Source: a virus (lineage: Duplodnaviria; Caudoviricetes). Taken from it: a stretch of DNA of 53,901 nt. The stretch lies in IMG/VR virus record IMGVR_UViG_3300020045_006418, positions 1 through 53,901 of that record. One strand, 5' to 3'. Below, piece by piece: positions 1 through 53,901 of the stretch; positions within the stretch are counted from its first letter, which is position 1, and every line of letters begins with the position of its first letter. Under the pieces are notes generated by a model. The model worked only from the letters and a program-made list of their open reading frames with translations. It was not told where the DNA came from and made no database searches. The translations under genes were made by a program, and so were the position numbers.

Positions 1-1
1 T

Positions 2-184
2 AGCGGAAAATGTGCTAAATGTGGAGATACTGATTTCAATTTCCAAAGCTCATTTAGCGGTGAGGATCCACAAGGTAAAACTGAGGTACCAGTCGTAGAT
101 GTTAGTGCGGAGGCTTTGTATGAGAAATTCTCTAACAATTCTATGGCTATCGGTAGAAAGCCTAGAACAACAACGGAAGATTAA
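2..184 (+). CDS. 3' end of an ORF entering the window (position suggests prohead protease/scaffold)
   Basis: Frame 2 is open from the window edge (SGKCAKCGDTDF...PRTTTED) to TAA at 182-184, directly before the head genes. Confidence 0.5.
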   Translation, partial: SGKCAKCGDTDFNFQSSFSGEDPQGKTEVPVVDVSAEALYEKFSNNSMAIGRKPRTTTED

Positions 185-216
185 TCAAAAATTATAAACC
201 TTTAAATATTTAAGAT

Positions 217-648
217 ATGTATACATTAGGAACAACACCTGTTACAATCTGCAAACTAGAAGAAAGCTATTCTCTTAACATAGGTGTTATTTCAACTCCT
301 ATTGTACAAAGAGGTCAAATGGTTAAATTAGTTCCTGCAGATGGAACTGTAGTTGCGGTTGCTGCGGTAACTGACAAACCATTTGGAATGGTAGTAGCTG
401 GTAATACTGAGGCTAATAGTCTTATTACTGTGCAAACTGAATTTAATGCAGTTGTGAGATGCGCTGCAGACGGTGCAATTGCTATCGGAGATCAGGTATC
501 ATGCTCAGGCGTGCAAACTACAGGGGAGAAATTAAGTAAATTCAAAAAATCGGTAGCAACTAACGTTGTTTCGGGTATTGCGTTATCTGCAGGAGCAGAT
601 ACTGAAAGCGTAATGATCGGAATCTTACGTACAAGTTCAATCCTGTAA
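217..648 (+). CDS. head decoration / capsid cement protein
   Basis: 143 aa, rich in small residues and beta-strands (AIAIGDQV, VSGIALS), immediately upstream of the major capsid gene. Confidence 0.65.
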   Translation: MYTLGTTPVTICKLEESYSLNIGVISTPIVQRGQMVKLVPADGTVVAVAAVTDKPFGMVVAGNTEANSLITVQTEFNAVVRCAADGAIAIGDQVSCSGVQTTGEKLSKFKKSVATNVVSGIALSAGADTESVMIGILRTSSIL

Positions 649-672
649 TGTATAACCAATAAAAAGACAAAA

Positions 673-1899
673 ATGACTAGAATAGCTGATACATTCGACA
701 AGAGAGCGGCATTAGTACACGCTACGGTAGCACTTCACAAAGGGGTTGCTCCATCTCCTACATGGGTTCCAGAAAAACCAGAGCTTTTAAGTGCTGATGC
801 AGTGAAAGCAAATATTATGCTGGATTTCAAAGAGGCAGTTACACAGGCTGACGTTCTTAGAGCTGGTGGGAAAGTAAAGCGTCCAATTGATTTATCATTG
901 GAAGGGCTTGTAAAAGAAAAATTCGGTTTTGGATCAGTTGACAGCTTTTACGCTGCGATTGGTGTAAATCCATCATTTCATACAATGGACAGTTTGGCGT
1001 CTATGTCAGACTTCAACGAAGGATACAGATGGTTATTGCCAGAAGTAGTTCGTGCCGCTGTAAGCTTAGGATTGAGAAAAAATCCTATCTATCCTGATTT
1101 GATCGCTGCAGAGGAAAATGTTGACCAAAAGAAAGTAACTCTTCCATCTATCAATATGTCAGACGCTACGCCTGAGGTTATTGGTGAGACTGAAACAATT
1201 CCAGTTGGTACTGTTTCTTTTGATGAGAGAGATATTAAATTGAAAAAAATCGGTACAGGTATCAAGGTATCTGACGAGGTTCAAAAATATGTTTCTTTAA
1301 ACATTTTATCTTTGTATCTTCAAGATGCTGGGGTGAAATTAGGTCTAGGTATGGATACTATGGCTATCGACGTTCTATTGAACGGAGACGGTGGTACTTT
1401 TCCATATTCTGCTCCGGTTATTGGTGTTAATAGTACTACTGACGGAATTGTTTATTTTGATTTGTTGAGAGCTTGGATCCGTATGGGACGTTTAGGAAGA
1501 TTACCTTCTACAATGTTGTCAAACGAAAACGCCGCTTTGAAAGTGTTACAGCTTCCAGAGTTCAAAGGTGCGAACTACAACAACAAAAAACAAAATATCA
1601 ATATCAAAACTCCGATCCCACAATCTCAGGATTATTTGGTTCACGGAGCTATGCCATCTACACAAATTTTAGGTTTGTTAGACAATACGGCAGCGTTGTT
1701 GAAATTGAACGCCACGGCTTTACAAGTAGAATCTGCTCGTATTGCTGAAAGACAAATGAACGGTACTTACGTAACTATCACAACTGGTTTCGCTAAATTG
1801 TTCAGAGATGCTTTCTTATTGATTGATGGTACTCAGTTATTTACTGACTTTCCAGCTTTCATGAACGTGAACGCTGCAGAGAGTGTAGTTATTAAATAA
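673..1899 (+). CDS. major capsid protein (HK97-like fold)
   Basis: 408 aa; PEVIGETETIP...KKIGTGIKVSDE segment typical of capsid proteins; biased codon usage; position in the head module. Confidence 0.85.
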   Translation: MTRIADTFDKRAALVHATVALHKGVAPSPTWVPEKPELLSADAVKANIMLDFKEAVTQADVLRAGGKVKRPIDLSLEGLVKEKFGFGSVDSFYAAIGVNPSFHTMDSLASMSDFNEGYRWLLPEVVRAAVSLGLRKNPIYPDLIAAEENVDQKKVTLPSINMSDATPEVIGETETIPVGTVSFDERDIKLKKIGTGIKVSDEVQKYVSLNILSLYLQDAGVKLGLGMDTMAIDVLLNGDGGTFPYSAPVIGVNSTTDGIVYFDLLRAWIRMGRLGRLPSTMLSNENAALKVLQLPEFKGANYNNKKQNINIKTPIPQSQDYLVHGAMPSTQILGLLDNTAALLKLNATALQVESARIAERQMNGTYVTITTGFAKLFRDAFLLIDGTQLFTDFPAFMNVNAAESVVIK

Positions 1900-1929
1900 T
1901 TTTCGTTGAATTTTTAAAAACATTTAGTT

Positions 1930-2409
1930 ATGTCTAAAATATATGTAGTTTTAAGAGATAAGGGTACCATCTTTCATGATGGTACTCAGGATGTATCCGT
2001 GACAGGATTGCTTCCAACAGAGGTGAAGCCTACGGCCAAAATCACTAAAGCCATTCAGGATGGTATTTTGATTAAAGTGGACGAAAAAGAAGCTGAGGCT
2101 TTGATTGCCAAAGACGCTGGTAAAACCAAAGCGTCAGCAAAAGCTGATAATGATCTTAGAGATAAGATTGCAGAGCTTGAAGCAAGTAACAAAACCCTGA
2201 CTACTCAGGCGGAAGAGGCTGCAACCAAACTGAAAGCAGTTGAAGGAGAACGCGATGAGTTCAAAACTAAAGTGGAAGAGGTAGCTTCAATTAATGTTCA
2301 ATTGTCTGCTGACTTGAACACTGCGGTTAATGATTTAGCCGCAAAAAACGAGGCTTATGATACTTTAAAAGCTTCTATTAAAGAGGATCCAAAGGATACT
2401 AAAAAATAA
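1930..2409 (+). CDS. hypothetical head-module protein with C-terminal coiled coil
   Basis: 159 aa ORF between capsid gene and terminator; heptad-like C-terminal half. Confidence 0.6.
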   Translation: MSKIYVVLRDKGTIFHDGTQDVSVTGLLPTEVKPTAKITKAIQDGILIKVDEKEAEALIAKDAGKTKASAKADNDLRDKIAELEASNKTLTTQAEEAATKLKAVEGERDEFKTKVEEVASINVQLSADLNTAVNDLAAKNEAYDTLKASIKEDPKDTKK

Positions 2410-2432
2410 GAAAATTTTTAATCGATAAAGCT

Positions 2433-2476
2433 AAAAGCCTTCTAAAAAGTTAAAGACTTTTGGGAGGCTTTTTTTC
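2433..2476 (+). terminator. rho-independent terminator
   Basis: AAAAGCCTTCTAAAAAGT-taaag-ACTTTTTGGGAGGCTTTT followed by a T-tract. Confidence 0.8.
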
Positions 2477-2495
2477 TTTTCTAAATTTAGTGATT

Positions 2496-3098
2496 ATGTC
2501 AGAAGCACCAGACCACAGAAGAAATGATTTATACATACAGGAGATGGTTTATAACCGTTTGCCTTTCCTAGCCAGAACAGATAACAATAACACTTTGATA
2601 AGTACGTACACTTATGAGGTGATGTTAGAATTAGAAGTGTGCTTTCAGGTGGATGCAGATTTGGCAGAAGGAGAACAGAGTAATGTGGGTAATGAGGCCG
2701 TTTATAGCATGCCACAAAAGGTTATTATTGCCGATGTTGTTGCGGTGGAAATTATCATTATGAAAATTGCCGGAAATATGGGCGGTACTGCCACAGGCGA
2801 TGAGGATGGAACCAACCAAAGCAAATACCTGAAAAAAGCAAAAGCCGGATCTGTAGAGACGGAGTGGGATCAGTTTGATGTGAAAAAAGGCGGGGCATTG
2901 ACTTCTAGCTCAGATGCACTTTTGAAAATGTACCAACAATCAGCTTCGAGAAAATCATCTTTATTGGGCTGTACGATTTGTTGGGGAACCGATGGTATGG
3001 AGGTATCATGTGGATGCGGAGATAAAGAAGTGGCCAAATTTATTGTGGTGGCTCATAACGGATGTGGAACGGTCGTAGACCCAGAAGAAAGAGGATAA
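2496..3098 (+). CDS. putative head-tail adaptor
   Basis: ATG at 2496 after the terminator; LKKAKAGSVETEW motif resembles adaptor proteins; position. Confidence 0.55.
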   Translation: MSEAPDHRRNDLYIQEMVYNRLPFLARTDNNNTLISTYTYEVMLELEVCFQVDADLAEGEQSNVGNEAVYSMPQKVIIADVVAVEIIIMKIAGNMGGTATGDEDGTNQSKYLKKAKAGSVETEWDQFDVKKGGALTSSSDALLKMYQQSASRKSSLLGCTICWGTDGMEVSCGCGDKEVAKFIVVAHNGCGTVVDPEERG

Positions 3099-3099
3099 T

Positions 3100-3543
3100 A
3101 TGGATTTACTTAGCGATGCAGAAAGAAGCGACATACGCAATGCTGTAAAGGATCTTACTGATACTTTTGCAAAAAGTCCTGTTACTTATAAGTTTTTCAC
3201 GGAAGCTTTGGATAGGTTCGAGGAGGATCGTACTCCGGTTTATGTAACGTATAATTTGATGGCTCTGGAAGAAGCAAGCCAGTCCACAACTGATTATATG
3301 AAGGAATTTAACCATGAGGGTAGCAGGGACGATGGAGATGTTAAACTTACTTTCAATTTGGAGGATTTGGATGCTCAGGGATTGATCGCTACCGATTGGG
3401 GACATAAATTGCAGATTGAATCCGATTATTTTATACTGAAAGGAAAGGTACACAAAGTAATAGATGTATATTTAGACGGTCCGCTGACGGATAAGAACTG
3501 TTTAGTGATTGTTGTAGGTAAGTTAGCAGATAAAGTTTTTTAA
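3100..3543 (+). CDS. putative head closure protein
   Basis: 147 aa, beta-rich C-terminus (DYFILKGKVHKVIDV); position in the neck module. Confidence 0.5.
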   Translation: MDLLSDAERSDIRNAVKDLTDTFAKSPVTYKFFTEALDRFEEDRTPVYVTYNLMALEEASQSTTDYMKEFNHEGSRDDGDVKLTFNLEDLDAQGLIATDWGHKLQIESDYFILKGKVHKVIDVYLDGPLTDKNCLVIVVGKLADKVF

Positions 3544-3560
3544 TTCATTACAGAGGAGCT

Positions 3561-4052
3561 ATGGCAATCAAAAAGATAGGACAGTGGGAAAAAGTAGCTT
3601 ATTTGGTCGGGCACATGGGAGCCGAGATGAAAAAAGCACAGCTTATGTCTTTAAAGAGATTTGGTCTGAAAGCAGAAGGGAATGCAAAAAGCCACATGTC
3701 GAAACAAGATTTGGGGTGGACTGCTTTGAAACCTGCGACAATTTCGGCCAAAATACGTAAAGGATATTCTGAAAACATTCTGATTGCTACAAGTAGCTAT
3801 TTTCAATCTATTACAAGCTGGGTAGATGAGGCAGAGATGAAAACCCATGTCGGGGTTAAAAAAGGTGCTAAGGGAAAAGATGGTGAGGTACTCGAAGATA
3901 TTGCTGCAGTGCATGAATATGGAAGCAGATCCGGAGGAATTCCCGCAAGACCTTTGTGGAGACCAGTGTTTGCTGAGACTCTGGAGTGGTTTAAGACAAG
4001 TGATAGCAGACCGGGCATTATCTTTATGAATAACATTAAAAAATACCTATAA
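3561..4052 (+). CDS. neck / virion morphogenesis protein (HK97 gp10 / Mu gpG-like)
   Basis: WTALKPAT, IAAVHEYG and IPARPLWRP motifs. Confidence 0.75.
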   Translation: MAIKKIGQWEKVAYLVGHMGAEMKKAQLMSLKRFGLKAEGNAKSHMSKQDLGWTALKPATISAKIRKGYSENILIATSSYFQSITSWVDEAEMKTHVGVKKGAKGKDGEVLEDIAAVHEYGSRSGGIPARPLWRPVFAETLEWFKTSDSRPGIIFMNNIKKYL

Positions 4053-4729
4053 TGGAAGAAGTAAATTTAGAATCTTTGGACAGGACTATATTCGAATTAT
4101 TGCGTTTGAGGCTAGTGGCTATAGGCTATTTGCCGGACATAACTTTGTTTAGTACACTGGCCGAATATGAAGCAGAAAAGAAAGCTTGGGAAGCTGATCC
4201 GAGTAAAACGCTGGTTGAGGTTTTCGGTGTAGGGCCATCTAAAGCCAGAAACAGAAAAGAGTCTCACAGAATACTGATAGACAGGAAAAAATCTAGTGTT
4301 GGATCTTTGGGAGGAAATACGATTCATTACACAGAGAATGCGGAGGAACTTCCAGACGAGGATTTTAAACGATTCACTAAAAGGAGGAGACCGGAAAATA
4401 CATTCAATGTCCATTACGAAATTAGAATCATTACGGACTCGGCCAGAGTGGATAGAAAACTAAGTGATGTTATCTATTCCGGATTAGGAACCAAAAGAGC
4501 TACCAAACTGTTTGAGGGAAATGATTTTGGAGATAAGCTTGCTTTGCTGGTTTACGATGATGATGTGGATGTGAGCAGTACTGATTTTATTGAAAGAATG
4601 TATCAGTACTCTTTTATGGACGTTTGGCTAGATAGCACCTCTGAGGTACTTAGTGATAATATCGCACCGATATTGGAGATTACAATGGAAATTAATGATG
4701 AAGTGCAGGAAATAGTTAAGCCAGAGTAG
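4052..4729 (+). CDS. putative tail terminator / completion protein
   Basis: 225 aa directly upstream of the sheath gene. Confidence 0.5.
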   Translation: MEEVNLESLDRTIFELLRLRLVAIGYLPDITLFSTLAEYEAEKKAWEADPSKTLVEVFGVGPSKARNRKESHRILIDRKKSSVGSLGGNTIHYTENAEELPDEDFKRFTKRRRPENTFNVHYEIRIITDSARVDRKLSDVIYSGLGTKRATKLFEGNDFGDKLALLVYDDDVDVSSTDFIERMYQYSFMDVWLDSTSEVLSDNIAPILEITMEINDEVQEIVKPE

Positions 4730-4797
4730 TTTGGGCAGATAGAGAAATAATTAGTAATATTGCAATACAAATAAAAGTAATCTAAAACAAAAATAAT

Positions 4798-6330
4798 ATG
4801 GGACTTAACGCACAAGGAGCAGCCAAAGTACAGGGGGATGTGGTAGATTTATCCGTTCTCATTGCAACTGGGTTAAAAGGTATCCACGCTTTTTTTGGTG
4901 AAACAGAGAGAGGGGAAGAAGGTAAGACTGTGCTTATAGGCTCTTGGACAGAGTATAAAAAAACATTTGGAGGTCTTTTGACTACAAGTGATTTTCCACT
5001 GTTATGTAAGAGAGCACTAGAGGCTGGTTGCAAACTACGAATTGGTAGAGTGTTGCACTACACCGACCCAACGGATAAAAGTACTGTAACAGGTACTAAG
5101 GCTGCTGGAGTGATAGGTGCTATGGACTTTAGAGCCAAAAGTATTGGGGCAGGTGAAACGTTTAAAGTAACTACAACGGCTACAGCCGGAATGTCTGGTT
5201 ATTTTGATTTCGTTATCCAAAATCCGGCAGGGGAGGAAGTTGGAAGAGTTACTCAGGTAAAAACTCCACTTATTGAAGCTGACAGGGTAAGGGTAAATGC
5301 TTCAAACAACGGAGTAGAATTATTAACGTCGTCACTTGGTGATGCGATCACAGCCGGAACAATTACGTTATCCGGAGGTGCAAATACAGGTACAGTGGTT
5401 GCGGCCGATTATATCGGAGATACAAACGCAGTTACAGGTATTCACGTATTCGATCAGGACAATGATTTTGTTAGAATATCATGCCCTGCTATTGCAATTC
5501 CGGCCGTAGATATTGCTTTGGTAGCTTATGTTGTAGGTAGACAAGATTGTAGAGCAATTTTGCGTACTCCTATCGGAATTTCCGGAACTGTAGGTATTGA
5601 CTACAGAGAAGGTACTGGAAGCTATTCTCATTCTCCGGTAAATACTTGGTTGGCTTCAATGATCTTCGGAACATTACAAGTTACACACCCAGTTACCAGT
5701 GATGAGGTTTCAATTCCTGCAATTGCTGATGTTGCCGCTAAAATGTCCGGAAAAGACAATAACAGCGTAGCATGGTTTGCGGCGGCAGGTCCGGAAAGAG
5801 GTAGAATCTACAATACAATTGGGGTTCAATACAATTTAGGAACTGCAGCGAGAAATACAGAATTTGATAACGTGGATAACCACGGGTTAAATGCTGTAAT
5901 TGACGATACAGATTTTGGTCCGGTTTATTGGGGTAATGGAACTATGCAAAAAGCAGATACACTTTTGAAATTTGAAAATGTGGCCGATTTGGTTATTTTC
6001 ATTTTGAGAGGTGTTAAGCCTTTGGCAAAATCGGTTTTATTCAATCCGAATGACGTGGATACTTGGAAAGCAATCTATCGTAAGGTTCGCCCATTTATGG
6101 AGCAAATCAAAGCTGGTAGAGGTGTTTGGGATTATTTGTATCAGGGAGATCAGGATATCGAAAATATCAGCGAAGCTGTGGTAAATACTCCGGCGGATGT
6201 GGATAAAGGTAAATATCGTTTTATTATTTGGATTCAGCCGAAAGTGGCTTTGAAATACGTAGGGTTTGAGATTACGGTAACTAACTCTGGTGTGAGTTTT
6301 GAGGAAATTTCTGGACAACCAACAGTTTAA
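4798..6330 (+). CDS. contractile tail sheath protein
   Basis: 510 aa; FFGETERG, WFAAAGPERG, VYWGNGT, LFNPND..TW and IWIQP motifs of sheath proteins. Confidence 0.92.
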   Translation: MGLNAQGAAKVQGDVVDLSVLIATGLKGIHAFFGETERGEEGKTVLIGSWTEYKKTFGGLLTTSDFPLLCKRALEAGCKLRIGRVLHYTDPTDKSTVTGTKAAGVIGAMDFRAKSIGAGETFKVTTTATAGMSGYFDFVIQNPAGEEVGRVTQVKTPLIEADRVRVNASNNGVELLTSSLGDAITAGTITLSGGANTGTVVAADYIGDTNAVTGIHVFDQDNDFVRISCPAIAIPAVDIALVAYVVGRQDCRAILRTPIGISGTVGIDYREGTGSYSHSPVNTWLASMIFGTLQVTHPVTSDEVSIPAIADVAAKMSGKDNNSVAWFAAAGPERGRIYNTIGVQYNLGTAARNTEFDNVDNHGLNAVIDDTDFGPVYWGNGTMQKADTLLKFENVADLVIFILRGVKPLAKSVLFNPNDVDTWKAIYRKVRPFMEQIKAGRGVWDYLYQGDQDIENISEAVVNTPADVDKGKYRFIIWIQPKVALKYVGFEITVTNSGVSFEEISGQPTV

Positions 6331-6348
6331 CTATAAAATTTAAAAGAA

Positions 6349-6780
6349 ATGGGAAGAAAGACCTTTAACTTCGCCTTAGAGATCGACGGCGTAGATCAAA
6401 TACTTTTCCAAGATGTAAAAAAGCCAGATTATGAAATTGGGGCTGTACTTCACGGAGTTGGAGATGGGAAAGATTCGAAAGAAGCCGGCGGTGTGACGAT
6501 TGCAGATGCCGAGCTACAAAAAATAAAAGCGTCAGAAACTGGAGACAGTTGGGCGTGGGATTGGATTCAGACAGCGATCACAAGTGCTCCGAGTTCGTAC
6601 AAAAAAGATGTAGTATTCAAAGAATACGCTGACGATAAAACCACAGTCCTAAACCGTTTCTTATGGGTAGGATGCTGGGTTAGAAAAATATCAGAAAGTA
6701 ACTGGAAACGCGGTAACAAATCTGAAAATACCATTGAGACGGTAACGTTGTCAGTGGATGATGTGATAAAATTGCTTTAA
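6349..6780 (+). CDS. tail tube protein (T4 gp19-like)
   Basis: FNFALEIDG, WAWDWI, YKKD, GCW and IETVTLSVD; follows the sheath gene. Confidence 0.85.
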   Translation: MGRKTFNFALEIDGVDQILFQDVKKPDYEIGAVLHGVGDGKDSKEAGGVTIADAELQKIKASETGDSWAWDWIQTAITSAPSSYKKDVVFKEYADDKTTVLNRFLWVGCWVRKISESNWKRGNKSENTIETVTLSVDDVIKLL

Positions 6781-6804
6781 ATCTGCTCTTTTATATCTGG
6801 AAGT

Positions 6805-6836
6805 AAAAAACCTCTGTCACTTGGCAGAGGTTTTTT
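6805..6836 (+). terminator. rho-independent terminator
   Basis: AAAAAACCTCTGTC-actt-GGCAGAGGTTTTTT. Confidence 0.85.
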
Positions 6837-6839
6837 CAT

Positions 6840-6870
6840 TTTGTGCGCGGAGCATAATTATGTACTTTTG
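6840..6870 (+). promoter_or_regulatory. Bacteroidota-type promoter
   Basis: TTTG (6840-6843), 19-nt spacer, TACTTTTG (6863-6870), matching the -33 TTTG / -7 TAnnTTTG consensus. Confidence 0.7.
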
Positions 6871-6904
6871 CTAATGACATAATATTAATTTTAAATACTG
6901 AATT

Positions 6905-7699
6905 ATGAATACACATGTTTTTAAATTACCGAGCGGTGTAGAGATGGAAGTTACCGAACTTACCGGAAAACAACAAAGATTGCTAACAGAGCAAAACAAA
7001 AAGAATCACCAAGAGAAGCTGGCTGATATGCTGGCATCTGTCACAGTACGTCTGGGATCCAATACCAGTGTGACAAGTGATTTTATTCAGAATGAAATGC
7101 TGGCCTGTGATATTAAATTTGCACTTACGGAAGTACGCCAGTTTTCTTTGGATTTTGACACTACATTTTGTTTTGTGCATAAATACAAAGATATTAAAGG
7201 CGTGAAGCGTGAGATCACGATTGAGGAAGATATTCCAGATGGACATTTTCCAATGACTACAGTTAAAAAAGCCGTGAAGGACAAAGAGGGTAACACTATT
7301 TTAGAGGATGCCAATTGTGCCGAGTACGGAGAAATCCAAAAAGAGGTTATTATCACACTTCCTAAAAGTGGTAGAGAGGTACGTTTCACAATGCAGGACG
7401 GAAAAGGATCTAATGTAGGAGTACTAACTCCAAAGGCAGATCGTAGCTCACATACGCCAATTAAAATGCGTAGACCTGTTTATTTTGAGGATAACAAAAA
7501 AGGCTCTAAAGTTCCAATCCAATTGGATTTGGATGCATTGAACATTAAGGATATTGAATTTTTGAGAAAAACTATCAAAGATTACGAAGGGAATGTAGAT
7601 ACAGAGCTTATGTTGGAAAATCCGGAAGTAGGTGAGAAAGAGTTAATTGTAGATGTTTTAGGGTCGATAGCTTTTTTCTTCCCATCGGAAGCGATATAG
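6905..7699 (+). CDS. tail assembly chaperone (G-like)
   Basis: Between tube and tape measure genes; FKLPSG / ITLPKSG duplicated motif; ends ...AFFFPSEAI. Confidence 0.75.
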   Translation: MNTHVFKLPSGVEMEVTELTGKQQRLLTEQNKKNHQEKLADMLASVTVRLGSNTSVTSDFIQNEMLACDIKFALTEVRQFSLDFDTTFCFVHKYKDIKGVKREITIEEDIPDGHFPMTTVKKAVKDKEGNTILEDANCAEYGEIQKEVIITLPKSGREVRFTMQDGKGSNVGVLTPKADRSSHTPIKMRRPVYFEDNKKGSKVPIQLDLDALNIKDIEFLRKTIKDYEGNVDTELMLENPEVGEKELIVDVLGSIAFFFPSEAI

Positions 7700-7863
7700 A
7701 TTACGACTATTGCTTTCTAACCTATGATAGTGGACTGCCTTTATCACCAGACGATTTTGATGCTTTAACCTACAGAAGGAGGGAGAAGCTTATGGAATGG
7801 ATGAGAAAGCAGAAAGATATAGAGACAAAACAAGTAGAAAAGGCTAAAGCCGGAAAAGCTTAA
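7672..7863 (+). CDS. -1 frameshift extension of the tail chaperone (GT-like)
   Basis: Slippery T_TTT_TTC at 7672-7678; the -1 frame is open to TAA at 7861-7863, just before the tape measure ATG. Confidence 0.75.
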   Translation, partial: FFLPIGSDIDYDYCFLTYDSGLPLSPDDFDALTYRRREKLMEWMRKQKDIETKQVEKAKAGKA

Positions 7864-7867
7864 TAAT

Positions 7868-10177
7868 ATGGGACTAGGTACATTCAGTGGCGGAGGTTTA
7901 GGTTTTGGAGTAGCTTTCGTATTGGAGGATTACTTCTCAGATGCAGCGAGTACCATCGAGAGACGTATGGGTCAACTTGGAGGTTATACTCAGGAGATGG
8001 CCGATAGTATAGAGAGATCAATGAATCAAATGAAAATAGGAGCAGCATTGGTGGCCGTAGGGTCGGCAATTCTAGCTCCTTTCGTTGCTGGTATAGGAGC
8101 TGCATCCGATCTGGAGGAGAACATAAATAAAAACCGAGTCGCGTTTGGGGAGTACTCCAAAGAGGTAGAAGATTTCGCTGCAGGAGCTTTGGACAAGTTT
8201 GGTATTGACAAAATACAAGCTTTAGACATGACTTCATTATTTGGAGATATGGGTACAGGTATGGGATTCGATAAACAGGCCTCTGCAGAAATGTCGAAAA
8301 CATTAGTAGGATTGGCCGGAGATTTATCTTCATTCAAGAATATTTCTGCAGATATGTCACAAACAGCACTTAAAGGAATTTTTACCGGAGAAACCGAAAG
8401 TTTGAAAAACTTGGGGATTGTAATGACTGAGGCAAATTTACAGTCTTATGCAGCAACTCAGGGAATAAATAAAAACTTTAAGGATCTTAGTCAAACTGAG
8501 AAGGTTATGCTGAGGTTCAATTACGTTATGGACATGTCTAAAAATGCTATGGGGGATTTTGCCAGAACCTCAGACGGATACGCGAATTCTAAAAGGGTTT
8601 TTGAAGGATCTATCAAAGAAATATCTGCGACACTTGGAGGCATATTGATGCCTATAGTTGCAAAAGCTTTCCAAAGTATGACTGGGTTAATGAAAAACCT
8701 TAAAGCATTTTCAGAAACTCCAATGGGTAGAAATGTGATGATAGGAGTAGCGGCTTTAGGTGCTTTTCTGGTAGTAGGAGGTTTAGCTCTTATTTTAATA
8801 GGAGGTTTGAGATTTGGGGTGCTAAAAATGGCAGACGCTTTCGGAGCTAGTACCAAAGCTAAAATAATTGATACCATAGCAACAAAAGGATTGAGTGCCG
8901 GACTGAGAGAAATGGGAGCATCTTTATGGATTTCATTAGGTCCTCTTCTTTTAATAGTGGCTGCAATTGCAGTCTTTGCTTATGTAGCAAATGAGGCTTG
9001 GGATATGGTCACGCAGGGTGAGGAGACTATGGTACGTTTTGGCATGGTTTTATTCTATCTATTGGGACCTATAGGATGGATAATAGGAGCAGTAGCCGGC
9101 ATCTATAGGGGATTCAAAGAATTAAATGAATGGAAAGGAGATCAGGGTGGTATTATAGGTTTCTTTATGCGAGTAGCCGGAGTTATAGAGGCAGTAGGAG
9201 AAATTTGGGAGAGTTTCAATGGGGAAACTTTTACCCTTACAGATGAATTAGCCTCTAAACTTGAAGATATGGGAATACTAGATTTTGTAATAGAATTAGG
9301 TACGTGGGTTTCTAGGATTAAGATGTTTTTAAGTAGTGTTATAGATACAGTTAGGGACGGTTTTAATGATATGGGACAGCATATATCTGAGGTGTGGGAT
9401 AGACTAAAACAATCTTTTGAGGGTATAGGAGAAAAGTTAAGCAGTATATGGGAAAAACTAAAAGTTTTATTTGCCCCAGTAGTAGAGATGATAGGCAAAC
9501 TTTTGGAGAAATTGGGTTTTGGAAAAGGAAAACTGGAGACTTGGGGAGATGCCGGAAAATTAGTTGGGGACATTATTGTAGGGGCTATAAGTGGTATTTT
9601 AGATGTATTAATATTTTTAATAGAAGTAATAGTCTGGGTTATAGACGCAGTATTATGGCTGGTAGATACTTTTTTGAGCGGGGCTCAATGGATTAAAGAT
9701 GGTATATCCGGAATTATAGATTTTATATTTGAGATGATTGATGCACTATTTCAAGTGGCTTCGATGGCTTATGATGTAGGAGTATCCTTCATGACTAACA
9801 TCTGGGAAGGGCTAAAATCTATGTGGGAAAGTGTTTGGGCTTGGCTACAGGAAACTGTAGGAGGTGCTATCAACATCCTAGCTGATCCTCTTGGGGCAAT
9901 TGGGGACGGATTATCAGCCGTTGGGAACTTCTTAGGAATAGGAGGCGATGAGGAAGGTGCTGGAACTGGCAAGCCTGCAGGGGCTGGAATAGCTTCAAAA
10001 GGAAAAGGAGGAGACGGACACCATATGCAATCTTCAAAATCTCCAAATGTGTTTAATAATAGCACTAATAATAACGGAGGCGGAGGAGGTCAAACAGTGG
10101 TGAACAATTACTTAGATGGAGAGTTGATCTCTCAAACTATGGTGGATAAGAAACAATTAAATGACGCTAGGAAATAA
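7868..10177 (+). CDS. tape measure protein
   Basis: 769 aa, helical, Ala/Gly-rich; GETESLKNLGIVMTEANL motif; hydrophobic segments and periodic Trp/Phe. Confidence 0.9.
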   Translation: MGLGTFSGGGLGFGVAFVLEDYFSDAASTIERRMGQLGGYTQEMADSIERSMNQMKIGAALVAVGSAILAPFVAGIGAASDLEENINKNRVAFGEYSKEVEDFAAGALDKFGIDKIQALDMTSLFGDMGTGMGFDKQASAEMSKTLVGLAGDLSSFKNISADMSQTALKGIFTGETESLKNLGIVMTEANLQSYAATQGINKNFKDLSQTEKVMLRFNYVMDMSKNAMGDFARTSDGYANSKRVFEGSIKEISATLGGILMPIVAKAFQSMTGLMKNLKAFSETPMGRNVMIGVAALGAFLVVGGLALILIGGLRFGVLKMADAFGASTKAKIIDTIATKGLSAGLREMGASLWISLGPLLLIVAAIAVFAYVANEAWDMVTQGEETMVRFGMVLFYLLGPIGWIIGAVAGIYRGFKELNEWKGDQGGIIGFFMRVAGVIEAVGEIWESFNGETFTLTDELASKLEDMGILDFVIELGTWVSRIKMFLSSVIDTVRDGFNDMGQHISEVWDRLKQSFEGIGEKLSSIWEKLKVLFAPVVEMIGKLLEKLGFGKGKLETWGDAGKLVGDIIVGAISGILDVLIFLIEVIVWVIDAVLWLVDTFLSGAQWIKDGISGIIDFIFEMIDALFQVASMAYDVGVSFMTNIWEGLKSMWESVWAWLQETVGGAINILADPLGAIGDGLSAVGNFLGIGGDEEGAGTGKPAGAGIASKGKGGDGHHMQSSKSPNVFNNSTNNNGGGGGQTVVNNYLDGELISQTMVDKKQLNDARK

Positions 10178-10644
10178 TGGCAAACGAAGGACTATTATAT
10201 TTTACAGCATTAAGAACTTTGGAACGTCTGGACATTCAGTACGTTCCAAAGGATATTACACTAGTGAGAACTCCTATTATAGCTGGAGTGGCGGTTGTAG
10301 GACGTAACAATCCTATTCACCACTATGTAGGCGGTACCACAGAATTAAACTTGGAATTAGAGTTTTATGCTATGGAGGATAATATGGAGGATGTTATTAC
10401 CAAATGTAAATGGCTGGAGAGTCTTTGTTATGGCGATGGTTTTGATAATCCGCCAGAACAGGTAAGACTTACTTTTGGCCGACTGTTTGGAAACAACGAA
10501 GTTTGGGTAGTAAAGGACGTTAAATATAAAATGAGTTTATTCATGGTTGAAAAGGGATTCTTACCGAGACAGGCAACTGTTACGGTAAGTTTGGCTTTGG
10601 ATCCTAAAAAGAACTTAAAAATTGAGGACGTAAGATGGAGATAA
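10177..10644 (+). CDS. tail tube initiator / baseplate-tube junction protein
   Basis: PPEQVRLTFG and PRQATVTVSL motifs; follows the tape measure gene. Confidence 0.7.
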   Translation: MANEGLLYFTALRTLERLDIQYVPKDITLVRTPIIAGVAVVGRNNPIHHYVGGTTELNLELEFYAMEDNMEDVITKCKWLESLCYGDGFDNPPEQVRLTFGRLFGNNEVWVVKDVKYKMSLFMVEKGFLPRQATVTVSLALDPKKNLKIEDVRWR

Positions 10645-10955
10645 CATTTAGAGGGAATAACCTGTACCGAAACGGTACTATTCTCATTTTCGAAAATGGT
10701 GATGGATTGTTAACTAGAGATCTGATTGATTTTGTTGGTGGTGGAGAAGATAGGTACCACACCGTGAAAATTAATGACAGGATCGATTTGCTTGCGTACA
10801 ATTTTTACAAAAGCAGGGTTGAGGATGCCAGCAAATTTTGGTGGGTAATAGCAGATGCAAATAACATTGAGAACCCGATGGATTTAAGTGATTTTATCGG
10901 CACTGATATTTTGATCCCAAACATAATGAATGTTTTACTTACAATTCAGGATTAA
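10635..10955 (+). CDS. LysM-like baseplate protein (P2 gpX-like)
   Basis: YHTVKINDRIDLLAYNFY...WWVIADANNIENP...GTDILIP. Confidence 0.8.
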   Translation: MEITFRGNNLYRNGTILIFENGDGLLTRDLIDFVGGGEDRYHTVKINDRIDLLAYNFYKSRVEDASKFWWVIADANNIENPMDLSDFIGTDILIPNIMNVLLTIQD

Positions 10956-12190
10956 TGAAAGAGCCGTACTACAAAGTTTACATCGATAAAAGGGATATTA
11001 GTCTTTACGTGGAAAGTATCAATTACGAGGATTCCAGTGAGATCGATAACCTGATTACTTTGGAGATAGATCAGAATTACGCACTTCGTCTGGCCGATGA
11101 TGATGATTTTAGTACCGGAAAGTTTATAAGTTTCCAATTTGGATTCTTAAATGGTGCAGTATCGGAATTGCATAAAGCCAGAATAACGGATATTACGCAT
11201 AAATACCGTGAGAGGGTATCAATGACTGTAAAGTGTTTAGATCTTGGCACCACGATAAAGAAAACCACAAGCCAGAAGATTTGGAAAAACAAAACAGCTT
11301 CACAGATTGCCAAAGAAATAGCTGATAGTTATGGACTGGAGAGCGAGATAACCGTCACAACGAAAGTTTGGGATAATGTTCCACAAGGAAATAGATCTGA
11401 TTTAGAGTTTTTACGTTATTTGGCCGCTAGGGAATCCGGAGGTAATTTTGTCGCCTTTATCAGAAATAACACGATGTATTTTTCTGAGAGAGGATTAAAA
11501 GAGGAAAGTCAGGTTACGTTCACTTATGGTGATGGTAATTCGACTATGGTTTCCTTTGAGCCGAGTATTAAAGAAAGCAGCCAAAGTCCGGCTGGGGCCA
11601 AATCCGTAAATACTACAGTTGATGGAAAAACCGGAACTGTAGAACAGACTTTGGTGGACAATGATAAAGAGAGTGCTACAGGAAGTACCGGATCCTATAA
11701 GGTTTATTATGGCGAGGATGGAGCATTTTCCAAACACGTTATTATGGGTGATGATACAAGCAAAGGCAGTGTTTTAGGCAAAAGAAACAATACGGCTGTA
11801 AAGGATAAAAACGAAGCAGCGAATCTTTCCAACCATTCCAAAAAGAAAGCAAATCTTAAAACATTGGTAGCCAAACTGGTAGTGGAGGGAAACCCGATTT
11901 TGACGCCGAATACAGTAGTTACGATAAAGAATGTAGCTAAAAGGCATTTAGGAAATTGGTACATAACCAAAATTACACATGCGATCAGAGGGCAATCTTA
12001 TCTAAGCACAATGGAACTTTCCAGAAACGCTAGTAAATCCAAAGCAAAAGGACAGACTAAAACGAAAGATGCAAATAATACAGTCGGTGCCGATAAAGCG
12101 CAGGAGAAAGTAAAAGTGAGAGTGTACAGGGGAGAGGATGGATCATTTGTAGGTTATAGCTCTAAATTGCAGACCGCTAAAAAGAAATAA
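10955..12190 (+). CDS. baseplate hub (late control D / gp27-like)
   Basis: TASQIAKEIA, QGNRSDLEFLRYLA, GNP and GNWYITKITH motifs. Confidence 0.85.
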   Translation: MKEPYYKVYIDKRDISLYVESINYEDSSEIDNLITLEIDQNYALRLADDDDFSTGKFISFQFGFLNGAVSELHKARITDITHKYRERVSMTVKCLDLGTTIKKTTSQKIWKNKTASQIAKEIADSYGLESEITVTTKVWDNVPQGNRSDLEFLRYLAARESGGNFVAFIRNNTMYFSERGLKEESQVTFTYGDGNSTMVSFEPSIKESSQSPAGAKSVNTTVDGKTGTVEQTLVDNDKESATGSTGSYKVYYGEDGAFSKHVIMGDDTSKGSVLGKRNNTAVKDKNEAANLSNHSKKKANLKTLVAKLVVEGNPILTPNTVVTIKNVAKRHLGNWYITKITHAIRGQSYLSTMELSRNASKSKAKGQTKTKDANNTVGADKAQEKVKVRVYRGEDGSFVGYSSKLQTAKKK

Positions 12191-12191
12191 A

Positions 12192-12881
12192 ATGAGTGCA
12201 GATCTTAAAGAAATATTAGATGAGTATGGATTGGAGTATTTCAATCGATACTACGCTTGTTATAAGGGGTTTGTGGCTGATAACAAAGATCCGGAAAATA
12301 GAGGAAGATTACAGTTAAAAGTACCTCAAATTTACGGGGAAAATGTTTATGAAGTCTGGGCACCAAGTAAAGGTATTTATTCAGGAAAGAATGTTGGTTC
12401 TTTCTGGATACCGTCAGTAGGGGATCAGGTATGGGTAACTTTTGAAAGTGGTGATCCGGCTTTTCCGATCTGGGAATACGGATCGTGGAGAGAGGGAGAC
12501 GTTCCAGAAGATGCAACAATTGATAATAAAGTACTTCAAACAAATTCAGGGCATAAACTGGAGTTTGATGATAAAAACGAGTTAATAAGGCTTACCGACA
12601 AACACGGCCATATTATAATATTAAACGCCAACGGAGTTAGTATTGTGTCAGAGAATCTGAGTTTCGGTAGCTTAGATAACTCGGCAGAGCCGGCGGTGTT
12701 AGGCGACACCGCCGTATCTCTGTTAAATGAATTTATTACAGATGTAGGAAATATTTCTGCGATCGTAACCTCTACAGGTATCACTTCTACAATCAATACA
12801 TCTCCTCAATGGCCAGCTTTAGTAAGTAAGTGGCAAGAGAAATGGAAAACATTTAGGAGTCAGGTAGTTACATTAGATTAA
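12192..12881 (+). CDS. baseplate spike (gpV / gp5 OB-fold)
   Basis: DPENRGRLQLKVP, IPSVGDQVWVTFESGDPAFPIW and SGHKLEFDD. Confidence 0.88.
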   Translation: MSADLKEILDEYGLEYFNRYYACYKGFVADNKDPENRGRLQLKVPQIYGENVYEVWAPSKGIYSGKNVGSFWIPSVGDQVWVTFESGDPAFPIWEYGSWREGDVPEDATIDNKVLQTNSGHKLEFDDKNELIRLTDKHGHIIILNANGVSIVSENLSFGSLDNSAEPAVLGDTAVSLLNEFITDVGNISAIVTSTGITSTINTSPQWPALVSKWQEKWKTFRSQVVTLD

Positions 12882-12897
12882 TTCATATATTTGTAGT

Positions 12898-13371
12898 ATG
12901 GATAAAGATTTAAAATATAGTAGAAGTTTAAAAGGGTTAGTAAGTATAATCTATAAAATACAACTTTTATCATCAAAAAGAAGAAAGCATCCTGAACCAA
13001 TTTACAGTAGGGATAGTTTTATACTGTGGTGTATGGAAAATAGTAAGTTTTTAAAACTTTACAAAGATTGGGAAGATTCAGGTTTTGATCCTAAAAAGAA
13101 ACCTAGTATTGATAGAAAAATAGATGCTTTACCCTATAGTTTTGATAATATAGATTGCTGTACTTGGGATGAAAATAGAACAAAAGGAAATAAAGCAAAT
13201 GCGATCGTAACCTCTAAAAAAGTTACTGCCTATTTACAGAATGAGGCTGTAGGTACCTATAATTCCATAAGCGAAGCAAGTACAGAGTTACATATTGAAA
13301 GGGTTAATATACGAGCTGTGTGTAATGGTAAAAGAAAAACTGCTGGAGGGCTAACTTTTTCTTTGGATTAA
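12898..13371 (+). CDS. HNH-like homing endonuclease with NUMOD1 domain
   Basis: PSIDRK..PYSFDN..TWDEN nuclease-like motif and YNSISEAS..IRAVCNGKRKTAGG; very AT-rich; interrupts the baseplate module. Confidence 0.7.
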   Translation: MDKDLKYSRSLKGLVSIIYKIQLLSSKRRKHPEPIYSRDSFILWCMENSKFLKLYKDWEDSGFDPKKKPSIDRKIDALPYSFDNIDCCTWDENRTKGNKANAIVTSKKVTAYLQNEAVGTYNSISEASTELHIERVNIRAVCNGKRKTAGGLTFSLD

Positions 13372-13372
13372 A

Positions 13373-13404
13373 TTTGGTTTAAACATAAATTTAATCTACA
13401 TTTA
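13373..13404 (+). promoter_or_regulatory. promoter (TAnnTTTA variant)
   Basis: TTTG 13373-13376, 20-nt spacer, TACATTTA 13397-13404. Confidence 0.5.
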
Positions 13405-13478
13405 CAGTCTCCTAATAATTTTGATTTTTAAATAGCACCAACAATTAAGTAATTTTATATACAGGAACGGCAAGGTAA

Positions 13479-13508
13479 GAAAACCCCACTTTAACGAGTG
13501 GGGTTTTT
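13479..13508 (+). terminator. rho-independent terminator
   Basis: GAAAACCCCACT-ttaacg-AGTGGGGTTTTT. Confidence 0.85.
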
Positions 13509-13512
13509 CGTT

Positions 13513-13543
13513 TTTGGTAGCCTATCGAATTATTGTATCTTTG
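13513..13543 (+). promoter_or_regulatory. Bacteroidota-type promoter
   Basis: TTTG 13513-13516, 19-nt spacer, TATCTTTG 13536-13543. Confidence 0.7.
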
Positions 13544-13548
13544 CTTTT

Positions 13549-13935
13549 ATGGAAGCCAGAGTATATTTAGGAACAGGATTACAGTATCCTATAACGTTGC
13601 CAAACGGTAAAGGAGTACTGGTTAGTGATATAGAATTGATTAATCAATCTATTGATATAATTTTAAGTACCCCTATCGGTACACGTCTATTTTTGCCAGA
13701 ATTCGGCAGTAGAATAAGTGAGGTTTTCTTTGAGCCTAATGATAGTGTACTGACAGATTACCTAGTTTTATTTATTCATGAAGCTTTGGCGATCTGGGAA
13801 ACCAGAATAAAAGTATTGAAAGTGCAATCCGTAGTACAGGGAACCGAAATAGTTTCTACAATCAATTATCGAGTGCTTTCGAGCAATGAAGTAGCAAGCT
13901 ATATTTATCCATTTTATAAAAAGATACAATACTAA
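13549..13935 (+). CDS. baseplate wedge protein (gp25 / gpW-like)
   Basis: INQSIDIILSTPIGTRLFLPEFGS...WETRIKV; ATG 13549 preferred because the longer ORF start lies inside the terminator. Confidence 0.9.
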   Translation: MEARVYLGTGLQYPITLPNGKGVLVSDIELINQSIDIILSTPIGTRLFLPEFGSRISEVFFEPNDSVLTDYLVLFIHEALAIWETRIKVLKVQSVVQGTEIVSTINYRVLSSNEVASYIYPFYKKIQY

Positions 13936-15590
13936 TGGGATTAGATAACACTTGGGTAGGCTATTTTAGCCGTAGTTACCAGCAAGCAAAAGAGGATATT
14001 CTTAACAGGTTAGGAATTACTACACCGGAAATGAGCGATCATACGGAAAGTAATCCTTATATCTGGATTATTGATATTTGGTTGGGGATAGCAGAACTTT
14101 TGCATTATTACATAGATAATGCGGCGAGGGAAGTTTTCCTGTATTCCGCAAGGCAGTATAAAAGTGCTCAGAAGATAGCAAAACTATTTAATTACAGATT
14201 AAAAGGTTATTCTGCAGCCTCTACAATATTGAGATTTTATATTGAAGATCCGATAAGCACAGATATAGTAATTCCGGCAGGTACCATTTTAATGGCTGAG
14301 GAAATACCATACATGACCACTACAACCGTTACAATAGAAGCCGGAAATACGGAAATAACTGTTTTGGCAATCCAGAGAGTGACGGCAACCGCTAATTTTA
14401 CCTCAAACGGAAATCCTAGTCAATGGATTGAATTAGAAGATAGTGCCGTAGACAAATCGTTGACTGTTACGGTGGATAATATTACATATTCATTTGTAGA
14501 GGATTTCTATTTGTCAATTCCGGATAGTTTGGTATTTACAACCGAGATTACTCCAGATAAAAAATTCAGGGTGATTTTCGGTGATGATGTAAATGGTAAA
14601 ATTCCTTCGCTAAATGCTGAGGTAGTTATAAATTATTACACATCTAGCGGATCTGTAGGAAATGTGGCCGCTGGAGAAATAAACGAATTCTCTGCAGATC
14701 TGGATTTTCCGGTTAGTGTTTTTGTAACTAATGATACAGATGCAAGTGGAGGAGGAGAAATAGAAACTTTAGCAAGCTTAAAGAAAACTATTCCTGCATC
14801 CCTTCGAACATTGAAAAGAGCGGTAACGCCTTTGGATTTTAAAGATATTGCAGAAGGAGTTAATGGAGTTGAAAAAGCTTTCGTTTCTTATGAGTGTGGG
14901 GCAAGTGTTGACGTTTACATTGTTCCTACAGGTATTGGAGGAGCAACTCCGGATTTGCTGGAAAGTGTTAGGTTGGCGTTTTACGGAGCTACTCCGGTGG
15001 ATGCGACTAAACTAATCATGATGGAGGTTACTCCAAAACCAGCAGGAAGGATTGCGGCCGTGATTGTGGCAAACGTAACGGTTTCACCAGTTTATAACAG
15101 ATCACTTGTAACCGCTGCCGTGAAACAAAACCTTATGGACTTTTTAAGTGCAAAGAATCAGGACATTTCAGGAAGTGTTTACATCGGGGATATTTACCAA
15201 GTGATAGAAAATACGGAAGGAGTAGCACACTCTCAGTTAGAGCTTTTAAGTACAATTCCGGAGGCAACTATTATAAACGGTACTTCTGTACTGGATTGGA
15301 CAAGGGTTCTTTCTCCAAACAGTACAGCGCAGTTAAGATGGACAATTAAATACATCGGAGACGATGAGTACGAGCTTCGAAAAGGATCATCTTTTTTAGG
15401 TCAGTTTCAGATTGGCCAGAACGTTGTTGTAGGTGAATTAAATTTCACAGTAAACGATGGGCCTTATGTGGTTGGAGATATGTGGGAATTTACCACTTAC
15501 AGATATAACGGTACGATTGAGCTAAACGAACCGAGTATTATTACATTGAGCGAAGTAAATATTAACTTAACGGTGACAGGAGGTGTTTAA
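13935..15590 (+). CDS. baseplate J-like wedge protein
   Basis: IPAGT, VIFGDDVNGKIP and RAVTPLDF motifs. Confidence 0.88.
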   Translation: MGLDNTWVGYFSRSYQQAKEDILNRLGITTPEMSDHTESNPYIWIIDIWLGIAELLHYYIDNAAREVFLYSARQYKSAQKIAKLFNYRLKGYSAASTILRFYIEDPISTDIVIPAGTILMAEEIPYMTTTTVTIEAGNTEITVLAIQRVTATANFTSNGNPSQWIELEDSAVDKSLTVTVDNITYSFVEDFYLSIPDSLVFTTEITPDKKFRVIFGDDVNGKIPSLNAEVVINYYTSSGSVGNVAAGEINEFSADLDFPVSVFVTNDTDASGGGEIETLASLKKTIPASLRTLKRAVTPLDFKDIAEGVNGVEKAFVSYECGASVDVYIVPTGIGGATPDLLESVRLAFYGATPVDATKLIMMEVTPKPAGRIAAVIVANVTVSPVYNRSLVTAAVKQNLMDFLSAKNQDISGSVYIGDIYQVIENTEGVAHSQLELLSTIPEATIINGTSVLDWTRVLSPNSTAQLRWTIKYIGDDEYELRKGSSFLGQFQIGQNVVVGELNFTVNDGPYVVGDMWEFTTYRYNGTIELNEPSIITLSEVNINLTVTGGV

Positions 15591-16341
15591 TCTAAAGAAT
15601 ATAATTGTCGAGAAGTATTTCCCCAAATTCATGATTGTAAATGATTACAATAAGGATTCGGAGGGAAAAGGGTTTTTGCAGAGATACTCGGAAACTATGG
15701 CTCAGGAGTGGGATGAGACTGTTATTTCGGTTGCCTTTAGGCTTCTGGATAGCACTCTTATCCCTGATACCGTTTTAGATAAATTCATTCCATATTTGGA
15801 GAGTAATATGGGACTTATTGCAGTACATCCGGATTTAGGAATAAGAAGGAGAGTTTTGCAGAGAATAATTGAAGTATACAAATGCAAGGGAACTGAGAGA
15901 AGTTATCAATTGATGTTCAACGCACTAGGATTTGAAGGTGTTGAAATTCTGCAGGCAGGAGTTGATTTTGGTTTTGACAGTCTGGTAACATTTGACAATG
16001 AGGTGAGAACTTTCGATATGGGGAGATGCCACAAATGCAAGTATTACAGGGTAAATATACTAAATGGGCCGGCTATCGATAATACGATGTATGCAGCCAT
16101 AAGAAATGCAATAAAGGTTGTAGAGCCAATTTATTGTCGTTTGATCGATATTTGGGTAGATGGAGAGGAAGCAGAATTGCTTACTATCTACATCGAGGAA
16201 AATGGGGATTTGGTGTACAACAGTTTGGCGGAGGATTTGATTGGATTTACTTTGGCACCTAATGGAGACCTGAAAGCTTACGGGGCTAATGAATCAAAAT
16301 ATAAAGTGGACAGTAACGGTAATATGATACAATATGACTAA
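15583..16341 (+). CDS. baseplate wedge / P2 gpI-like tail protein
   Basis: RRRVLQRIIEVYKCKGT motif; follows gpJ. Confidence 0.7.
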   Translation: MFNLKNIIVEKYFPKFMIVNDYNKDSEGKGFLQRYSETMAQEWDETVISVAFRLLDSTLIPDTVLDKFIPYLESNMGLIAVHPDLGIRRRVLQRIIEVYKCKGTERSYQLMFNALGFEGVEILQAGVDFGFDSLVTFDNEVRTFDMGRCHKCKYYRVNILNGPAIDNTMYAAIRNAIKVVEPIYCRLIDIWVDGEEAELLTIYIEENGDLVYNSLAEDLIGFTLAPNGDLKAYGANESKYKVDSNGNMIQYD

Positions 16342-17776
16342 TTTAGGAAATGTAGCCGGTGTGGTTGTTGGACCAAATCCGCCGTTAGAAGCGGACGGGG
16401 TTACGGAAAAAAGATATGTACTTTGGGGACAGCCTATAACAGGAGGTGCCCCAAATGAGTATATAGTTAAATATTGGAACACTGCCAAAGGGGAGTGGGT
16501 AGGTCTTGACGCTGTTCGGGAGATTATAGATGATAGTATGGTATCTGGGGATATTACCACAGATAAAACTTTCTCTAAAGTTAAAATTTTAGATCTTATA
16601 GGATCCGGAGGTGTAGAAATAGGCTTACAGGAAGTGCTTAATGTAGACGGAAAGGCAGAGGATGTGACTATAACACTAAAAAGCTCTTCACAACCAGCAG
16701 AAATACACCTTTCAAACGAAGAAATACTATCCGAAGATGGGGATTCATCTACTAAACTATCGGCAAGTGGAATTGTAGTTGATAATGCTAATGAGAGGTT
16801 AGATTATCAATCTAATTCAATGACATTCACAGATAAAGTGAGTGGTTTTATTACTAAAATTTGGATGCTTAGAACCGCTGCGGGCTTTGTTGAATTTAAA
16901 TTTAATCCTCTTAAACCTGCAGGAGTATGGACAGTTGCAACAGCTGATGAACTCGATTTAAAATTGAATATTGCGGATTATAACCAACATTTTAGAGGAA
17001 AATATACTTCCTTAGCATTGTTACAGGCAGCAATTTCCACGGCAAACGATGGAGATTACGCCATTATAGATACAGGTACAGGTGTAAATGCAAAGGAGTA
17101 TATATGGGATGCTCAGGAAGGTTGGATACAGTCTAGTTCCACTAGTGCTTCAACAACTGATGCTCTGCCCGAAGGATCAACAAATCTATATTTTACAGCA
17201 GCGCGTGCTTTAGCAGCAGCAGCAGCTTCCATAGCTTTAAAGCAAGATATTTTAACTGATATAAATTTTGGAGCTTTTATAAATGGATTAACTGGCAAAA
17301 CAACTCCTATAAATGCGGATAGTATTTCAATTGTAGACTCAGCAGATTCGAACAAACAAAAGAAAGTTTCACTAACCAATATTAAAGCTTTTTTAAAGGT
17401 GTATTTTGATGGTATTTATCAGGCTATTTTAGTTTCAGGAACTAGTATAAAAACCGTTGGAGGTGTTTCTTTATTAGGAGCAGGAGATATACCATTATAT
17501 TCCCAAAAAACTATTACGGGTAATGTAACGCTTGACGACTCGTACAACGGATGCATTGTGAAAGTAAAAGCAACTTCGACAATTAGCATTCCGGCAACAT
17601 TGGCAACTAATTTTAACTGTGTTTTTGATGTGTGGTCAGGATTTACAGCAACATTTACGCCGCTATCAGGTGCGAGTATAATTGAAACAGCATTGGTATT
17701 GGATTCTGATAAAATGGCTACGCTCTATAAAGACGGAGCTACATCTGTTTACAAATTAAAAGGACAAACAACATGA
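16334..17776 (+). CDS. tail fibre-like protein
   Basis: 480 aa mosaic, Ser/Thr/Gly-rich; TDALPEGSTNLYFT and SGTSIKTVGGVSLLG modules seen in phage fibres. Confidence 0.7.
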   Translation: MTNLGNVAGVVVGPNPPLEADGVTEKRYVLWGQPITGGAPNEYIVKYWNTAKGEWVGLDAVREIIDDSMVSGDITTDKTFSKVKILDLIGSGGVEIGLQEVLNVDGKAEDVTITLKSSSQPAEIHLSNEEILSEDGDSSTKLSASGIVVDNANERLDYQSNSMTFTDKVSGFITKIWMLRTAAGFVEFKFNPLKPAGVWTVATADELDLKLNIADYNQHFRGKYTSLALLQAAISTANDGDYAIIDTGTGVNAKEYIWDAQEGWIQSSSTSASTTDALPEGSTNLYFTAARALAAAAASIALKQDILTDINFGAFINGLTGKTTPINADSISIVDSADSNKQKKVSLTNIKAFLKVYFDGIYQAILVSGTSIKTVGGVSLLGAGDIPLYSQKTITGNVTLDDSYNGCIVKVKATSTISIPATLATNFNCVFDVWSGFTATFTPLSGASIIETALVLDSDKMATLYKDGATSVYKLKGQTT

Positions 17777-19176
17777 TAGTACCTGCAGCTCATTTAGTTT
17801 TTGGCAGAAAATATGCTGCTGAATTTGATCCTAAATCACTCTCTTTAATTTGTTATATAAGAAGTTGGGAAGGTATTTCCGTATCAGGCACTAACGTTAC
17901 AGGATTGACGGATTTGACAGGAAATGGAAATAACTTTTTATCAACAGGAAGTCCTCAAATCGTGGATAGCGGTATAAATGGGGTTAAATCTATTAGGTTT
18001 TCAGGATCAAATAACATTTATCGCCAATTAGCAATGACAGGGATTACTAGTACATCTAAAAGATCTGGTTGGATAGTTTTTAAAATAGAAGATCCTACAG
18101 GGGTTGTTTATCATAATATTTTGATGATGGGTGCTATAGATTATACTAATGGAGGAGAAGTCAATGAGCATATTTATAACCCTAATTCAACTAGCAATTT
18201 TATTCACAATTTCTTTGTTGACGCTTTAGACAGCACAAGCGTATCGCCTCAGTTAGAATCTAAATTTGGGATATTCACAAAGAATTCAGGAACGTCTAAA
18301 TTAGAAGTCAACAACGTAGTGAGTAGCGGTACCGGTACTCAAACAGTAGAAAATATGGGCGTTTATATTGGTCAATGGAATGCTAGGGGTGCTAAAATGC
18401 TATTTTGTGAATTCGCACTATTAGATAACGACACACATGTTTTATCTACTACAGATATAGCTAATTTAAAAAAATACTTCAAAATAAAATATAATATTAA
18501 TCCCGGATTTGTAGCCCCTGTAATTACCATTGTAAATCAAGGTGTGAACGGAAATAATACAAGTGATGTAATTGCTCGTTTATCAACCATAAATGCACAA
18601 TTGGGTAACTTAGTAATATTAATGATAGGAACAAATGATTGGAGATATCCTGTAGCTGGAAATAGAAGAACTCCGGCTCAATACCAAGCTAATTTAGTTA
18701 CAATAGTACAGAGTTTAAAAGCCAATGGAAGTCAAGTTTTATTAATGAGTATGCCTCCAATTATAAATGCAGAAAGCGATTATGTATGCCCTTTTTACAG
18801 TCAGGCTTCTGGATGCGATGCAAATGCAACAGGGGATCAGTTTAGAGCAAAAGTGCCTTTAGTGGCAACTTCTGAGAGTGTTATGTTTTTAGATATGAAT
18901 CAAAAGTTCATTGATATTGGACAGCCAACATATGCTATAGATTCCTACATGGAAAATGCATTGAACTCATCTAGCACAGATGGGGTGCATCCGAGACCTA
19001 TAGGTGCTTTATTTATTGCTCAAAAAATAAATGAATACTTAGTGTCAAATAATTTGCATTACAGCAAAATAGTATGTGTTGGAGATAGTATTACCTATGG
19101 TGATGGATTAACTGGAGGCGGCACTGCTACAGGACAAACTTATCCTGCTCAATTAAAAATATTATTAAACACATAA
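17773..19176 (+). CDS. receptor-binding protein: LamG/concanavalin-like N-terminus plus circularly permuted SGNH hydrolase
   Basis: Motif order NQGVNG (block II), IGTND (III), DGVHP (V), then GDSIT (I) near the C-terminus. Confidence 0.75.
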   Translation: MIVPAAHLVFGRKYAAEFDPKSLSLICYIRSWEGISVSGTNVTGLTDLTGNGNNFLSTGSPQIVDSGINGVKSIRFSGSNNIYRQLAMTGITSTSKRSGWIVFKIEDPTGVVYHNILMMGAIDYTNGGEVNEHIYNPNSTSNFIHNFFVDALDSTSVSPQLESKFGIFTKNSGTSKLEVNNVVSSGTGTQTVENMGVYIGQWNARGAKMLFCEFALLDNDTHVLSTTDIANLKKYFKIKYNINPGFVAPVITIVNQGVNGNNTSDVIARLSTINAQLGNLVILMIGTNDWRYPVAGNRRTPAQYQANLVTIVQSLKANGSQVLLMSMPPIINAESDYVCPFYSQASGCDANATGDQFRAKVPLVATSESVMFLDMNQKFIDIGQPTYAIDSYMENALNSSSTDGVHPRPIGALFIAQKINEYLVSNNLHYSKIVCVGDSITYGDGLTGGGTATGQTYPAQLKILLNT

Positions 19177-19189
19177 CTAAAAAATTTTT

Positions 19190-19558
19190 ATGGATACAGC
19201 AACCGAAGTAGTAGCAAACTTAATGGGTAACTTCCCATTAAGTTTTTACATTACATATTTTATATATGTAATGTTTGGAATTCTGGTAAGTTTACGTTTG
19301 CAGGCTTTAAAAAGAGATAAAAACTCTGTTTGCACACCTTATAAATTTAGCTGGAGTTTCCTAATGATGGATAACTTAAAACAGTGGATAGGGTCACTTG
19401 TTTTTGTATTTTTGACTATTCGGCTAGGAGCTGAAATGTTTAACAAAGTGCCTACGTGGCCAAGTGCAGTAATAATGGGATTGGGATTTGATTACACCCT
19501 TAGTTTATTAGGGAAGTGGTTAGAGAGAGTCCAAAATAAAGCGAGAGAAAATGTCTGA
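19190..19558 (+). CDS. putative holin
   Basis: 122 aa with about 3 hydrophobic segments and a basic C-terminus; overlaps the endolysin start. Confidence 0.6.
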   Translation: MDTATEVVANLMGNFPLSFYITYFIYVMFGILVSLRLQALKRDKNSVCTPYKFSWSFLMMDNLKQWIGSLVFVFLTIRLGAEMFNKVPTWPSAVIMGLGFDYTLSLLGKWLERVQNKARENV

Positions 19559-20174
19559 TTTTAAAATATTTAGCGGAAATACACTTAAAACAACAGGAGG
19601 AGCGGATATTTCGCTCCTTTCTCCCATTGTAGCAAAGTGGGAAGGTGGTTTTGTAGCAGATCCTGTAGATAAAGGAGGGGCTACGAACATGGGAATTACA
19701 ATTGGAACTTGGAAACTTCTAGGTTACGATAAGAACGGAGATGGTAAAATTGACAAAGCGGATATGAAACTTTTGTCGAAGCAGGATTTTTCCCTAATTT
19801 TGAGAAAGTATTGGGATAAGTGGAAAGCTGACGAAATTTTGAACCAAAGCGTTGCCAATATTTTGGTGGACTGGTACTGGGCTTCTGGAAAGTGGGGTGT
19901 TGCCATACCACAAAGAATAATGGGATTAGTAGAGGATGGAGTCGTAGGGCCAAAAACTCTGGCAGTTGTAAATTCGAAAGATCCGGAAACACTTTTCAAT
20001 ATGATTAAGAATGCAAGGATCAAATTTGTAACGGACATAGCTGTAAATTCGGTTAAAGCATACGAAAAGAAAGTTAACAGAAAAGCTACAGAAAAAGAAA
20101 AAATGTCAAAAACTCAATACAGATTTTTGGCGGGCTGGCTTAACCGATTGGATGATTTTAAATTTAAAGCGTAG
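19551..20174 (+). CDS. endolysin, glycoside hydrolase family 108 with peptidoglycan-binding C-terminus
   Basis: EGGFVADPVDKGGATNMGIT, DGVVGPKT and FLAGWLNR. Confidence 0.92.
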   Translation: MSDFKIFSGNTLKTTGGADISLLSPIVAKWEGGFVADPVDKGGATNMGITIGTWKLLGYDKNGDGKIDKADMKLLSKQDFSLILRKYWDKWKADEILNQSVANILVDWYWASGKWGVAIPQRIMGLVEDGVVGPKTLAVVNSKDPETLFNMIKNARIKFVTDIAVNSVKAYEKKVNRKATEKEKMSKTQYRFLAGWLNRLDDFKFKA

Positions 20175-20179
20175 AAAAA

Positions 20180-22462
20180 ATGCAAAGACGGTTCTGGAAT
20201 TGGAAAGACGACGATTTAACCATTGATATAGATCAGTGGTTAATTGGTATTGTAGATAGTGGGAGGTTTAGAGGATTTGATCCGGTGCTGGGAGGTACCA
20301 TGACCTTAACTTTAAATCATGCTACTACAGGAGCTATCCGTGTGGGGATAGACAAGCTCTATACTTCAAAGTTTGGGGTACTGGCTACAAAACAGGGATT
20401 AATTGTACAGGAGTATGATCCTGTAGATTTGGTAGTTCCTACAACACCGTCAGGAAAGTATAGAAAAGGGGTTGTAATTTTTACCCATGAGTATACAACT
20501 GTTGTAGGCGGTCAGGAAGGTCTTTACTCAATTATCTGGAGCGCACTTACTAACGTTGGTGATGATCTGGATTTTCCTGCTCTGGACAGTGAAACCACAC
20601 AAACGATTTTAGGTTATATTACTTTGCCGGAAAATTGTACTGCTTTGAATAATGCAGGAGTGGTTTATACACAAGGAAAAATACCGTCTTTTGCAAATCA
20701 GGCTGATTTTATAGAAAAAACAAACGGATTCTTTCTAACCAATTTAGATGCCAGAAACCACAAAATAGTTAATTTACTTAGCCCTGTTGAGAGTTTAGAC
20801 GCTGCCAATAAGTTGTATGTAGATACGGTGTTTTCGAACATTAAAAAAGCTACAGAGACGTTTTTTGGTATTGTAAGAATTGCTACAACTGCAGAGGCAG
20901 AAGCCGGAACAGATGATGAGGCAGTAATTACGCCTTTCAAATGGGTGAAAGCTTTCATAGCAAATTTAGCGAGTCAATCGGAGGCTAACGGCGATACGGT
21001 GGATAACAAGGCTTTAACGCCTAAAACTCTGGCAAACAGAACCGCTTCTGAGACTAGAAAAGGTGTTGCCAGAATAGCTACAGAAGCCGAAGCAATTGCA
21101 GGTGAGGATGATTTAACGATCATTACACCTTTCAAATTGAGAAAGGCTTTGCCTTTAACTCCTGAGGTTGTAGATCTGGGAGCTTGGGACATGGATACAA
21201 ACGATAGTATTACGATTCCTCACTCATTCGACTGGTGGGATAAAGTTGTATCGAGTGAGGTAACTATAGTTTCTGATATTGCCAAAATATTTAAATTCAA
21301 ACACGAAACCGTAAGCATTGACGCTACGGAAATTTTTGTGGAGAAATTAGCCGGAACTTTTACCGGAAGTGATTTTAACGCATCTACCGGAAATCGTGGA
21401 TATATTGTATTTTGGGTGAAATTAGATATTCCGGATTTTGAAGGATATTTAAATGTGAATGCAGGAGCTGACCAGACAAAAGTTTGGCCGTTTAATACTA
21501 CTTTACCTTTTACAGTAAATTTGGTTGGATTTGTTGAAAGTGGAGGAAGTGCATTAACTGGCATTACTTGGAGTTTAGTGAGTGGTCCTGTTGGAGCTAT
21601 AACCTCATTCTCTGCTCCAACTTCGGCAATTACAAACTTTTTAGCTAATCAATACGGAACTTATACCCTGAAATTAACAGGAACAAACGCTGCTGGATTA
21701 ACTGCAGAGGATAGCATTGTTTTATACATGTCTCAAGCGGCGAATATACCTCCGGTAATTACAAATATTTTAGTTCCATCTCAGGGAACAGCTGTGAGTG
21801 GTGGAAGTACTTTTACAACTGACGGTACAATTGTGGCGACAGATGCCGACGGAGATTCACTTACTTACGCTTTGACAGAAGTAAGAAGTTATGATTCCGG
21901 AACCGGAACAATAGGACCTGATGTGGTAGGTAGTACCGTAGGCATTTCTATAACCGGAAATACTTTTCATTTATCCAATATGGTTGCAACCTCTACAAAT
22001 GGGCAACCGGTAGAGAGTGATGGATCGAGATGGTATTACTTCAAAGTGACCGTTAGTGATGGAAATGGTGGAACTGCAGTTTCTGCTTTCAAAATTAAAG
22101 TGGCTCCAATACCAAACCCGAATCCTTCGTTGACTTTTGCTCCGGATGAAAATCCTGCGCCAAATAGATATACAGGGGCGTTAATTATGAATAACTTTGC
22201 TAATGTTACCAAAGTTACCATGACAATAACGTCATTCTCTGTAAATCCGCCGTTATTATTACTTGGTACAAGTATTTCATCGACTGCTTATGCAGCGAAT
22301 GGTACTTATGTGGTGAATGAGCTTATAAGATCAAACAGTCCTTTTAGTTTTCAGGGTAGGGGATCAGACGAAAGCCAATACTGGCCTACTGTAACCTTTA
22401 AAGCTTTCAATGCAGCGAATCAGGAAATAGGATACGCCTATATGAATTTAGGAACACGATAA
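20180..22462 (+). CDS. tail fibre protein with T4 gp34/gp12-like repeats and Ig/PKD-like domains
   Basis: Repeats ATETFFGIVRIATTAEAEAGTDDEAVITP / ASETRKGVARIATEAEAIAGEDDLTIITP; VNAGADQ..WSLVSGP..GTYTLKLT; DADGDSLTY. Confidence 0.8.
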   Translation: MQRRFWNWKDDDLTIDIDQWLIGIVDSGRFRGFDPVLGGTMTLTLNHATTGAIRVGIDKLYTSKFGVLATKQGLIVQEYDPVDLVVPTTPSGKYRKGVVIFTHEYTTVVGGQEGLYSIIWSALTNVGDDLDFPALDSETTQTILGYITLPENCTALNNAGVVYTQGKIPSFANQADFIEKTNGFFLTNLDARNHKIVNLLSPVESLDAANKLYVDTVFSNIKKATETFFGIVRIATTAEAEAGTDDEAVITPFKWVKAFIANLASQSEANGDTVDNKALTPKTLANRTASETRKGVARIATEAEAIAGEDDLTIITPFKLRKALPLTPEVVDLGAWDMDTNDSITIPHSFDWWDKVVSSEVTIVSDIAKIFKFKHETVSIDATEIFVEKLAGTFTGSDFNASTGNRGYIVFWVKLDIPDFEGYLNVNAGADQTKVWPFNTTLPFTVNLVGFVESGGSALTGITWSLVSGPVGAITSFSAPTSAITNFLANQYGTYTLKLTGTNAAGLTAEDSIVLYMSQAANIPPVITNILVPSQGTAVSGGSTFTTDGTIVATDADGDSLTYALTEVRSYDSGTGTIGPDVVGSTVGISITGNTFHLSNMVATSTNGQPVESDGSRWYYFKVTVSDGNGGTAVSAFKIKVAPIPNPNPSLTFAPDENPAPNRYTGALIMNNFANVTKVTMTITSFSVNPPLLLLGTSISSTAYAANGTYVVNELIRSNSPFSFQGRGSDESQYWPTVTFKAFNAANQEIGYAYMNLGTR

Positions 22463-22478
22463 ATCAAAAATCAATAGT

Positions 22479-22643
22479 ATGAAAACACAATTTGTAATAA
22501 TCGGGGGTTGCATAGTAGGAGCAATAATTGCTTACATACTGTGGAAAAGGAGATCTAAAATATCTCCGGATAAATCAGTAGAGTCAGCAGATGCGCCTGA
22601 CGACGGAGTAATCAGGCCAGACGGTACTCCTATCGGTAAGTGA
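22479..22643 (+). CDS. small single-TM protein (54 aa, absent from the ORF track)
   Basis: MKTQFVIIGGCIVGAIIAYILWKRRSK...PIGK; stop overlaps the next start. Confidence 0.6.
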   Translation: MKTQFVIIGGCIVGAIIAYILWKRRSKISPDKSVESADAPDDGVIRPDGTPIGK

Positions 22644-23014
22644 AAGAGGTAAATCACAGAAAACTGGATTGTTTGATAATAGTAGTGGGTATTGTGATGT
22701 TCGCGTCTCAATACCTGTTATTTGAGTATTACGAAAAGAGTGTTGTCTGGGACGCTTTTTACTATATCAAAGAATACGTAATGTTTTGTTTATTACTGTG
22801 GTATGCTTATAGAACAGTTGAAAGGTTAATTAGTAAGGTGATTGCGTTATTTTCGTTCATATTTGCTATTTTTAGATGTGGTTATGAGATGGGAGTATTT
22901 TTGGGTTATGTGAAACTGAACAGTACTTACAGCCAAAATGTTTTCTATTTTCTATTTATAGTATGTGTATGGGTAGTTTCAGCAATTTATGTAATCCAAA
23001 AAAGACGAAAATAA
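22640..23014 (+). CDS. hypothetical multi-pass membrane protein
   Basis: About 4 hydrophobic segments and a basic C-terminus. Confidence 0.6.
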   Translation: MKEVNHRKLDCLIIVVGIVMFASQYLLFEYYEKSVVWDAFYYIKEYVMFCLLLWYAYRTVERLISKVIALFSFIFAIFRCGYEMGVFLGYVKLNSTYSQNVFYFLFIVCVWVVSAIYVIQKRRK

Positions 23015-23445
23015 TGGTAGGATATGACTCATTGAAAATTATAGGTGCCCTGCTTATGCTAATAAGTGGCGGTATTTTTTACTGGCGGCAATTAAAAGAT
23101 AAGACAGACGATGAGTTAAAGAAGAAAGATGAGGAGTTGGCTAAAGAGATTATCAAAGTAAATACGGAATTAAAAGAATTGGTAAATACAAACGCTAGCA
23201 AAAACCAAAAGGAACTGATGGAGGGCATAGCAAGCGTTTTAAACGGCCAGAGCAGTATAGCTTTACAGGTTGAGAAAGCACTTATGAAAGTGGAAGAACA
23301 CGGGAAGGAGATTAGTAAAATAACCGATAAGCTGGGAAAAGTATCGGATTTGGTTCATGAACTGGATAAGGATGCTGTTCGAAACTATGAGTGGAAAAAG
23401 AGAGTAGAGGACAAATTACAGATGAAAAAACACGAAGGGATGTAA
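23014..23445 (+). CDS. hypothetical protein with N-terminal TM and coiled coil
   Basis: ATG 23014 overlaps the previous stop; IIGALLMLISGGIFYW followed by heptads. Confidence 0.6.
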   Translation: MVGYDSLKIIGALLMLISGGIFYWRQLKDKTDDELKKKDEELAKEIIKVNTELKELVNTNASKNQKELMEGIASVLNGQSSIALQVEKALMKVEEHGKEISKITDKLGKVSDLVHELDKDAVRNYEWKKRVEDKLQMKKHEGM

Positions 23446-23448
23446 ATT

Positions 23449-23481
23449 AAAAATGAGCTAAATAAAAGCTCATTTTTTTTT
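23449..23481 (+). terminator. rho-independent terminator ending the structural/lysis region
   Basis: AAAAATGAGCT-aaataaa-AGCTCATTTTT followed by a T-tract. Confidence 0.75.
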
Positions 23482-23509
23482 GTTTATAAACAAAATTTTT
23501 ATATCTTTA
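23480..23509 (+). promoter_or_regulatory. promoter with palindromic operator
   Basis: Perfect palindrome TTGTTTATAAACAA 23480-23493; TATCTTTA 23502-23509. Confidence 0.65.
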
Positions 23510-23536
23510 CCGTTGATTAATAAACATTTACAAATC

Positions 23537-24172
23537 ATGAAAAAAGAAAATTTTAAGAAGATTTTACAGGACGGAAATGGAGAGATTCCATTGATGGGTT
23601 ACGGATTAACCAAAGGAGTATTTTTGGGAGGAATCGGGATTGGGACCTTTGATTGGGGCTATCATTGTACAGAATCTATAGCTATGGGACGGGAGATTTT
23701 AAAGAAATTTGTACCTCTGGAACAAGTCAAATATTTGGCGGAGGATTTCTCTTTAGTAATCGCCTCTCAATTACCAAGAGGAAATTTTAATGTGATTTTG
23801 AAACTGCAGCAATTTCTGGATGCAAAAGATTACTCCGGAGAAAAACACCTGCATGCTTACAACTTCATCGATATTTATGTGCCTATTGGGAATATAAGAT
23901 TTAGTAAGTTTTTAGACTTTCCAAGCATGAATATAGACAGGGGAGAATTTGAAAGCGACACTGTGGAGTTTAAATTGATTAAAAATATGACTCCTGAGAC
24001 ACTTTCTGCTTATAAGGAGTATATAGTATCCAAAACGAAAAGAAAATCGATTTTAGACGCAGATAAAGAGGTGCATGCTAAAATAGAACTTTTAGAGGAT
24101 AAACTTTTATATGTAGGAGGTGGAGGTACAGAATTACACTATGGACATAAAGCCAATTATTATGAATATTAA
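23537..24172 (+). CDS. hypothetical protein
   Basis: ORF with ATG 23537 downstream of the promoter. Confidence 0.65.
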   Translation: MKKENFKKILQDGNGEIPLMGYGLTKGVFLGGIGIGTFDWGYHCTESIAMGREILKKFVPLEQVKYLAEDFSLVIASQLPRGNFNVILKLQQFLDAKDYSGEKHLHAYNFIDIYVPIGNIRFSKFLDFPSMNIDRGEFESDTVEFKLIKNMTPETLSAYKEYIVSKTKRKSILDADKEVHAKIELLEDKLLYVGGGGTELHYGHKANYYEY

Positions 24173-24527
24173 AAAGGAGGATATAGCCACGTTTCGTGAA
24201 CAGTACGAATTGGCTAAACTGGCAAATGTAGAGGAATTCATTTTCAAGGATGAGCCTATTTTAATGGAGTATGCCCACGGTGTATTGAAGTATTTTGATA
24301 TTTTAAAATCTGCAGGCATGAGTGATGATTGGATAGAAAAGATGCTAGCAAATAGCCAAACTTTGGAATTTGTTCGAAATACTCCTGTGCAAGCCTTAAT
24401 ATTTGCAGTAGTTCCAATATTCGAAAAAGAGCGTGTAATTCTATCCACAAATACGCCGCAAGGACTGTTTCCAATCTACATGGTAGTGGATCAGGATATT
24501 TTAGATGAGATAAAGAAGAATACTTAA
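24162..24527 (+). CDS. hypothetical protein
   Basis: ORF overlapping the previous stop. Confidence 0.6.
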   Translation: MNIKKEDIATFREQYELAKLANVEEFIFKDEPILMEYAHGVLKYFDILKSAGMSDDWIEKMLANSQTLEFVRNTPVQALIFAVVPIFEKERVILSTNTPQGLFPIYMVVDQDILDEIKKNT

Positions 24528-24817
24528 CCATAAATCAATTGTTTAAAAAATAAATAACCATTTATCAAATAACTAATTGAAAAAGTATCATATATGATGT
24601 ATTTTCAACAAGACTATATCATATATCAATAAAGTAAATTTAAACACACCATTTATAGTGTGTTTTAAAGAAATACATTCAACGAGTATGCAAAGATTGG
24701 CAGAATGTTTAAAAACCCCATATTTTAAAGGGGTTCAGAAGGTTTTTTGATTGGTTGAAAAATGAGCTTAGAATATTAATATTTCAATATCTGGAAATTT
24801 TGGAAGGATGAAAGGGT

Positions 24818-24855
24818 TAGTGTATATATATATATTAAAATATATATATACACTA
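24818..24855. repeat. 15-bp perfect inverted repeat containing (TA)n tracts
   Basis: TAGTGTATATATATA (24818-24832) ... TATATATATACACTA (24841-24855). Confidence 0.85.
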
Positions 24856-24905
24856 CCTACCCCCTTTTCGCTTTCCGATTTTATGGCAGAGAAAAGAGAA
24901 AGAAA

Positions 24906-25373
24906 ATGAGGAAAATAAAGGGTTACGAGAATTATTCAATAACCAGAAAGGGTGAGATTATTAACACCAGAACTGGGAGAACATTGAAAAAGCATATATC
25001 AGAGAAGGGATATGCTTATATTTTCCTGAGCAGTAAAGGGAAATCTAAAAAATTTAGAGTTTGCAGATTGGTTTATTTAACATACAAGGGAGAAATATCC
25101 GGTGAGATAAATCACAAAGACAGAAATATTCTAAACGATTCCGTTACTAATTTGGAGGACATAACAGGCCGAGAGAATATTTTGCATTTCATGGAAAATA
25201 AAACCGGATTTACTGGAGTTGTAAAGAAGGGGGAACGGAAGTACAGAGCACGAATTACGGTCAAAGGTAAAATCTATGAGACCACGAGAACCACGGCAAT
25301 TAAAGCCTCCGAGTGGTATAAACAAAAAGCGGAGGAATTAGGTTTGAGTCTAAAGTATGCAAAGACAGCCTAA
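24906..25373 (+). CDS. NUMOD4-HNH homing endonuclease with AP2-like C-terminus
   Basis: IKGYENYSITRKG, INHKDRNILNDSVTNLE, TGFTGV..YRARI. Confidence 0.85.
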   Translation: MRKIKGYENYSITRKGEIINTRTGRTLKKHISEKGYAYIFLSSKGKSKKFRVCRLVYLTYKGEISGEINHKDRNILNDSVTNLEDITGRENILHFMENKTGFTGVVKKGERKYRARITVKGKIYETTRTTAIKASEWYKQKAEELGLSLKYAKTA

Positions 25374-25390
25374 AAAATATTTTTGATATT

Positions 25391-25422
25391 TTGTTTGTAA
25401 TTAAAATATTTTTATATCTTTG
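25391..25422 (+). promoter_or_regulatory. Bacteroidota-type promoter of the replication operon
   Basis: TATCTTTG 25415-25422 with TTTG elements upstream. Confidence 0.65.
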
Positions 25423-25538
25423 CATACGAACTTGAAGCAGATGGGTTGGAAGTAAGCTCTCCGATTTACACCTTTGACTGGTAGGTATTCTGCTTCAAAT
25501 TCTTTTTTAACCATCAGTCAGCTAATCAGTCAAAAACT

Positions 25539-26942
25539 ATGAACTTAGAATTTCAAAAAGAACTACTTCAATTTCTGGCTCAATCCCAAATGGGGAAAAA
25601 GCATATAGAAATCTTAGATACTGACGTTTTCGATACAGAAACTCTTTCGATAGTTTACGGACTGCTGAAAAGTTTTACTTCAAAATACAAAACACAGCCA
25701 TCCCTGCCAAACCTTTTGGAATATTGGGAAAAGCAAGTATCCAAATCAAAAGCCGAAATAGGCAAAGAAGTACACAAAGTAGTTATTGAAACTATTCGGG
25801 AGGCTTATACGCCATTTTCCGGAAATACTGCATTTATGCGTGAGACGATCGTGGAACTTTACCAGATCAAACTCATGAAAAAGGTTTTTACCGATAACTC
25901 AATCGGACTAAAAAACCAAGATCCGGATATTATTTCAAAAGTATTTACCGAAGTATCGAGGATAAAAAAATTAATGGATGAGGACGACGATGATGAGGCC
26001 AATTCTGGAAGATTTGCACTGGCAGAATTCAAAAAAGGCCAGAGAAGCATTATTGAAGCTACCCCTACCTATCTGCATACTTTGAACAAAATGACTTCGA
26101 CCAGAGGATTTTATTCCCCTCAGCTAATCATTTTCATGGGTGCCCCTAAATCATTTAAAACCGGAACTGCACTAAATCTGGCAATCAATTTGACTAGAGA
26201 TGGTGAGCGTGTTTACTACGTGGATTGTGAAAACGGGGAAGACAGGATTCTGGACAGGTTTTATCAGGGAATGCTTGAATCAACTTGGTCAGAGTATTCG
26301 TCTGGGGATCTGGATGATGTTTTGGAGGAAATGGTTGAAAAGTTCAAAGTAATGGGTGGGGATTTTAGAACGGATTATTATCCAGCACATACTAAAAGTA
26401 GTGCTGATGTTCAGGAAAGACTGGAGAAACTGGCTTTGGAGGGATGGACTCCTACGGTGATAATTTGGGATTATCTGGATCTTATGAAGTGTGAGGACAA
26501 ATCGATAAAAGAGAAAAGATTAATTATACAGGCAGTTTATCATGATGCGATTAGATTGCACAAAAGATGGGGTATTTTTGGAATTTCTCCGTCTCAGGTA
26601 AACAAAGAAGCGGTTAACAAAACCGTTATTGATATGACCAATTTCTCTGAGGATTTTGGTAAAGCAGCCAACTGTCATGCAGCGTTTGCTTTATGTAGGA
26701 CTCCTGATGAGAAAGAGGCTGGAGTTATGCGGATTGTTCCGGTAGCCCAGAGAGATGGTGTAGCTCAACACTCAAATTATGCGTGCTTTGTTCGCGTTGA
26801 TGAGGGAAAGATGAGCGTTAAGGAAATAAGCCACTCAGAGTTTGAGGAGGCTGTAAAAGCAGTAAGAGCAGGTAAACCAGTTAAAGAAAAGCCGAAACGT
26901 CCACTGGATGCAAGAGGTGCAAAAATTTTAAAAGATGAGTAA
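25539..26942 (+). CDS. replicative helicase (DnaB/SF4-like)
   Basis: Walker A GAPKSFKT, YVDCEN, IIWDYLDLM, SQVNK, SEDFGKA. Confidence 0.85.
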   Translation: MNLEFQKELLQFLAQSQMGKKHIEILDTDVFDTETLSIVYGLLKSFTSKYKTQPSLPNLLEYWEKQVSKSKAEIGKEVHKVVIETIREAYTPFSGNTAFMRETIVELYQIKLMKKVFTDNSIGLKNQDPDIISKVFTEVSRIKKLMDEDDDDEANSGRFALAEFKKGQRSIIEATPTYLHTLNKMTSTRGFYSPQLIIFMGAPKSFKTGTALNLAINLTRDGERVYYVDCENGEDRILDRFYQGMLESTWSEYSSGDLDDVLEEMVEKFKVMGGDFRTDYYPAHTKSSADVQERLEKLALEGWTPTVIIWDYLDLMKCEDKSIKEKRLIIQAVYHDAIRLHKRWGIFGISPSQVNKEAVNKTVIDMTNFSEDFGKAANCHAAFALCRTPDEKEAGVMRIVPVAQRDGVAQHSNYACFVRVDEGKMSVKEISHSEFEEAVKAVRAGKPVKEKPKRPLDARGAKILKDE

Positions 26943-27285
26943 AAAGATAACAAAAGCAGGTTTGGCTTCGAGATTGGAGCTGGCCGGATATACTACAGCA
27001 GAAGCAAATAAATTTCTAACTACATTCTCAAATATCGTAAGTAAAGAATTATGCTCAGGGAATAGTGTTATTATTACAGAAGTTGGAACATTGGTTTCTA
27101 CGATCAAAGGGGAGAAGGTGATGCAGGTAAATGCAGTAGATAAGAAAATTCCACAGAGAGTGTATGTTAAATTCAGAGTGAGTAAATTTCTGAAAGAGAG
27201 ATTTAAAGCTGAATTCTCTAAAGAGGGAAAAACAAAAGAGGAGCTTAAAAAGCTGGGATCGGCATTTAAAAAAATACTACAGTAA
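26935..27285 (+). CDS. HU/IHF-like DNA-binding protein
   Basis: ITKAGLA, GNSVIITEVGTL and IPQRVYVKFRVSKFLKE resemble the HU fold. Confidence 0.65.
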   Translation: MSKKITKAGLASRLELAGYTTAEANKFLTTFSNIVSKELCSGNSVIITEVGTLVSTIKGEKVMQVNAVDKKIPQRVYVKFRVSKFLKERFKAEFSKEGKTKEELKKLGSAFKKILQ

Positions 27286-27286
27286 A

Positions 27287-28300
27287 ATGTCATTCATAGA
27301 GCCGAGACAGGCTTATACGTATTTCAATAAAAATTACCACATAAAAAAGACTTCGAAAGGGTGGTATGCGTTTAAATGTCCATTCTGTGACGAGCTGGAA
27401 AATAGAAAGAAAGCAGCGGTTAATTTTCAATTCGGAATGGTTAAGTGCTGGATTTGTGGGTACAAACAAAATGTTATAGATTTTGTCTCCGATACCGAGG
27501 GAGTTACTTACAAGGCTGCAAAAGATATTTTGAAAGAATGTACTGCGAGTGATGTTATTCTGGAGGAAATGGAGGATAACAGTCACAAAGTATATTCAGA
27601 GATAAAATTGCCGTACGGATACAAATCTATTTTGGAAGGCGATGGTGCTCTGGGAAAAAGAGCAAGGAACTATTTATCCGGAAGGGGATTTGATTTAAAA
27701 GCATTAGACAGAATGGGAGTTGGTTACTGTAGTGAAATACTTCCTGACAATTTGAAAGATGAGGAGGATGATTATTTTGGGTATATAATCCTCCCTTTTA
27801 AATCTAGGGGAGTTTTGGTTTATTACATAGGCAGGGATTTTATAGGGAATTTTCTAAGATACAAAAACCCGAAAAAAGAGCAGTTCAATGTTGGTAAATC
27901 AGATCTTATTTTTAATGAAGATGCCTTGTACCTGTATGATGAGGTTTTTGTTTTGGAAGGAGCTTTGGATGCCATGACGGTAGGCAGGGAGGCGGTTTCT
28001 ACTCAGGGATGGAACTGGAGTGCAACCCAAAAAAGTAAGATTATAAATTCAGATGCGGAAATAATTACACTGGTTCCGGATGGAGGAGTTGATGGCAGAG
28101 GTGTTCCGTTTTATGTTTTGGCGCTGGAATTGGCTTGCGATATCGCAGAGCATAAACTGGTTAAGGTGGTAAATCTAAATAAGATCGAAGCCGGAAAGGA
28201 TGTGAATGCAATAGGTAAAGATGCTTTTATGGAGGTTTATAACAAGTGCGAACCCATGAGCCAAATGGAATTAATAACACAAATTTTTGATTATGAGTAG
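27287..28300 (+). CDS. DNA primase (Zn finger + TOPRIM)
   Basis: CPFC..CWICG; YLSGRG; VLEGALDA; GKDVN. Confidence 0.85.
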   Translation: MSFIEPRQAYTYFNKNYHIKKTSKGWYAFKCPFCDELENRKKAAVNFQFGMVKCWICGYKQNVIDFVSDTEGVTYKAAKDILKECTASDVILEEMEDNSHKVYSEIKLPYGYKSILEGDGALGKRARNYLSGRGFDLKALDRMGVGYCSEILPDNLKDEEDDYFGYIILPFKSRGVLVYYIGRDFIGNFLRYKNPKKEQFNVGKSDLIFNEDALYLYDEVFVLEGALDAMTVGREAVSTQGWNWSATQKSKIINSDAEIITLVPDGGVDGRGVPFYVLALELACDIAEHKLVKVVNLNKIEAGKDVNAIGKDAFMEVYNKCEPMSQMELITQIFDYE

Positions 28301-29168
28301 AAGGGATCCGACAATACACGTAACGCATAGCTCACTGGTTGAGATCATGAACAAGCTGGCAATAAGCAATAGGATAACCGGTGCCAAAATTGCAGATATG
28401 ATTTTGGAGGAGGCTTATAAATATCAAATAACAGATCGATATTTAGATGTGTTAAAAATGAAAACCAAAGCAAAGGAAAAAGCCGTGAAGTCAATGGTGG
28501 CAGATGATGTTCCACGTGGAACCGTGGAGAAAGTAAACCTTTTGCTTGTTGAGTGCAGAATGGCTATAAACAGCCACATTAAAGCGCGTGGGATAATGCA
28601 GAACAGTAAGGATTTTATCATGCTTAAAGAAGTGGCTAAAATGGCTTACGATTTTACAAAGCATTTTGATATTAGGCCAAGCGAGGACGGTTTGAAGGAG
28701 TACTTAACTATTGGACTTAGTTTCATGGGTAAATACGGACTTAACAAATTCAAAACTTACGACAGTAGTATTTACGAAAATTTCGAAAGTAAAGTAGAAG
28801 TATTGCAGGATACCCACAAAACCGAGACTAGAGAATTTTATATGTGCTGGCAGGCTGAAATGTTGAAACACGTAAGCATAGATGAAATTACATTTTTGGA
28901 CAAGGATTTTGTTAAATACGTTCACATGTTTTACGGAAGGAGAGAAGCTGATAAACACAATGCTCCTTACGCTATTTGGATAGAGGCACAGTTTGCAGGA
29001 CTTGCTTTTGTGAACGCAATACCTGAGATTAATCAGTTGTACGGAGTGAATTCTGTAAAACGATACGGAAGATATATTAACCAAATGATTGAGAACAGAG
29101 AAGCCGAGGAAACTCAGGAGGGAGATGTTTTAAGCATTTATAAAAATTTTGATGATGTTGAAATATAA
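28293..29168 (+). CDS. hypothetical protein in the replication module
   Basis: ~291 aa ORF, no recognisable motif. Confidence 0.7.
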   Translation: MSRRDPTIHVTHSSLVEIMNKLAISNRITGAKIADMILEEAYKYQITDRYLDVLKMKTKAKEKAVKSMVADDVPRGTVEKVNLLLVECRMAINSHIKARGIMQNSKDFIMLKEVAKMAYDFTKHFDIRPSEDGLKEYLTIGLSFMGKYGLNKFKTYDSSIYENFESKVEVLQDTHKTETREFYMCWQAEMLKHVSIDEITFLDKDFVKYVHMFYGRREADKHNAPYAIWIEAQFAGLAFVNAIPEINQLYGVNSVKRYGRYINQMIENREAEETQEGDVLSIYKNFDDVEI

Positions 29169-29169
29169 C

Positions 29170-29430
29170 ATGAATGATTTTAAATTAGAAGGTCCAAAGG
29201 ATGTTCTAAAATTCTATATTTATAGAAAAGAGGTAGCTAAAGTAACTATTGACGTTGTTGAAGGAGTTGAGAGTCTGGCTATAATTGTACAATTGAAATT
29301 AAGTTTCAAACATAGATTGAGAGCTTTGTTTTCCGGAGATTACAGAGATAAGATGTTATGTTTGTGGCAATTGGAAATAGACGAAAGACTGGAATCCAAT
29401 ATAAATGTAAAATTGGTTTTTGTATCATGA
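29170..29430 (+). CDS. hypothetical protein
   Basis: Short ORF coupled to its neighbours. Confidence 0.5.
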   Translation: MNDFKLEGPKDVLKFYIYRKEVAKVTIDVVEGVESLAIIVQLKLSFKHRLRALFSGDYRDKMLCLWQLEIDERLESNINVKLVFVS

Positions 29431-30932
29431 AATTAATATTGGGGAATGTAAGTAGCAGGGCTGTCTTTGGAGGAAAAGACAACCTATTGGATTTTGATCC
29501 CATGAAGGAACTTACTGAGTTTCTTAGGATCAAAGCGGATGGTTACGAACATTCACCACTTTATAAAGAGGGGAAATGGGACGGGTACCGATATTTTATA
29601 ACGAAGGATGGTAGGTTTGCGACAGGATACCTTGTGGGGGTAGGTAAGTTTTTAGAGGATCTGGGAGTAAGTATTGAGATTGACGATCAGAGAGGGGAGT
29701 TGCCAAAATTACGCGAAGATCTGGACGGATTTATTGGAATGATAAAAAACTCAAAAGGAATTCCGGAATTATGGGAAGCCTCAGAAGCTAATAACAGGCT
29801 GTATCAATTGGATATGGCTGCAAAGATTAATAAATACATAACAGTAGGAGGACAAGAGATTTATTTTCCAAGAGGGATATTTGATGCGGCTACTAATGCA
29901 GGTAAAAACTCGTTAGTAGCCCTTATTAATAATAATCTGGATAGAAAATATGAAACGATATTTATGGTCTCTGACCAGACTATCTATAAACAGGCAGTTG
30001 ATTTTTTCAGTGATGTTATAGGGGAACCGGTAGGACAGGTAAAATCAGGAAAATTTGCTCCAAAAAAATTTACGGTCTGTATGGTTAAAACTCTTTATAA
30101 CATGGCTAAAAAGAGCGTAAATGTTAAAAAGTGGCTGGATTCGATAGAAGTCCTTTATGTGGATGAGAGCGATGAGTCGGGGGCCAAACAGTATAGTAAA
30201 GTTTTGTCTTTGACAAATGCGGGAATGAGGGTTTTTGTTTCCGGAACTCCATTAGATAGCAAGAGGGTTAATAATATGATTTCTCTGGGATTGTCCGGAC
30301 AGGTTTTGGCTAAGATCACAAATAAGTATTTGATGGATGAAGGCCACAGCCAGAGATTGAAAGTAAAAATACTTTTGAACAGTACAAATGCCGGATATTT
30401 TTTAAGTTACGGAGAGGAGATGGAAAAACTGATTTATCAATCAAAAGAGAGAATCAGACTGATCTATGAAGTACTGGAGAAGCATGAGGGAGAACCTACC
30501 CTGATAACATTCATAGATAAATATCACGGATATTTTATGTATCACCACTTAAAGTATTTACTGCCTGACAGGGTTATTGAAATAGTCCACGGTACCAGCA
30601 AAGACAGAGAGAAGATAATATCAGATTTCAAAGCCGGAGAGATTGACGTGTTATTGGCTTCTACCATTTTGGAAAGAGGTGCAAACATTCCGGTTATAAG
30701 AGTTGGGATCAGGGCGGCAGGTGGAAAATCAGTAACCAAAAGTAAACAGATAGCTGGAAGGTTTACTAGACATGATGGTGTGAACGATGAGGTATTGATG
30801 TACGATTTTTATGATGTGGGTAAATACTTAGCAAAGCACAGCCGAGACAGGATTAGAACTTATAAAAAAGAGGAGTTTGACGTTGAATACATGTTCGAGG
30901 AAAAAAGAGGACAACCTGTAAATTTTAGGTAA
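29427..30932 (+). CDS. superfamily 2 helicase (UvsW-like)
   Basis: WDG, ATNAGKN (I), YVDESD (II), SGTP (III), ERGANIP (V), QIAGRFTR (VI). Confidence 0.85.
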   Translation: MKLILGNVSSRAVFGGKDNLLDFDPMKELTEFLRIKADGYEHSPLYKEGKWDGYRYFITKDGRFATGYLVGVGKFLEDLGVSIEIDDQRGELPKLREDLDGFIGMIKNSKGIPELWEASEANNRLYQLDMAAKINKYITVGGQEIYFPRGIFDAATNAGKNSLVALINNNLDRKYETIFMVSDQTIYKQAVDFFSDVIGEPVGQVKSGKFAPKKFTVCMVKTLYNMAKKSVNVKKWLDSIEVLYVDESDESGAKQYSKVLSLTNAGMRVFVSGTPLDSKRVNNMISLGLSGQVLAKITNKYLMDEGHSQRLKVKILLNSTNAGYFLSYGEEMEKLIYQSKERIRLIYEVLEKHEGEPTLITFIDKYHGYFMYHHLKYLLPDRVIEIVHGTSKDREKIISDFKAGEIDVLLASTILERGANIPVIRVGIRAAGGKSVTKSKQIAGRFTRHDGVNDEVLMYDFYDVGKYLAKHSRDRIRTYKKEEFDVEYMFEEKRGQPVNFR

Positions 30933-30937
30933 AAAAT

Positions 30938-30968
30938 TTGTTTATAACCAAATTTTAGACTACCTTTA
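30938..30968 (+). promoter_or_regulatory. promoter with palindromic operator
   Basis: TTGTTTATAACCAA 30938-30951; TACCTTTA 30961-30968. Confidence 0.6.
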
Positions 30969-30986
30969 TACTCAATAAAATGGGAT

Positions 30987-31247
30987 ATGAAAGTGAGTAC
31001 TATTAAAACGAAACAATTAAGGTTCAAGTACAATTTTCTTTTGGGAGAAAAGGTGAGTTTGTTGGATTGGGTTGAATCCAGAGAAAAGGCACTATTATTT
31101 GATCCGGATAATGAAGGATTGTTGAAACTGTTACAACAGGAGTTGAAAAGAGTTAGGGAGATTACAGCAGAGATGGTTTCTCTGGATGCTGAAATAAACA
31201 AAATTTTAATGTATGGAAAGAGAAACAAGAGCGGAAAAAACCACTAA
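30987..31247 (+). CDS. hypothetical protein
   Basis: 86 aa ORF after the promoter. Confidence 0.55.
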   Translation: MKVSTIKTKQLRFKYNFLLGEKVSLLDWVESREKALLFDPDNEGLLKLLQQELKRVREITAEMVSLDAEINKILMYGKRNKSGKNH

Positions 31248-31647
31248 CGTAGATTTAAGAATTCCAATAAATAAAGAGGCTATAATGAAAGAAGCTAAAG
31301 GATGTTTCGGAATGTTATGGGATCTAAGAACCTCAGAATGTTCAAAATGCGCAGACAGAGATGTGTGTGGTATATTGTTTAATGACAATGTAGTTAAGCC
31401 AACTACTGAAAAAATACAAGAGGAATCCGGATCTATATTTCTGGACTTAACTGATTTTGAAGAAGTGACTCCGGAGAAAATAATCAAATACGTAGTATCC
31501 GGAGAAACTACAACTCAGGATTTGATAGCGCATGTTGGGGCTTTGGCTCAAACATCGGACAGAAAGGCAGCAATTGAATTTTTGAAACGATTCATAACCT
31601 CAACACCTAATATTTACACTAAAGAAGGAATAGTATGGCTGAGATAG
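31213..31647 (+). CDS. hypothetical Cys-rich protein
   Basis: GCFG..ECSKCADRDVC; possible metal-binding site. Confidence 0.6.
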   Translation: MERETRAEKTTNVDLRIPINKEAIMKEAKGCFGMLWDLRTSECSKCADRDVCGILFNDNVVKPTTEKIQEESGSIFLDLTDFEEVTPEKIIKYVVSGETTTQDLIAHVGALAQTSDRKAAIEFLKRFITSTPNIYTKEGIVWLR

Positions 31648-34232
31648 TAAATAAAGACTGTACCGAATGCAAATTACACAAAGGGTGTAATTCGGTTTGT
31701 GTAGAAGGTGCCGGAAGTTTTGAAGGGAGTTTGATGATTATAAAAAGTAATCCGAGCGGGAACGAAGATTTAAAAGGTAATTATGCCGATGAGAAATTAT
31801 TGGAGCAATTACTTTTTGATGTTGTTGGAGCGAAAAAAGGAGACATTTATAAAACTTATACTACTCGATGCCATGTTGTTGGGAGCATTAGTAAAAGGGA
31901 GCTTTTGGCTTGTAGACCTTATTTGGAAGAAGAAATAAGAAGAATACAGCCAAAAGCTATTTTATGTATCGGGGAGGCGGCATTGAAACATTTAACCACA
32001 GGTACATTAGCTAAAAAAAGAGGAGCAGTTGAAGTTTTAAATATTGCCGGAATGGATATTCCAATGGTATGTACGTATGACAGTAAGTTTGTGGATGCCA
32101 ATATGAAATATTTAACCGTTTGGGCAAAAGACGTACTCAGAGCTTACAATCTATCAAAAGGGATTGTATCGAGCAATAGCCCTACTGCTATGGTTTACTG
32201 CGATGATTTTGATAAAATCAGACAGGCTGTAGCATATATAAAAGAAGTAGGGTTGGCAGTATTCGATTTTGAGACAGTTAAAATCGATGAGGATAAAGGG
32301 ACATTCCATGAAGATTTTTATGCTACTGCATTGTCTTTCACTTTTCAGGCCGGAAGCGGTTATGTTATTCCTTTGGATCATAAAAATAGTCCATTTACAA
32401 AGGAGGAAGTAAAAGAGATCATGTACTATTTACAAATGCAGGTTTTTGAGAACAAAATAATCCGAAAAGTTGCCCACAACTTAAATTTTGATGCTCACGT
32501 ATTGAGAGTTTATGGCGTTAGATTGAGAGGTAGAATTGACGATACAATGTTAATGCACCATTTGTGGGATGAAACAAAAAAACATGGTTTAAAGGAAATT
32601 GTAGAGGATTTTATGCCTCAGTATGCCGGATACGACGATGAGTTGAAAGGATTCAACTGGGCAGATATTCCACTGCCTATTCTTTGTCAATATGCAGCAA
32701 CGGATACCGATTTTACTTATAGAATACTGGTATTACTTGAAAGTTATCTGCAGGAAGATCCTAGATTGTATAAAATTTATAGAAACTTAACAATGCCTGC
32801 TTTTAGGGCATTATGGGAAGCTGAGGTTAAAGGGATGTTGATAGATACACAATTTTTATCTTCTGCCATTAGAGAGTTAGATACTTTAATACAGAGACAG
32901 AAAGCGAGATTGAGAGGAAATAAAGTTGTAAAAAGATTCGAAGATCATAATCGTGAGGAAGCTACAGCATTAGCAATTGAAGAGTACACAAATAAACTAC
33001 AGAAGTGGAGAGAAACCCACAAAAACAAAACTGCTACAGAGACCAAAATGGAAGCTAAACTGGCAGGGTTGAAATCCGGAACTGAAATTGCTTATAAAGG
33101 AATAAATTTTGGAAGCCCTGCACAAATGTCCAATCTTTTGTATGAGAGTAAAGCAGGTTTTAGATTTTCGTCATTGGAAACCGGAACTGGTAAGGATATT
33201 ATAAAAGAGCTTCCGGATACTAGTGGGTTTGTGGAGGGACTTTTGAGTCTTAGATCGTTAGAAAAAACACAGTCTACTTATTTGGAGGGAATATATAAAA
33301 GGCTGGATAAAAATAATAGAATCCATACTACTTTTAAAATAGCAGGAACTACATCTGGAAGGTTATCTTCTGCAAATCCAAATTTGCAGAATGTACCAAA
33401 CGTTGCAAAGCTGAGAGATGAAACGCTTATACACGCTGTAGGATTGATTAAAAAGTGTTTTATAGTTCCAGAAGGGCACACGATGTTTCAATACGATTAT
33501 GCACAGGCAGAGCTTCGTATTATTGCAGATTTTGCCAATGAGACTGCTATGTTGGAGGTATATAAAAATAATGGAGATATTCACTCCAAAACCGGATCTG
33601 AGATGTTAGGAGTAGCTTTGGCAGATTTTGATCCCAAAAACATTGCAGAACACAAAGGAGCGAGATCGAGAGCAAAAGCGGTTAATTTCGGTTTGATTTA
33701 TGATATGAGTGCTTCCGGATTTAAGGATTATGCAAAAAATGAATATGGACTTATTTTGACAATGCAGGAAGCAGAAGCTACCAAAGATCTATTTTTCAAT
33801 ACATATCCGAAATTGCTTCATTATCATGAAGATTACAAAGACAAAGCCAGAAAATTTGGATGGGTGAGAACGTTGTATGGAAGAAAAAGAAGAACTCCTG
33901 ATATAAATGGAGATGATAATTTTAAGGCGAGTTTGGACGAGAGGGTAGCTATTAATAGTCCGGTTCAGGGAACAGCTGGAGAATTTACAGTTTTTGCGGT
34001 TGCACTGTTGAGAAATAGATTAGATCCAAGAGTGCATTTGGTAAATACGATCCACGATAGTATTATTTTCTACATACCAGACGATTTAATTGAAAGTGCT
34101 GGAGCAGTGATTAAGGATACTATGGAGAATCTACCTAACAGGCAGTATTTTGGGGTAGATTTGAAACATATAGGTATGTCAACAGATGCAGAAGCTTCGA
34201 AAGTTAGTTGGAAGGATTTACAGGAGGTATAA
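31635..34232 (+). CDS. polA: family A DNA polymerase with N-terminal family-4 UDG-like domain and 3'-5' exonuclease
   Basis: CTEC..RC..ACRPYLEEEI (UDG fold); FDFET, AHNLNFD, YAATD (exo); TTSGRLSS, DYAQAELR, RAKAVNFGLIY, NSPVQGTA, IHDS (pol). Confidence 0.95.
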   Translation: MAEIVNKDCTECKLHKGCNSVCVEGAGSFEGSLMIIKSNPSGNEDLKGNYADEKLLEQLLFDVVGAKKGDIYKTYTTRCHVVGSISKRELLACRPYLEEEIRRIQPKAILCIGEAALKHLTTGTLAKKRGAVEVLNIAGMDIPMVCTYDSKFVDANMKYLTVWAKDVLRAYNLSKGIVSSNSPTAMVYCDDFDKIRQAVAYIKEVGLAVFDFETVKIDEDKGTFHEDFYATALSFTFQAGSGYVIPLDHKNSPFTKEEVKEIMYYLQMQVFENKIIRKVAHNLNFDAHVLRVYGVRLRGRIDDTMLMHHLWDETKKHGLKEIVEDFMPQYAGYDDELKGFNWADIPLPILCQYAATDTDFTYRILVLLESYLQEDPRLYKIYRNLTMPAFRALWEAEVKGMLIDTQFLSSAIRELDTLIQRQKARLRGNKVVKRFEDHNREEATALAIEEYTNKLQKWRETHKNKTATETKMEAKLAGLKSGTEIAYKGINFGSPAQMSNLLYESKAGFRFSSLETGTGKDIIKELPDTSGFVEGLLSLRSLEKTQSTYLEGIYKRLDKNNRIHTTFKIAGTTSGRLSSANPNLQNVPNVAKLRDETLIHAVGLIKKCFIVPEGHTMFQYDYAQAELRIIADFANETAMLEVYKNNGDIHSKTGSEMLGVALADFDPKNIAEHKGARSRAKAVNFGLIYDMSASGFKDYAKNEYGLILTMQEAEATKDLFFNTYPKLLHYHEDYKDKARKFGWVRTLYGRKRRTPDINGDDNFKASLDERVAINSPVQGTAGEFTVFAVALLRNRLDPRVHLVNTIHDSIIFYIPDDLIESAGAVIKDTMENLPNRQYFGVDLKHIGMSTDAEASKVSWKDLQEV

Positions 34233-34254
34233 TGAAAATAAAAGCTAATAAATT

Positions 34255-34284
34255 TTGTTTTAAAGCAAAAAATTATTAGCTTTA
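34255..34284 (+). promoter_or_regulatory. promoter with degenerate operator inside a longer imperfect inverted repeat
   Basis: TTGTTTTAAAGCAA 34255-34268; TAGCTTTA 34277-34284; flanked by AAAGCTAATAA / TTATTAGCTTT. Confidence 0.55.
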
Positions 34285-34317
34285 CACTTTAAATAATAAC
34301 AATAAAAATCAAAAATT

Positions 34318-35313
34318 ATGGGACAAGAGGAAGGCGGTTTAGATATTAAGAAACTGCGAAACATGCAAAAAGACCTGAACAAAAAAGCAGGCGATGGAGA
34401 CGGTATTTATTTATTTGCTAACAAACTTCCTGAGGAATTGGATGTAAGGCTTTTGCCTCCTCCTGCAATTCTAAATGGTGCTTATTTCGTTGAGCAAGAG
34501 GTTTGGTGGATCAATGGTAAAATTTACCTTTCAAATTCTACAGAAGTTTTAGGAGGCGGAGTAGATGTTATTCAGGAAGAAGTAGATGCAGCGAGAGCTA
34601 CAAAAGATCCTGATTTGATTGCTTTGTTAGATAAAAAGAACGACAAAAAAGCTCCAGTAGTTAAAAAAGAGTTCAAATATCTAACTGCATTACTAGTGCT
34701 TAAATCAGAGTATGACGATGATGATGTTTTAATAAAATGTGATGTTGTCGATACTAAAGTTCTAGATTCAAAAATTAGTTTGATTAAAGCAATTAACAGT
34801 GTTGTAACTGCTAGACCTTTCCAGAACCAAACCAAGTATGGTTTGATGGACAGAGTAAAAGGATTCAACATTATTCTGGGAAAATCCGGAACAGGGCTAG
34901 ATACAAAATATGCGGCGATGGGATGGACTAATCCTATGGAAATGCCGGAAGAATATTACGACGAAAAGAAAATTCCAAACGTTTATGAAATTACCCAAAA
35001 AGCGGCAAAAAGCGACGAGTATCTTAGATCGGTTATCCGAAACTATTTGTACGGAGAGCCAATTCTCGAAGATGAAAAACAAAATGCGTCTGGAGCTTCT
35101 GATACTAAAGATGAAGCTAAAGCGGATAAACCAAAAGCAACTGCTCCAGTAACTAAAAGAGCAAGTTTAGCAAATGCTACGCCTGTATCTGATAATGACG
35201 AAGAGGAGGAAGAGGAAAAGCCTAAAACGGCACCAGTAACCGCTGCAAAATCTGCTACTAAAGGCAGAAGTTTACTAGAGGATGCTGAAAATGATCTAAG
35301 TAATATAGATTAG
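34318..35313 (+). CDS. single-stranded DNA-binding protein (gp32-like)
   Basis: VRLLPP, KGFNIILGKSGTGLDTKY and an acidic low-complexity tail; follows the polymerase. Confidence 0.7.
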   Translation: MGQEEGGLDIKKLRNMQKDLNKKAGDGDGIYLFANKLPEELDVRLLPPPAILNGAYFVEQEVWWINGKIYLSNSTEVLGGGVDVIQEEVDAARATKDPDLIALLDKKNDKKAPVVKKEFKYLTALLVLKSEYDDDDVLIKCDVVDTKVLDSKISLIKAINSVVTARPFQNQTKYGLMDRVKGFNIILGKSGTGLDTKYAAMGWTNPMEMPEEYYDEKKIPNVYEITQKAAKSDEYLRSVIRNYLYGEPILEDEKQNASGASDTKDEAKADKPKATAPVTKRASLANATPVSDNDEEEEEEKPKTAPVTAAKSATKGRSLLEDAENDLSNID

Positions 35314-35921
35314 TGGCAACTCCAAATAAAACTTTTACATTAATAGGTGAACTGACCGAGGACGGTCAGTTCATTTCTATAACGCACTGGAAACCTTTAA
35401 GAAGAATAATGAAGTTTTTGGTGGGGAAACAATTAGAAGTAAATGTAAAAGAGTTGAAGTATGTAAGGTCAGACGCACAGAATCGATGGCTTTGGGGTGT
35501 TGCCTACATTACGATTGTAGGTTGGTGGAAAGAAAGTTTCGGAGAAAAAATAGAAAAAGAAACTTTGCACTCTTACACCAAACAAATCATAATGGGAGGA
35601 AAGCAATATGATACTGTAGCGATACAGAAAGACGAATTTATGAACCTCATCGAAGAAGTTTTAAGCATAGAAAAATCTATTCCGGAAATAAAAGCATTAG
35701 TTGAGGCAAATCTAAAAAAATGGCTGGTTAATGTAAAAGTAGCTGAGGTAGCAGGATCTAGGGTAATACTGGACGTTGAAGAAAAGAGTACAAAAGATCT
35801 AAATACAAAAGAGTTTTGTGATCTTAAAGATTTACTGCAGGCACACTGGGCAGAAAAAGGGTGTGATATTCCGGATCCAAGAGAGAATAATATTTTAAGT
35901 GATTTTATCAAAGATGAGTAA
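35313..35921 (+). CDS. NinB-like recombination protein
   Basis: RSDAQNRWLWG and STKDLNTKEF...WAEKG..IPDP, with a central insertion. Confidence 0.65.
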   Translation: MATPNKTFTLIGELTEDGQFISITHWKPLRRIMKFLVGKQLEVNVKELKYVRSDAQNRWLWGVAYITIVGWWKESFGEKIEKETLHSYTKQIIMGGKQYDTVAIQKDEFMNLIEEVLSIEKSIPEIKALVEANLKKWLVNVKVAEVAGSRVILDVEEKSTKDLNTKEFCDLKDLLQAHWAEKGCDIPDPRENNILSDFIKDE

Positions 35922-36921
35922 AGAAAAACATTTAGCGGTTGTGTTATCAGATTGGCACATCCATTCGTATAAGAATTTCAATAACGGAAGTAGTCGTTTA
36001 GATAATTGTTTGAGAGTTCTGGAAGATGTTGGAAAGTTTTGTCATTCGAAGGAAATTAAAACTATTCTTTTTGTTGGAGATCTTTATGATACTCACCAAG
36101 CAATTTTTACCGAAGTGGTGAATAGAACGATTGAGGCGTTTTTGGATTTTGCCAAAAACTATCCAGATATTACGATTTATGCAATTAGTGGTAATCACGA
36201 TCAGGGAACTAAAAACATTCTGGGAAAAGAAGCTGTTACGGCTTTGTCTCATATTGAGTCGGTTATCCCAAATAATTTTGTTTTGATTGACAACAAAAGT
36301 GTAGGTATTGGTGATGGTATTGCTATACATGGAGTTCCTTACTATGAGTACAAGGAACATTTTCGTGTAAAGTTAGAGGAGAGATCAGTAGTGGCTGAAA
36401 CAATGTTTGATACTAAAAATATTTTATTGATTCACCAAACACCTGCAGGATTAGATAATGAAATGATTCCGGCAGATACGAATCCGGCAGATGAGCTTTA
36501 CAAGCCATTCGATTATACGTTTTGTGGCCATATCCATCTGCACAAAAGAATCACAGAGAATTTTTGTCTGGTTGGTAATCCAATTCACAGAGACGCTGCA
36601 GATACCGGAAAGGACAAAGGGTTTTTGGTAATGAATTTAGTAAAACCAGAAAAGGGATTTATATTCATTAAATTAATCGGATACCCAGAATTTATTTCTG
36701 CTTTTGATGATGAGGAGGTAGAGGATGCTGAGAATAACTATGTGGTGAGAAAGCCACGTTTAGATACATTAAAATTACAAGAGAATGCCAAAGTCGAGGA
36801 GTTTAACACTGATTTGTCTCCGGATGAGTTAATGACTAATTTCTGGAAAGAGGCAGATGGTAAAGATGAAGATCTACTTAGTGTAGGATTGGGGTTTTTA
36901 TCGTCAACTGAACTGTCATAA
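35914..36921 (+). CDS. SbcD/Mre11-like metallophosphoesterase nuclease
   Basis: SDWH, GDLYD, GNHD, IHQ, GHIH. Confidence 0.88.
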   Translation: MSKEKHLAVVLSDWHIHSYKNFNNGSSRLDNCLRVLEDVGKFCHSKEIKTILFVGDLYDTHQAIFTEVVNRTIEAFLDFAKNYPDITIYAISGNHDQGTKNILGKEAVTALSHIESVIPNNFVLIDNKSVGIGDGIAIHGVPYYEYKEHFRVKLEERSVVAETMFDTKNILLIHQTPAGLDNEMIPADTNPADELYKPFDYTFCGHIHLHKRITENFCLVGNPIHRDAADTGKDKGFLVMNLVKPEKGFIFIKLIGYPEFISAFDDEEVEDAENNYVVRKPRLDTLKLQENAKVEEFNTDLSPDELMTNFWKEADGKDEDLLSVGLGFLSSTELS

Positions 36922-36923
36922 TC

Positions 36924-37270
36924 AGTATAAATAAGAGGGCCTCTATACGTAACGGCAGGAGAAAGGATCGTTACATACTAAATTTGCTGGTCAATCAAAG
37001 TTAATCATTGACCAAAGTGGGAGGGTTTTATACAGGTTTCTTAACCCACTTAGACAAAATAGAAAGCGTTCAAACGAATGGGCGGGGACAAGCCTAAGGA
37101 GTAAGTGAACAAAACGGTTTTAATGCGCAAGCTTTTACGTTAATATAAAGCAAGCCCCCACGAACAGGGTTAGAGTCGAGTACCACTAATAGGTAATAAA
37201 TAGGGCTGAAAGCATTAAAGAGCGTAGGTGCACACTGGTAATGCAAGGGGTTCGAGTCCCTACTTTCAAC
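36924..37270 (+). ncRNA. candidate structured ncRNA with tRNA-like 3' domain
   Basis: No ORF; consecutive hairpins; GGGGTTCGAGTCCC T-loop; TGAAAG/CTTTCA acceptor-like stem. Confidence 0.55.
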
Positions 37271-37283
37271 AAAATCAGATATT

Positions 37284-39206
37284 ATGAGAGTAACAAATTA
37301 CACAAAAATAACATTAGAAGGATTTCAATCTGCAGGTAAACCCATATCGTTTCAATTGGATAATCTGGGATTGACTTTAATTAAAGGAGAAAATGGTGCT
37401 GGAAAGAGTACTGTTTTTAATGCAATTCCGTGGGTGGAGTTTGGTATTAATCCTAAAAAATCAGTAGCAACTTGGGAAGATTTAAGACCAGAAGGTTTTA
37501 GAGGAACCAGAGTAGTTATTGAAAGAAATGATGGCGAGTACGATTATATGATCGCTCGTCATTTGGCATTTAAAGGAACTACCAGAGGTTTAACCGGAGG
37601 TGACAAACTTATGATCTTTAAAAAGCCAATGAGTGAGCCTAAGTTCTTAGATTCGCATTTGGTCGGTTCTGCTCTTAATAAAGCAGAAATGCAGAAAATG
37701 ATTGTGGACCAAATAGGGATGGATAGTAAGACGTTTTCAAATTCAATTTTATTCGGCCAGAGAATGACGAGCTTTGTAGAAAGTGATGGAAAGGATAAAA
37801 GAGAATTGTTTGATGAGTTGTTTGATGTTGGTTTTGTAGATTCAGCTAAAGAAAAAGCAAAAGCCGAGGAGACTAAACTAAATACTGAAATTTCTAATCT
37901 TGAAACCAAATTGAATGGTTATGAGGATAAAAAAGAACTTTTGGAAGAAAAGCTGGAAGGTTACAGAACTCAGCTAAAAACTTTTGATGAGAATAAAAAG
38001 CAGCGAGTAAATACAGCCAAAAACAATCTAAAAGAGGCAGAGGATAAATTAAAAGCTGTAGAATCTGAAATTGTAACATACACAAAAGAAGTTGCGAAAT
38101 ATGATTTTAAAACCTTAGAAAAATTAGAGGCTGAGATTGAAACTATTAAAGCATCTGAGAAATTGGCAAAATCTACACTAGAAATAGATGAGACTGCCTT
38201 AAAGGATTTAACTACTGAGATTGAAAAATCGGTTAGAAAGCAAAAAGAGCTAGAAGTTCAATTGGAGCAAGTAAAAACAAATTGTCCTACTTGTGGGGAG
38301 AAGTTGAAAGCGGATAAAGTAGAGGGAGCTAAAAAAAGCATTAGGGAGCAGATACAGGCTGAGAAACTTATCCAAACAACACATGGAGCAAAGAAAACTG
38401 TAGCTGGGAACAAAGTGGCCGAATCTAAGAAAAAATATGATTCTATAGATAAGAATTTGAAAGTTAAGCAGGAGGAGGCAAGTAAATTTTCCGGAGATAA
38501 AACTAAATCTGCTACTGCACAAGCTAATTTGTCAAATAAAACAACTAGAAAAGAAGAACTTACTGCAGATATTTCGAAATTGAAAGAAACTCTGAAAACA
38601 GAGGAGGATGCTAAAAAACCAAAGTTGGATGTTGAAGGTGTGGGAAAAGAATTGCTGGATTTGAGTGATTCTATAGCTGGAGATGATGAACTTTTAGAAG
38701 TTAAAAAAACTAAATTGACCAAAGTAAAATGGTGGATTACAAAAGGTTTTGGGGCATCTGGATTAAAGGCTTTTGTTTTTAATGCAATGCTGGCACAACT
38801 AAATTCATTTTCGCATAAATACTCTGCGAGGTTAGGTTTCAGAGTAGAATTCTCTATAGATACAACGAAAGCAAGTAGACCATTCCAGACGCTTATTTAT
38901 AGCGGTGATAACGTTAGGGATTATCTGGATCTTTCCGGAGGACAAAAGCAACGTGTTGACGTTGTTATAGCCTTCGCAATGCACGATTTAATTAGTTTCA
39001 ACTCTAATATCAATATTTTGGTGATGGATGAGATTACAGAGGGATTAGATGGTGCTGGATTAGAGGCAGTGTATGATTTAATAAGAGAGAAATCTGAGGC
39101 TAAAGCTGTATATATAATAACGCACGAAACTATGATAGATTCTTATAATAGTAGGAGCGTTACTTTTGGACTAGATGAAGATAAAAATACTTATATTAAA
39201 TGGTAA
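37284..39206 (+). CDS. SbcC/Rad50-like ATPase
   Basis: GENGAGKST, Q-loop FGQ, coiled coils with CPTCG zinc hook, LSGGQ, VMDE, ITH. Confidence 0.92.
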   Translation: MRVTNYTKITLEGFQSAGKPISFQLDNLGLTLIKGENGAGKSTVFNAIPWVEFGINPKKSVATWEDLRPEGFRGTRVVIERNDGEYDYMIARHLAFKGTTRGLTGGDKLMIFKKPMSEPKFLDSHLVGSALNKAEMQKMIVDQIGMDSKTFSNSILFGQRMTSFVESDGKDKRELFDELFDVGFVDSAKEKAKAEETKLNTEISNLETKLNGYEDKKELLEEKLEGYRTQLKTFDENKKQRVNTAKNNLKEAEDKLKAVESEIVTYTKEVAKYDFKTLEKLEAEIETIKASEKLAKSTLEIDETALKDLTTEIEKSVRKQKELEVQLEQVKTNCPTCGEKLKADKVEGAKKSIREQIQAEKLIQTTHGAKKTVAGNKVAESKKKYDSIDKNLKVKQEEASKFSGDKTKSATAQANLSNKTTRKEELTADISKLKETLKTEEDAKKPKLDVEGVGKELLDLSDSIAGDDELLEVKKTKLTKVKWWITKGFGASGLKAFVFNAMLAQLNSFSHKYSARLGFRVEFSIDTTKASRPFQTLIYSGDNVRDYLDLSGGQKQRVDVVIAFAMHDLISFNSNINILVMDEITEGLDGAGLEAVYDLIREKSEAKAVYIITHETMIDSYNSRSVTFGLDEDKNTYIKW

Positions 39207-39940
39207 TATACAAAACTACTAATATTATAAATAATAAAATTTATATAGGCCAAACGTGCAGAAAGGAGAGGATAGATGAGTATTTTGGTTCTGGAGTAAA
39301 AATATCTTTAGCACTTAAGAAGTATGGTAAAGAGAGTTTTAAAAAAGAAATTATAGATACTGCAAATAGTTTAGATGAACTTAATGAGAAGGAGATTTAC
39401 TGGATAAATTTCTTTGAGAGCTACAAGGATTCCGTAGGTTATAACATAGAGCTAGGAGGAAAAAATAAAGTTGTTGCAGAAAGTACAAAACTGAAAATAT
39501 CTAAAGCTAAGATAGGAGAGGTCAAAAGTGCTTCTATGAGAGCTAAGAATAGTAAAAATAAAATGGGAAACAAGTACTGGGTAGGCAGAAAGCATAAAGA
39601 AAGTAGTAAAAAACTATTTTCTGAAATAGCTAAAAACAGAACTCAGATACAATGCCCTCACTGTTTTAAAGTTTGTGATAATTCCAATGGTAGAAGATGG
39701 CATTTTGATTATTGTAAAAAGGCACCAATAAACACGAGAAAATTTAGAGTACAAAAAGAGGCCAATAGAAAAGATCTTATACCAGTAGTACAACTAACTT
39801 TTTTAGGAGGAGAAATAGCAAGTTTCGTAAGCATTGCACAGGCTGTGAGAGTTACGAAAATAGATTCTAAAAGTATACGACTTTGTGCTTTAGGAGAATA
39901 TAAACAAGCTGGAGGATTCCTCTGGAAATTTAAAAATTAA
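39200..39940 (+). CDS. GIY-YIG homing endonuclease with NUMOD3/NUMOD1 domains
   Basis: VIYKTTNIINNKIYIGQT, YFGSG, EIYWI, GYN; CPHC; FVSIAQA..AGGFLWKF. Confidence 0.9.
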   Translation: MVIYKTTNIINNKIYIGQTCRKERIDEYFGSGVKISLALKKYGKESFKKEIIDTANSLDELNEKEIYWINFFESYKDSVGYNIELGGKNKVVAESTKLKISKAKIGEVKSASMRAKNSKNKMGNKYWVGRKHKESSKKLFSEIAKNRTQIQCPHCFKVCDNSNGRRWHFDYCKKAPINTRKFRVQKEANRKDLIPVVQLTFLGGEIASFVSIAQAVRVTKIDSKSIRLCALGEYKQAGGFLWKFKN

Positions 39941-39943
39941 ATT

Positions 39944-40207
39944 ATGAGACCTGTAAATTTTAAAGGGAGTAATATTGTAATGGAGAAACCTAGTAATATG
40001 ACAGATGAGCAATGTATGCCTCTGAATGCATTTAAAGGTTTTGATGATAATGTAGGGAACTACTTTGTTACTGCTTGGACACCAAACAAGGAAGATATGG
40101 AAGCACTCCAAAGAGGTGAGCCTTTATATGTTATGGTTTGTGGTTCTGGACTACCGCCAATGTCTTTATACACAATGAACGAAGATAACACCGCGAGTAA
40201 TGACTAA
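39944..40207 (+). CDS. hypothetical protein
   Basis: 87 aa ORF coupled to its neighbours. Confidence 0.6.
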   Translation: MRPVNFKGSNIVMEKPSNMTDEQCMPLNAFKGFDDNVGNYFVTAWTPNKEDMEALQRGEPLYVMVCGSGLPPMSLYTMNEDNTASND

Positions 40208-40754
40208 AAGAAAAAGGAGTATAGAGACAGATATTTTCGGACTCCCAATAGGTGAGGAGAGAATAAATTCTAAACTCAAAGGAGATACTAACGAGCGTCA
40301 GGCTTGTAAGTGGTTATATCTCTGGACAGGGCAGAGATTTGTTAGAACTCCTAGCTCTGGAGGCAGAAGATTGGAGAATGCGTCTAATTTTTGTGGTGAC
40401 GTAGTTTGTGAGAATGAGGATTTTAATTTCCTATTTGCCGTAGAAACTAAGCATTTAAAAAGTATTCCGGTAGGAGAAAAATTAAGGGATAATAGTAAGA
40501 TTTTCACTATTTGGCAACAAGGACAGCGCGATGCTATAAGAGCGAAACGAAAATGTATGTTAATGCTGAGATCCAATGGAATGCCAAAAGGAAAGTATTA
40601 TATAGTATTTGATATTGATACAGTGGCTAGTGTGGATTTGGGTTTAACTACTCCGGAATTTATAGGTTTCAATTCTGATCTGGGAATTAGGATAAAAGGG
40701 TATGATTCAGATGTAGTTTTAGAAAAATTAGGCTATAAGCGTTTTGTAGTCTGA
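40200..40754 (+). CDS. Holliday junction resolvase (Hjc-like PD-(D/E)xK)
   Basis: NSKLKGDTNER, RTPSSGG, GDV, AVETK. Confidence 0.8.
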   Translation: MTKRKRSIETDIFGLPIGEERINSKLKGDTNERQACKWLYLWTGQRFVRTPSSGGRRLENASNFCGDVVCENEDFNFLFAVETKHLKSIPVGEKLRDNSKIFTIWQQGQRDAIRAKRKCMLMLRSNGMPKGKYYIVFDIDTVASVDLGLTTPEFIGFNSDLGIRIKGYDSDVVLEKLGYKRFVV

Positions 40755-40789
40755 TTTAAAAATATTACCTTTAACCAAAATTAAGAGCT

Positions 40790-41158
40790 ATGGATAAGAA
40801 ATTGATTATAGGAATTTTAATAGTTTTTGGATTTTTGATGTTTGGAGTTGGGAGATGCAGCAAAGAAAGTACTCTAAAACTGCCTGATACATCAATTACC
40901 AAATCTGAAATAAAAGAGTTGAAAGTTGAGAAATCTGAATTACTGGACAGCATTGAAAAGGTTAGCCAGCAAAACGAGGATCTTATAAAAAAGTGGGAAA
41001 AGGAAAGAGCTGAAATGCTTAAAAAGATAAAAGAAACGAAAGATGAAAAAATACTTAGTAATAGCAAGCTTAGTCCTGATGAGCAATTCGATGTTTTCTC
41101 AAAATGGGTTAACGAGTTACCCGAACCGAGTAGTAGAGGAACCTACTTATCCAAATAG
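40790..41158 (+). CDS. membrane-anchored coiled-coil protein (possible spanin subunit)
   Basis: N-terminal hydrophobic segment ending GVGRC, then coiled coil. Confidence 0.5.
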   Translation: MDKKLIIGILIVFGFLMFGVGRCSKESTLKLPDTSITKSEIKELKVEKSELLDSIEKVSQQNEDLIKKWEKERAEMLKKIKETKDEKILSNSKLSPDEQFDVFSKWVNELPEPSSRGTYLSK

Positions 41159-41513
41159 ATTAACAGTAGGAGATGAGTCGATTACTCAGTTAAATCCTGA
41201 TTTGGTAAAGAGGTTGAATATCTTCAAAATAGAATACGATGCTTGTCAGGATGGTAACGCGCAGCTAACGAAAAGTATTGAACAAGGGAAAAAAATAATA
41301 TCTGGACTGAAAAAAGAAAACGGGTTACTCAGGGAAGCCCAGAGAAAATCGGACCAGATAAACAGTAAAAACGAAGCATTAGTAGATACGCTGGAAGGCA
41401 GTGTTAAAACACTTACTAAGGATAACCGAAGGCTAGACTTAAAATCTAAGGCACTTACAGGCTTAGTGGTGGTTTTAGCTACAAGTACAGCGGTGATGGT
41501 AATGACAAAATAA
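41043..41513 (+). CDS. exported coiled-coil protein with C-terminal TM (possible spanin subunit)
   Basis: Signal peptide MKKYLVIASLVLMSNSMFS-Q; C-terminal hydrophobic segment; overlaps the previous gene by 116 nt. Confidence 0.5.
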   Translation: MKKYLVIASLVLMSNSMFSQNGLTSYPNRVVEEPTYPNRLTVGDESITQLNPDLVKRLNIFKIEYDACQDGNAQLTKSIEQGKKIISGLKKENGLLREAQRKSDQINSKNEALVDTLEGSVKTLTKDNRRLDLKSKALTGLVVVLATSTAVMVMTK

Positions 41514-41520
41514 AGTAACA

Positions 41521-41760
41521 ATGGCAGAATTAAGTAGTATATTAGGTGATAACAAAGTGGTAAGTATTTCTGACTTTAAGAAGACTTACGCTGGCGGAGT
41601 TTCCGCTCAGGCGATCAATTACGCAATCGAACACGATTTAGTTGACTACATTCAAGTAGGAAAACGTGTGAGGATTGTAGTACTGACGCATAAAAGTTTA
41701 ACTTATAGTCCGAATAAATCACCAAAGAGAAAATCAACATTGAGCCTCGGCAGAAAATAA
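41521..41760 (+). CDS. small putative DNA-binding protein (MerR/excisionase-like HTH)
   Basis: VSISDF..GVSAQAINYAI..VGKRVRI pattern with a basic tail. Confidence 0.5.
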   Translation: MAELSSILGDNKVVSISDFKKTYAGGVSAQAINYAIEHDLVDYIQVGKRVRIVVLTHKSLTYSPNKSPKRKSTLSLGRK

Positions 41761-41795
41761 ATTTGTTCTTTCATTCATTGCAACGTTTATTTTTT

Positions 41796-41826
41796 AAAAA
41801 CTCCCTTCTACCAAAGGGAGTTTTTT
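41796..41826 (+). terminator. rho-independent terminator
   Basis: AAAAACTCCCTT-ctacca-AAGGGAGTTTTTT. Confidence 0.85.
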
Positions 41827-41835
41827 GTTGAAAAT

Positions 41836-41914
41836 AATTGTGATTTTATTTGTTTATAACCAAAATATTTTGTAGTTTTACATAGTAATAATAAATCATT
41901 AAATACCACAAATT
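41836..41914 (+). promoter_or_regulatory. repeated promoter/operator/leader, copy 1
   Basis: TTTATTTGTTTATAACCAAAATATTTTGTAGTTTTAC...AATACCAC leader. Confidence 0.8.
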
Positions 41915-42382
41915 ATGGGAAATCAAATCACAATTAGAGGCCGTTATGGTAAGAGCAAAAGAGTTGAATCTATCAGCTTCGATTCTAGTAGAGTTTACGG
42001 AGATATTAGAAGCTTCGGCCACAGATCAGCAGTAGAGTATTATATTCGAATCAGTGGAGAGGATAGAAAAATTACTTTTGAAAATGAGAAAGAGATGCTT
42101 TCATTCAGAGACCAAATGGTTAAAAAAGTAGAAGATACCACTTTGGTAGATCTATCAGGATTAAGTACAGTGAGAGCTGAGTTTATTGATACTCACGAAA
42201 TGGCAATGTACAAAGACCTTTCAAATAGTATTCTTTTCAAAGAAACTAAATACATCTTCGATCTTCCTAGAATAGGTGAGCGTTTCAATTCTAACGGAGC
42301 GCAATGGAAAGTAGATGAGTTTGTGAGAGTAGATTCAGAAAACGTTAGAATTTATGTAAGTTTAACACTGGGGGCACTTTAG
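41915..42382 (+). CDS. hypothetical protein
   Basis: 155 aa ORF behind the repeated promoter. Confidence 0.65.
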   Translation: MGNQITIRGRYGKSKRVESISFDSSRVYGDIRSFGHRSAVEYYIRISGEDRKITFENEKEMLSFRDQMVKKVEDTTLVDLSGLSTVRAEFIDTHEMAMYKDLSNSILFKETKYIFDLPRIGERFNSNGAQWKVDEFVRVDSENVRIYVSLTLGAL

Positions 42383-42403
42383 CCCCCTTTTACACATATA
42401 AAA

Positions 42404-42703
42404 ATGGCAAATAGTTACCAAACATCTGACGGGGAGAGAGTAACCAAATCGGTTATTGATCGTAGAGTGCATGAGGCAAAAGCTGAAAAGATTGCTACAA
42501 TGATTAACGATTATGGGTATGTATTCTGTGAGGATTGTAAAAAGAATGATTGCAAGCCAATCGATTGTAGTCATGATATTTCGGTCAAAGAAGCTCAGGA
42601 ATCCGGAAGGACAGAATTAGCTTGGGATGTTAAAAATATTACGATGCGCGGCAGAGCATGTCACCAAAAGTGGGATAAATCAGGAATTCAAAACGGAAAA
42701 TAA
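42404..42703 (+). CDS. small HNH/NinG-like zinc-binding nuclease
   Basis: CEDC..DCSH..WDVKNI...ACH. Confidence 0.6.
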   Translation: MANSYQTSDGERVTKSVIDRRVHEAKAEKIATMINDYGYVFCEDCKKNDCKPIDCSHDISVKEAQESGRTELAWDVKNITMRGRACHQKWDKSGIQNGK

Positions 42704-43026
42704 TGGTAGAAACAGGAAAAAAGTATTTAATAACTACAGATATGTGGTTTAGAGGTCCGGATGGTCAACACTACAAATCAGCTTGGGGAACAGTTAAAGT
42801 ATTAAATGATGAGGAAACTCTTGGAATCAAAACTAATGCAAGATCTGCAAATTGGTATGTGAAAGTAGGTAGTGAAGAGAATCACGTAATAGTAGCCGGA
42901 TGCCAGATTCATTACGCCATTAGATGTGAGGAAAAACCCGTAACTACTAAAGTAAACGATTGGGAACTGTTCGACGGACAGGTGAGGGAGTACAGTAGAC
43001 CTTCTGGTATTTATATCGCGGAGTAA
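42703..43026 (+). CDS. hypothetical protein
   Basis: 107 aa ORF, translationally coupled. Confidence 0.65.
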   Translation: MVETGKKYLITTDMWFRGPDGQHYKSAWGTVKVLNDEETLGIKTNARSANWYVKVGSEENHVIVAGCQIHYAIRCEEKPVTTKVNDWELFDGQVREYSRPSGIYIAE

Positions 43027-43493
43027 TGCAGACAGATAAAGAGCAACTGATGGTTATTAAGTGTGATGCAGCCTGTGACAACAATTCTAAGTTTAGGTTA
43101 ATGGGCATAGGTGTAGCTGTTTGGATTGATAATGCCAGAGATACTGATTTCGATCATAAAGAGATGGCCGGCACTGGAACTAATAACATCGGAGAGTGGA
43201 TTGCTTTGGTTGCAGGATTGAAACTGGCTTTTGCTTATGTGATGAGTGTTAACTCAAATGTTAGAATCCGGATATATAGTGATAGTCAGATTATTATACG
43301 CCAATTTAACGGCGTGTATGAAGTCAAAAAAGATTATCACATAGATTACTACAATGAAGCGAGAAGGATCTACACATCAATTTCTGATAAAGTTAAGAGG
43401 GTAGACTGGATTCCGAGGCAGGAGAACAAAGATGCAGACAAATTATCTAAGGAAGCTATCAGAGATTATTTGTATGAAAATAAATTAGTTTAA
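43026..43493 (+). CDS. ribonuclease HI-like protein
   Basis: CDAA, TNNIGEWIAL, YSDSQ, WIPRQENKDADKLS. Confidence 0.85.
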   Translation: MQTDKEQLMVIKCDAACDNNSKFRLMGIGVAVWIDNARDTDFDHKEMAGTGTNNIGEWIALVAGLKLAFAYVMSVNSNVRIRIYSDSQIIIRQFNGVYEVKKDYHIDYYNEARRIYTSISDKVKRVDWIPRQENKDADKLSKEAIRDYLYENKLV

Positions 43494-43496
43494 ACA

Positions 43497-43526
43497 TTGG
43501 TTATAACCAAAATTATATTACATTTA
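43497..43526 (+). promoter_or_regulatory. promoter with palindromic operator
   Basis: Perfect palindrome TTGGTTATAACCAA 43497-43510; TACATTTA 43519-43526. Confidence 0.65.
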
Positions 43527-43549
43527 CAAATTATAAATAAAACCCAGTT

Positions 43550-45007
43550 ATGAGCACAGTATTAGATAGAGAGAAGCTATTAGCACTACCGGAAGTGGTA
43601 GATGTAGAGGTAGCCAAAAAGTTAGATTTTGCCACGGCACCAGATGTTTCCCAATTAACACCGGATCAGAAAGTTATTTTTGATGAGGTTATGTCATTGG
43701 TTAACGGTACTAAATCCGGAATCTATGTGATGAAGGGATACGCCGGAACCGGAAAGACATTCTTAACCTCCATAATCATGGAATACATTTTGAGTACAAC
43801 AAGCTTATCTGTGGCGGTAACTGCACCAACTAACAAAGCGGTGAAAGTAGCCAGAAAGCAGAGTAAATTTAGTAGTGAGGTACTAAATTTATGTTACAGT
43901 ACAATCCATTCAATGCTGGGGCTGAAAGAAAAAATTGATGGTTACGGGAGACAGACTTTCGTTAAGCTGAGAGATCAGGACGTGAGTGTGGATCAATATC
44001 AGGTAATTTTTATTGACGAGGCTTCGATGATGGCAGATGAGTTACTGGAGGAATTACTTAGATACCTGCCAATGTACAATTTAAAGCTTATATTTATTGG
44101 GGATCCGATTCAGATTCCGCCAGTAGGAGAGGATGATTTTGCATTGTTCAAAGAGGAGGGAATTTCTTTTCATGGTGCAGGAGTTGGAGAATTAACTCAG
44201 GTACTTAGACAGGCTGCAGATAATCCAATTATTGCACTTACTATGAAAATTAGAAATGCAATTGGCAGAAGTGAAATTATTCCAATTAGAAACGATTCGT
44301 ATGATGAGGAGACAATGGATGGTTTGTACTTTCTGGGACCTGATGATAAAACATTGTTCTACGATATTTTGAGAAAGTATTTCGTTAGCGATAATTTTAA
44401 AAAGGATGCTGATTTTATGAAGATTATTGCATGGACAAACAAAACCGTAGGTACATTCAATAAGATTGTGAGAAAAATGATCTACGGAGAAGTAGAAACA
44501 ATAATATGCATTGGAGAGAAATTGATTGCTAATAAACCAATCATAGATGATAATGATAAAAAGATCATTATTTTTAATAATAGTGATGAGTTTGAAGTAG
44601 TAGATTATTCTATAAGCTCCGGAACTTATAAAGGTGTTGATTTTAATTATTACAACACTAAAGTGTTCCATGAGGAGAAAGGTGAAAGAACTATTAAAAT
44701 CATACACGAATCATCTCAGGATGATTATGATTTGGTAATTGACCATCTGGTTAGTTTGGCAAAAGGAGCTAAACAGGGAAGTTATGAAGCAGCCGGAAAA
44801 TGGGCAGACTTTTTCGCTTTCCAGAATATATTTGCAGATGTGAACTATAACTATGCAATTACTTGTCACAAGGCACAGGGAAGTAGTTATGACAATGTTG
44901 TGGTTCTGGAATCAGATCTGGATGCAAATAGAAAGATTGTAGAGAGAAACCGAATTAAATATACGGCATTCACAAGGCCGAGAAAGAAACTATTTATTGT
45001 GAATTAA
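43550..45007 (+). CDS. Dda/RecD2-like SF1B helicase
   Basis: GYAGTGKT, APTNKA, IDEASM, GDPIQIPPV, YAITCHKAQGS, YTAFTR. Confidence 0.92.
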   Translation: MSTVLDREKLLALPEVVDVEVAKKLDFATAPDVSQLTPDQKVIFDEVMSLVNGTKSGIYVMKGYAGTGKTFLTSIIMEYILSTTSLSVAVTAPTNKAVKVARKQSKFSSEVLNLCYSTIHSMLGLKEKIDGYGRQTFVKLRDQDVSVDQYQVIFIDEASMMADELLEELLRYLPMYNLKLIFIGDPIQIPPVGEDDFALFKEEGISFHGAGVGELTQVLRQAADNPIIALTMKIRNAIGRSEIIPIRNDSYDEETMDGLYFLGPDDKTLFYDILRKYFVSDNFKKDADFMKIIAWTNKTVGTFNKIVRKMIYGEVETIICIGEKLIANKPIIDDNDKKIIIFNNSDEFEVVDYSISSGTYKGVDFNYYNTKVFHEEKGERTIKIIHESSQDDYDLVIDHLVSLAKGAKQGSYEAAGKWADFFAFQNIFADVNYNYAITCHKAQGSSYDNVVVLESDLDANRKIVERNRIKYTAFTRPRKKLFIVN

Positions 45008-45025
45008 TTTCTTATTGTGTGCTTT

Positions 45026-45054
45026 AAACCCCGCTTCCTAGAGTGGGGTTTTTT
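45026..45054 (+). terminator. rho-independent terminator
   Basis: AAACCCCGCT-tcctag-AGTGGGGTTTTTT. Confidence 0.8.
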
Positions 45055-45063
45055 ATTGAAATT

Positions 45064-45143
45064 AATTGTGATTTTATTTGTTTATAACCAAAATTATTTG
45101 TAGTTTTACTATGTAATAATTAATAACCTAATACCACAAAATC
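45064..45143 (+). promoter_or_regulatory. repeated promoter/operator/leader, copy 2
   Basis: Near-identical to 41836-41914. Confidence 0.8.
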
Positions 45144-45638
45144 ATGAGTTCATTTATTCCAAGTGCAAAGCACTTTAAAAGTATAGAAGCTACGTTTATT
45201 GATTTAAACTGGAATGACAATTTCTATTATCCATACGATTTGAAAGAAGATTTTCCAAATCTATACTCAAAAAATTCAGCGAAACAAATGCATAATTCGA
45301 TTAAAGATGTAGTAGGAGTTTTAGCTGAAATAACTGCATTGTGTGTATGCTTACAATACAGACATGAGCATGAAGGAACTTTAGACAAAGCTATAGAAGA
45401 TAATACTATTGCTGCAAAAGCAGAAGTAAAGGGTTATATTCTAACTAAAACAGAGCTTTATAAAGCGTTGAGTTGTGTTAAGTACCAAATTGAGTTAGAG
45501 CATCTGAAAGATTTGAGATCCTTAACTGAGAGAGAAGAAAAAGCTATGAAATTTCTGCGTGTTATGATTTTTCATCTTGCTGAGGATATTGTGTCCGGAA
45601 CAGCTTTGTACGATGCAGCAAGATGGGAAATATCATGA
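45144..45638 (+). CDS. hypothetical protein
   Basis: 164 aa; SCVKYQIE..YDAARWEI. Confidence 0.65.
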   Translation: MSSFIPSAKHFKSIEATFIDLNWNDNFYYPYDLKEDFPNLYSKNSAKQMHNSIKDVVGVLAEITALCVCLQYRHEHEGTLDKAIEDNTIAAKAEVKGYILTKTELYKALSCVKYQIELEHLKDLRSLTEREEKAMKFLRVMIFHLAEDIVSGTALYDAARWEIS

Positions 45639-45904
45639 GAGCAATAGATAAAATAATAACAAATGTGAGCACCAAATTTGGTGCTCCTCTTGGGAGACAT
45701 AGTATAGGCAGTAGACCTAAAATAGTTACGAGTGGAAGAAATAACCGAATAGCAAAATGTAATCAGGTAACAGTTTTTGATTGTAGAGTACCTTTAGATA
45801 GCGGAGGCTATGATAAAGGAGGAGTATACTGGGGTTTGGGTTCAGAATTGAGAGTTTCGTATACAAAAGATTTAACTTATGTAGAATTTTATAGAGTAGA
45901 GTAA
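45635..45904 (+). CDS. hypothetical protein
   Basis: FGAPLGR..LDSGGYDKGGVYWG. Confidence 0.65.
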   Translation: MRAIDKIITNVSTKFGAPLGRHSIGSRPKIVTSGRNNRIAKCNQVTVFDCRVPLDSGGYDKGGVYWGLGSELRVSYTKDLTYVEFYRVE

Positions 45905-45971
45905 TGAGGGCGGTACAATGGTTCCTACGGTAATCATTGAGATAAACAAGTAATTTTAAATTTTTATTATA

Positions 45972-46391
45972 ATGTCAGATATTGCAGAGAATCGTACGGC
46001 CTTAGACGTACTAAAAGAGAAGATGGTAGAAGGAATTGCACATTTCGTCTACATACGAAAAAGTGATGGAGTAGAGCGCGAGGCTTTCGGTACCATTAAC
46101 TCTGAGTTAATTCCAAAGTATGATCCGGAAAAAGTAGCATCTTTAATTGAGGCTGCAGAGTTTGGATCTAACTACCTTAGAAACGCAATTGATAGACCAA
46201 GTAATCTGACGGATGATCCGGATGGTTACAAAGGCGGTTTGTTATTGTTAGATAAGGCTAGAAAGCCGTTTATGCCTAAGGATGTGCCAGCGAAAAGTAA
46301 AGAACCCAATTTAAATTTGGTAACTTACTATGATCTGGAGAGTCGTGGATGGAGAAGCTTCGGAGTAGAGAACTTGGTTAGAGTTATCTAA
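45972..46391 (+). CDS. DUF2693 / WYL-like SH3-fold protein
   Basis: HFVYIRKSDGVEREAFGT and TYYDLESRGWRSF. Confidence 0.7.
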   Translation: MSDIAENRTALDVLKEKMVEGIAHFVYIRKSDGVEREAFGTINSELIPKYDPEKVASLIEAAEFGSNYLRNAIDRPSNLTDDPDGYKGGLLLLDKARKPFMPKDVPAKSKEPNLNLVTYYDLESRGWRSFGVENLVRVI

Positions 46392-46400
46392 AATTAATTG

Positions 46401-46428
46401 AAAAACCCCTTAAATTTAAGGGGTTTTT
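46401..46428 (+). terminator. rho-independent terminator
   Basis: AAAAACCCCTTA-aatt-TAAGGGGTTTTT. Confidence 0.85.
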
Positions 46429-46487
46429 ATTTGTTTATAACCAAAATATTTTGTAGTTTTACTATGTAATAATAAATAAAACAAATT
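46426..46487 (+). promoter_or_regulatory. repeated promoter/operator, copy 3
   Basis: TTTATTTGTTTATAACCAAAATATTTTGTAGTTTTAC. Confidence 0.8.
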
Positions 46488-47117
46488 ATGAAAATCCAGT
46501 CAGAAAGAAACGGTAGAGAGTACAGTAAAGGCGATTTAGAAGTAGCCTTAAAATTTTATAACATCGCGAGAAAGTTTGATTCTAGTGTTGCTCCATGCGA
46601 CTCAGTTGATGCTATTACTCCATTAACAATTGATTATTTTTTATCGATTGCAATGGATGCAGGTTTTGACCAGTACGGTGATAGAATGGTAAGAATGTTT
46701 GAACAACAGGTATTGGATACTGATTTACACGGAAAAGAACCAAAAGTATATACAAGTTACTACGGTAACGGAAAAATATTAAATTTGTATGGAGTGGTTA
46801 AAGTTAGAATTGCACAATTTGCACCAAGATTCGAGAAAGCTCATGCAAGCTGTACGTGTCTGGCACCATCAAAGAATCTTTTAGCAGCGAGTAAATCAGG
46901 ATCACTAGGAGATGGAGAGTTTACTGCACAGTATGAGAAAGAGATTTCCGGATTAGATGCAGCAACAGTTTATAAAGATCTTTTGGAATTGGGGAGCGGA
47001 AGAGACGTAGCTATTCTATGTTATGAAAAACCCCCAGATTTTTGTCACCGTCATATCACTGCAAACTGGTTTAAAGATGAGTTAGGAATTGAGTTAATAG
47101 AATTTCCACATAAGTAA
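46488..47117 (+). CDS. DUF488-like protein with N-terminal extension
   Basis: VYTSYY, LAPSKNLL, ILCYEKPPDFCHRH. Confidence 0.7.
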   Translation: MKIQSERNGREYSKGDLEVALKFYNIARKFDSSVAPCDSVDAITPLTIDYFLSIAMDAGFDQYGDRMVRMFEQQVLDTDLHGKEPKVYTSYYGNGKILNLYGVVKVRIAQFAPRFEKAHASCTCLAPSKNLLAASKSGSLGDGEFTAQYEKEISGLDAATVYKDLLELGSGRDVAILCYEKPPDFCHRHITANWFKDELGIELIEFPHK

Positions 47118-47134
47118 AATTTTGTTGCTAAAAA

Positions 47135-47167
47135 TTGTTTAGAAGTAATATTTTTTACTTATATTTG
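47135..47167 (+). promoter_or_regulatory. Bacteroidota-type promoter of the modification/packaging operon
   Basis: TATATTTG 47160-47167 with TTG upstream. Confidence 0.6.
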
Positions 47168-47267
47168 CTACATAGCACATGCGACTAAGGTGTAATTAAA
47201 CTGCATACTGAACATTCCAGTTCGGAGGGCCTGAGTAAAATGGGAAGTCGCTCAAAATCAACGGTTT

Positions 47268-48602
47268 ATGAGTTTTATAGGAAGCGTGCCCCCAGAGGCG
47301 CGCATCGTTATTAAAGAGATACTGGATAAAATTCATCCAAGTATTCCAATTTATATAGGCTGTTCAGGAAATTTCGTGATAGATAGAATCTGTTCGAGTA
47401 TGGGAAGAACGACTTATAGTAACGATGTTGCTCTTTACAGTAAGGCGATAGCTGATATAGCGATGGGCGTTGAAACAGAATTAGAGGTTACAGAACACAA
47501 GTACCGAACTATTTTTGGTGAGTGGGAGGAATCTAAATACAAAAAATTGGCTATGATTATGTACATAGCCAAAATTTCTGAGTTCGAGGATTGTGGTAAT
47601 GACTTCAAAGCGATGCAGTACCACAACATGATTGAGAACAATAAGGAGTTTTATCTGAACACGAAAGAAAAACTAGAAAGACAGAAGTCATGTGAATTTA
47701 ATATCGATGGCTTCTTTTTTGGTGATTTCAGAGAGCATTTATCCGGATTGAAGGAAAAAGGAGTAGGAATGCTTTTTGCACCAACTTACACCGGAGGATA
47801 CGAAAAAATGTATAAAAGGGTTGAGGAAGTTTTCAACTACGAAAGAGCATCTTACCAGATGTTTGATACAAAAGAGTGTGGCACTATCTATGAGGATATG
47901 TTAAAAGCTTCACCTATGGTAATACATACAGATCAGGATTTGGTAAATCTACAAAAGTATCTGGTAGCCAGAACGATTTTGGGCAATGGAAAGAAGGATA
48001 TTCTTACTTACTCGAGCGTAGAGAGTTTCGATAAACACATGTTCTTAGATTCGAGAAAATACACTCCGATCAAAAGAACTTATGAAATAATGCCGGAAGA
48101 TTTCGAATTTACCGAAAAGACCCAGATCAGAATGATAGAATGTAAGACTTCGGTAGTGAATCACTACAAACATGTTTACATGGGAGCTAAAGTAGATTAC
48201 TCAGAAGGTGGAGATTTTGGAATTTTATTCTTTGCCGATGGTTTACTGTTTGGTTTAGCCTCAATAAGCAAGTTCTTAGGCTGCAAAAGCAAAAGAGATA
48301 TATTTCTACAGAGTGATTTTTGCGTGCCTCACTACACTAAACTGTCTAAATTAACAATAATGTTGCTTTTATCACTGGACGTACAGGATCTGATTCTGGA
48401 TAAATTTGCGTACATGTATGAAGGATTGCAAACCTCAGTATACACAGACAAAGCTGTGAGCATGAAATACAGAGGAGTATTTACATTAGAAGAGAAAGAC
48501 ACAAGAGCTAATAAATTAACATACCGAGGAAGTTTTAAAAACCTATCGGTAAAATCATTATACCGAGAATGGTTACAGAAGGAAAAAATATTGAAGAAAT
48601 AA
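47268..48602 (+). CDS. putative DNA modification enzyme: Dam-like MTase fold fused to a Mom-like GNAT domain
   Basis: FIGS, IYIGCSGNF, YSNDV, GDF, FAPTY (in place of DPPY); C-terminal FADGLLFG..SDF..LSKL..TSVYT..SMKYRG. Confidence 0.55.
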   Translation: MSFIGSVPPEARIVIKEILDKIHPSIPIYIGCSGNFVIDRICSSMGRTTYSNDVALYSKAIADIAMGVETELEVTEHKYRTIFGEWEESKYKKLAMIMYIAKISEFEDCGNDFKAMQYHNMIENNKEFYLNTKEKLERQKSCEFNIDGFFFGDFREHLSGLKEKGVGMLFAPTYTGGYEKMYKRVEEVFNYERASYQMFDTKECGTIYEDMLKASPMVIHTDQDLVNLQKYLVARTILGNGKKDILTYSSVESFDKHMFLDSRKYTPIKRTYEIMPEDFEFTEKTQIRMIECKTSVVNHYKHVYMGAKVDYSEGGDFGILFFADGLLFGLASISKFLGCKSKRDIFLQSDFCVPHYTKLSKLTIMLLLSLDVQDLILDKFAYMYEGLQTSVYTDKAVSMKYRGVFTLEEKDTRANKLTYRGSFKNLSVKSLYREWLQKEKILKK

Positions 48603-49342
48603 GATTAGAGCTGGAGAGAATGTCTCTTATCACAGCTCCATATAAATTTGCTGCAGTAACGGAACAGGATATTATCTTTTTGGAGAGAAATGCCCGTTAC
48701 ATGACCAAAGACCAGCAAGCCAAATTAACAAAGAACATTGAAACGGACGGGTTTTTATCTCAGTTACCACTTGGTATGAAGAGAGCAGAGGATGGTAAGT
48801 ATATTATCCTATCTGGAAACCACAGATGTAAATCAGCCATAAAGGCCGGACTTCCCTATATAATTATTCAATACATTGATGAGGTAGATAAGGAGAAAGC
48901 TCTGGCTTTACAGTTAAGCCACAATTCTATAGTAGGTCAGGACGATATGACGGTTTTAAAGAACCTGTACATGGAGATCGAATCGTTAGAGGCCAAAGAG
49001 TTTTCAGGAATCAACGAAAAAGAAATAATGCAGTATGATAGTTTGGATTTACCGGCAATAGCAGAAGGTGATTTTAAACTGCATACAATCTCATTTGTTT
49101 TCTCAGATCTGCAGAATGTAAAACTACAGCAGATGGAAGAAGCCCTACGAGTAATGGGAGAAGAAATGCACGAAGATCAGGTACAAAGGTTCATTGGATT
49201 ACCATACAGAAAATTCGTACAAATAATGTCTGACGTAAAAGACATTAAGGGAGTAAAGAATAACACGATTGGATTTGTAAAGATGTTGCAGATCTGTCAG
49301 GACTACATAGATAATTACAAAGAAGAACATAAAACGGAGTAA
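48569..49342 (+). CDS. ParB/Srx N-terminal domain protein
   Basis: NARYM, NIETDGFLSQLP, YIILSGNHR, LSHNSIVG. Confidence 0.85.
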   Translation: MVTEGKNIEEIRLELERMSLITAPYKFAAVTEQDIIFLERNARYMTKDQQAKLTKNIETDGFLSQLPLGMKRAEDGKYIILSGNHRCKSAIKAGLPYIIIQYIDEVDKEKALALQLSHNSIVGQDDMTVLKNLYMEIESLEAKEFSGINEKEIMQYDSLDLPAIAEGDFKLHTISFVFSDLQNVKLQQMEEALRVMGEEMHEDQVQRFIGLPYRKFVQIMSDVKDIKGVKNNTIGFVKMLQICQDYIDNYKEEHKTE

Positions 49343-49344
49343 TT

Positions 49345-49944
49345 ATGGCAAAAGATACCGAATTAGCCAGACAAAAAACATATTCTCAATCAGGAATGGT
49401 TAAGATTGCCAGAAAGATTTGTACAGAATATAAAACAGGTTTGTACTCGTTGGAGAGTTGTTGCGATAATGCCGGAGTACCTTATAGAACGTGGAAAGAA
49501 TGGTGGGCGAGATACAATGCAGACCCCACAAATGATAAGATAAAAGCGCATTGTCTTGCAGAAGTTGCAGATTTATGGAAGGAGTCACAGGAGAGCAGAG
49601 ACTTAATTGCCCGTGGAAACCTGAAAGAATTGTGCGAGACTAACATGGAGAGGCTGATAAAAGGCTGGGAGTACAAGGAGACAAAAACCGATGTTAAGAC
49701 GGTGAAGGATTCAGACGGTCAGGAGATCTTAGTACCAGTAGGCCAGACGATTACGACCAAGCAGGTGCTACCTAATGCAGGAATGATACAGTTTGCCTTA
49801 AAGTCGGTTGCTCCTCAATTGTATGGAGAGCGTTCTACAAACCTGAATGTGAATGTCGATGCAGGTGATGCGTTCAAAGGCAGAACGTTGGCGGAGATAG
49901 ATGCAGAAATTGAAGCACTCGAAAATGGCAGAGATAAACGATAG
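49345..49944 (+). CDS. terminase small subunit
   Basis: HTH-like N-terminus; GWEYKETKT..TTKQVLPNAGMIQFALK; directly upstream of TerL. Confidence 0.75.
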   Translation: MAKDTELARQKTYSQSGMVKIARKICTEYKTGLYSLESCCDNAGVPYRTWKEWWARYNADPTNDKIKAHCLAEVADLWKESQESRDLIARGNLKELCETNMERLIKGWEYKETKTDVKTVKDSDGQEILVPVGQTITTKQVLPNAGMIQFALKSVAPQLYGERSTNLNVNVDAGDAFKGRTLAEIDAEIEALENGRDKR

Positions 49945-51568
49945 ATTATATCAGTTAAAGCTGGAAAAGCTGGAGACTTTAAGATGGGAGCGGTACCGAG
50001 AGGATCCGCTCTTTTGGCTTGAACACAGGTTCGGTGAGGATCCGAAAGCGTTCCAGTGGGATCTATGGGGACCAGAATATGACAATCACGTGTGGGACGG
50101 AGACAAAAATCCTCTGGCAGAAGCTTGGAAGAAATTAGCACAAGGAGAGCATGTAGGCGTAGAGGCAGGAACCGGAACCGCGAAAACATTCTGGCTGTCC
50201 AGAGTGACGTTCTGGTTTGCTGATTGTTATCCGGATTCGCTGATCGTTACCTCAGCACCAAAGCAGGACCAGCTTAAACTACACTTGTGGGCAGAGATTA
50301 CAAAAGCATTCAGTAAGTTTAAAAAGATCAGGCCTAAAGCTGAATTGTATAAGCTACGTATGGTAGTGGAGGCGCAGGAGAGCGATACACAAAAGAAACA
50401 GAATGCGATTGATAACGTAGCCGATGCGGATGATTTAAGTACATCATGGCAGGCTGTAGGTTTCGTAGCCGGTACGGATGCAGGAGCAGAGTCAGCAACC
50501 AAAGCGCAGGGTTTCCACAGAAAGGATATGTTAATCATTCTGGAAGAGTGTGCAGGGATGCCGATGCCGATCATGACAGCATTCCAGAATACAAGTACCG
50601 GAGGAAACAACGTGATACTGGCAGTAGGGAATCCGGATAGTGAGCTGGATGTATTGCATCAGTTCTGTATGCAGGAGGATGTATTTGCTTTCCGTGTTTC
50701 GGCTATGGATTTCCCGAATGTGGTATTGAATGAGGAGGTGATCGCTGGAGCCGTTACGGTGAAGTCAATTGAGAGGAGACGTAAAAAGTATGGCGAGAAA
50801 TCCGGATTGTTTCAGTCACGTGTACATGGGAAGTCGCCTGCAGAGAGTACGGACTCGCTTATTAAGAGAAGCTGGATTGAGGAGGCTTTACTCAATGAGG
50901 TTGTATACGATGGAAGTTATAACGCGGTTGGAGTCGATGTGGCGAATTCCGAAACAGGGGATAAGGCTGCAACTGCATGGGGCAGGGGTAACGTACTGAC
51001 GGAAGTGTTTGAGTTTAAATGTCCTAATGCAACGCACCTCGCATACAATGTGATGTATGACGATAATGAATTATTTGAGAAAGGATATGAGAATTATAAG
51101 TTACCGACTGCAAAAAGCTATGATATGCTTTCGCAGTGTATTGGAGTAGATGCCGTTGGTGTAGGTGTTGCCACGGTTAATGCATTTGTTGATAATGGAT
51201 ATGAGTGTATAGCGCTGCAGGGAGGACAATTGAAAGAAGTTATACCTGTAGATCCACAGGGAGAGCCTATGTACACGTTCTCCGGATTAAGGTCACAGAT
51301 GTACTGGGAACTGAGAGAAGACCTTAGAAACGGCCATTTACAGTTCGATATAGATAATCCGGCATTGTGCCAGAGGATCATGGTAGAGCTGACAACACCG
51401 AGGTTTAAGGTATCGTCTGCTAATGTGCAGGTAGAAAAGAAGGAAGATATTAAAAAGAGGCTTGGTGGAAAGTCTCCGAATATAGCCGATGCAATTGTAT
51501 ACTGGAATTGGGCACGAAAAGGTCATTATGTGAGAGGTGGAATTGCGGCAGTGAGTGCAGGCCAATAA
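49925..51568 (+). CDS. terminase large subunit
   Basis: AGTGTAKT, LIILEE, VGNP, VGVDVA, GVDAVGVG, KSPNIADA. Confidence 0.9.
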   Translation: MAEINDRLYQLKLEKLETLRWERYREDPLFWLEHRFGEDPKAFQWDLWGPEYDNHVWDGDKNPLAEAWKKLAQGEHVGVEAGTGTAKTFWLSRVTFWFADCYPDSLIVTSAPKQDQLKLHLWAEITKAFSKFKKIRPKAELYKLRMVVEAQESDTQKKQNAIDNVADADDLSTSWQAVGFVAGTDAGAESATKAQGFHRKDMLIILEECAGMPMPIMTAFQNTSTGGNNVILAVGNPDSELDVLHQFCMQEDVFAFRVSAMDFPNVVLNEEVIAGAVTVKSIERRRKKYGEKSGLFQSRVHGKSPAESTDSLIKRSWIEEALLNEVVYDGSYNAVGVDVANSETGDKAATAWGRGNVLTEVFEFKCPNATHLAYNVMYDDNELFEKGYENYKLPTAKSYDMLSQCIGVDAVGVGVATVNAFVDNGYECIALQGGQLKEVIPVDPQGEPMYTFSGLRSQMYWELREDLRNGHLQFDIDNPALCQRIMVELTTPRFKVSSANVQVEKKEDIKKRLGGKSPNIADAIVYWNWARKGHYVRGGIAAVSAGQ

Positions 51569-51633
51569 GTTTTCCTGAATTTTAGGTCAAAGTATGCAGA
51601 AAAGTGTTATCTTTGACATAAAACTAGGAAATT

Positions 51634-51960
51634 ATGGCAATAAACACAGTGTGGGAGGTTACGGATTTAGAGACGAACACCCGAAAATTATGGAAGTCAA
51701 TGGACTTCCTTTTAGAGATGGTTGATAAAACCGGTAAACAAGTAGTAACTTCTAAGAACTTTAATGAGAGACTTAGAACGAAACCCGAAGATGTAAACTT
51801 TCTGATATTCAAAGGGAGATGGAAAGTGACTACTGAGTATATCTGGGGAGTAGTAGAAGGGCAGAGAAAGCTTCACCCTATAAGCGGAGCCAAAAGTCAG
51901 AAGGCTCATGAGAAGTTAAAGAAGTCAGGAGTGTTTAGTATGGGATCTACTTCGATTTAA
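51634..51960 (+). CDS. hypothetical protein
   Basis: 108 aa ORF preceded by TATCTTTG. Confidence 0.6.
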   Translation: MAINTVWEVTDLETNTRKLWKSMDFLLEMVDKTGKQVVTSKNFNERLRTKPEDVNFLIFKGRWKVTTEYIWGVVEGQRKLHPISGAKSQKAHEKLKKSGVFSMGSTSI

Positions 51961-51976
51961 TTAATGTAGTAAAACG

Positions 51977-52014
51977 AATGCCTGAGATAAATAGCACTAT
52001 CTCAGGCATTTTTT
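51977..52014 (+). terminator. rho-independent terminator
   Basis: AATGCCTGAGATA-aatagcac-TATCTCAGGCATT followed by a T-tract. Confidence 0.85.
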
Positions 52015-52020
52015 ATGCTT

Positions 52021-52093
52021 TTTTATTTGTTTATAACCAAAATATTTTGTAGTTTTACATAGTAATTAAAAGTTAACCTAATACCACGAGATT
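52021..52093 (+). promoter_or_regulatory. repeated promoter/operator/leader, copy 4
   Basis: TTTATTTGTTTATAACCAAAATATTTTGTAGTTTTACATAGTAAT...TAACCTAATACCAC. Confidence 0.8.
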
Positions 52094-52447
52094 ATGAAAA
52101 CTAAAGTAGATTTTTTAAACGGCTTACATGCATCTGCAAAATCAGAAAACTTTGAAAATAAAGTATTGAAATTGTTGCCGAATGGCGTAACACAGATTTA
52201 TCTAAATACCTGTACTATGGAATGGTTGGGTAGAGGATCATATAATTATAAGTTAGATCTGGAGATTAACGGAAGTGATGTTACTTTAAGAGAACGTACT
52301 ACGGATGCACCTAGTTATGATGCTTATCAGAGTATGGAGTACGGAAGTAGAGAGTATGGCAATTGGATAAAAAATACTGTATTGATGCTTTTAGAAAATA
52401 ATACAGATTTAGTGATTGAATTGATAACTGAAAATGTAGAGCTATGA
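52094..52447 (+). CDS. hypothetical protein
   Basis: 117 aa ORF behind the repeated promoter. Confidence 0.65.
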   Translation: MKTKVDFLNGLHASAKSENFENKVLKLLPNGVTQIYLNTCTMEWLGRGSYNYKLDLEINGSDVTLRERTTDAPSYDAYQSMEYGSREYGNWIKNTVLMLLENNTDLVIELITENVEL

Positions 52448-52818
52448 ACAAAGAGAATTTATTAAAGATGGCTAACCACATAGAGAAGGTGGAGCAAGCA
52501 CATTTTGATATGGTTTGTTACAGAACAAACGAGACTAAAAATTGTAATTCAGTGGCCTGCGTTGTAGGCCACTGTGTAGATTTAGTGCCTGAGGAATCTC
52601 TGCCTAGAGAATATAACGGAAACATAGCCTACGGTCCGTGGAGTGTAGATTTTACTGGTATTAGTGGGAATGCGTGGAATTGGTGTTTTGGATCATATTG
52701 GGCAGGGATAGATAACACTCCATTAGGAGCAGCCAAAAGAATAAGATACCTTGTAGAGAATGGACTTCCTGAGAATTGGGAGTATCAAATGGTAGGTAAA
52801 GCACCTTTAATCTATTAA
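52444..52818 (+). CDS. hypothetical protein
   Basis: 124 aa; FDM..CNSVACVVGH. Confidence 0.65.
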   Translation: MNKENLLKMANHIEKVEQAHFDMVCYRTNETKNCNSVACVVGHCVDLVPEESLPREYNGNIAYGPWSVDFTGISGNAWNWCFGSYWAGIDNTPLGAAKRIRYLVENGLPENWEYQMVGKAPLIY

Positions 52819-52820
52819 TT

Positions 52821-53021
52821 ATGAAACCAGAAACACAACAAAGGTTGGAGGCATTAGTGAAAATGTCCCCAACCTCAGTACTAAAGATGAAACTGGTAGA
52901 GCTAATGTCGGCAGATATTAGACTGGCTCCTCTTTTCATAGCCACACAGGAAGAACTGGAAACCAGAATAGGTGAGGCTGCAGTAGATGCAATATTGAAC
53001 GCTAACCGTAATTTGAACTAA
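52821..53021 (+). CDS. hypothetical protein
   Basis: 66 aa ORF in the operon. Confidence 0.5.
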   Translation: MKPETQQRLEALVKMSPTSVLKMKLVELMSADIRLAPLFIATQEELETRIGEAAVDAILNANRNLN

Positions 53022-53022
53022 G

Positions 53023-53274
53023 ATGAGGCAAAATTTTATAGGAAAGAAAACGGTTATTGAATACGTTAGAAATAAATCTAAAGACGACGGGGAATTTACT
53101 ATTATTAGAAATTCATTAAATGGAATACCAAACTATGTTTGTTCTTATACAGGGACTCAACTAGTAAGTGTAGAAGATATGCACAGAGTTTTGAATGATA
53201 GCTATCTTTTGAAAATGATGATAAAGATAAAAATTTACCATCTGGATGATATGGACTATAAAAAATTATTGTAA
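53023..53274 (+). CDS. hypothetical protein
   Basis: 83 aa ORF in the operon. Confidence 0.5.
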   Translation: MRQNFIGKKTVIEYVRNKSKDDGEFTIIRNSLNGIPNYVCSYTGTQLVSVEDMHRVLNDSYLLKMMIKIKIYHLDDMDYKKLL

Positions 53275-53901
53275 TGAGTAAACAGGATAACATAGTTTGT
53301 ACGTTCAGTGGAGGCAGAAGTTCTGCTTTCATGGCTATTTGGTTAAAGTTGAGATACCCATTAAAGAACATTATTTTCTTGTTTGCTAATACTGGAAAAG
53401 AGAAAGAAGAAACTTTAGTGTTTGTAGATAAGTGTGACAAATTTTGGAAATTGGGCATAGTTTGGTTAGAAGCAGTAGTCCATCCGGAAAAAGGAGTAGG
53501 AACCACTTATGTAGTTACGGATTTTGGTAATGCTTGTAGAGATGGTAGAATATTCGAAGACGTAATTAAAAAGTTTGGATTGCCGTCTAAACTCTATAGA
53601 CACTGTACTAGAGAGATGAAAGAGCGTACTATTAAAAAGTATGCAGACGATCATTTTGGTAAAAGCAACTGGATTAAAGCTTTGGGTATGAGAGCAGACG
53701 AGCCTCATAGAACAAAACCGATCAGGAGCTATAAATGTAATCATTGTGGAACTTGGCACCTGACTAGCACCTTCAATACGATGAGTGTTATTATCAGGGA
53801 CCAGTTAGATGAGATTGATAAACTCAATGCAGAGATAGCAACCCACAAAAAGAGAATAGGTCAATTGATCTCCCAAGCAAGTAGAGCAGTTTCCATCTTC
53901 C
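53274..53901 (+). CDS. PAPS-reductase-family (PP-loop) protein, runs off the window (absent from the ORF track)
   Basis: MSKQDNIVCTFSGGRSS..FANTGKE..HCTREMK..LGMRADE; frame open to the window end. Confidence 0.75.
   Translation, partial: MSKQDNIVCTFSGGRSSAFMAIWLKLRYPLKNIIFLFANTGKEKEETLVFVDKCDKFWKLGIVWLEAVVHPEKGVGTTYVVTDFGNACRDGRIFEDVIKKFGLPSKLYRHCTREMKERTIKKYADDHFGKSNWIKALGMRADEPHRTKPIRSYKCNHCGTWHLTSTFNTMSVIIRDQLDEIDKLNAEIATHKKRIGQLISQASRAVSIF

Follow-up and report, generated by a model that had tools for sequence, protein, structure and literature searches.

The phage DNA analysed here (the window, 53,901 nt in all) raises the question of why one short palindrome, CCGG, and especially its longer form TCCGGA, recurs throughout it, and whether this word is peculiar to the phage or common to the cells in which it replicates. 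CCGG is present in 149 copies and GGCC in 60, and there are 111 copies of CCGGA, 82 of TCCGG and 58 of TCCGGA, the last at a density of 1.08 per kb (2–10 per 5-kb bin). The TCCGGA copies start at positions 3930, 4478, 5371, 5581, 5746, 5790, 7621, 9707, 11435, 12290, 14519, 14948, 15257, 15828, 16604, 19982, 21430, 21896, 22141, 22565, 23834, 25818, 25922, 27677, 28075, 29332, 29762, 30240, 30294, 31103, 31426, 31470, 31498, 33075, 33212, 33714, 34885, 35681, 35870, 36819, 38490, 38934, 40652, 42602, 42756, 43267, 43715, 44618, 45594, 46124, 46217, 46947, 47742, 50230, 50632, 50801, 51281 and 53483.

Enrichment of CCGG words in the window

The enrichment of CCGG and TCCGGA is real, statistically strong and non-random at the DNA level. 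For the whole window an order-0 model predicts 58.4 copies of CCGG, an order-1 model 57.2 and a maximal-order Markov model 116.9 (z 4.2), against the 149 observed. The main control was a set of 500 synonymous-codon shuffles for each of 65 genes, and the excess outlives it, codon-preserving shuffling being the test that the original prediction had set for itself. CCGG occurs 146 times in genes where 82.3 ± 6.9 are expected, CCGGA 108 times (41.5), TCCGG 80 times (27.8) and TCCGGA 56 times (14.2–14.4), about four times what the proteins and codon usage require; none of the 500 shuffles matched these values, with z of 9–13 for CCGG, CCGGA and TCCGGA. GGCC, of the same composition, has no excess in genes under the same shuffle (58 versus 56.0). 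A synonymous shuffle that also keeps dinucleotides leaves CCGG at 146 versus 109.8 (z 7.3) and TCCGGA at 56 versus 26.7 (z 8.1). Measured against the synonymous shuffle, no 4-mer of the window is in greater excess than CCGG, no 5-mer than CCGGA/TCCGG and no 6-mer than TCCGGA; the excess of TCCGGA is 11.6-fold over an order-1 Markov model and 3.9-fold over the codon shuffle. Places able to encode CCGG number 433 in the genes, and 146 of them, about a third, do so.

The pattern was originally described from two genes, and the counts given for these were reproduced. The tail sheath gene (4798..6330, + strand; phrog_23 tail sheath, E 1.2e-36) has exactly the 11 CCGG sites listed (5186, 5224, 5354, 5372, 5500, 5582, 5635, 5747, 5791, 5920 and 6190), of which four are TCCGGA, together with three copies of GGCC; 4.7 CCGG are expected from its protein sequence and global codon usage, and 39% of its 28 dipeptides able to encode CCGG do so. 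The DNA polymerase A gene (31635..34232, + strand; PF00476 6.7e-78, PF01612, PF03167), with its N-terminal UDG-like domain and 3′–5′ exonuclease, has the ten reported sites, three of them TCCGGA, where 4.2 are expected. All 21 sites in the two genes have a T before or an A after, and seven are full TCCGGA.

The enrichment is not confined to 4798–34232 or to 'core' genes, as had been proposed: only 95 of the 149 sites lie there, almost every gene is about two-fold enriched, and per-gene expectations from protein and global codon usage sum to 77.6 against 146 observed. The genes lacking enrichment include two in the tail-fibre region (16334..19176, + strand; 6 CCGG versus 6.7 expected) and the capsid gene (673–1899; 1 versus 3.0). 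CCGG is indeed absent from the homing-endonuclease genes at 12898–13371 and 39200–39940, but these zero counts carry no information because only 0.5 sites are expected in each, and a third HNH gene (24906–25373) has two. Known parS and pac sites, to which the role in ParB binding or packaging that had been suggested would point, are not scattered evenly through coding DNA in this way, at roughly one per kb.

Reading frames and flanking bases

What is favored is the DNA word itself, a palindrome: the bias shows at synonymous positions, and the flanks seen in one reading frame mirror those seen in a second. First, T precedes 49 of the 63 sites in the frame CCG-GNN, where that base is a third codon position and 21 are expected. 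Second, in the frame NCC-GGN the third codon position is the base after the word, and 73 of 82 sites have A there; the codon pair NCC-GGA occurs 72 times (17.6 expected), and TCC, which makes up 8% of serine codons overall, makes up 43% of those before GGA. Third, T before CCG is preferred only if the next codon begins with G (49/63, as against 26/60 when it does not and 148/348 before other proline codons), a dependency that extends across three codons. Fourth, the contributions of the flanks are graded: sites in window genes with both flanks are 3.9-fold over-represented, those with T only number 24 versus 12.9 and those with A only 52 versus 27.2, and CCGG with neither flank shows a two-fold loss (14 of the 146 versus 27.5, 0.5-fold). 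Finally, the window has no excess in the third frame, NNC-CGG (1 versus 1.2), which is enriched in the bacteria; the phage hardly uses the codon CGG (10 occurrences).

These features bear on whether the excess could simply reflect a translational preference for the codon pairs NCC-GGA and CCG-GAN, or arise secondarily from the avoidance of other words such as CCNGG, CTGAAG and CGGGA. Several related phages have a coding-strand excess of CCGGA without TCCGGA (16 versus 5.8, 17 versus 6.5 and 49 versus 28.8 in L026, L027 and L106), and NCG-GGA pairs are almost absent from the window (1 versus 17 expected), as such a reading would have it. It is nonetheless very improbable, and as the main cause we reject it: whether T stands before CCG is governed by the base that opens the following codon, mirror-image flanks arise from two frames, shuffles barred from creating 26 avoided words give only 16.6 ± 4.0 TCCGGA against the 56 observed, and in host-type genomes the excess extends to three frames and to non-coding DNA, as described below.

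The same word in Bacteroidota and in other phages

MAGs whose titles name Flavobacterium sp. and Cyclobacteriaceae contain relatives of the sheath, and Bacteroidota is the probable host phylum of the phage. TCCGGA was found in all 401 Bacteroidota genomes. Among the first 100 of these, for which densities were tallied with AGGCCT as the control word, the median is 0.45 per kb and the highest value 1.4, compared with 1.08 in the window; at least 1.0 per kb is reached in 3 of the 100, and 17 fall below 0.1. TCCGGA is more frequent than AGGCCT in 87 of the 100 and more than two-fold so in 73. A Flavobacterium MAG is poor in the word (128 copies in 3.0 Mb), and all eight genomes of one low-GC, TCCGGA-rich genus, that of G033, have 0.59–1.40 per kb. 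In one genome of the rich genus (G403, GC 0.379) CCGG occurs 505 times versus 281 and TCCGGA 96 versus 41, with enrichment in all three frames (z 8–12.5) and in non-ORF DNA (29 versus 9.4). CCGG lies above shuffle in 10 of 10 Bacteroidota genomes sampled (z 3–16), and an E. coli control has no excess (274 versus 276.6).

The cultured Bacteroides phage B40-8 has a like grading by flank and also carries more CCGG than expected, both with two flanks (25 versus 12.0, z 4.4) and with one (82 versus 44.2, z 6.9), and with neither it has 33 versus 36.6; the control phages T4 (40 versus 38.0) and Flavobacterium phage immuto (34 versus 25.9) are without effect. The word is thus no private mark of this phage, as had first been suggested, since it is abundant in Bacteroidota chromosomes and in B40-8.

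The resemblance extends beyond a single word. CCGG, TCCG and CGGA head the codon-corrected 4-mer profiles of the window, G403, G408 and G033 alike, and the profile of the window correlates with four of five sampled members of the TCCGGA-rich genus at r 0.38–0.41 (0.19 for the fifth, G405), compared with 0.30 or less for nine other sampled Bacteroidota, 0.18 for E. coli and −0.12 for T4. An equally high correlation (r about 0.4) is seen with a Flavobacterium phage that has no TCCGGA excess. Searching the window DNA against the eight genomes of the rich genus returned only a 110-base, 74% match in the endolysin gene and weak matches, and no spacer-like match.

We tentatively favor, with close to an even chance of being right, the explanation that the CCGG/TCCGGA excess is a DNA-word property common to the phage and Bacteroidota, acquired through a context pressure in host cells. 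Such a pressure on DNA replicating in Bacteroidota-type cells would make the word commoner in the phage as in its host, and might lie in a biased repair process (mismatch or base-excision) or in some other mutational bias that favors C:G within T-C-C-G-G-A. The likeness is to the phage–host oligonucleotide similarity used in k-mer host prediction (a principle discussed in PMC2917420 and PMC5831537), in that a candidate host clade has codon-corrected word biases similar to those of the phage; here, however, one palindrome carries most of the signal and the flank grading is steeper in the phage. Indeed, the enrichments for both, one and neither flank are 3.9, 1.9 and 0.5 in the window but 2.35, 1.84 and 1.55 in G403, so the shared signature alone does not reproduce the grading of the window.

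Between repair or mutation bias and selection for a site that is bound or marked, we lean slightly toward the former. An unlikely version of the latter is that positive selection maintains TCCGGA as a functional site both in Bacteroidota and in the phages infecting them, a site resembling HIP1 (GCGATCGC) of cyanobacteria and acting in binding of a nucleoid or repair protein, as a 'self' signal against a nuclease, or as a methyltransferase target. HIP1 features, including enriched partial matches, were reportedly described by Elhai in 2015. Like HIP1, TCCGGA is a short palindrome in genome-wide excess, placed in genes at synonymous positions in several frames and with no agreed function. It heads the list of over-represented words in the phage and in host-type genomes, it is present in the non-coding DNA of the latter, its flanks contribute multiplicatively as would the half-sites of a dimeric binder, and it is evenly spread at about one per kb. 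HIP1 has been argued to be kept by selection, and its partial matches are also enriched (PMC5861425); the excess of TCCGGA is modest compared with the 15–300-fold given there for HIP1. Moreover, only a third of CCGG-capable places are used, relatives live with 0–1 CCGG and the closest found, L051, shares no TCCGGA site with the window, 17 of the 100 tallied Bacteroidota have hardly any, no candidate binding protein or cognate methyltransferase was identified, and the setting is a phage and Bacteroidota, not cyanobacteria.

Very-short-patch repair raises CCWGG-related words in E. coli, and is said to have been proposed for E. coli word biases and for HIP sequences (Bhagwat and McClelland in 1992; Elhai in 2015). 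Tied to a cytosine-5 methyltransferase, repair of this type would turn T:G mismatches into C:G and so build up TCCGGA. The likeness lies in a context-dependent process at the DNA level that makes a palindrome, and words partly matching it, more frequent, and the gradual fall-off with partial flank matches is what a repair enzyme of relaxed context would give. This reading is weakened, and we give it very little credence: no Vsr or C5-methyltransferase domain was detected among the 66 window proteins scanned, the incomplete genomes of the TCCGGA-rich genus have Vsr in 0 of 8 and C5-methyltransferase (PF00145) in 3 of 8, and the window shows no depletion of the words one transition away from TCCGGA (TCTGGA 46 versus 25.2, TCCAGA 16 versus 14.9, TTCGGA 8 versus 13.5, TCCGAA 9 versus 9.9).

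Restriction avoidance and DNA modification

CCWGG is absent from the window (CCAGG 0 versus 12.8 and CCTGG 0 versus 15.3 by synonymous shuffle), and there are just two CCNGG sites, the only CCGGG (4011..4015) and the only CCCGG (18502..18506). Pro-Gly dipeptides are scarce as well (2 versus 33.5 expected), and together these losses point to restriction avoidance of the CCNGG type. Avoidance of restriction sites by viruses is reviewed in PMC6286503, and relatives of the phage lack GGCC and GATC and have 0–1 CCGG; the main finding here is opposite in direction, a restriction-type palindrome being enriched. The expectation that related phages would share the enrichment failed, as the closest of them have purged CCGG and no related locus tested has a TCCGGA excess near that of the window, the closest relative found, L051, having no TCCGGA at all.

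Under the shared context pressure, the phage would keep the word because its host apparently leaves CCGG and TCCGGA uncut, and its closest relatives would have purged it on meeting CCGG-cutting enzymes. Avoidance of CCNGG and the loss of unflanked CCGG may then sharpen the flank preference on top of that pressure.

A doubtful alternative is shielding, in which the phage modifies the T in 5′-TC (or the opposite A, 3′ of CCGG) on both strands, and CCGG survives a host cutter only if so flanked; a flanking modified base would spare CCGG, and therefore synonymous flanks would drift to T and A. The near saturation of these flanks and the scarcity of unflanked sites fit, and the unflanked class is low for other words too (GGCC 14 versus 23.6, CGCG 7 versus 12.2, GCGC 7 versus 16.5). 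Hosts that cut CCGG probably exist for this group, since close relatives purge the word. The polymerase carries a fused UDG domain, an architecture tied to modified-thymidine phages (SPO1-like, SP-15, YerA41) in bioRxiv 10.1101/2025.03.26.645540. TCCGGA presents 5′-TC on both strands, and restriction sites are shielded by thymidine hypermodification in M6, ViI and phiW-14; 5hmdU-derived modification prefers TG/TC steps, and a flanking T outside the site may add resistance (PMC6449724). However, shielding leaves flanked sites neutral and does not predict their 3.9-fold over-representation, and the use of TCC before GGA is a positive preference. None of the genes recognised in the window is one for thymidine hypermodification, although some 20 kb of the genome lies outside it. 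No 5-hmdU pathway gene was seen in the window or in five relatives, and a ThyA-like gene, on which 5-hmdU synthesis depends, was found in none of these five, two of them complete; all five have the UDG-polymerase regardless of CCGG content. CCWGG has no survivors, even adjoining T, and unmodified bacterial chromosomes show the same grading, less steeply.

The phage does carry a possible DNA-modification and anti-restriction gene cluster (45972..53900, + strand), its predicted products being WYL_2, DUF488, Dam-like/GNAT, ParB-like, unknown and PAPS-reductase-like, the gene for the last interrupted by the contig end. Within it, the fusion of Dam-like and GNAT-like domains (47268..48602, + strand; PF22555 1.3e-40, PF22559 2e-26; phrog_7858) had been put forward as the cause of the motif and would suit shielding, being missing from all five sheath relatives searched. 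Its carriers argue against both roles: in 66 other viral loci with 39–45% identical homologues the flank rule is absent, with TCCGGA at 167 versus 193 expected and unflanked CCGG not depleted (868 versus 705). One source names a homologue of this product 'putative antirestriction adenine methyltransferase'.

Over-representation and anatomy of TCCGGA

Comparison of the window with synonymous shuffles of its own genes reveals that CCGG, CCGGA/TCCGG and TCCGGA are its most over-represented 4-, 5- and 6-mers. Phage genomes are known to lose short palindromes, and it is accordingly unusual to find one heading the list of over-represented words in a phage. CCGG is present in 149 copies against expectations of 58.4 (order 0), 57.2 (order 1) and 116.9 (maximal-order Markov model, z 4.2), and GGCC in 60 copies; TCCGGA exceeds its order-1 Markov expectation 11.6-fold (58 versus 5.0). 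When 65 genes are put through 500 synonymous shuffles, the observed values of CCGG (146 versus 82.3 expected), CCGGA (108 versus 41.5), TCCGG (80 versus 27.8) and TCCGGA (56 versus 14.2, a 3.9-fold excess with z ~12.7–14) are reached in none of the 500, with GGCC at 58 versus 56.0. The predicted enrichment thus persists under codon-preserving shuffling, and codon usage is rejected as its sole cause; dinucleotide effects are likewise rejected, the excess remaining at z 7–10 in shuffles that keep the dinucleotides.

The excess is shared by nearly all genes (146 CCGG versus 77.6 expected in total), the ones without it being the capsid gene (1 versus 3.0) and two genes of the tail-fiber region (6 versus 6.7). 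The counts in the original prediction are all correct: the sheath gene (4798–6330) contains 11 copies of CCGG (at 5186, 5224, 5354, 5372, 5500, 5582, 5635, 5747, 5791, 5920 and 6190) and three of GGCC, the polymerase gene (31635–34232) contains 10 of CCGG, and all 21 have a T before or an A after. The two homing-endonuclease genes at 12898–13371 and 39200–39940 indeed have no CCGG, although they are uninformative on this point since only 0.5 sites are expected in each.

The bias has a distinct anatomy. First, CCGG is enriched in two of the reading frames, CCG-GNN (63 versus 45.7) and NCC-GGN (80–82 versus 34.8), and not in the frame NNC-CGG (1 versus 1.2; the CGG codon is nearly unused by this phage), while three copies lie between genes and non-ORF DNA of the window has 5 versus 4.1. 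Second, the base preceding CCG-GNN, a third codon position, is T in 49 of 63 instances (21 expected), and the base following in NCC-GGN, also a third position, is A in 73 of 82. As these mirror-image flanks lie at third positions in two frames, what is targeted is TCCGGA as a palindrome in duplex DNA. Third, codon choice changes with the neighboring codon, such that TCC accounts for 8% of serine codons overall versus 43% before GGA, NCC-GGA codon pairs number 72 versus 17.6 expected, and T before CCG is favored only if the next codon begins with G (49 of 63 versus 26 of 60). A simple codon-pair bias is rejected, because models of adjacent pairs cannot yield a T preference that is set by the first base of the following codon. 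Finally, the flanks act multiplicatively (3.9-fold with both, 1.9-fold with one and 0.5-fold with neither). An origin as a by-product of avoided words is also rejected, since a shuffle barred from creating 26 avoided words gives 16.6 TCCGGA versus the 56 observed.

Genome content, relatives and host

The window has a G+C content of 37.3% and its long open reading frames are all on the + strand. Pfam and PHROG matches identify a myovirus structural module at 217–22462 (scaffold, capsid, sheath, tube, tape measure, baseplate and a GH108 lysin), followed by a replication module with a DnaB-like helicase, HU, primase, UvsW-like helicase, SbcCD-like proteins, PIF1-like helicase, RNase H and a DNA polymerase A in which UDG and exonuclease domains are fused to the polymerase. 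Three homing-type endonuclease genes are inserted amid the structural and replication genes; they are of HNH/NUMOD4 (24906–25373), I-HmuI-like NUMOD (12898–13371) and GIY-YIG-like (39200–39940) types, and two have a low G+C of 0.31. A cluster at 45972–53900 contains WYL_2, DUF488 (N3a subclade), a fusion of Dam-like and GNAT domains (47268–48602), a ParB-like gene, three unknown genes (one of 555 aa with a G+C of 0.46) and a PAPS-reductase-like gene truncated by the contig end, and has the appearance of an island for DNA modification or anti-restriction. Sensitive family searches with the unknown genes at 41–53 kb returned nothing usable.

Cultured phages are distant relatives only, with no DNA match and protein identities below 30%. 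Uncultured relatives, retrieved by alignment-based scans (a single-protein scan of IMG/VR gave no matches), are common, with a best sheath identity of 60%. Complete relatives are ~70–74 kb, so that the window lacks roughly 20 kb of its phage genome. In two relatives (in genomes G411 and G414) the UDG-polymerase gene matches the window protein in three separate pieces, within one 1058-aa open frame in G411 and across two frames in G414, an arrangement suggestive of inteins or endonucleases inserted in the gene.

Two relatives sit in metagenome-assembled genomes (MAGs) titled Flavobacterium sp. and Cyclobacteriaceae; taken together with the type of lysin and the G+C content, this suggests that the host belongs to the Bacteroidota. 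DNA searches against the eight genomes of a low-GC, TCCGGA-rich Bacteroidota genus (hereafter the rich genus) gave weak matches only, none of them convincing as independent host evidence of the spacer, prophage or tRNA kind. The sole notable DNA match to this genus is a 110-base segment of the GH108 lysin gene (19635–19744) with 74% identity to contig C318 of genome G404.

Restriction avoidance in the window and its relatives

The same DNA is strongly depleted of CCNGG relative to codon-aware expectation, indicating restriction-site avoidance. Under synonymous shuffling there are 0 CCAGG versus 12.8 and 0 CCTGG versus 15.3 (Markov expectations are about 27–30), and 1 CCCGG (at 18502) versus 7.0 and 1 CCGGG (at 4011) versus 5.5. 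Because every Pro-Gly dipeptide encodes CCNGG, Pro-Gly is almost gone from the proteome (2 versus 33.5 expected; Gly-Pro is present 16 times). The avoidance is therefore strong enough to act at the level of protein sequence. Several other words are absent or low in the same comparison, including CTGAAG (0 versus 19.2), CAAGAA (1 versus 22.4), TTCTTG (0 versus 12.9), CTTGAT (0 versus 16.2), TGATCA (0 versus 12.6), GATGAC (0 versus 10.5), TCAAG (10 versus 42.1) and CTTGA (9 versus 47.8), and these words, which include non-palindromic ones, are likely to be additional targets of restriction. NCG-GGA codon pairs are also scarce (1 versus 17), with serine, threonine and alanine codons ending in G hardly ever preceding GGA, as are CGGGA (8 versus 24.9) and CGGG (31 versus 57); avoidance of CCNGG does not explain this shortage.

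In the closest relatives, the nearest available having 60% sheath identity, TCCGGA is absent and CCGG is present in 0–11 copies, and the TCCGGA sites of the window are not conserved. CCGG, GGCC and CCWGG have disappeared entirely from the closest of these; the 21.5 kb relative L004, for example, has none of the three, and also lacks GATC, CTAG and CATG. Its deficits are large (GATC 0 versus 53.9, CTAG 0 versus 42.6, CATG 0 versus 29.5, CCGG 0 versus 16.6 and CGCG 0 versus 16.4), and GATC is also absent from three other related loci (L010, L015 and L064). These losses show a phage group under heavy restriction pressure with CCGG as a common target, and the enrichment in the window stands out for this reason. 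Enrichment in related phages, the lack of which would count against the original prediction, is largely not seen in close relatives: among related loci with at least eight CCGG none nears the TCCGGA excess of the window under synonymous shuffling, and four of them (L021, L023, L026 and L027) have a coding-strand excess of CCGGA with TCCGGA absent.

The window could have retained CCGG if the site were shielded by an adjacent modified base, such as a hypermodified thymine in 5′-TC steps, although we consider this unlikely. The synonymous flank positions are near-saturated, at least one T flank (on either strand) is present at 132 of the 146 genic CCGG sites, and all four G/C-only 4-mers are two-fold depleted in copies that lack both flanks. 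Moreover, the UDG-fused polymerase of the window is of a type found in phages with modified thymidine, according to one account (bioRxiv 10.1101/2025.03.26.645540), and 5hmdU-derived modification is reported to prefer TG/TC in another (PMC6449724). However, no ThyA-like hydroxymethylase, 5-hmdU DNA kinase or aGPT-Pplase is recognized in the window, from which ~20 kb of the genome is missing, and a ThyA-like gene (PF00303) is found in none of five relatives, all of them carriers of the same polymerase type. There is also no surviving CCWGG in the window, and the same flank grading occurs in unmodified bacterial chromosomes. Weightiest of all, the flanked sites are four-fold enriched and not simply spared.

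The word in Bacteroidota genomes and its possible causes

TCCGGA is present in all 401 Bacteroidota genomes counted, the phylum to which the Flavobacterium MAG belongs. In the first 100 of these, tallied per kb against AGGCCT, a control word of the same composition, TCCGGA has a median of 0.45 per kb (the window has 1.08), lies above AGGCCT in 87 and more than two-fold above it in 73; three genomes reach 1.0 per kb and 17 are below 0.1. Many of the tallied genomes have almost no AGGCCT (8, 12 or 15 copies per genome, for example), and in the genomes poor in TCCGGA or AGGCCT the scarcity probably reflects avoidance tied to systems of the BspEI and StuI/HaeIII types. In the rich genus TCCGGA ranges from 0.59 to 1.40 per kb with AGGCCT at ~0.1. 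In a sample of its member G403 (37.9% G+C), CCGG is present 505 times versus 281 expected and TCCGGA 96 versus 41, with CCGG enriched in all three frames (z 8–12.5) and in non-ORF DNA (29 versus 9.4), and CCGG is above shuffle in all ten other Bacteroidota genomes sampled (z 3–16). The flank grading is found as well in B40-8, a cultured phage of Bacteroides (both flanks 25 versus 12.0, one 82 versus 44.2, neither 33 versus 36.6), so that the bias is not private to the window phage.

The resemblance extends to codon-corrected 4-mer profiles, in which the top three words of the window are those of the rich-genus genomes. The profile correlates with the window at r 0.38–0.41 for four of the five members sampled (0.19 for the fifth, G405), at no more than 0.30 for nine other Bacteroidota genomes, at 0.18 for E. 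coli and at −0.12 for T4. E. coli, T4 and Flavobacterium phage immuto have no excess of CCGG (the host genus of the last appears TCCGGA-poor), and crAss001 is almost without CCGG. The same biased words are thus found in the window and the candidate host clade and are missing from unrelated controls. A literature search covering few subscription journals found no description of TCCGGA/CCGG over-representation in Bacteroidota.

We tentatively favor, at a little short of an even chance, a context pressure that acts at the DNA level in both Bacteroidota cells and the phages that replicate in them. Such a context-dependent pressure would raise the word in chromosomes and phages alike; the bias would be visible in the window phage because CCGG is left uncut by its host, and would be sharpened by restriction directed at CCNGG and at other sites that contain CCGG. 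The main weaknesses of this shared pressure are that the grading is steeper in the phage than in bacteria, that the third frame is silent in the window, and that the host is known to an inferred phylum only. If repair or mutation bias is responsible, this would add a new case of phage sequence being shaped by the host cell and would provide a sharp marker for predicting hosts.

Classically, the enrichment of a methylation-type palindrome is attributed to very-short-patch repair that is linked to a cytosine methylase. This is unsupported here: no Vsr domain is matched by Pfam in 66 window proteins or found in any of the eight rich-genus genomes, no C5-methylase domain is matched in the window proteins (the contig being incomplete) and PF00145 is present in only three of the eight genomes, and the T:G-derived neighbors of TCCGGA are not depleted in the window (TCTGGA 46 versus 25.2, TCCAGA 16 versus 14.9, TTCGGA 8 versus 13.5 and TCCGAA 9 versus 9.9). 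Neither Vsr nor Dcm-type methylation therefore explains the bias. Apart from the Dam-like domain, Pfam matches no N4- or N6-methyltransferase in this incomplete contig. The Dam-like/GNAT enzyme, put forward in the original prediction as a possible cause, belongs to a family often carried by mobile elements (a homologue is called an antirestriction adenine methyltransferase in one source) and is missing from all five relatives. Its role is not borne out by 66 other viral loci with homologues, in which TCCGGA is present 167 times versus 193 expected and unflanked CCGG is not lost, a test that is weak because near-duplicates from a single metagenome make up many of the loci and homologue identity is only 39–45%.

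It seems improbable to us that TCCGGA is instead positively selected as a functional site. It resembles HIP-type iterated palindromes in being palindromic, far above codon-aware expectation and the top 6-mer. However, its excess (3.9-fold over shuffle, 11.6-fold over order-1 Markov) falls short of the 15–300-fold given for HIP1 in PMC5861425. For the HIP word itself, a matching methyltransferase is reportedly present (Elhai, in 2015). We give a similarly low probability to the specific proposal that TCCGGA is an undescribed Bacteroidota iterated palindrome, at ~0.5–1.4 per kb in many genomes, that is kept for function, for example as a signal for recombination or 'self' that both strands present, or as the site of a nucleoid or repair protein; the window phage and B40-8 would then gather it as adaptive mimicry, and phages facing CCGG-cutting hosts would give it up. 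Selection of this kind would point to a hitherto unrecognized factor that reads DNA in one of the major bacterial phyla. In contig C1 of the rich-genus genome G403, pairs of TCCGGA are found exactly 36 bases apart (32830/32866, 36471/36507, 36958/36994 and 59155/59191), a spacing that hints at a repeated unit containing the word.

Follow-up and report, generated by a model that had tools for sequence, protein, structure and literature searches.

A packaging-linked phage cassette of a Dam-like/GNAT enzyme, a ParB-like partner and a glycine-type tRNA-like gene most likely places glycine on phage DNA adenines

The window, meaning the whole 53,901-nt stretch of DNA that was analysed (IMG/VR record IMGVR_UViG_3300020045_006418, Caudoviricetes), carries a cassette of DUF488, Dam-GNAT and ParB-like genes directly 5′ of its DNA-packaging genes. 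The features of the region, all on the + strand, are as follows.

46401–46428, +, terminator-like hairpin with a 12-bp stem and a T run, 3′ of a WYL_2 gene
46488–47117, +, DUF488-family protein, 209 aa (PF22751, DUF488-N3a, E 2.8e-11; PF04343, DUF488, E 9.4e-10)
47181–47253, +, tRNA-Gly-like element (covariance model R1, 24.2 bits, E 0.003)
47268–48602, +, Dam-like/GNAT fusion enzyme, 444 aa (Pfam PF22555 and PF22559; phrog_7858, E 2.4e-103)
47274–48026, +, Dam-like domain of the enzyme, aa 3–253, Rossmann methyltransferase fold; Dam-type helical insert, aa 56–139
47355–47369, +, sequence motif I, IGCSG, aa 30–34
47778–47789, +, sequence motif IV equivalent, APTY, aa 171–174
48120–48587, +, GNAT-phage-like domain of the enzyme, aa 285–440 (PF22559, E 2e-26)
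48569–49342, +, ParB/Srx-like partner, 257 aa (phrog_7405, E 1.1e-54; ParB-like PHROGs down to 5.7e-11)
49345–49944, +, candidate small terminase subunit, 199 aa, by position only (Phage_term_sma, E 0.061)
49901–51568, +, large terminase subunit of a divergent family, 555 aa, by profile match (phrog_5902, E 3.4e-13)
51976–52011, +, terminator-like hairpin with a 14-bp stem and a T run, 3′ of a small ORF at 51634–51960

The first four long reading frames lie where the first-pass annotation of the sequence had placed them, but the last, given there a start at 49925, begins at 49901 in its longest form. The DUF488-like gene reported upstream of the enzyme gene is borne out by both Pfam families, and the ParB-like gene overlaps the enzyme gene by 34 nt. 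The two bracketing hairpins are both strong and are likely to be the upstream and downstream boundaries of the transcription unit. A single promoter had been proposed for these genes; sigma-70-like sites are not above chance (14 versus 17.0), and the gap 5′ of the enzyme gene is more than a promoter region, as it encodes the tRNA-Gly-like RNA. The terminase assignment stands for the large subunit at the profile level: a 10-sequence profile (A2) searched against the PDB matched large terminase 8dkr (E 5.7e-10) and Sf6 gp2 (E 2.5e-5), where the single 555-aa sequence reached only E 0.022 and Pfam alone gave no match. The 199-aa protein, with no family match above threshold in Pfam or PHROGs, is a small subunit by position only.

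The cassette was found again in 160 related loci (80 IMG/VR and 80 species-genome loci) from many phyla, with the ParB-like gene in 149/160 and DUF488 in 135/160. Terminases of several unrelated families usually lie behind it: a homologue of the 555-aa large terminase is 3′ of the cassette in 65 of the 80 IMG/VR loci, and in 35 of the 47 species-genome loci tested the next long ORF encodes a large terminase (Terminase_6, Terminase_3, TerL or GpA type). The fixed ParB-like partner and the adjoining terminase genes first pointed out are borne out; the proposed delivery of the enzyme by ParB during packaging is a hypothesis.

The enzyme matches PF22555 (DAM-like-phage1, E 1.3e-40) and PF22559 well above the cut-offs for both. 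It has 270 homologues, with both domains present in all 120 listed. Within this uncharacterised phage and prophage family, the window protein is structurally a plain member, sharing length, domain order (in the 120 listed of 270) and motifs, its nearest relative among the matches listed being 58% identical; a literature search, limited to one paper collection, found no paper naming or studying the family. An AlphaFold model (pLDDT 85.9) contains both a Rossmann methyltransferase fold and a GNAT fold, and the first-pass view of a two-domain enzyme holds, one domain having the Dam fold, with another sequence in place of DPPY, and the other being a GNAT for which phage Mu Mom is the best solved match. 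By VIA-align, the Dam-like domain is closest to DNA adenine methylases (E. coli Dam, 2g1p_B, Z 13.8, rmsd 5.2, 196 residues aligned; DpnM, Z 11.9; T4 Dam, Z 11.3).

The altered motifs originally read in the 444-aa protein are family-wide. GCSGN (motif I), ND (motif II) and PTY are invariant in 30/30 family sequences, whereas motif IV opens with A or P and in no sequence with D, N or S ([A/P]PTY, 30/30). In N6/N4 methylases this D, N or S holds the target amino group, and ordinary N6-methyl transfer chemistry is therefore expected to be altered. The invariance of motifs I and II speaks for continued binding of a cofactor, possibly SAM, which would leave room for methylation of something.

For the C-terminal domain, Mom (8bv8) heads the solved GNATs with Z 10.0–10.4 (137–138 residues aligned, rmsd 3.3–3.5), but the next score Z 9.7 and 9.5, so that its lead is less than one Z unit. 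The earlier label ‘Mom-like’ therefore keeps its GNAT fold and its top match, but on the modelled structure Mom and ordinary acetyltransferases are tied. Sequence similarity to Mom is not significant (no PF25680 match in Pfam; hhalign against Mu Mom, E 0.66). In an alignment of 35 sequences (A6), the family-wide invariants of the GNAT domain are G329, D350, K361, L362, T389, S398-M-K-Y-R402 and Y419. Pyrophosphate-loop glycines, typical of CoA-using GNATs, are not evident in the GNAT-domain alignment between the SDF strand and the LSKL helix, and we count this as a likeness to Mom.

Mom is likewise a phage GNAT, described as using Gly-tRNA-Gly on dsDNA, where glycine is moved to adenine N6 to give N6-carbamoylmethyl-adenine (PMC13219725). 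It requires for activity an HTH-like insertion (residues ~175–209), for which the ~160-aa C-terminal domain here has no room; the enzyme here, without detectable sequence homology to Mom, has a Dam-derived domain fused instead, and the fixed ParB-like partner and usual DUF488 partner are features of the present cassette.

The Pfam match of the ParB-like protein to ParB_N is below threshold (E 0.002, 18.6 bits versus a 26.3-bit cut-off), and TIGR00180 also falls under its cut-off (E 2.5e-4); the protein's invariant motifs include GNHR (aa 83–86) and SHN (aa 117–119; alignment A5). The only tested precedent for its role is a ParB-like protein that activates phage thymine dioxygenases on dsDNA (PMC13229309). 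That system, 5mYOX176 with ParB176, also pairs the gene of a DNA-modifying enzyme with a short ParB-like gene, whose product lacks an obvious DNA-binding domain and which often lies beside terminase genes, as here; the ParB-like protein is needed there only on dsDNA. The enzyme there is an Fe/2OG dioxygenase, whereas here it is Dam-like/GNAT, and ParB activation is carried over by analogy. In the DUF488 protein, the conserved domain is aa 87–209 (invariants T89, P127, C178, E180, C186-H187-R188 and E205; alignment A3), preceded by an N-terminal extension of ~85 aa that most homologues are missing. Its model (pLDDT 94.4) gave weak rhodanese/phosphatase-like matches in a fold search, with a best Z of 6.4.

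The new component of the cassette is a gene for a glycine-type tRNA or for a reduced tRNA-like RNA, which lies within it in 97/160 related loci (tRNA-bearing loci: 64/80 IMG/VR and 33/80 species-genome); at the thresholds used, 63/160 loci gave no tRNA-like element. ARAGORN called 74 tRNA-Gly or Gly-like genes inside the cassettes of the 160 loci, and 15 Phe and 10 Cys tRNAs, the latter two all in IMG/VR loci. The Phe and Cys loci all belong to the big 84-member cluster of the enzyme (50% identity), and these 25 genes at the same spot in one clade indicate that the site doubles there as a general tRNA island. All tRNAs found within the cassettes of the 80 species-genome loci are of glycine type. 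Outside the cassette, ARAGORN found only four tRNAs in the rest of the 160 loci (2 Arg, 1 Lys and 1 Glu), with none for glycine. A covariance model of 18 tRNAs, run over 99 loci, added 25 elements, each of which has the 5′ GCG and 3′ CGC-U ends and adjoins the enzyme gene or DUF488; the model was built on Gly-type sequences, and its low-scoring matches are biased to that type. In 249,495 bases of unrelated control DNA (44 Mu-like Mom loci and 46.3 kb of Mycobacterium phage Taptic) it gave no match at E ≤ 0.05.

By hand tally, the tRNA-bearing loci are spread over 17/32 enzyme clusters at 50% identity, and the linkage occurs in Bacteroidota, Chlorobiota, Planctomycetota, Chloroflexota, Bacillota, Actinomycetota, Pseudomonadota and other phyla. 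In Taptic, of which 57.5 of 61 kb were covered, the sole tRNA found overlaps the enzyme homologue at its start, and in Gordonia phage Clawz a glycine-type tRNA is likewise within the cassette. All glycine-type cassette tRNAs retain the acceptor ends 5′ GCG and 3′ CGC-U, and the 18 that were aligned share G1 C2 G3, C35 C36 and C70 G71 C72 U73; their glycine identity was judged by general glycine identity rules. Identity between lineages is only 42–70%, and a quick tree requires at least eight gains or losses of the ARAGORN label. The anticodon loops are non-canonical in 15/25 distinct sequences (6- or 8-nt loops, A33 or A34), and many of the model-only matches are 62–70 nt long with reduced D arms.

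In the window, a scan of the whole sequence with filters off, using model R1 (from 18 cassette-linked tRNAs), placed its best match in the syntenic 150-nt gap between the DUF488 and Dam-GNAT genes; the second and only other match had E 2.7. The element has the 5′ GCG / 3′ CGC-U acceptor stem, no encoded CCA, a D arm, a 6-bp anticodon stem with a 6-nt loop AUUCCA that contains UCC, and a T arm shrunken to 3 bp with a 9-nt loop. The cloverleaf is its minimum-free-energy fold, with an energy z-score of only −1.15, which is not unusual. ARAGORN and Rfam did not detect it at 47181–47253, and it could be a remnant in decay.

The first-pass annotation had also offered CCGGA as a candidate target. Its enrichment in the window is real (193 sites versus 34.8 ± 6.1 in dinucleotide shuffles; TCCGGA, 58 versus 16.0 ± 3.1 under synonymous-codon shuffling), but in most of the relatives listed, from 70 of the de-duplicated loci, the observed/expected ratio for CCGGA is near 1. 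As the enrichment is not common to relatives, the target role is unsupported.

We consider it rather better than an even chance that the enzyme moves a glycyl group from Gly-tRNA onto adenine in DNA, much as Mom does; the Dam-derived domain would read the site and flip the base, and the ParB-like protein would act as activator. The cassette would then be a post-replicative DNA hypermodification system, working like Mom from a different build. The GNAT domain would take glycine off charged tRNA-Gly and pass it to a DNA base, most likely at adenine N6. The N-terminal domain, apparently a Dam methylase derivative that kept the fold and DNA-reading insert and lost the catalytic D of DPPY, would recognise the site and flip the adenine out, the job of Mom's HTH-like insertion. 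The ParB-like protein may be a helper or activator that the enzyme cannot do without on double-stranded DNA. The donor could be host Gly-tRNA or the cassette's own glycine-type RNA, which seems to have kept what glycyl-tRNA synthetase needs and lost what the ribosome needs; DUF488, the fourth conserved part, probably handles this RNA. The non-methyl chemistry predicted earlier gains independent support from the glycine-tRNA linkage seen in the sequences.

A viral cluster (phrog_2443 and an ESM Atlas cluster) fuses Amidoligase_2, DAM-like-phage2 and GNAT-phage-like domains, which fits amino-acid-type chemistry; it has the same GNAT family beside a Dam-like domain, but the Dam-like subfamily is another and an ATP-dependent amide ligase domain is added. 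Fem-type peptidyl transferases in staphylococci are fed by a non-proteinogenic tRNA-Gly, a dedicated tRNA charged normally and poor in translation, though the acceptor there is peptidoglycan and DNA is proposed here. Other isoacceptors with non-ribosomal roles are cited as precedents in the Mom paper (PMC13219725). Mom's donor is Gly-tRNA, and in the present loci the enzyme has a genetic link to a glycine-type tRNA; but where the present cassette often has its own tRNA, 44 close Mu-like Mom loci have none, and the linkage is thus no validated predictor of Gly-tRNA use.

An unlikely alternative is an ordinary packaging-linked methylase, making m6A or another methyl mark from SAM, with an accessory acetyltransferase whose acetyl-CoA-dependent target would be a protein or small molecule, and a tRNA-Gly that helps to translate GGA/GGG-rich phage genes. 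The invariant motifs I and II would suit it, as would the name ‘putative antirestriction adenine methyltransferase’ that one database gives a family member, the standing of GGA as the commonest glycine codon of the window (594/1184) and the ParB-terminase loci with true methylases described in PMC4738411. It is opposed by the A or P of motif IV in every member aligned and by the standard Dam Pfam family, which the 444-aa protein does not match at E ≤ 0.01. Codon supply, moreover, fits poorly with anticodon loops unfit for decoding and with the mini tRNAs, and leaves unexplained why the tRNA sits in the cassette across so many enzyme clusters and why species-genome cassettes hold glycine types only.

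Somewhat less probable still, the tRNA could be the target: the enzyme would then act on tRNA-Gly, free or charged, perhaps acetylating the aminoacyl end in the manner of the GNAT toxins TacT and AtaT or methylating an adenine of the tRNA, and the tRNA-like genes linked to it would serve as substrates, as decoys or as replacements. GNATs acting on aminoacyl-tRNA are known, the TacT substrate being Gly-tRNA-Gly (PMC13219725), RNA methyltransferases also match the Rossmann N6-adenine methyltransferase fold (Z 10–12), and the tRNA-like gene stays tightly linked to DUF488 even with the enzyme gene kilobases away, which shows its independence within the module. However, the N-terminal domain is best matched by DNA adenine methylases with a DNA-reading insert, the fixed partners (ParB-like protein, terminases) handle DNA, and it is hard to see what use lytic phages would have for a toxin-like activity next to their packaging genes. 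Least probable, and quite improbable, is that the Dam-like domain is itself the transferase, its SAM pocket re-used for the glycyl-adenosine tRNA end and its PTY pocket for the flipped adenine, while the GNAT domain would catalyse a second step or just bind tRNA: the invariant cofactor-pocket motifs (a holder of adenosine plus amino acid), the replaced catalytic D and the constant pairing of both domains in the listed homologues would agree, but D350, K361 and SMKYR 398–402 resemble a GNAT active site, GNAT-phage-like also stands alone in 175-aa viral clusters, and we know of no precedent for such a glycyl transferase.

That ParB-terminase loci modify DNA at packaging is already a published prediction (PMC4738411, citing Iyer et al. 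2013). ParB-Tls loci with adenine methylases share with the cassette the order enzyme, ParB, terminase; the present module, instead, has lost the methylase motif IV, carries a fused GNAT domain and includes a glycine tRNA and DUF488. Under the favoured glycyl-transfer reading, joint transcription with the terminase genes would bring on the mark late in infection and at packaging, and its purpose would presumably be anti-restriction. The conserved gene set most likely puts tRNA-borne glycine on adenines of the phage's own DNA.

The window record is linear, with an estimated completeness of 65%, and carries every gene on the + strand. It encodes structural genes of myovirus type and a replication module, with the cassette near the right end. 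ORF calling bore out the reading frames of the first-pass annotation, and the features of the region are as follows.

46401-46428: strong terminator-like hairpin
46488-47117, + strand: DUF488 ORF, 209 aa
47181-47253, + strand: tRNA-Gly-like element (covariance model R1, filters off: 24.2 bits, E = 0.003, full-length)
47268-48602, + strand: Dam-GNAT enzyme ORF, 444 aa
48569-49342, + strand: ParB-like ORF, 257 aa, overlapping the 444-aa gene by 34 nt
49345-49944, + strand: 199-aa ORF
49901 (longest form) to 51568, + strand: large terminase ORF, 555 aa
51976-52011: strong terminator-like hairpin

The two hairpins bracket the cassette and terminase genes. These genes had been placed behind one promoter; no sigma-70-type promoter for the operon was found above chance (14 matches versus 17.0). 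A Bacteroidota-type TTTG...TAnnTTTG pattern occurs 9 times in the window versus 3.3 expected, with no match within the gap between the DUF488 and enzyme genes. Several neighbouring genes were also noted. A WYL_2 (Sm-like SH3) gene (45972-46391) lies just upstream of the cassette, on the far side of the first hairpin, and a PAPS-reductase-like (PP-loop) gene (53274-53900; PF01507 E = 1.1e-7, phrog_424 E = 3.2e-34) follows shortly after the terminase and runs off the window end; it may be a further nucleic-acid-modification gene. Two insertions interrupt the run of replication and recombination genes: an HNH endonuclease gene (24906-25373) and a GIY-YIG-type homing endonuclease gene (39200-39940).

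The two-domain organization called from the raw sequence, Dam-like followed by GNAT, proved right. Both domains score above their Pfam gathering thresholds: PF22555 (DAM-like-phage1) at aa 3-253 (E = 1.3e-40, 139.9 bits, cut-off 27) and PF22559 (GNAT-phage-like) at aa 285-440 (E = 2e-26, 93.2 bits, cut-off 27). The family-invariant motifs GCSGN, SNDV.LYS, [A/P]PTY.GGYEK and SMKYRG, defined in alignments of 30 enzymes (A1) and 35 GNAT domains (A6), are all present in the window protein, which by these measures is a plain member of a curated, unstudied Pfam architecture. There are 270 homologues of similar length, and all 120 of those listed have the same two-domain make-up. A profile of the GNAT domain reached 1086 clusters at 50% identity, at least 739 of them at E ≤ 1e-10, and the best 150 of the 1086 are all in-family; the enzyme family reaches prophages of many phyla. 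In the literature searched, no paper named PF22555, PF22559 or the family names, and none described the enzyme family.

An AlphaFold model of the enzyme, built with 30 sequences (pLDDT 85.9), contains both the Rossmann methyltransferase and the GNAT folds that the first-pass annotation had predicted, the former with a Dam-type helical DNA-recognition insert. The best structural matches to aa 1-253 are DNA adenine methylases, led by E. coli Dam (2g1p_B, Z 13.8, rmsd 5.2, 196 residues aligned) and followed by DpnM (Z 11.9) and T4 Dam (Z 11.3). By sequence, no Dam-family Pfam model other than PF22555 matched at E ≤ 0.01, an hhalign comparison of the family with E. coli Dam reached E = 0.4 and aligned motif I alone, and a PDB sequence search with the enzyme returned no matches. 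Motif IV of alpha-class N6-adenine methyltransferases is (D/N/S)PP(Y/F/W). This consensus is absent from the family; the window protein reads APTY, and all 30 aligned members have A or P in the first position and T in the third. The same 30 share motif I (GCSGN) and motif II (ND) without exception, which is compatible with a bound cofactor in the Dam-like domain and would leave room for a SAM-dependent step.

The model of aa 280-425 matches GNATs. Mu Mom (8bv8) ranks first (Z 10.0-10.4), with ordinary acetyltransferases following at Z 9.7 and 9.5, less than one Z unit below, so that the ranking is a tie. The Mom profile PF25680, on which Mu Mom itself scores 253 bits, did not match the C-terminal domain even at E ≤ 10, and hhalign of the family against Mu Mom gave no significant sequence link (E = 0.66). 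According to the Mom study, an HTH-like insertion at residues ∼175-209 is essential for Mom activity (PMC13219725). The two proteins differ in this respect: Mom has 241 aa, whereas the GNAT domain of ∼160 aa has no room for the insertion, the structural alignment covers 137 residues against a 222-residue chain, and no HTH-like insert appears in the secondary structure of the enzyme model. Positions invariant over 35 far more distant members of the GNAT family are G329, D350, K361, L362, T389, S398-M-K-Y-R402 and Y419. The same GNAT family stands alone at 175 aa in ESM Atlas clusters, and also occurs there in viral fusions of Amidoligase_2, DAM-like-phage2 and GNAT-phage-like domains (692-801 aa, phrog_2443). 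Its next structural neighbours are DruA-family models (TM 0.80 and 0.67).

Gene order was compared across 160 related loci, 80 from IMG/VR and 80 from species-representative genomes; many IMG/VR loci are near-copies, and the 160 enzymes fall into 32 clusters at 50% identity. A ParB-like gene comes after the enzyme gene, usually overlapping it, in 78 of 80 IMG/VR and 71 of 80 species-genome loci, and a DUF488 gene is present in 76 and 59, respectively. The ParB assignment of the 257-aa protein comes from six ParB-named PHROGs (E from 5.7e-11 to 3.3e-4) and a GNHR motif that is invariant in its family alignment; ParB_N (PF02195, 18.6 bits, cut-off 26.3) and TIGR00180 (20.8 bits, cut-off 58.45) score below threshold. 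The DUF488 protein matches PF04343 (39.6 bits, cut-off 22.2) and PF22751 (44.2 bits, cut-off 27). DUF488 has reportedly been placed in a rhodanese-phosphatase superfamily. A PDB sequence search with the protein gave no matches and Foldseek none at E ≤ 0.001; VIA-align ranked 3g5j_B first (Z 6.4) and put dual-specificity phosphatases at Z 4-5, and these matches were judged too weak to name the fold.

Terminase genes follow the cassette widely. The 555-aa window protein is a terminase at the profile level, a 10-sequence profile (A2) matching PDB 8dkr (E = 5.7e-10, positions 288-493) and Sf6 gp2 (E = 2.5e-5), and a terminase of this type follows the cassette in 65 of 80 IMG/VR loci. In 51 of the species-genome loci an ORF of 330 aa or longer begins no more than 3 kb downstream of the ParB-like gene. 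Forty-seven of these were scanned, leaving out three apparent repeats, whose ORF coordinates were identical or almost identical to those of loci already listed (L097, L140 and L147), and one that ran off its contig (L100). Pfam identified 35 large terminases of four kinds, 2 small terminases, 3 portals and 1 AAA protein, and two of the six Pfam-negative ORFs match the window-type terminase HMM. The downstream large terminase gene is broken by an intein in L096 (7077-8936) and by a LAGLIDADG homing-endonuclease/intein-like insert in L129 (3210-5849). The cassette locus is of the 'ParB-terminase locus' type, for which Aravind's group had already proposed, in print, DNA modification at packaging (PMC4738411).

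A further component of the cassette is a glycine-type tRNA. In Mycobacterium phage Taptic, an annotated tRNA-Gly(UCC) overlaps the start of a distant enzyme homologue. ARAGORN found 74 tRNA-Gly or Gly-like genes within the cassettes of the 160 loci. The cassettes also contained 15 Phe and 10 Cys tRNAs, which were confined to IMG/VR loci with enzymes of one 84-member cluster; outside the cassettes of the 160 loci ARAGORN found only four tRNAs (2 Arg, 1 Lys, 1 Glu) and no Gly. All 25 distinct cassette tRNA sequences start GCG and end CGC-U, and 15 of them have anticodon loops unfit for decoding (6 or 8 nt, A at position 33, or an ACC anticodon). Across 18 aligned tRNAs the invariant bases are G1 C2 G3, C35 C36 and C70 G71 C72 U73, which we take to be the identity set of bacterial glycyl-tRNA synthetase. 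Identity between lineages is 42-70%.

A covariance model built from these 18 tRNAs (R1) gave 41 hits when run on 99 loci (960,755 bases): 12 known tRNAs, 4 ordinary tRNAs far from the cassette, and 25 new elements. Every new element is of the GCG...CGC-U type and has either the enzyme gene or DUF488 as its neighbour. Many are 62-70 nt long, with reduced D arms and odd anticodon loops; the T arm is recognisable in most and the acceptor stem in all. A negative control on 44 Mu-like Mom loci plus 57.5 kb of Taptic (260,686 bases) yielded a single hit, the Taptic tRNA. In total, a tRNA-like element was found in 64 of 80 IMG/VR and 33 of 80 species-genome loci (97 of 160), spread over 17 of the 32 enzyme clusters by hand tally, and none was detected in the other 63. 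A quick tree of 62 representatives implies a minimum of eight gains or losses for the ARAGORN-level label. One of the 25 new elements belongs to Gordonia phage Clawz (L083:4820-4891, record positions ∼13046-13117, 44 bits), where it lies unannotated in the gap separating gp28 from gp29, the enzyme homologue. The Rfam tRNA model matched nothing in the Taptic and Clawz records, the annotated tRNA included. The literature searched contained nothing on a link between this family and glycine tRNA.

In five loci (L108, L119, L123, L128 and L137) the DUF488 gene lies kilobases from the enzyme gene, and the tRNA-like gene is 3-219 nt from DUF488. Because the tRNA-like gene stays by DUF488 when the enzyme gene is distant or inverted, the arrangement hints that DUF488 acts on or with the glycine-type RNA. 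L126 and L131, in which the DUF488 gene is likewise distant or inverted, show the same pattern, the tRNA-like gene being 3-219 nt from DUF488 and not near the enzyme gene.

The window has such an element of its own. The best R1 match across the 53,901 bases, at 47181-47253 (next best E = 2.7), sits inside the 150-nt gap between the DUF488 and enzyme genes, and its minimum-free-energy fold is a cloverleaf of unexceptional folding energy (z = -1.15). It has a glycine-type acceptor (G1:C72, C2:G71, G3:C70, U73) plus C35 C36, in line with what we take to be the glycine identity rules, and its 6-nt loop, AUUCCA, recurs in a large clade of relatives. It lacks the 7-nt anticodon loop and the T arm of a canonical tRNA, its T arm having a 3-bp stem and a 9-nt loop; ARAGORN reported no tRNA in the window, and Rfam no tRNA match at E ≤ 10 in 44500-53901. 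We regard the element as very probably homologous to the cassette tRNAs. A donor RNA for this phage could also come from the missing third of its genome or from the host.

The first-pass annotation had proposed the enriched word CCGGA as a candidate modification target. The enrichment is real, and the role as target was rejected as unsupported: nothing was found to tie the word to the enzyme, and its observed/expected ratio is near 1 in most of the cassette-bearing relatives listed. Two reading frames account for the excess (of 111 + strand sites, 74 are NCC-GGA codon pairs and 33 are CCG-GAN), GGA follows 30 of 85 TCC codons, and the palindrome TCCGGA is not further enriched given the CCGGA count (116 versus 125). 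Against synonymous-codon shuffling, other words are absent or rare: CCAGG (0 versus 12.8 expected), CCTGG (0 versus 15.2), TGATCA (0 versus 12.9), CTGAAG (0 versus 18.9), CTTCAG (0 versus 9.3) and GATATC (3 versus 13.4); CCWGG in the window has a Markov z of -10.6. The phage seems to avoid restriction-type sites, besides presumably modifying its DNA. GATC is not depleted in the window (372 versus 455.9 expected) and is strongly depleted in many cassette-bearing relatives, among L002-L080, L074, L094 and L017 (observed versus expected: L074, 0 versus 78.9; L094, 10 versus 67.3; L002, 28 versus 92.4), which argues against GATC as a protected target of the Dam-like domain there.

Two precedents suggest how the cassette might work. 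Modification of DNA by a tRNA-dependent route has so far been the property of one enzyme family, Mom, a GNAT that takes glycine from Gly-tRNA-Gly and attaches it to adenine N6 in dsDNA (PMC13219725); a second study reports that a short ParB-like neighbour can be a needed activator of a phage thymine dioxygenase on dsDNA (PMC13229309). From these we consider the cassette to be, on balance, a Mom-like glycyl transferase, in which the Dam-derived domain would read the site and flip the base, the ParB-like protein would assist on duplex DNA, and a dedicated or host Gly-tRNA would be the donor. We infer which donor and which base are used and what the helpers do; the evidence on the donor is genetic linkage to glycine-type tRNAs.

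Several observations count against the Mom-like reading. The family has no sequence link to Mom, and its structural match to Mom is tied with ordinary GNATs. The 63 loci without a detected tRNA-like gene and the Phe and Cys tRNAs at the same site in one clade also count against it, as do the Mu-like Mom loci, which have no tRNA (none in 44 close loci of 85-100% identity, relatives too close to inform on whether linkage predicts the donor). Among the rival readings, an ordinary methylase joined to an unrelated acetyltransferase is an arrangement that we consider improbable, set beside the altered motif IV and the tRNA linkage. A role for the tRNA as target instead of donor appears more improbable still; the Dam-type DNA-recognition insert speaks for DNA. 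The invariant cofactor-pocket motifs leave room for a SAM-dependent step, and catalysis in a re-used SAM pocket, beside a GNAT domain with its own invariant residues, is highly improbable.

A fuller version of the Mom-like reading is possible, though we hold it doubtful: a self-contained system of tRNA-dependent DNA aminoacylation, with four parts, carried by both phages and prophages over a large part of the bacterial tree. The RNA would be a private glycine carrier in which the synthetase identity elements alone survive, the parts needed for decoding having been lost. DUF488 would be a cysteine/histidine enzyme relaying or guarding the glycyl group, travelling with the carrier RNA even when the transferase gene is kilobases off. 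A dead Dam domain would read the site and flip adenine for the Mom-like GNAT, and a ParB-like clamp would open dsDNA to the enzyme during packaging.

What is new here, the locus type having been predicted before, is probably a Mom-type chemistry that uses another scaffold and brings a tRNA of its own. The cassette parts are small and expressible in E. coli, so the question is directly testable. For annotation, the family genes are recorded at present as hypothetical or 'methyltransferase', and the tRNA-like genes are missed by standard finders (25 of 37 hits were found by the covariance model only). If the same chemistry does operate on this different scaffold, phages would commonly counter defences with glycyl-type marks on adenine, the ParB-like helper would be a general way of letting base-modifying enzymes reach duplex DNA, and the decoding-defective glycine tRNAs would be natural tRNAs kept purely as activated amino-acid carriers. 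If the four-part version were true, Mom-type chemistry would be far commoner than Mom itself, and the mini tRNAs would form a new class of non-translational tRNA.
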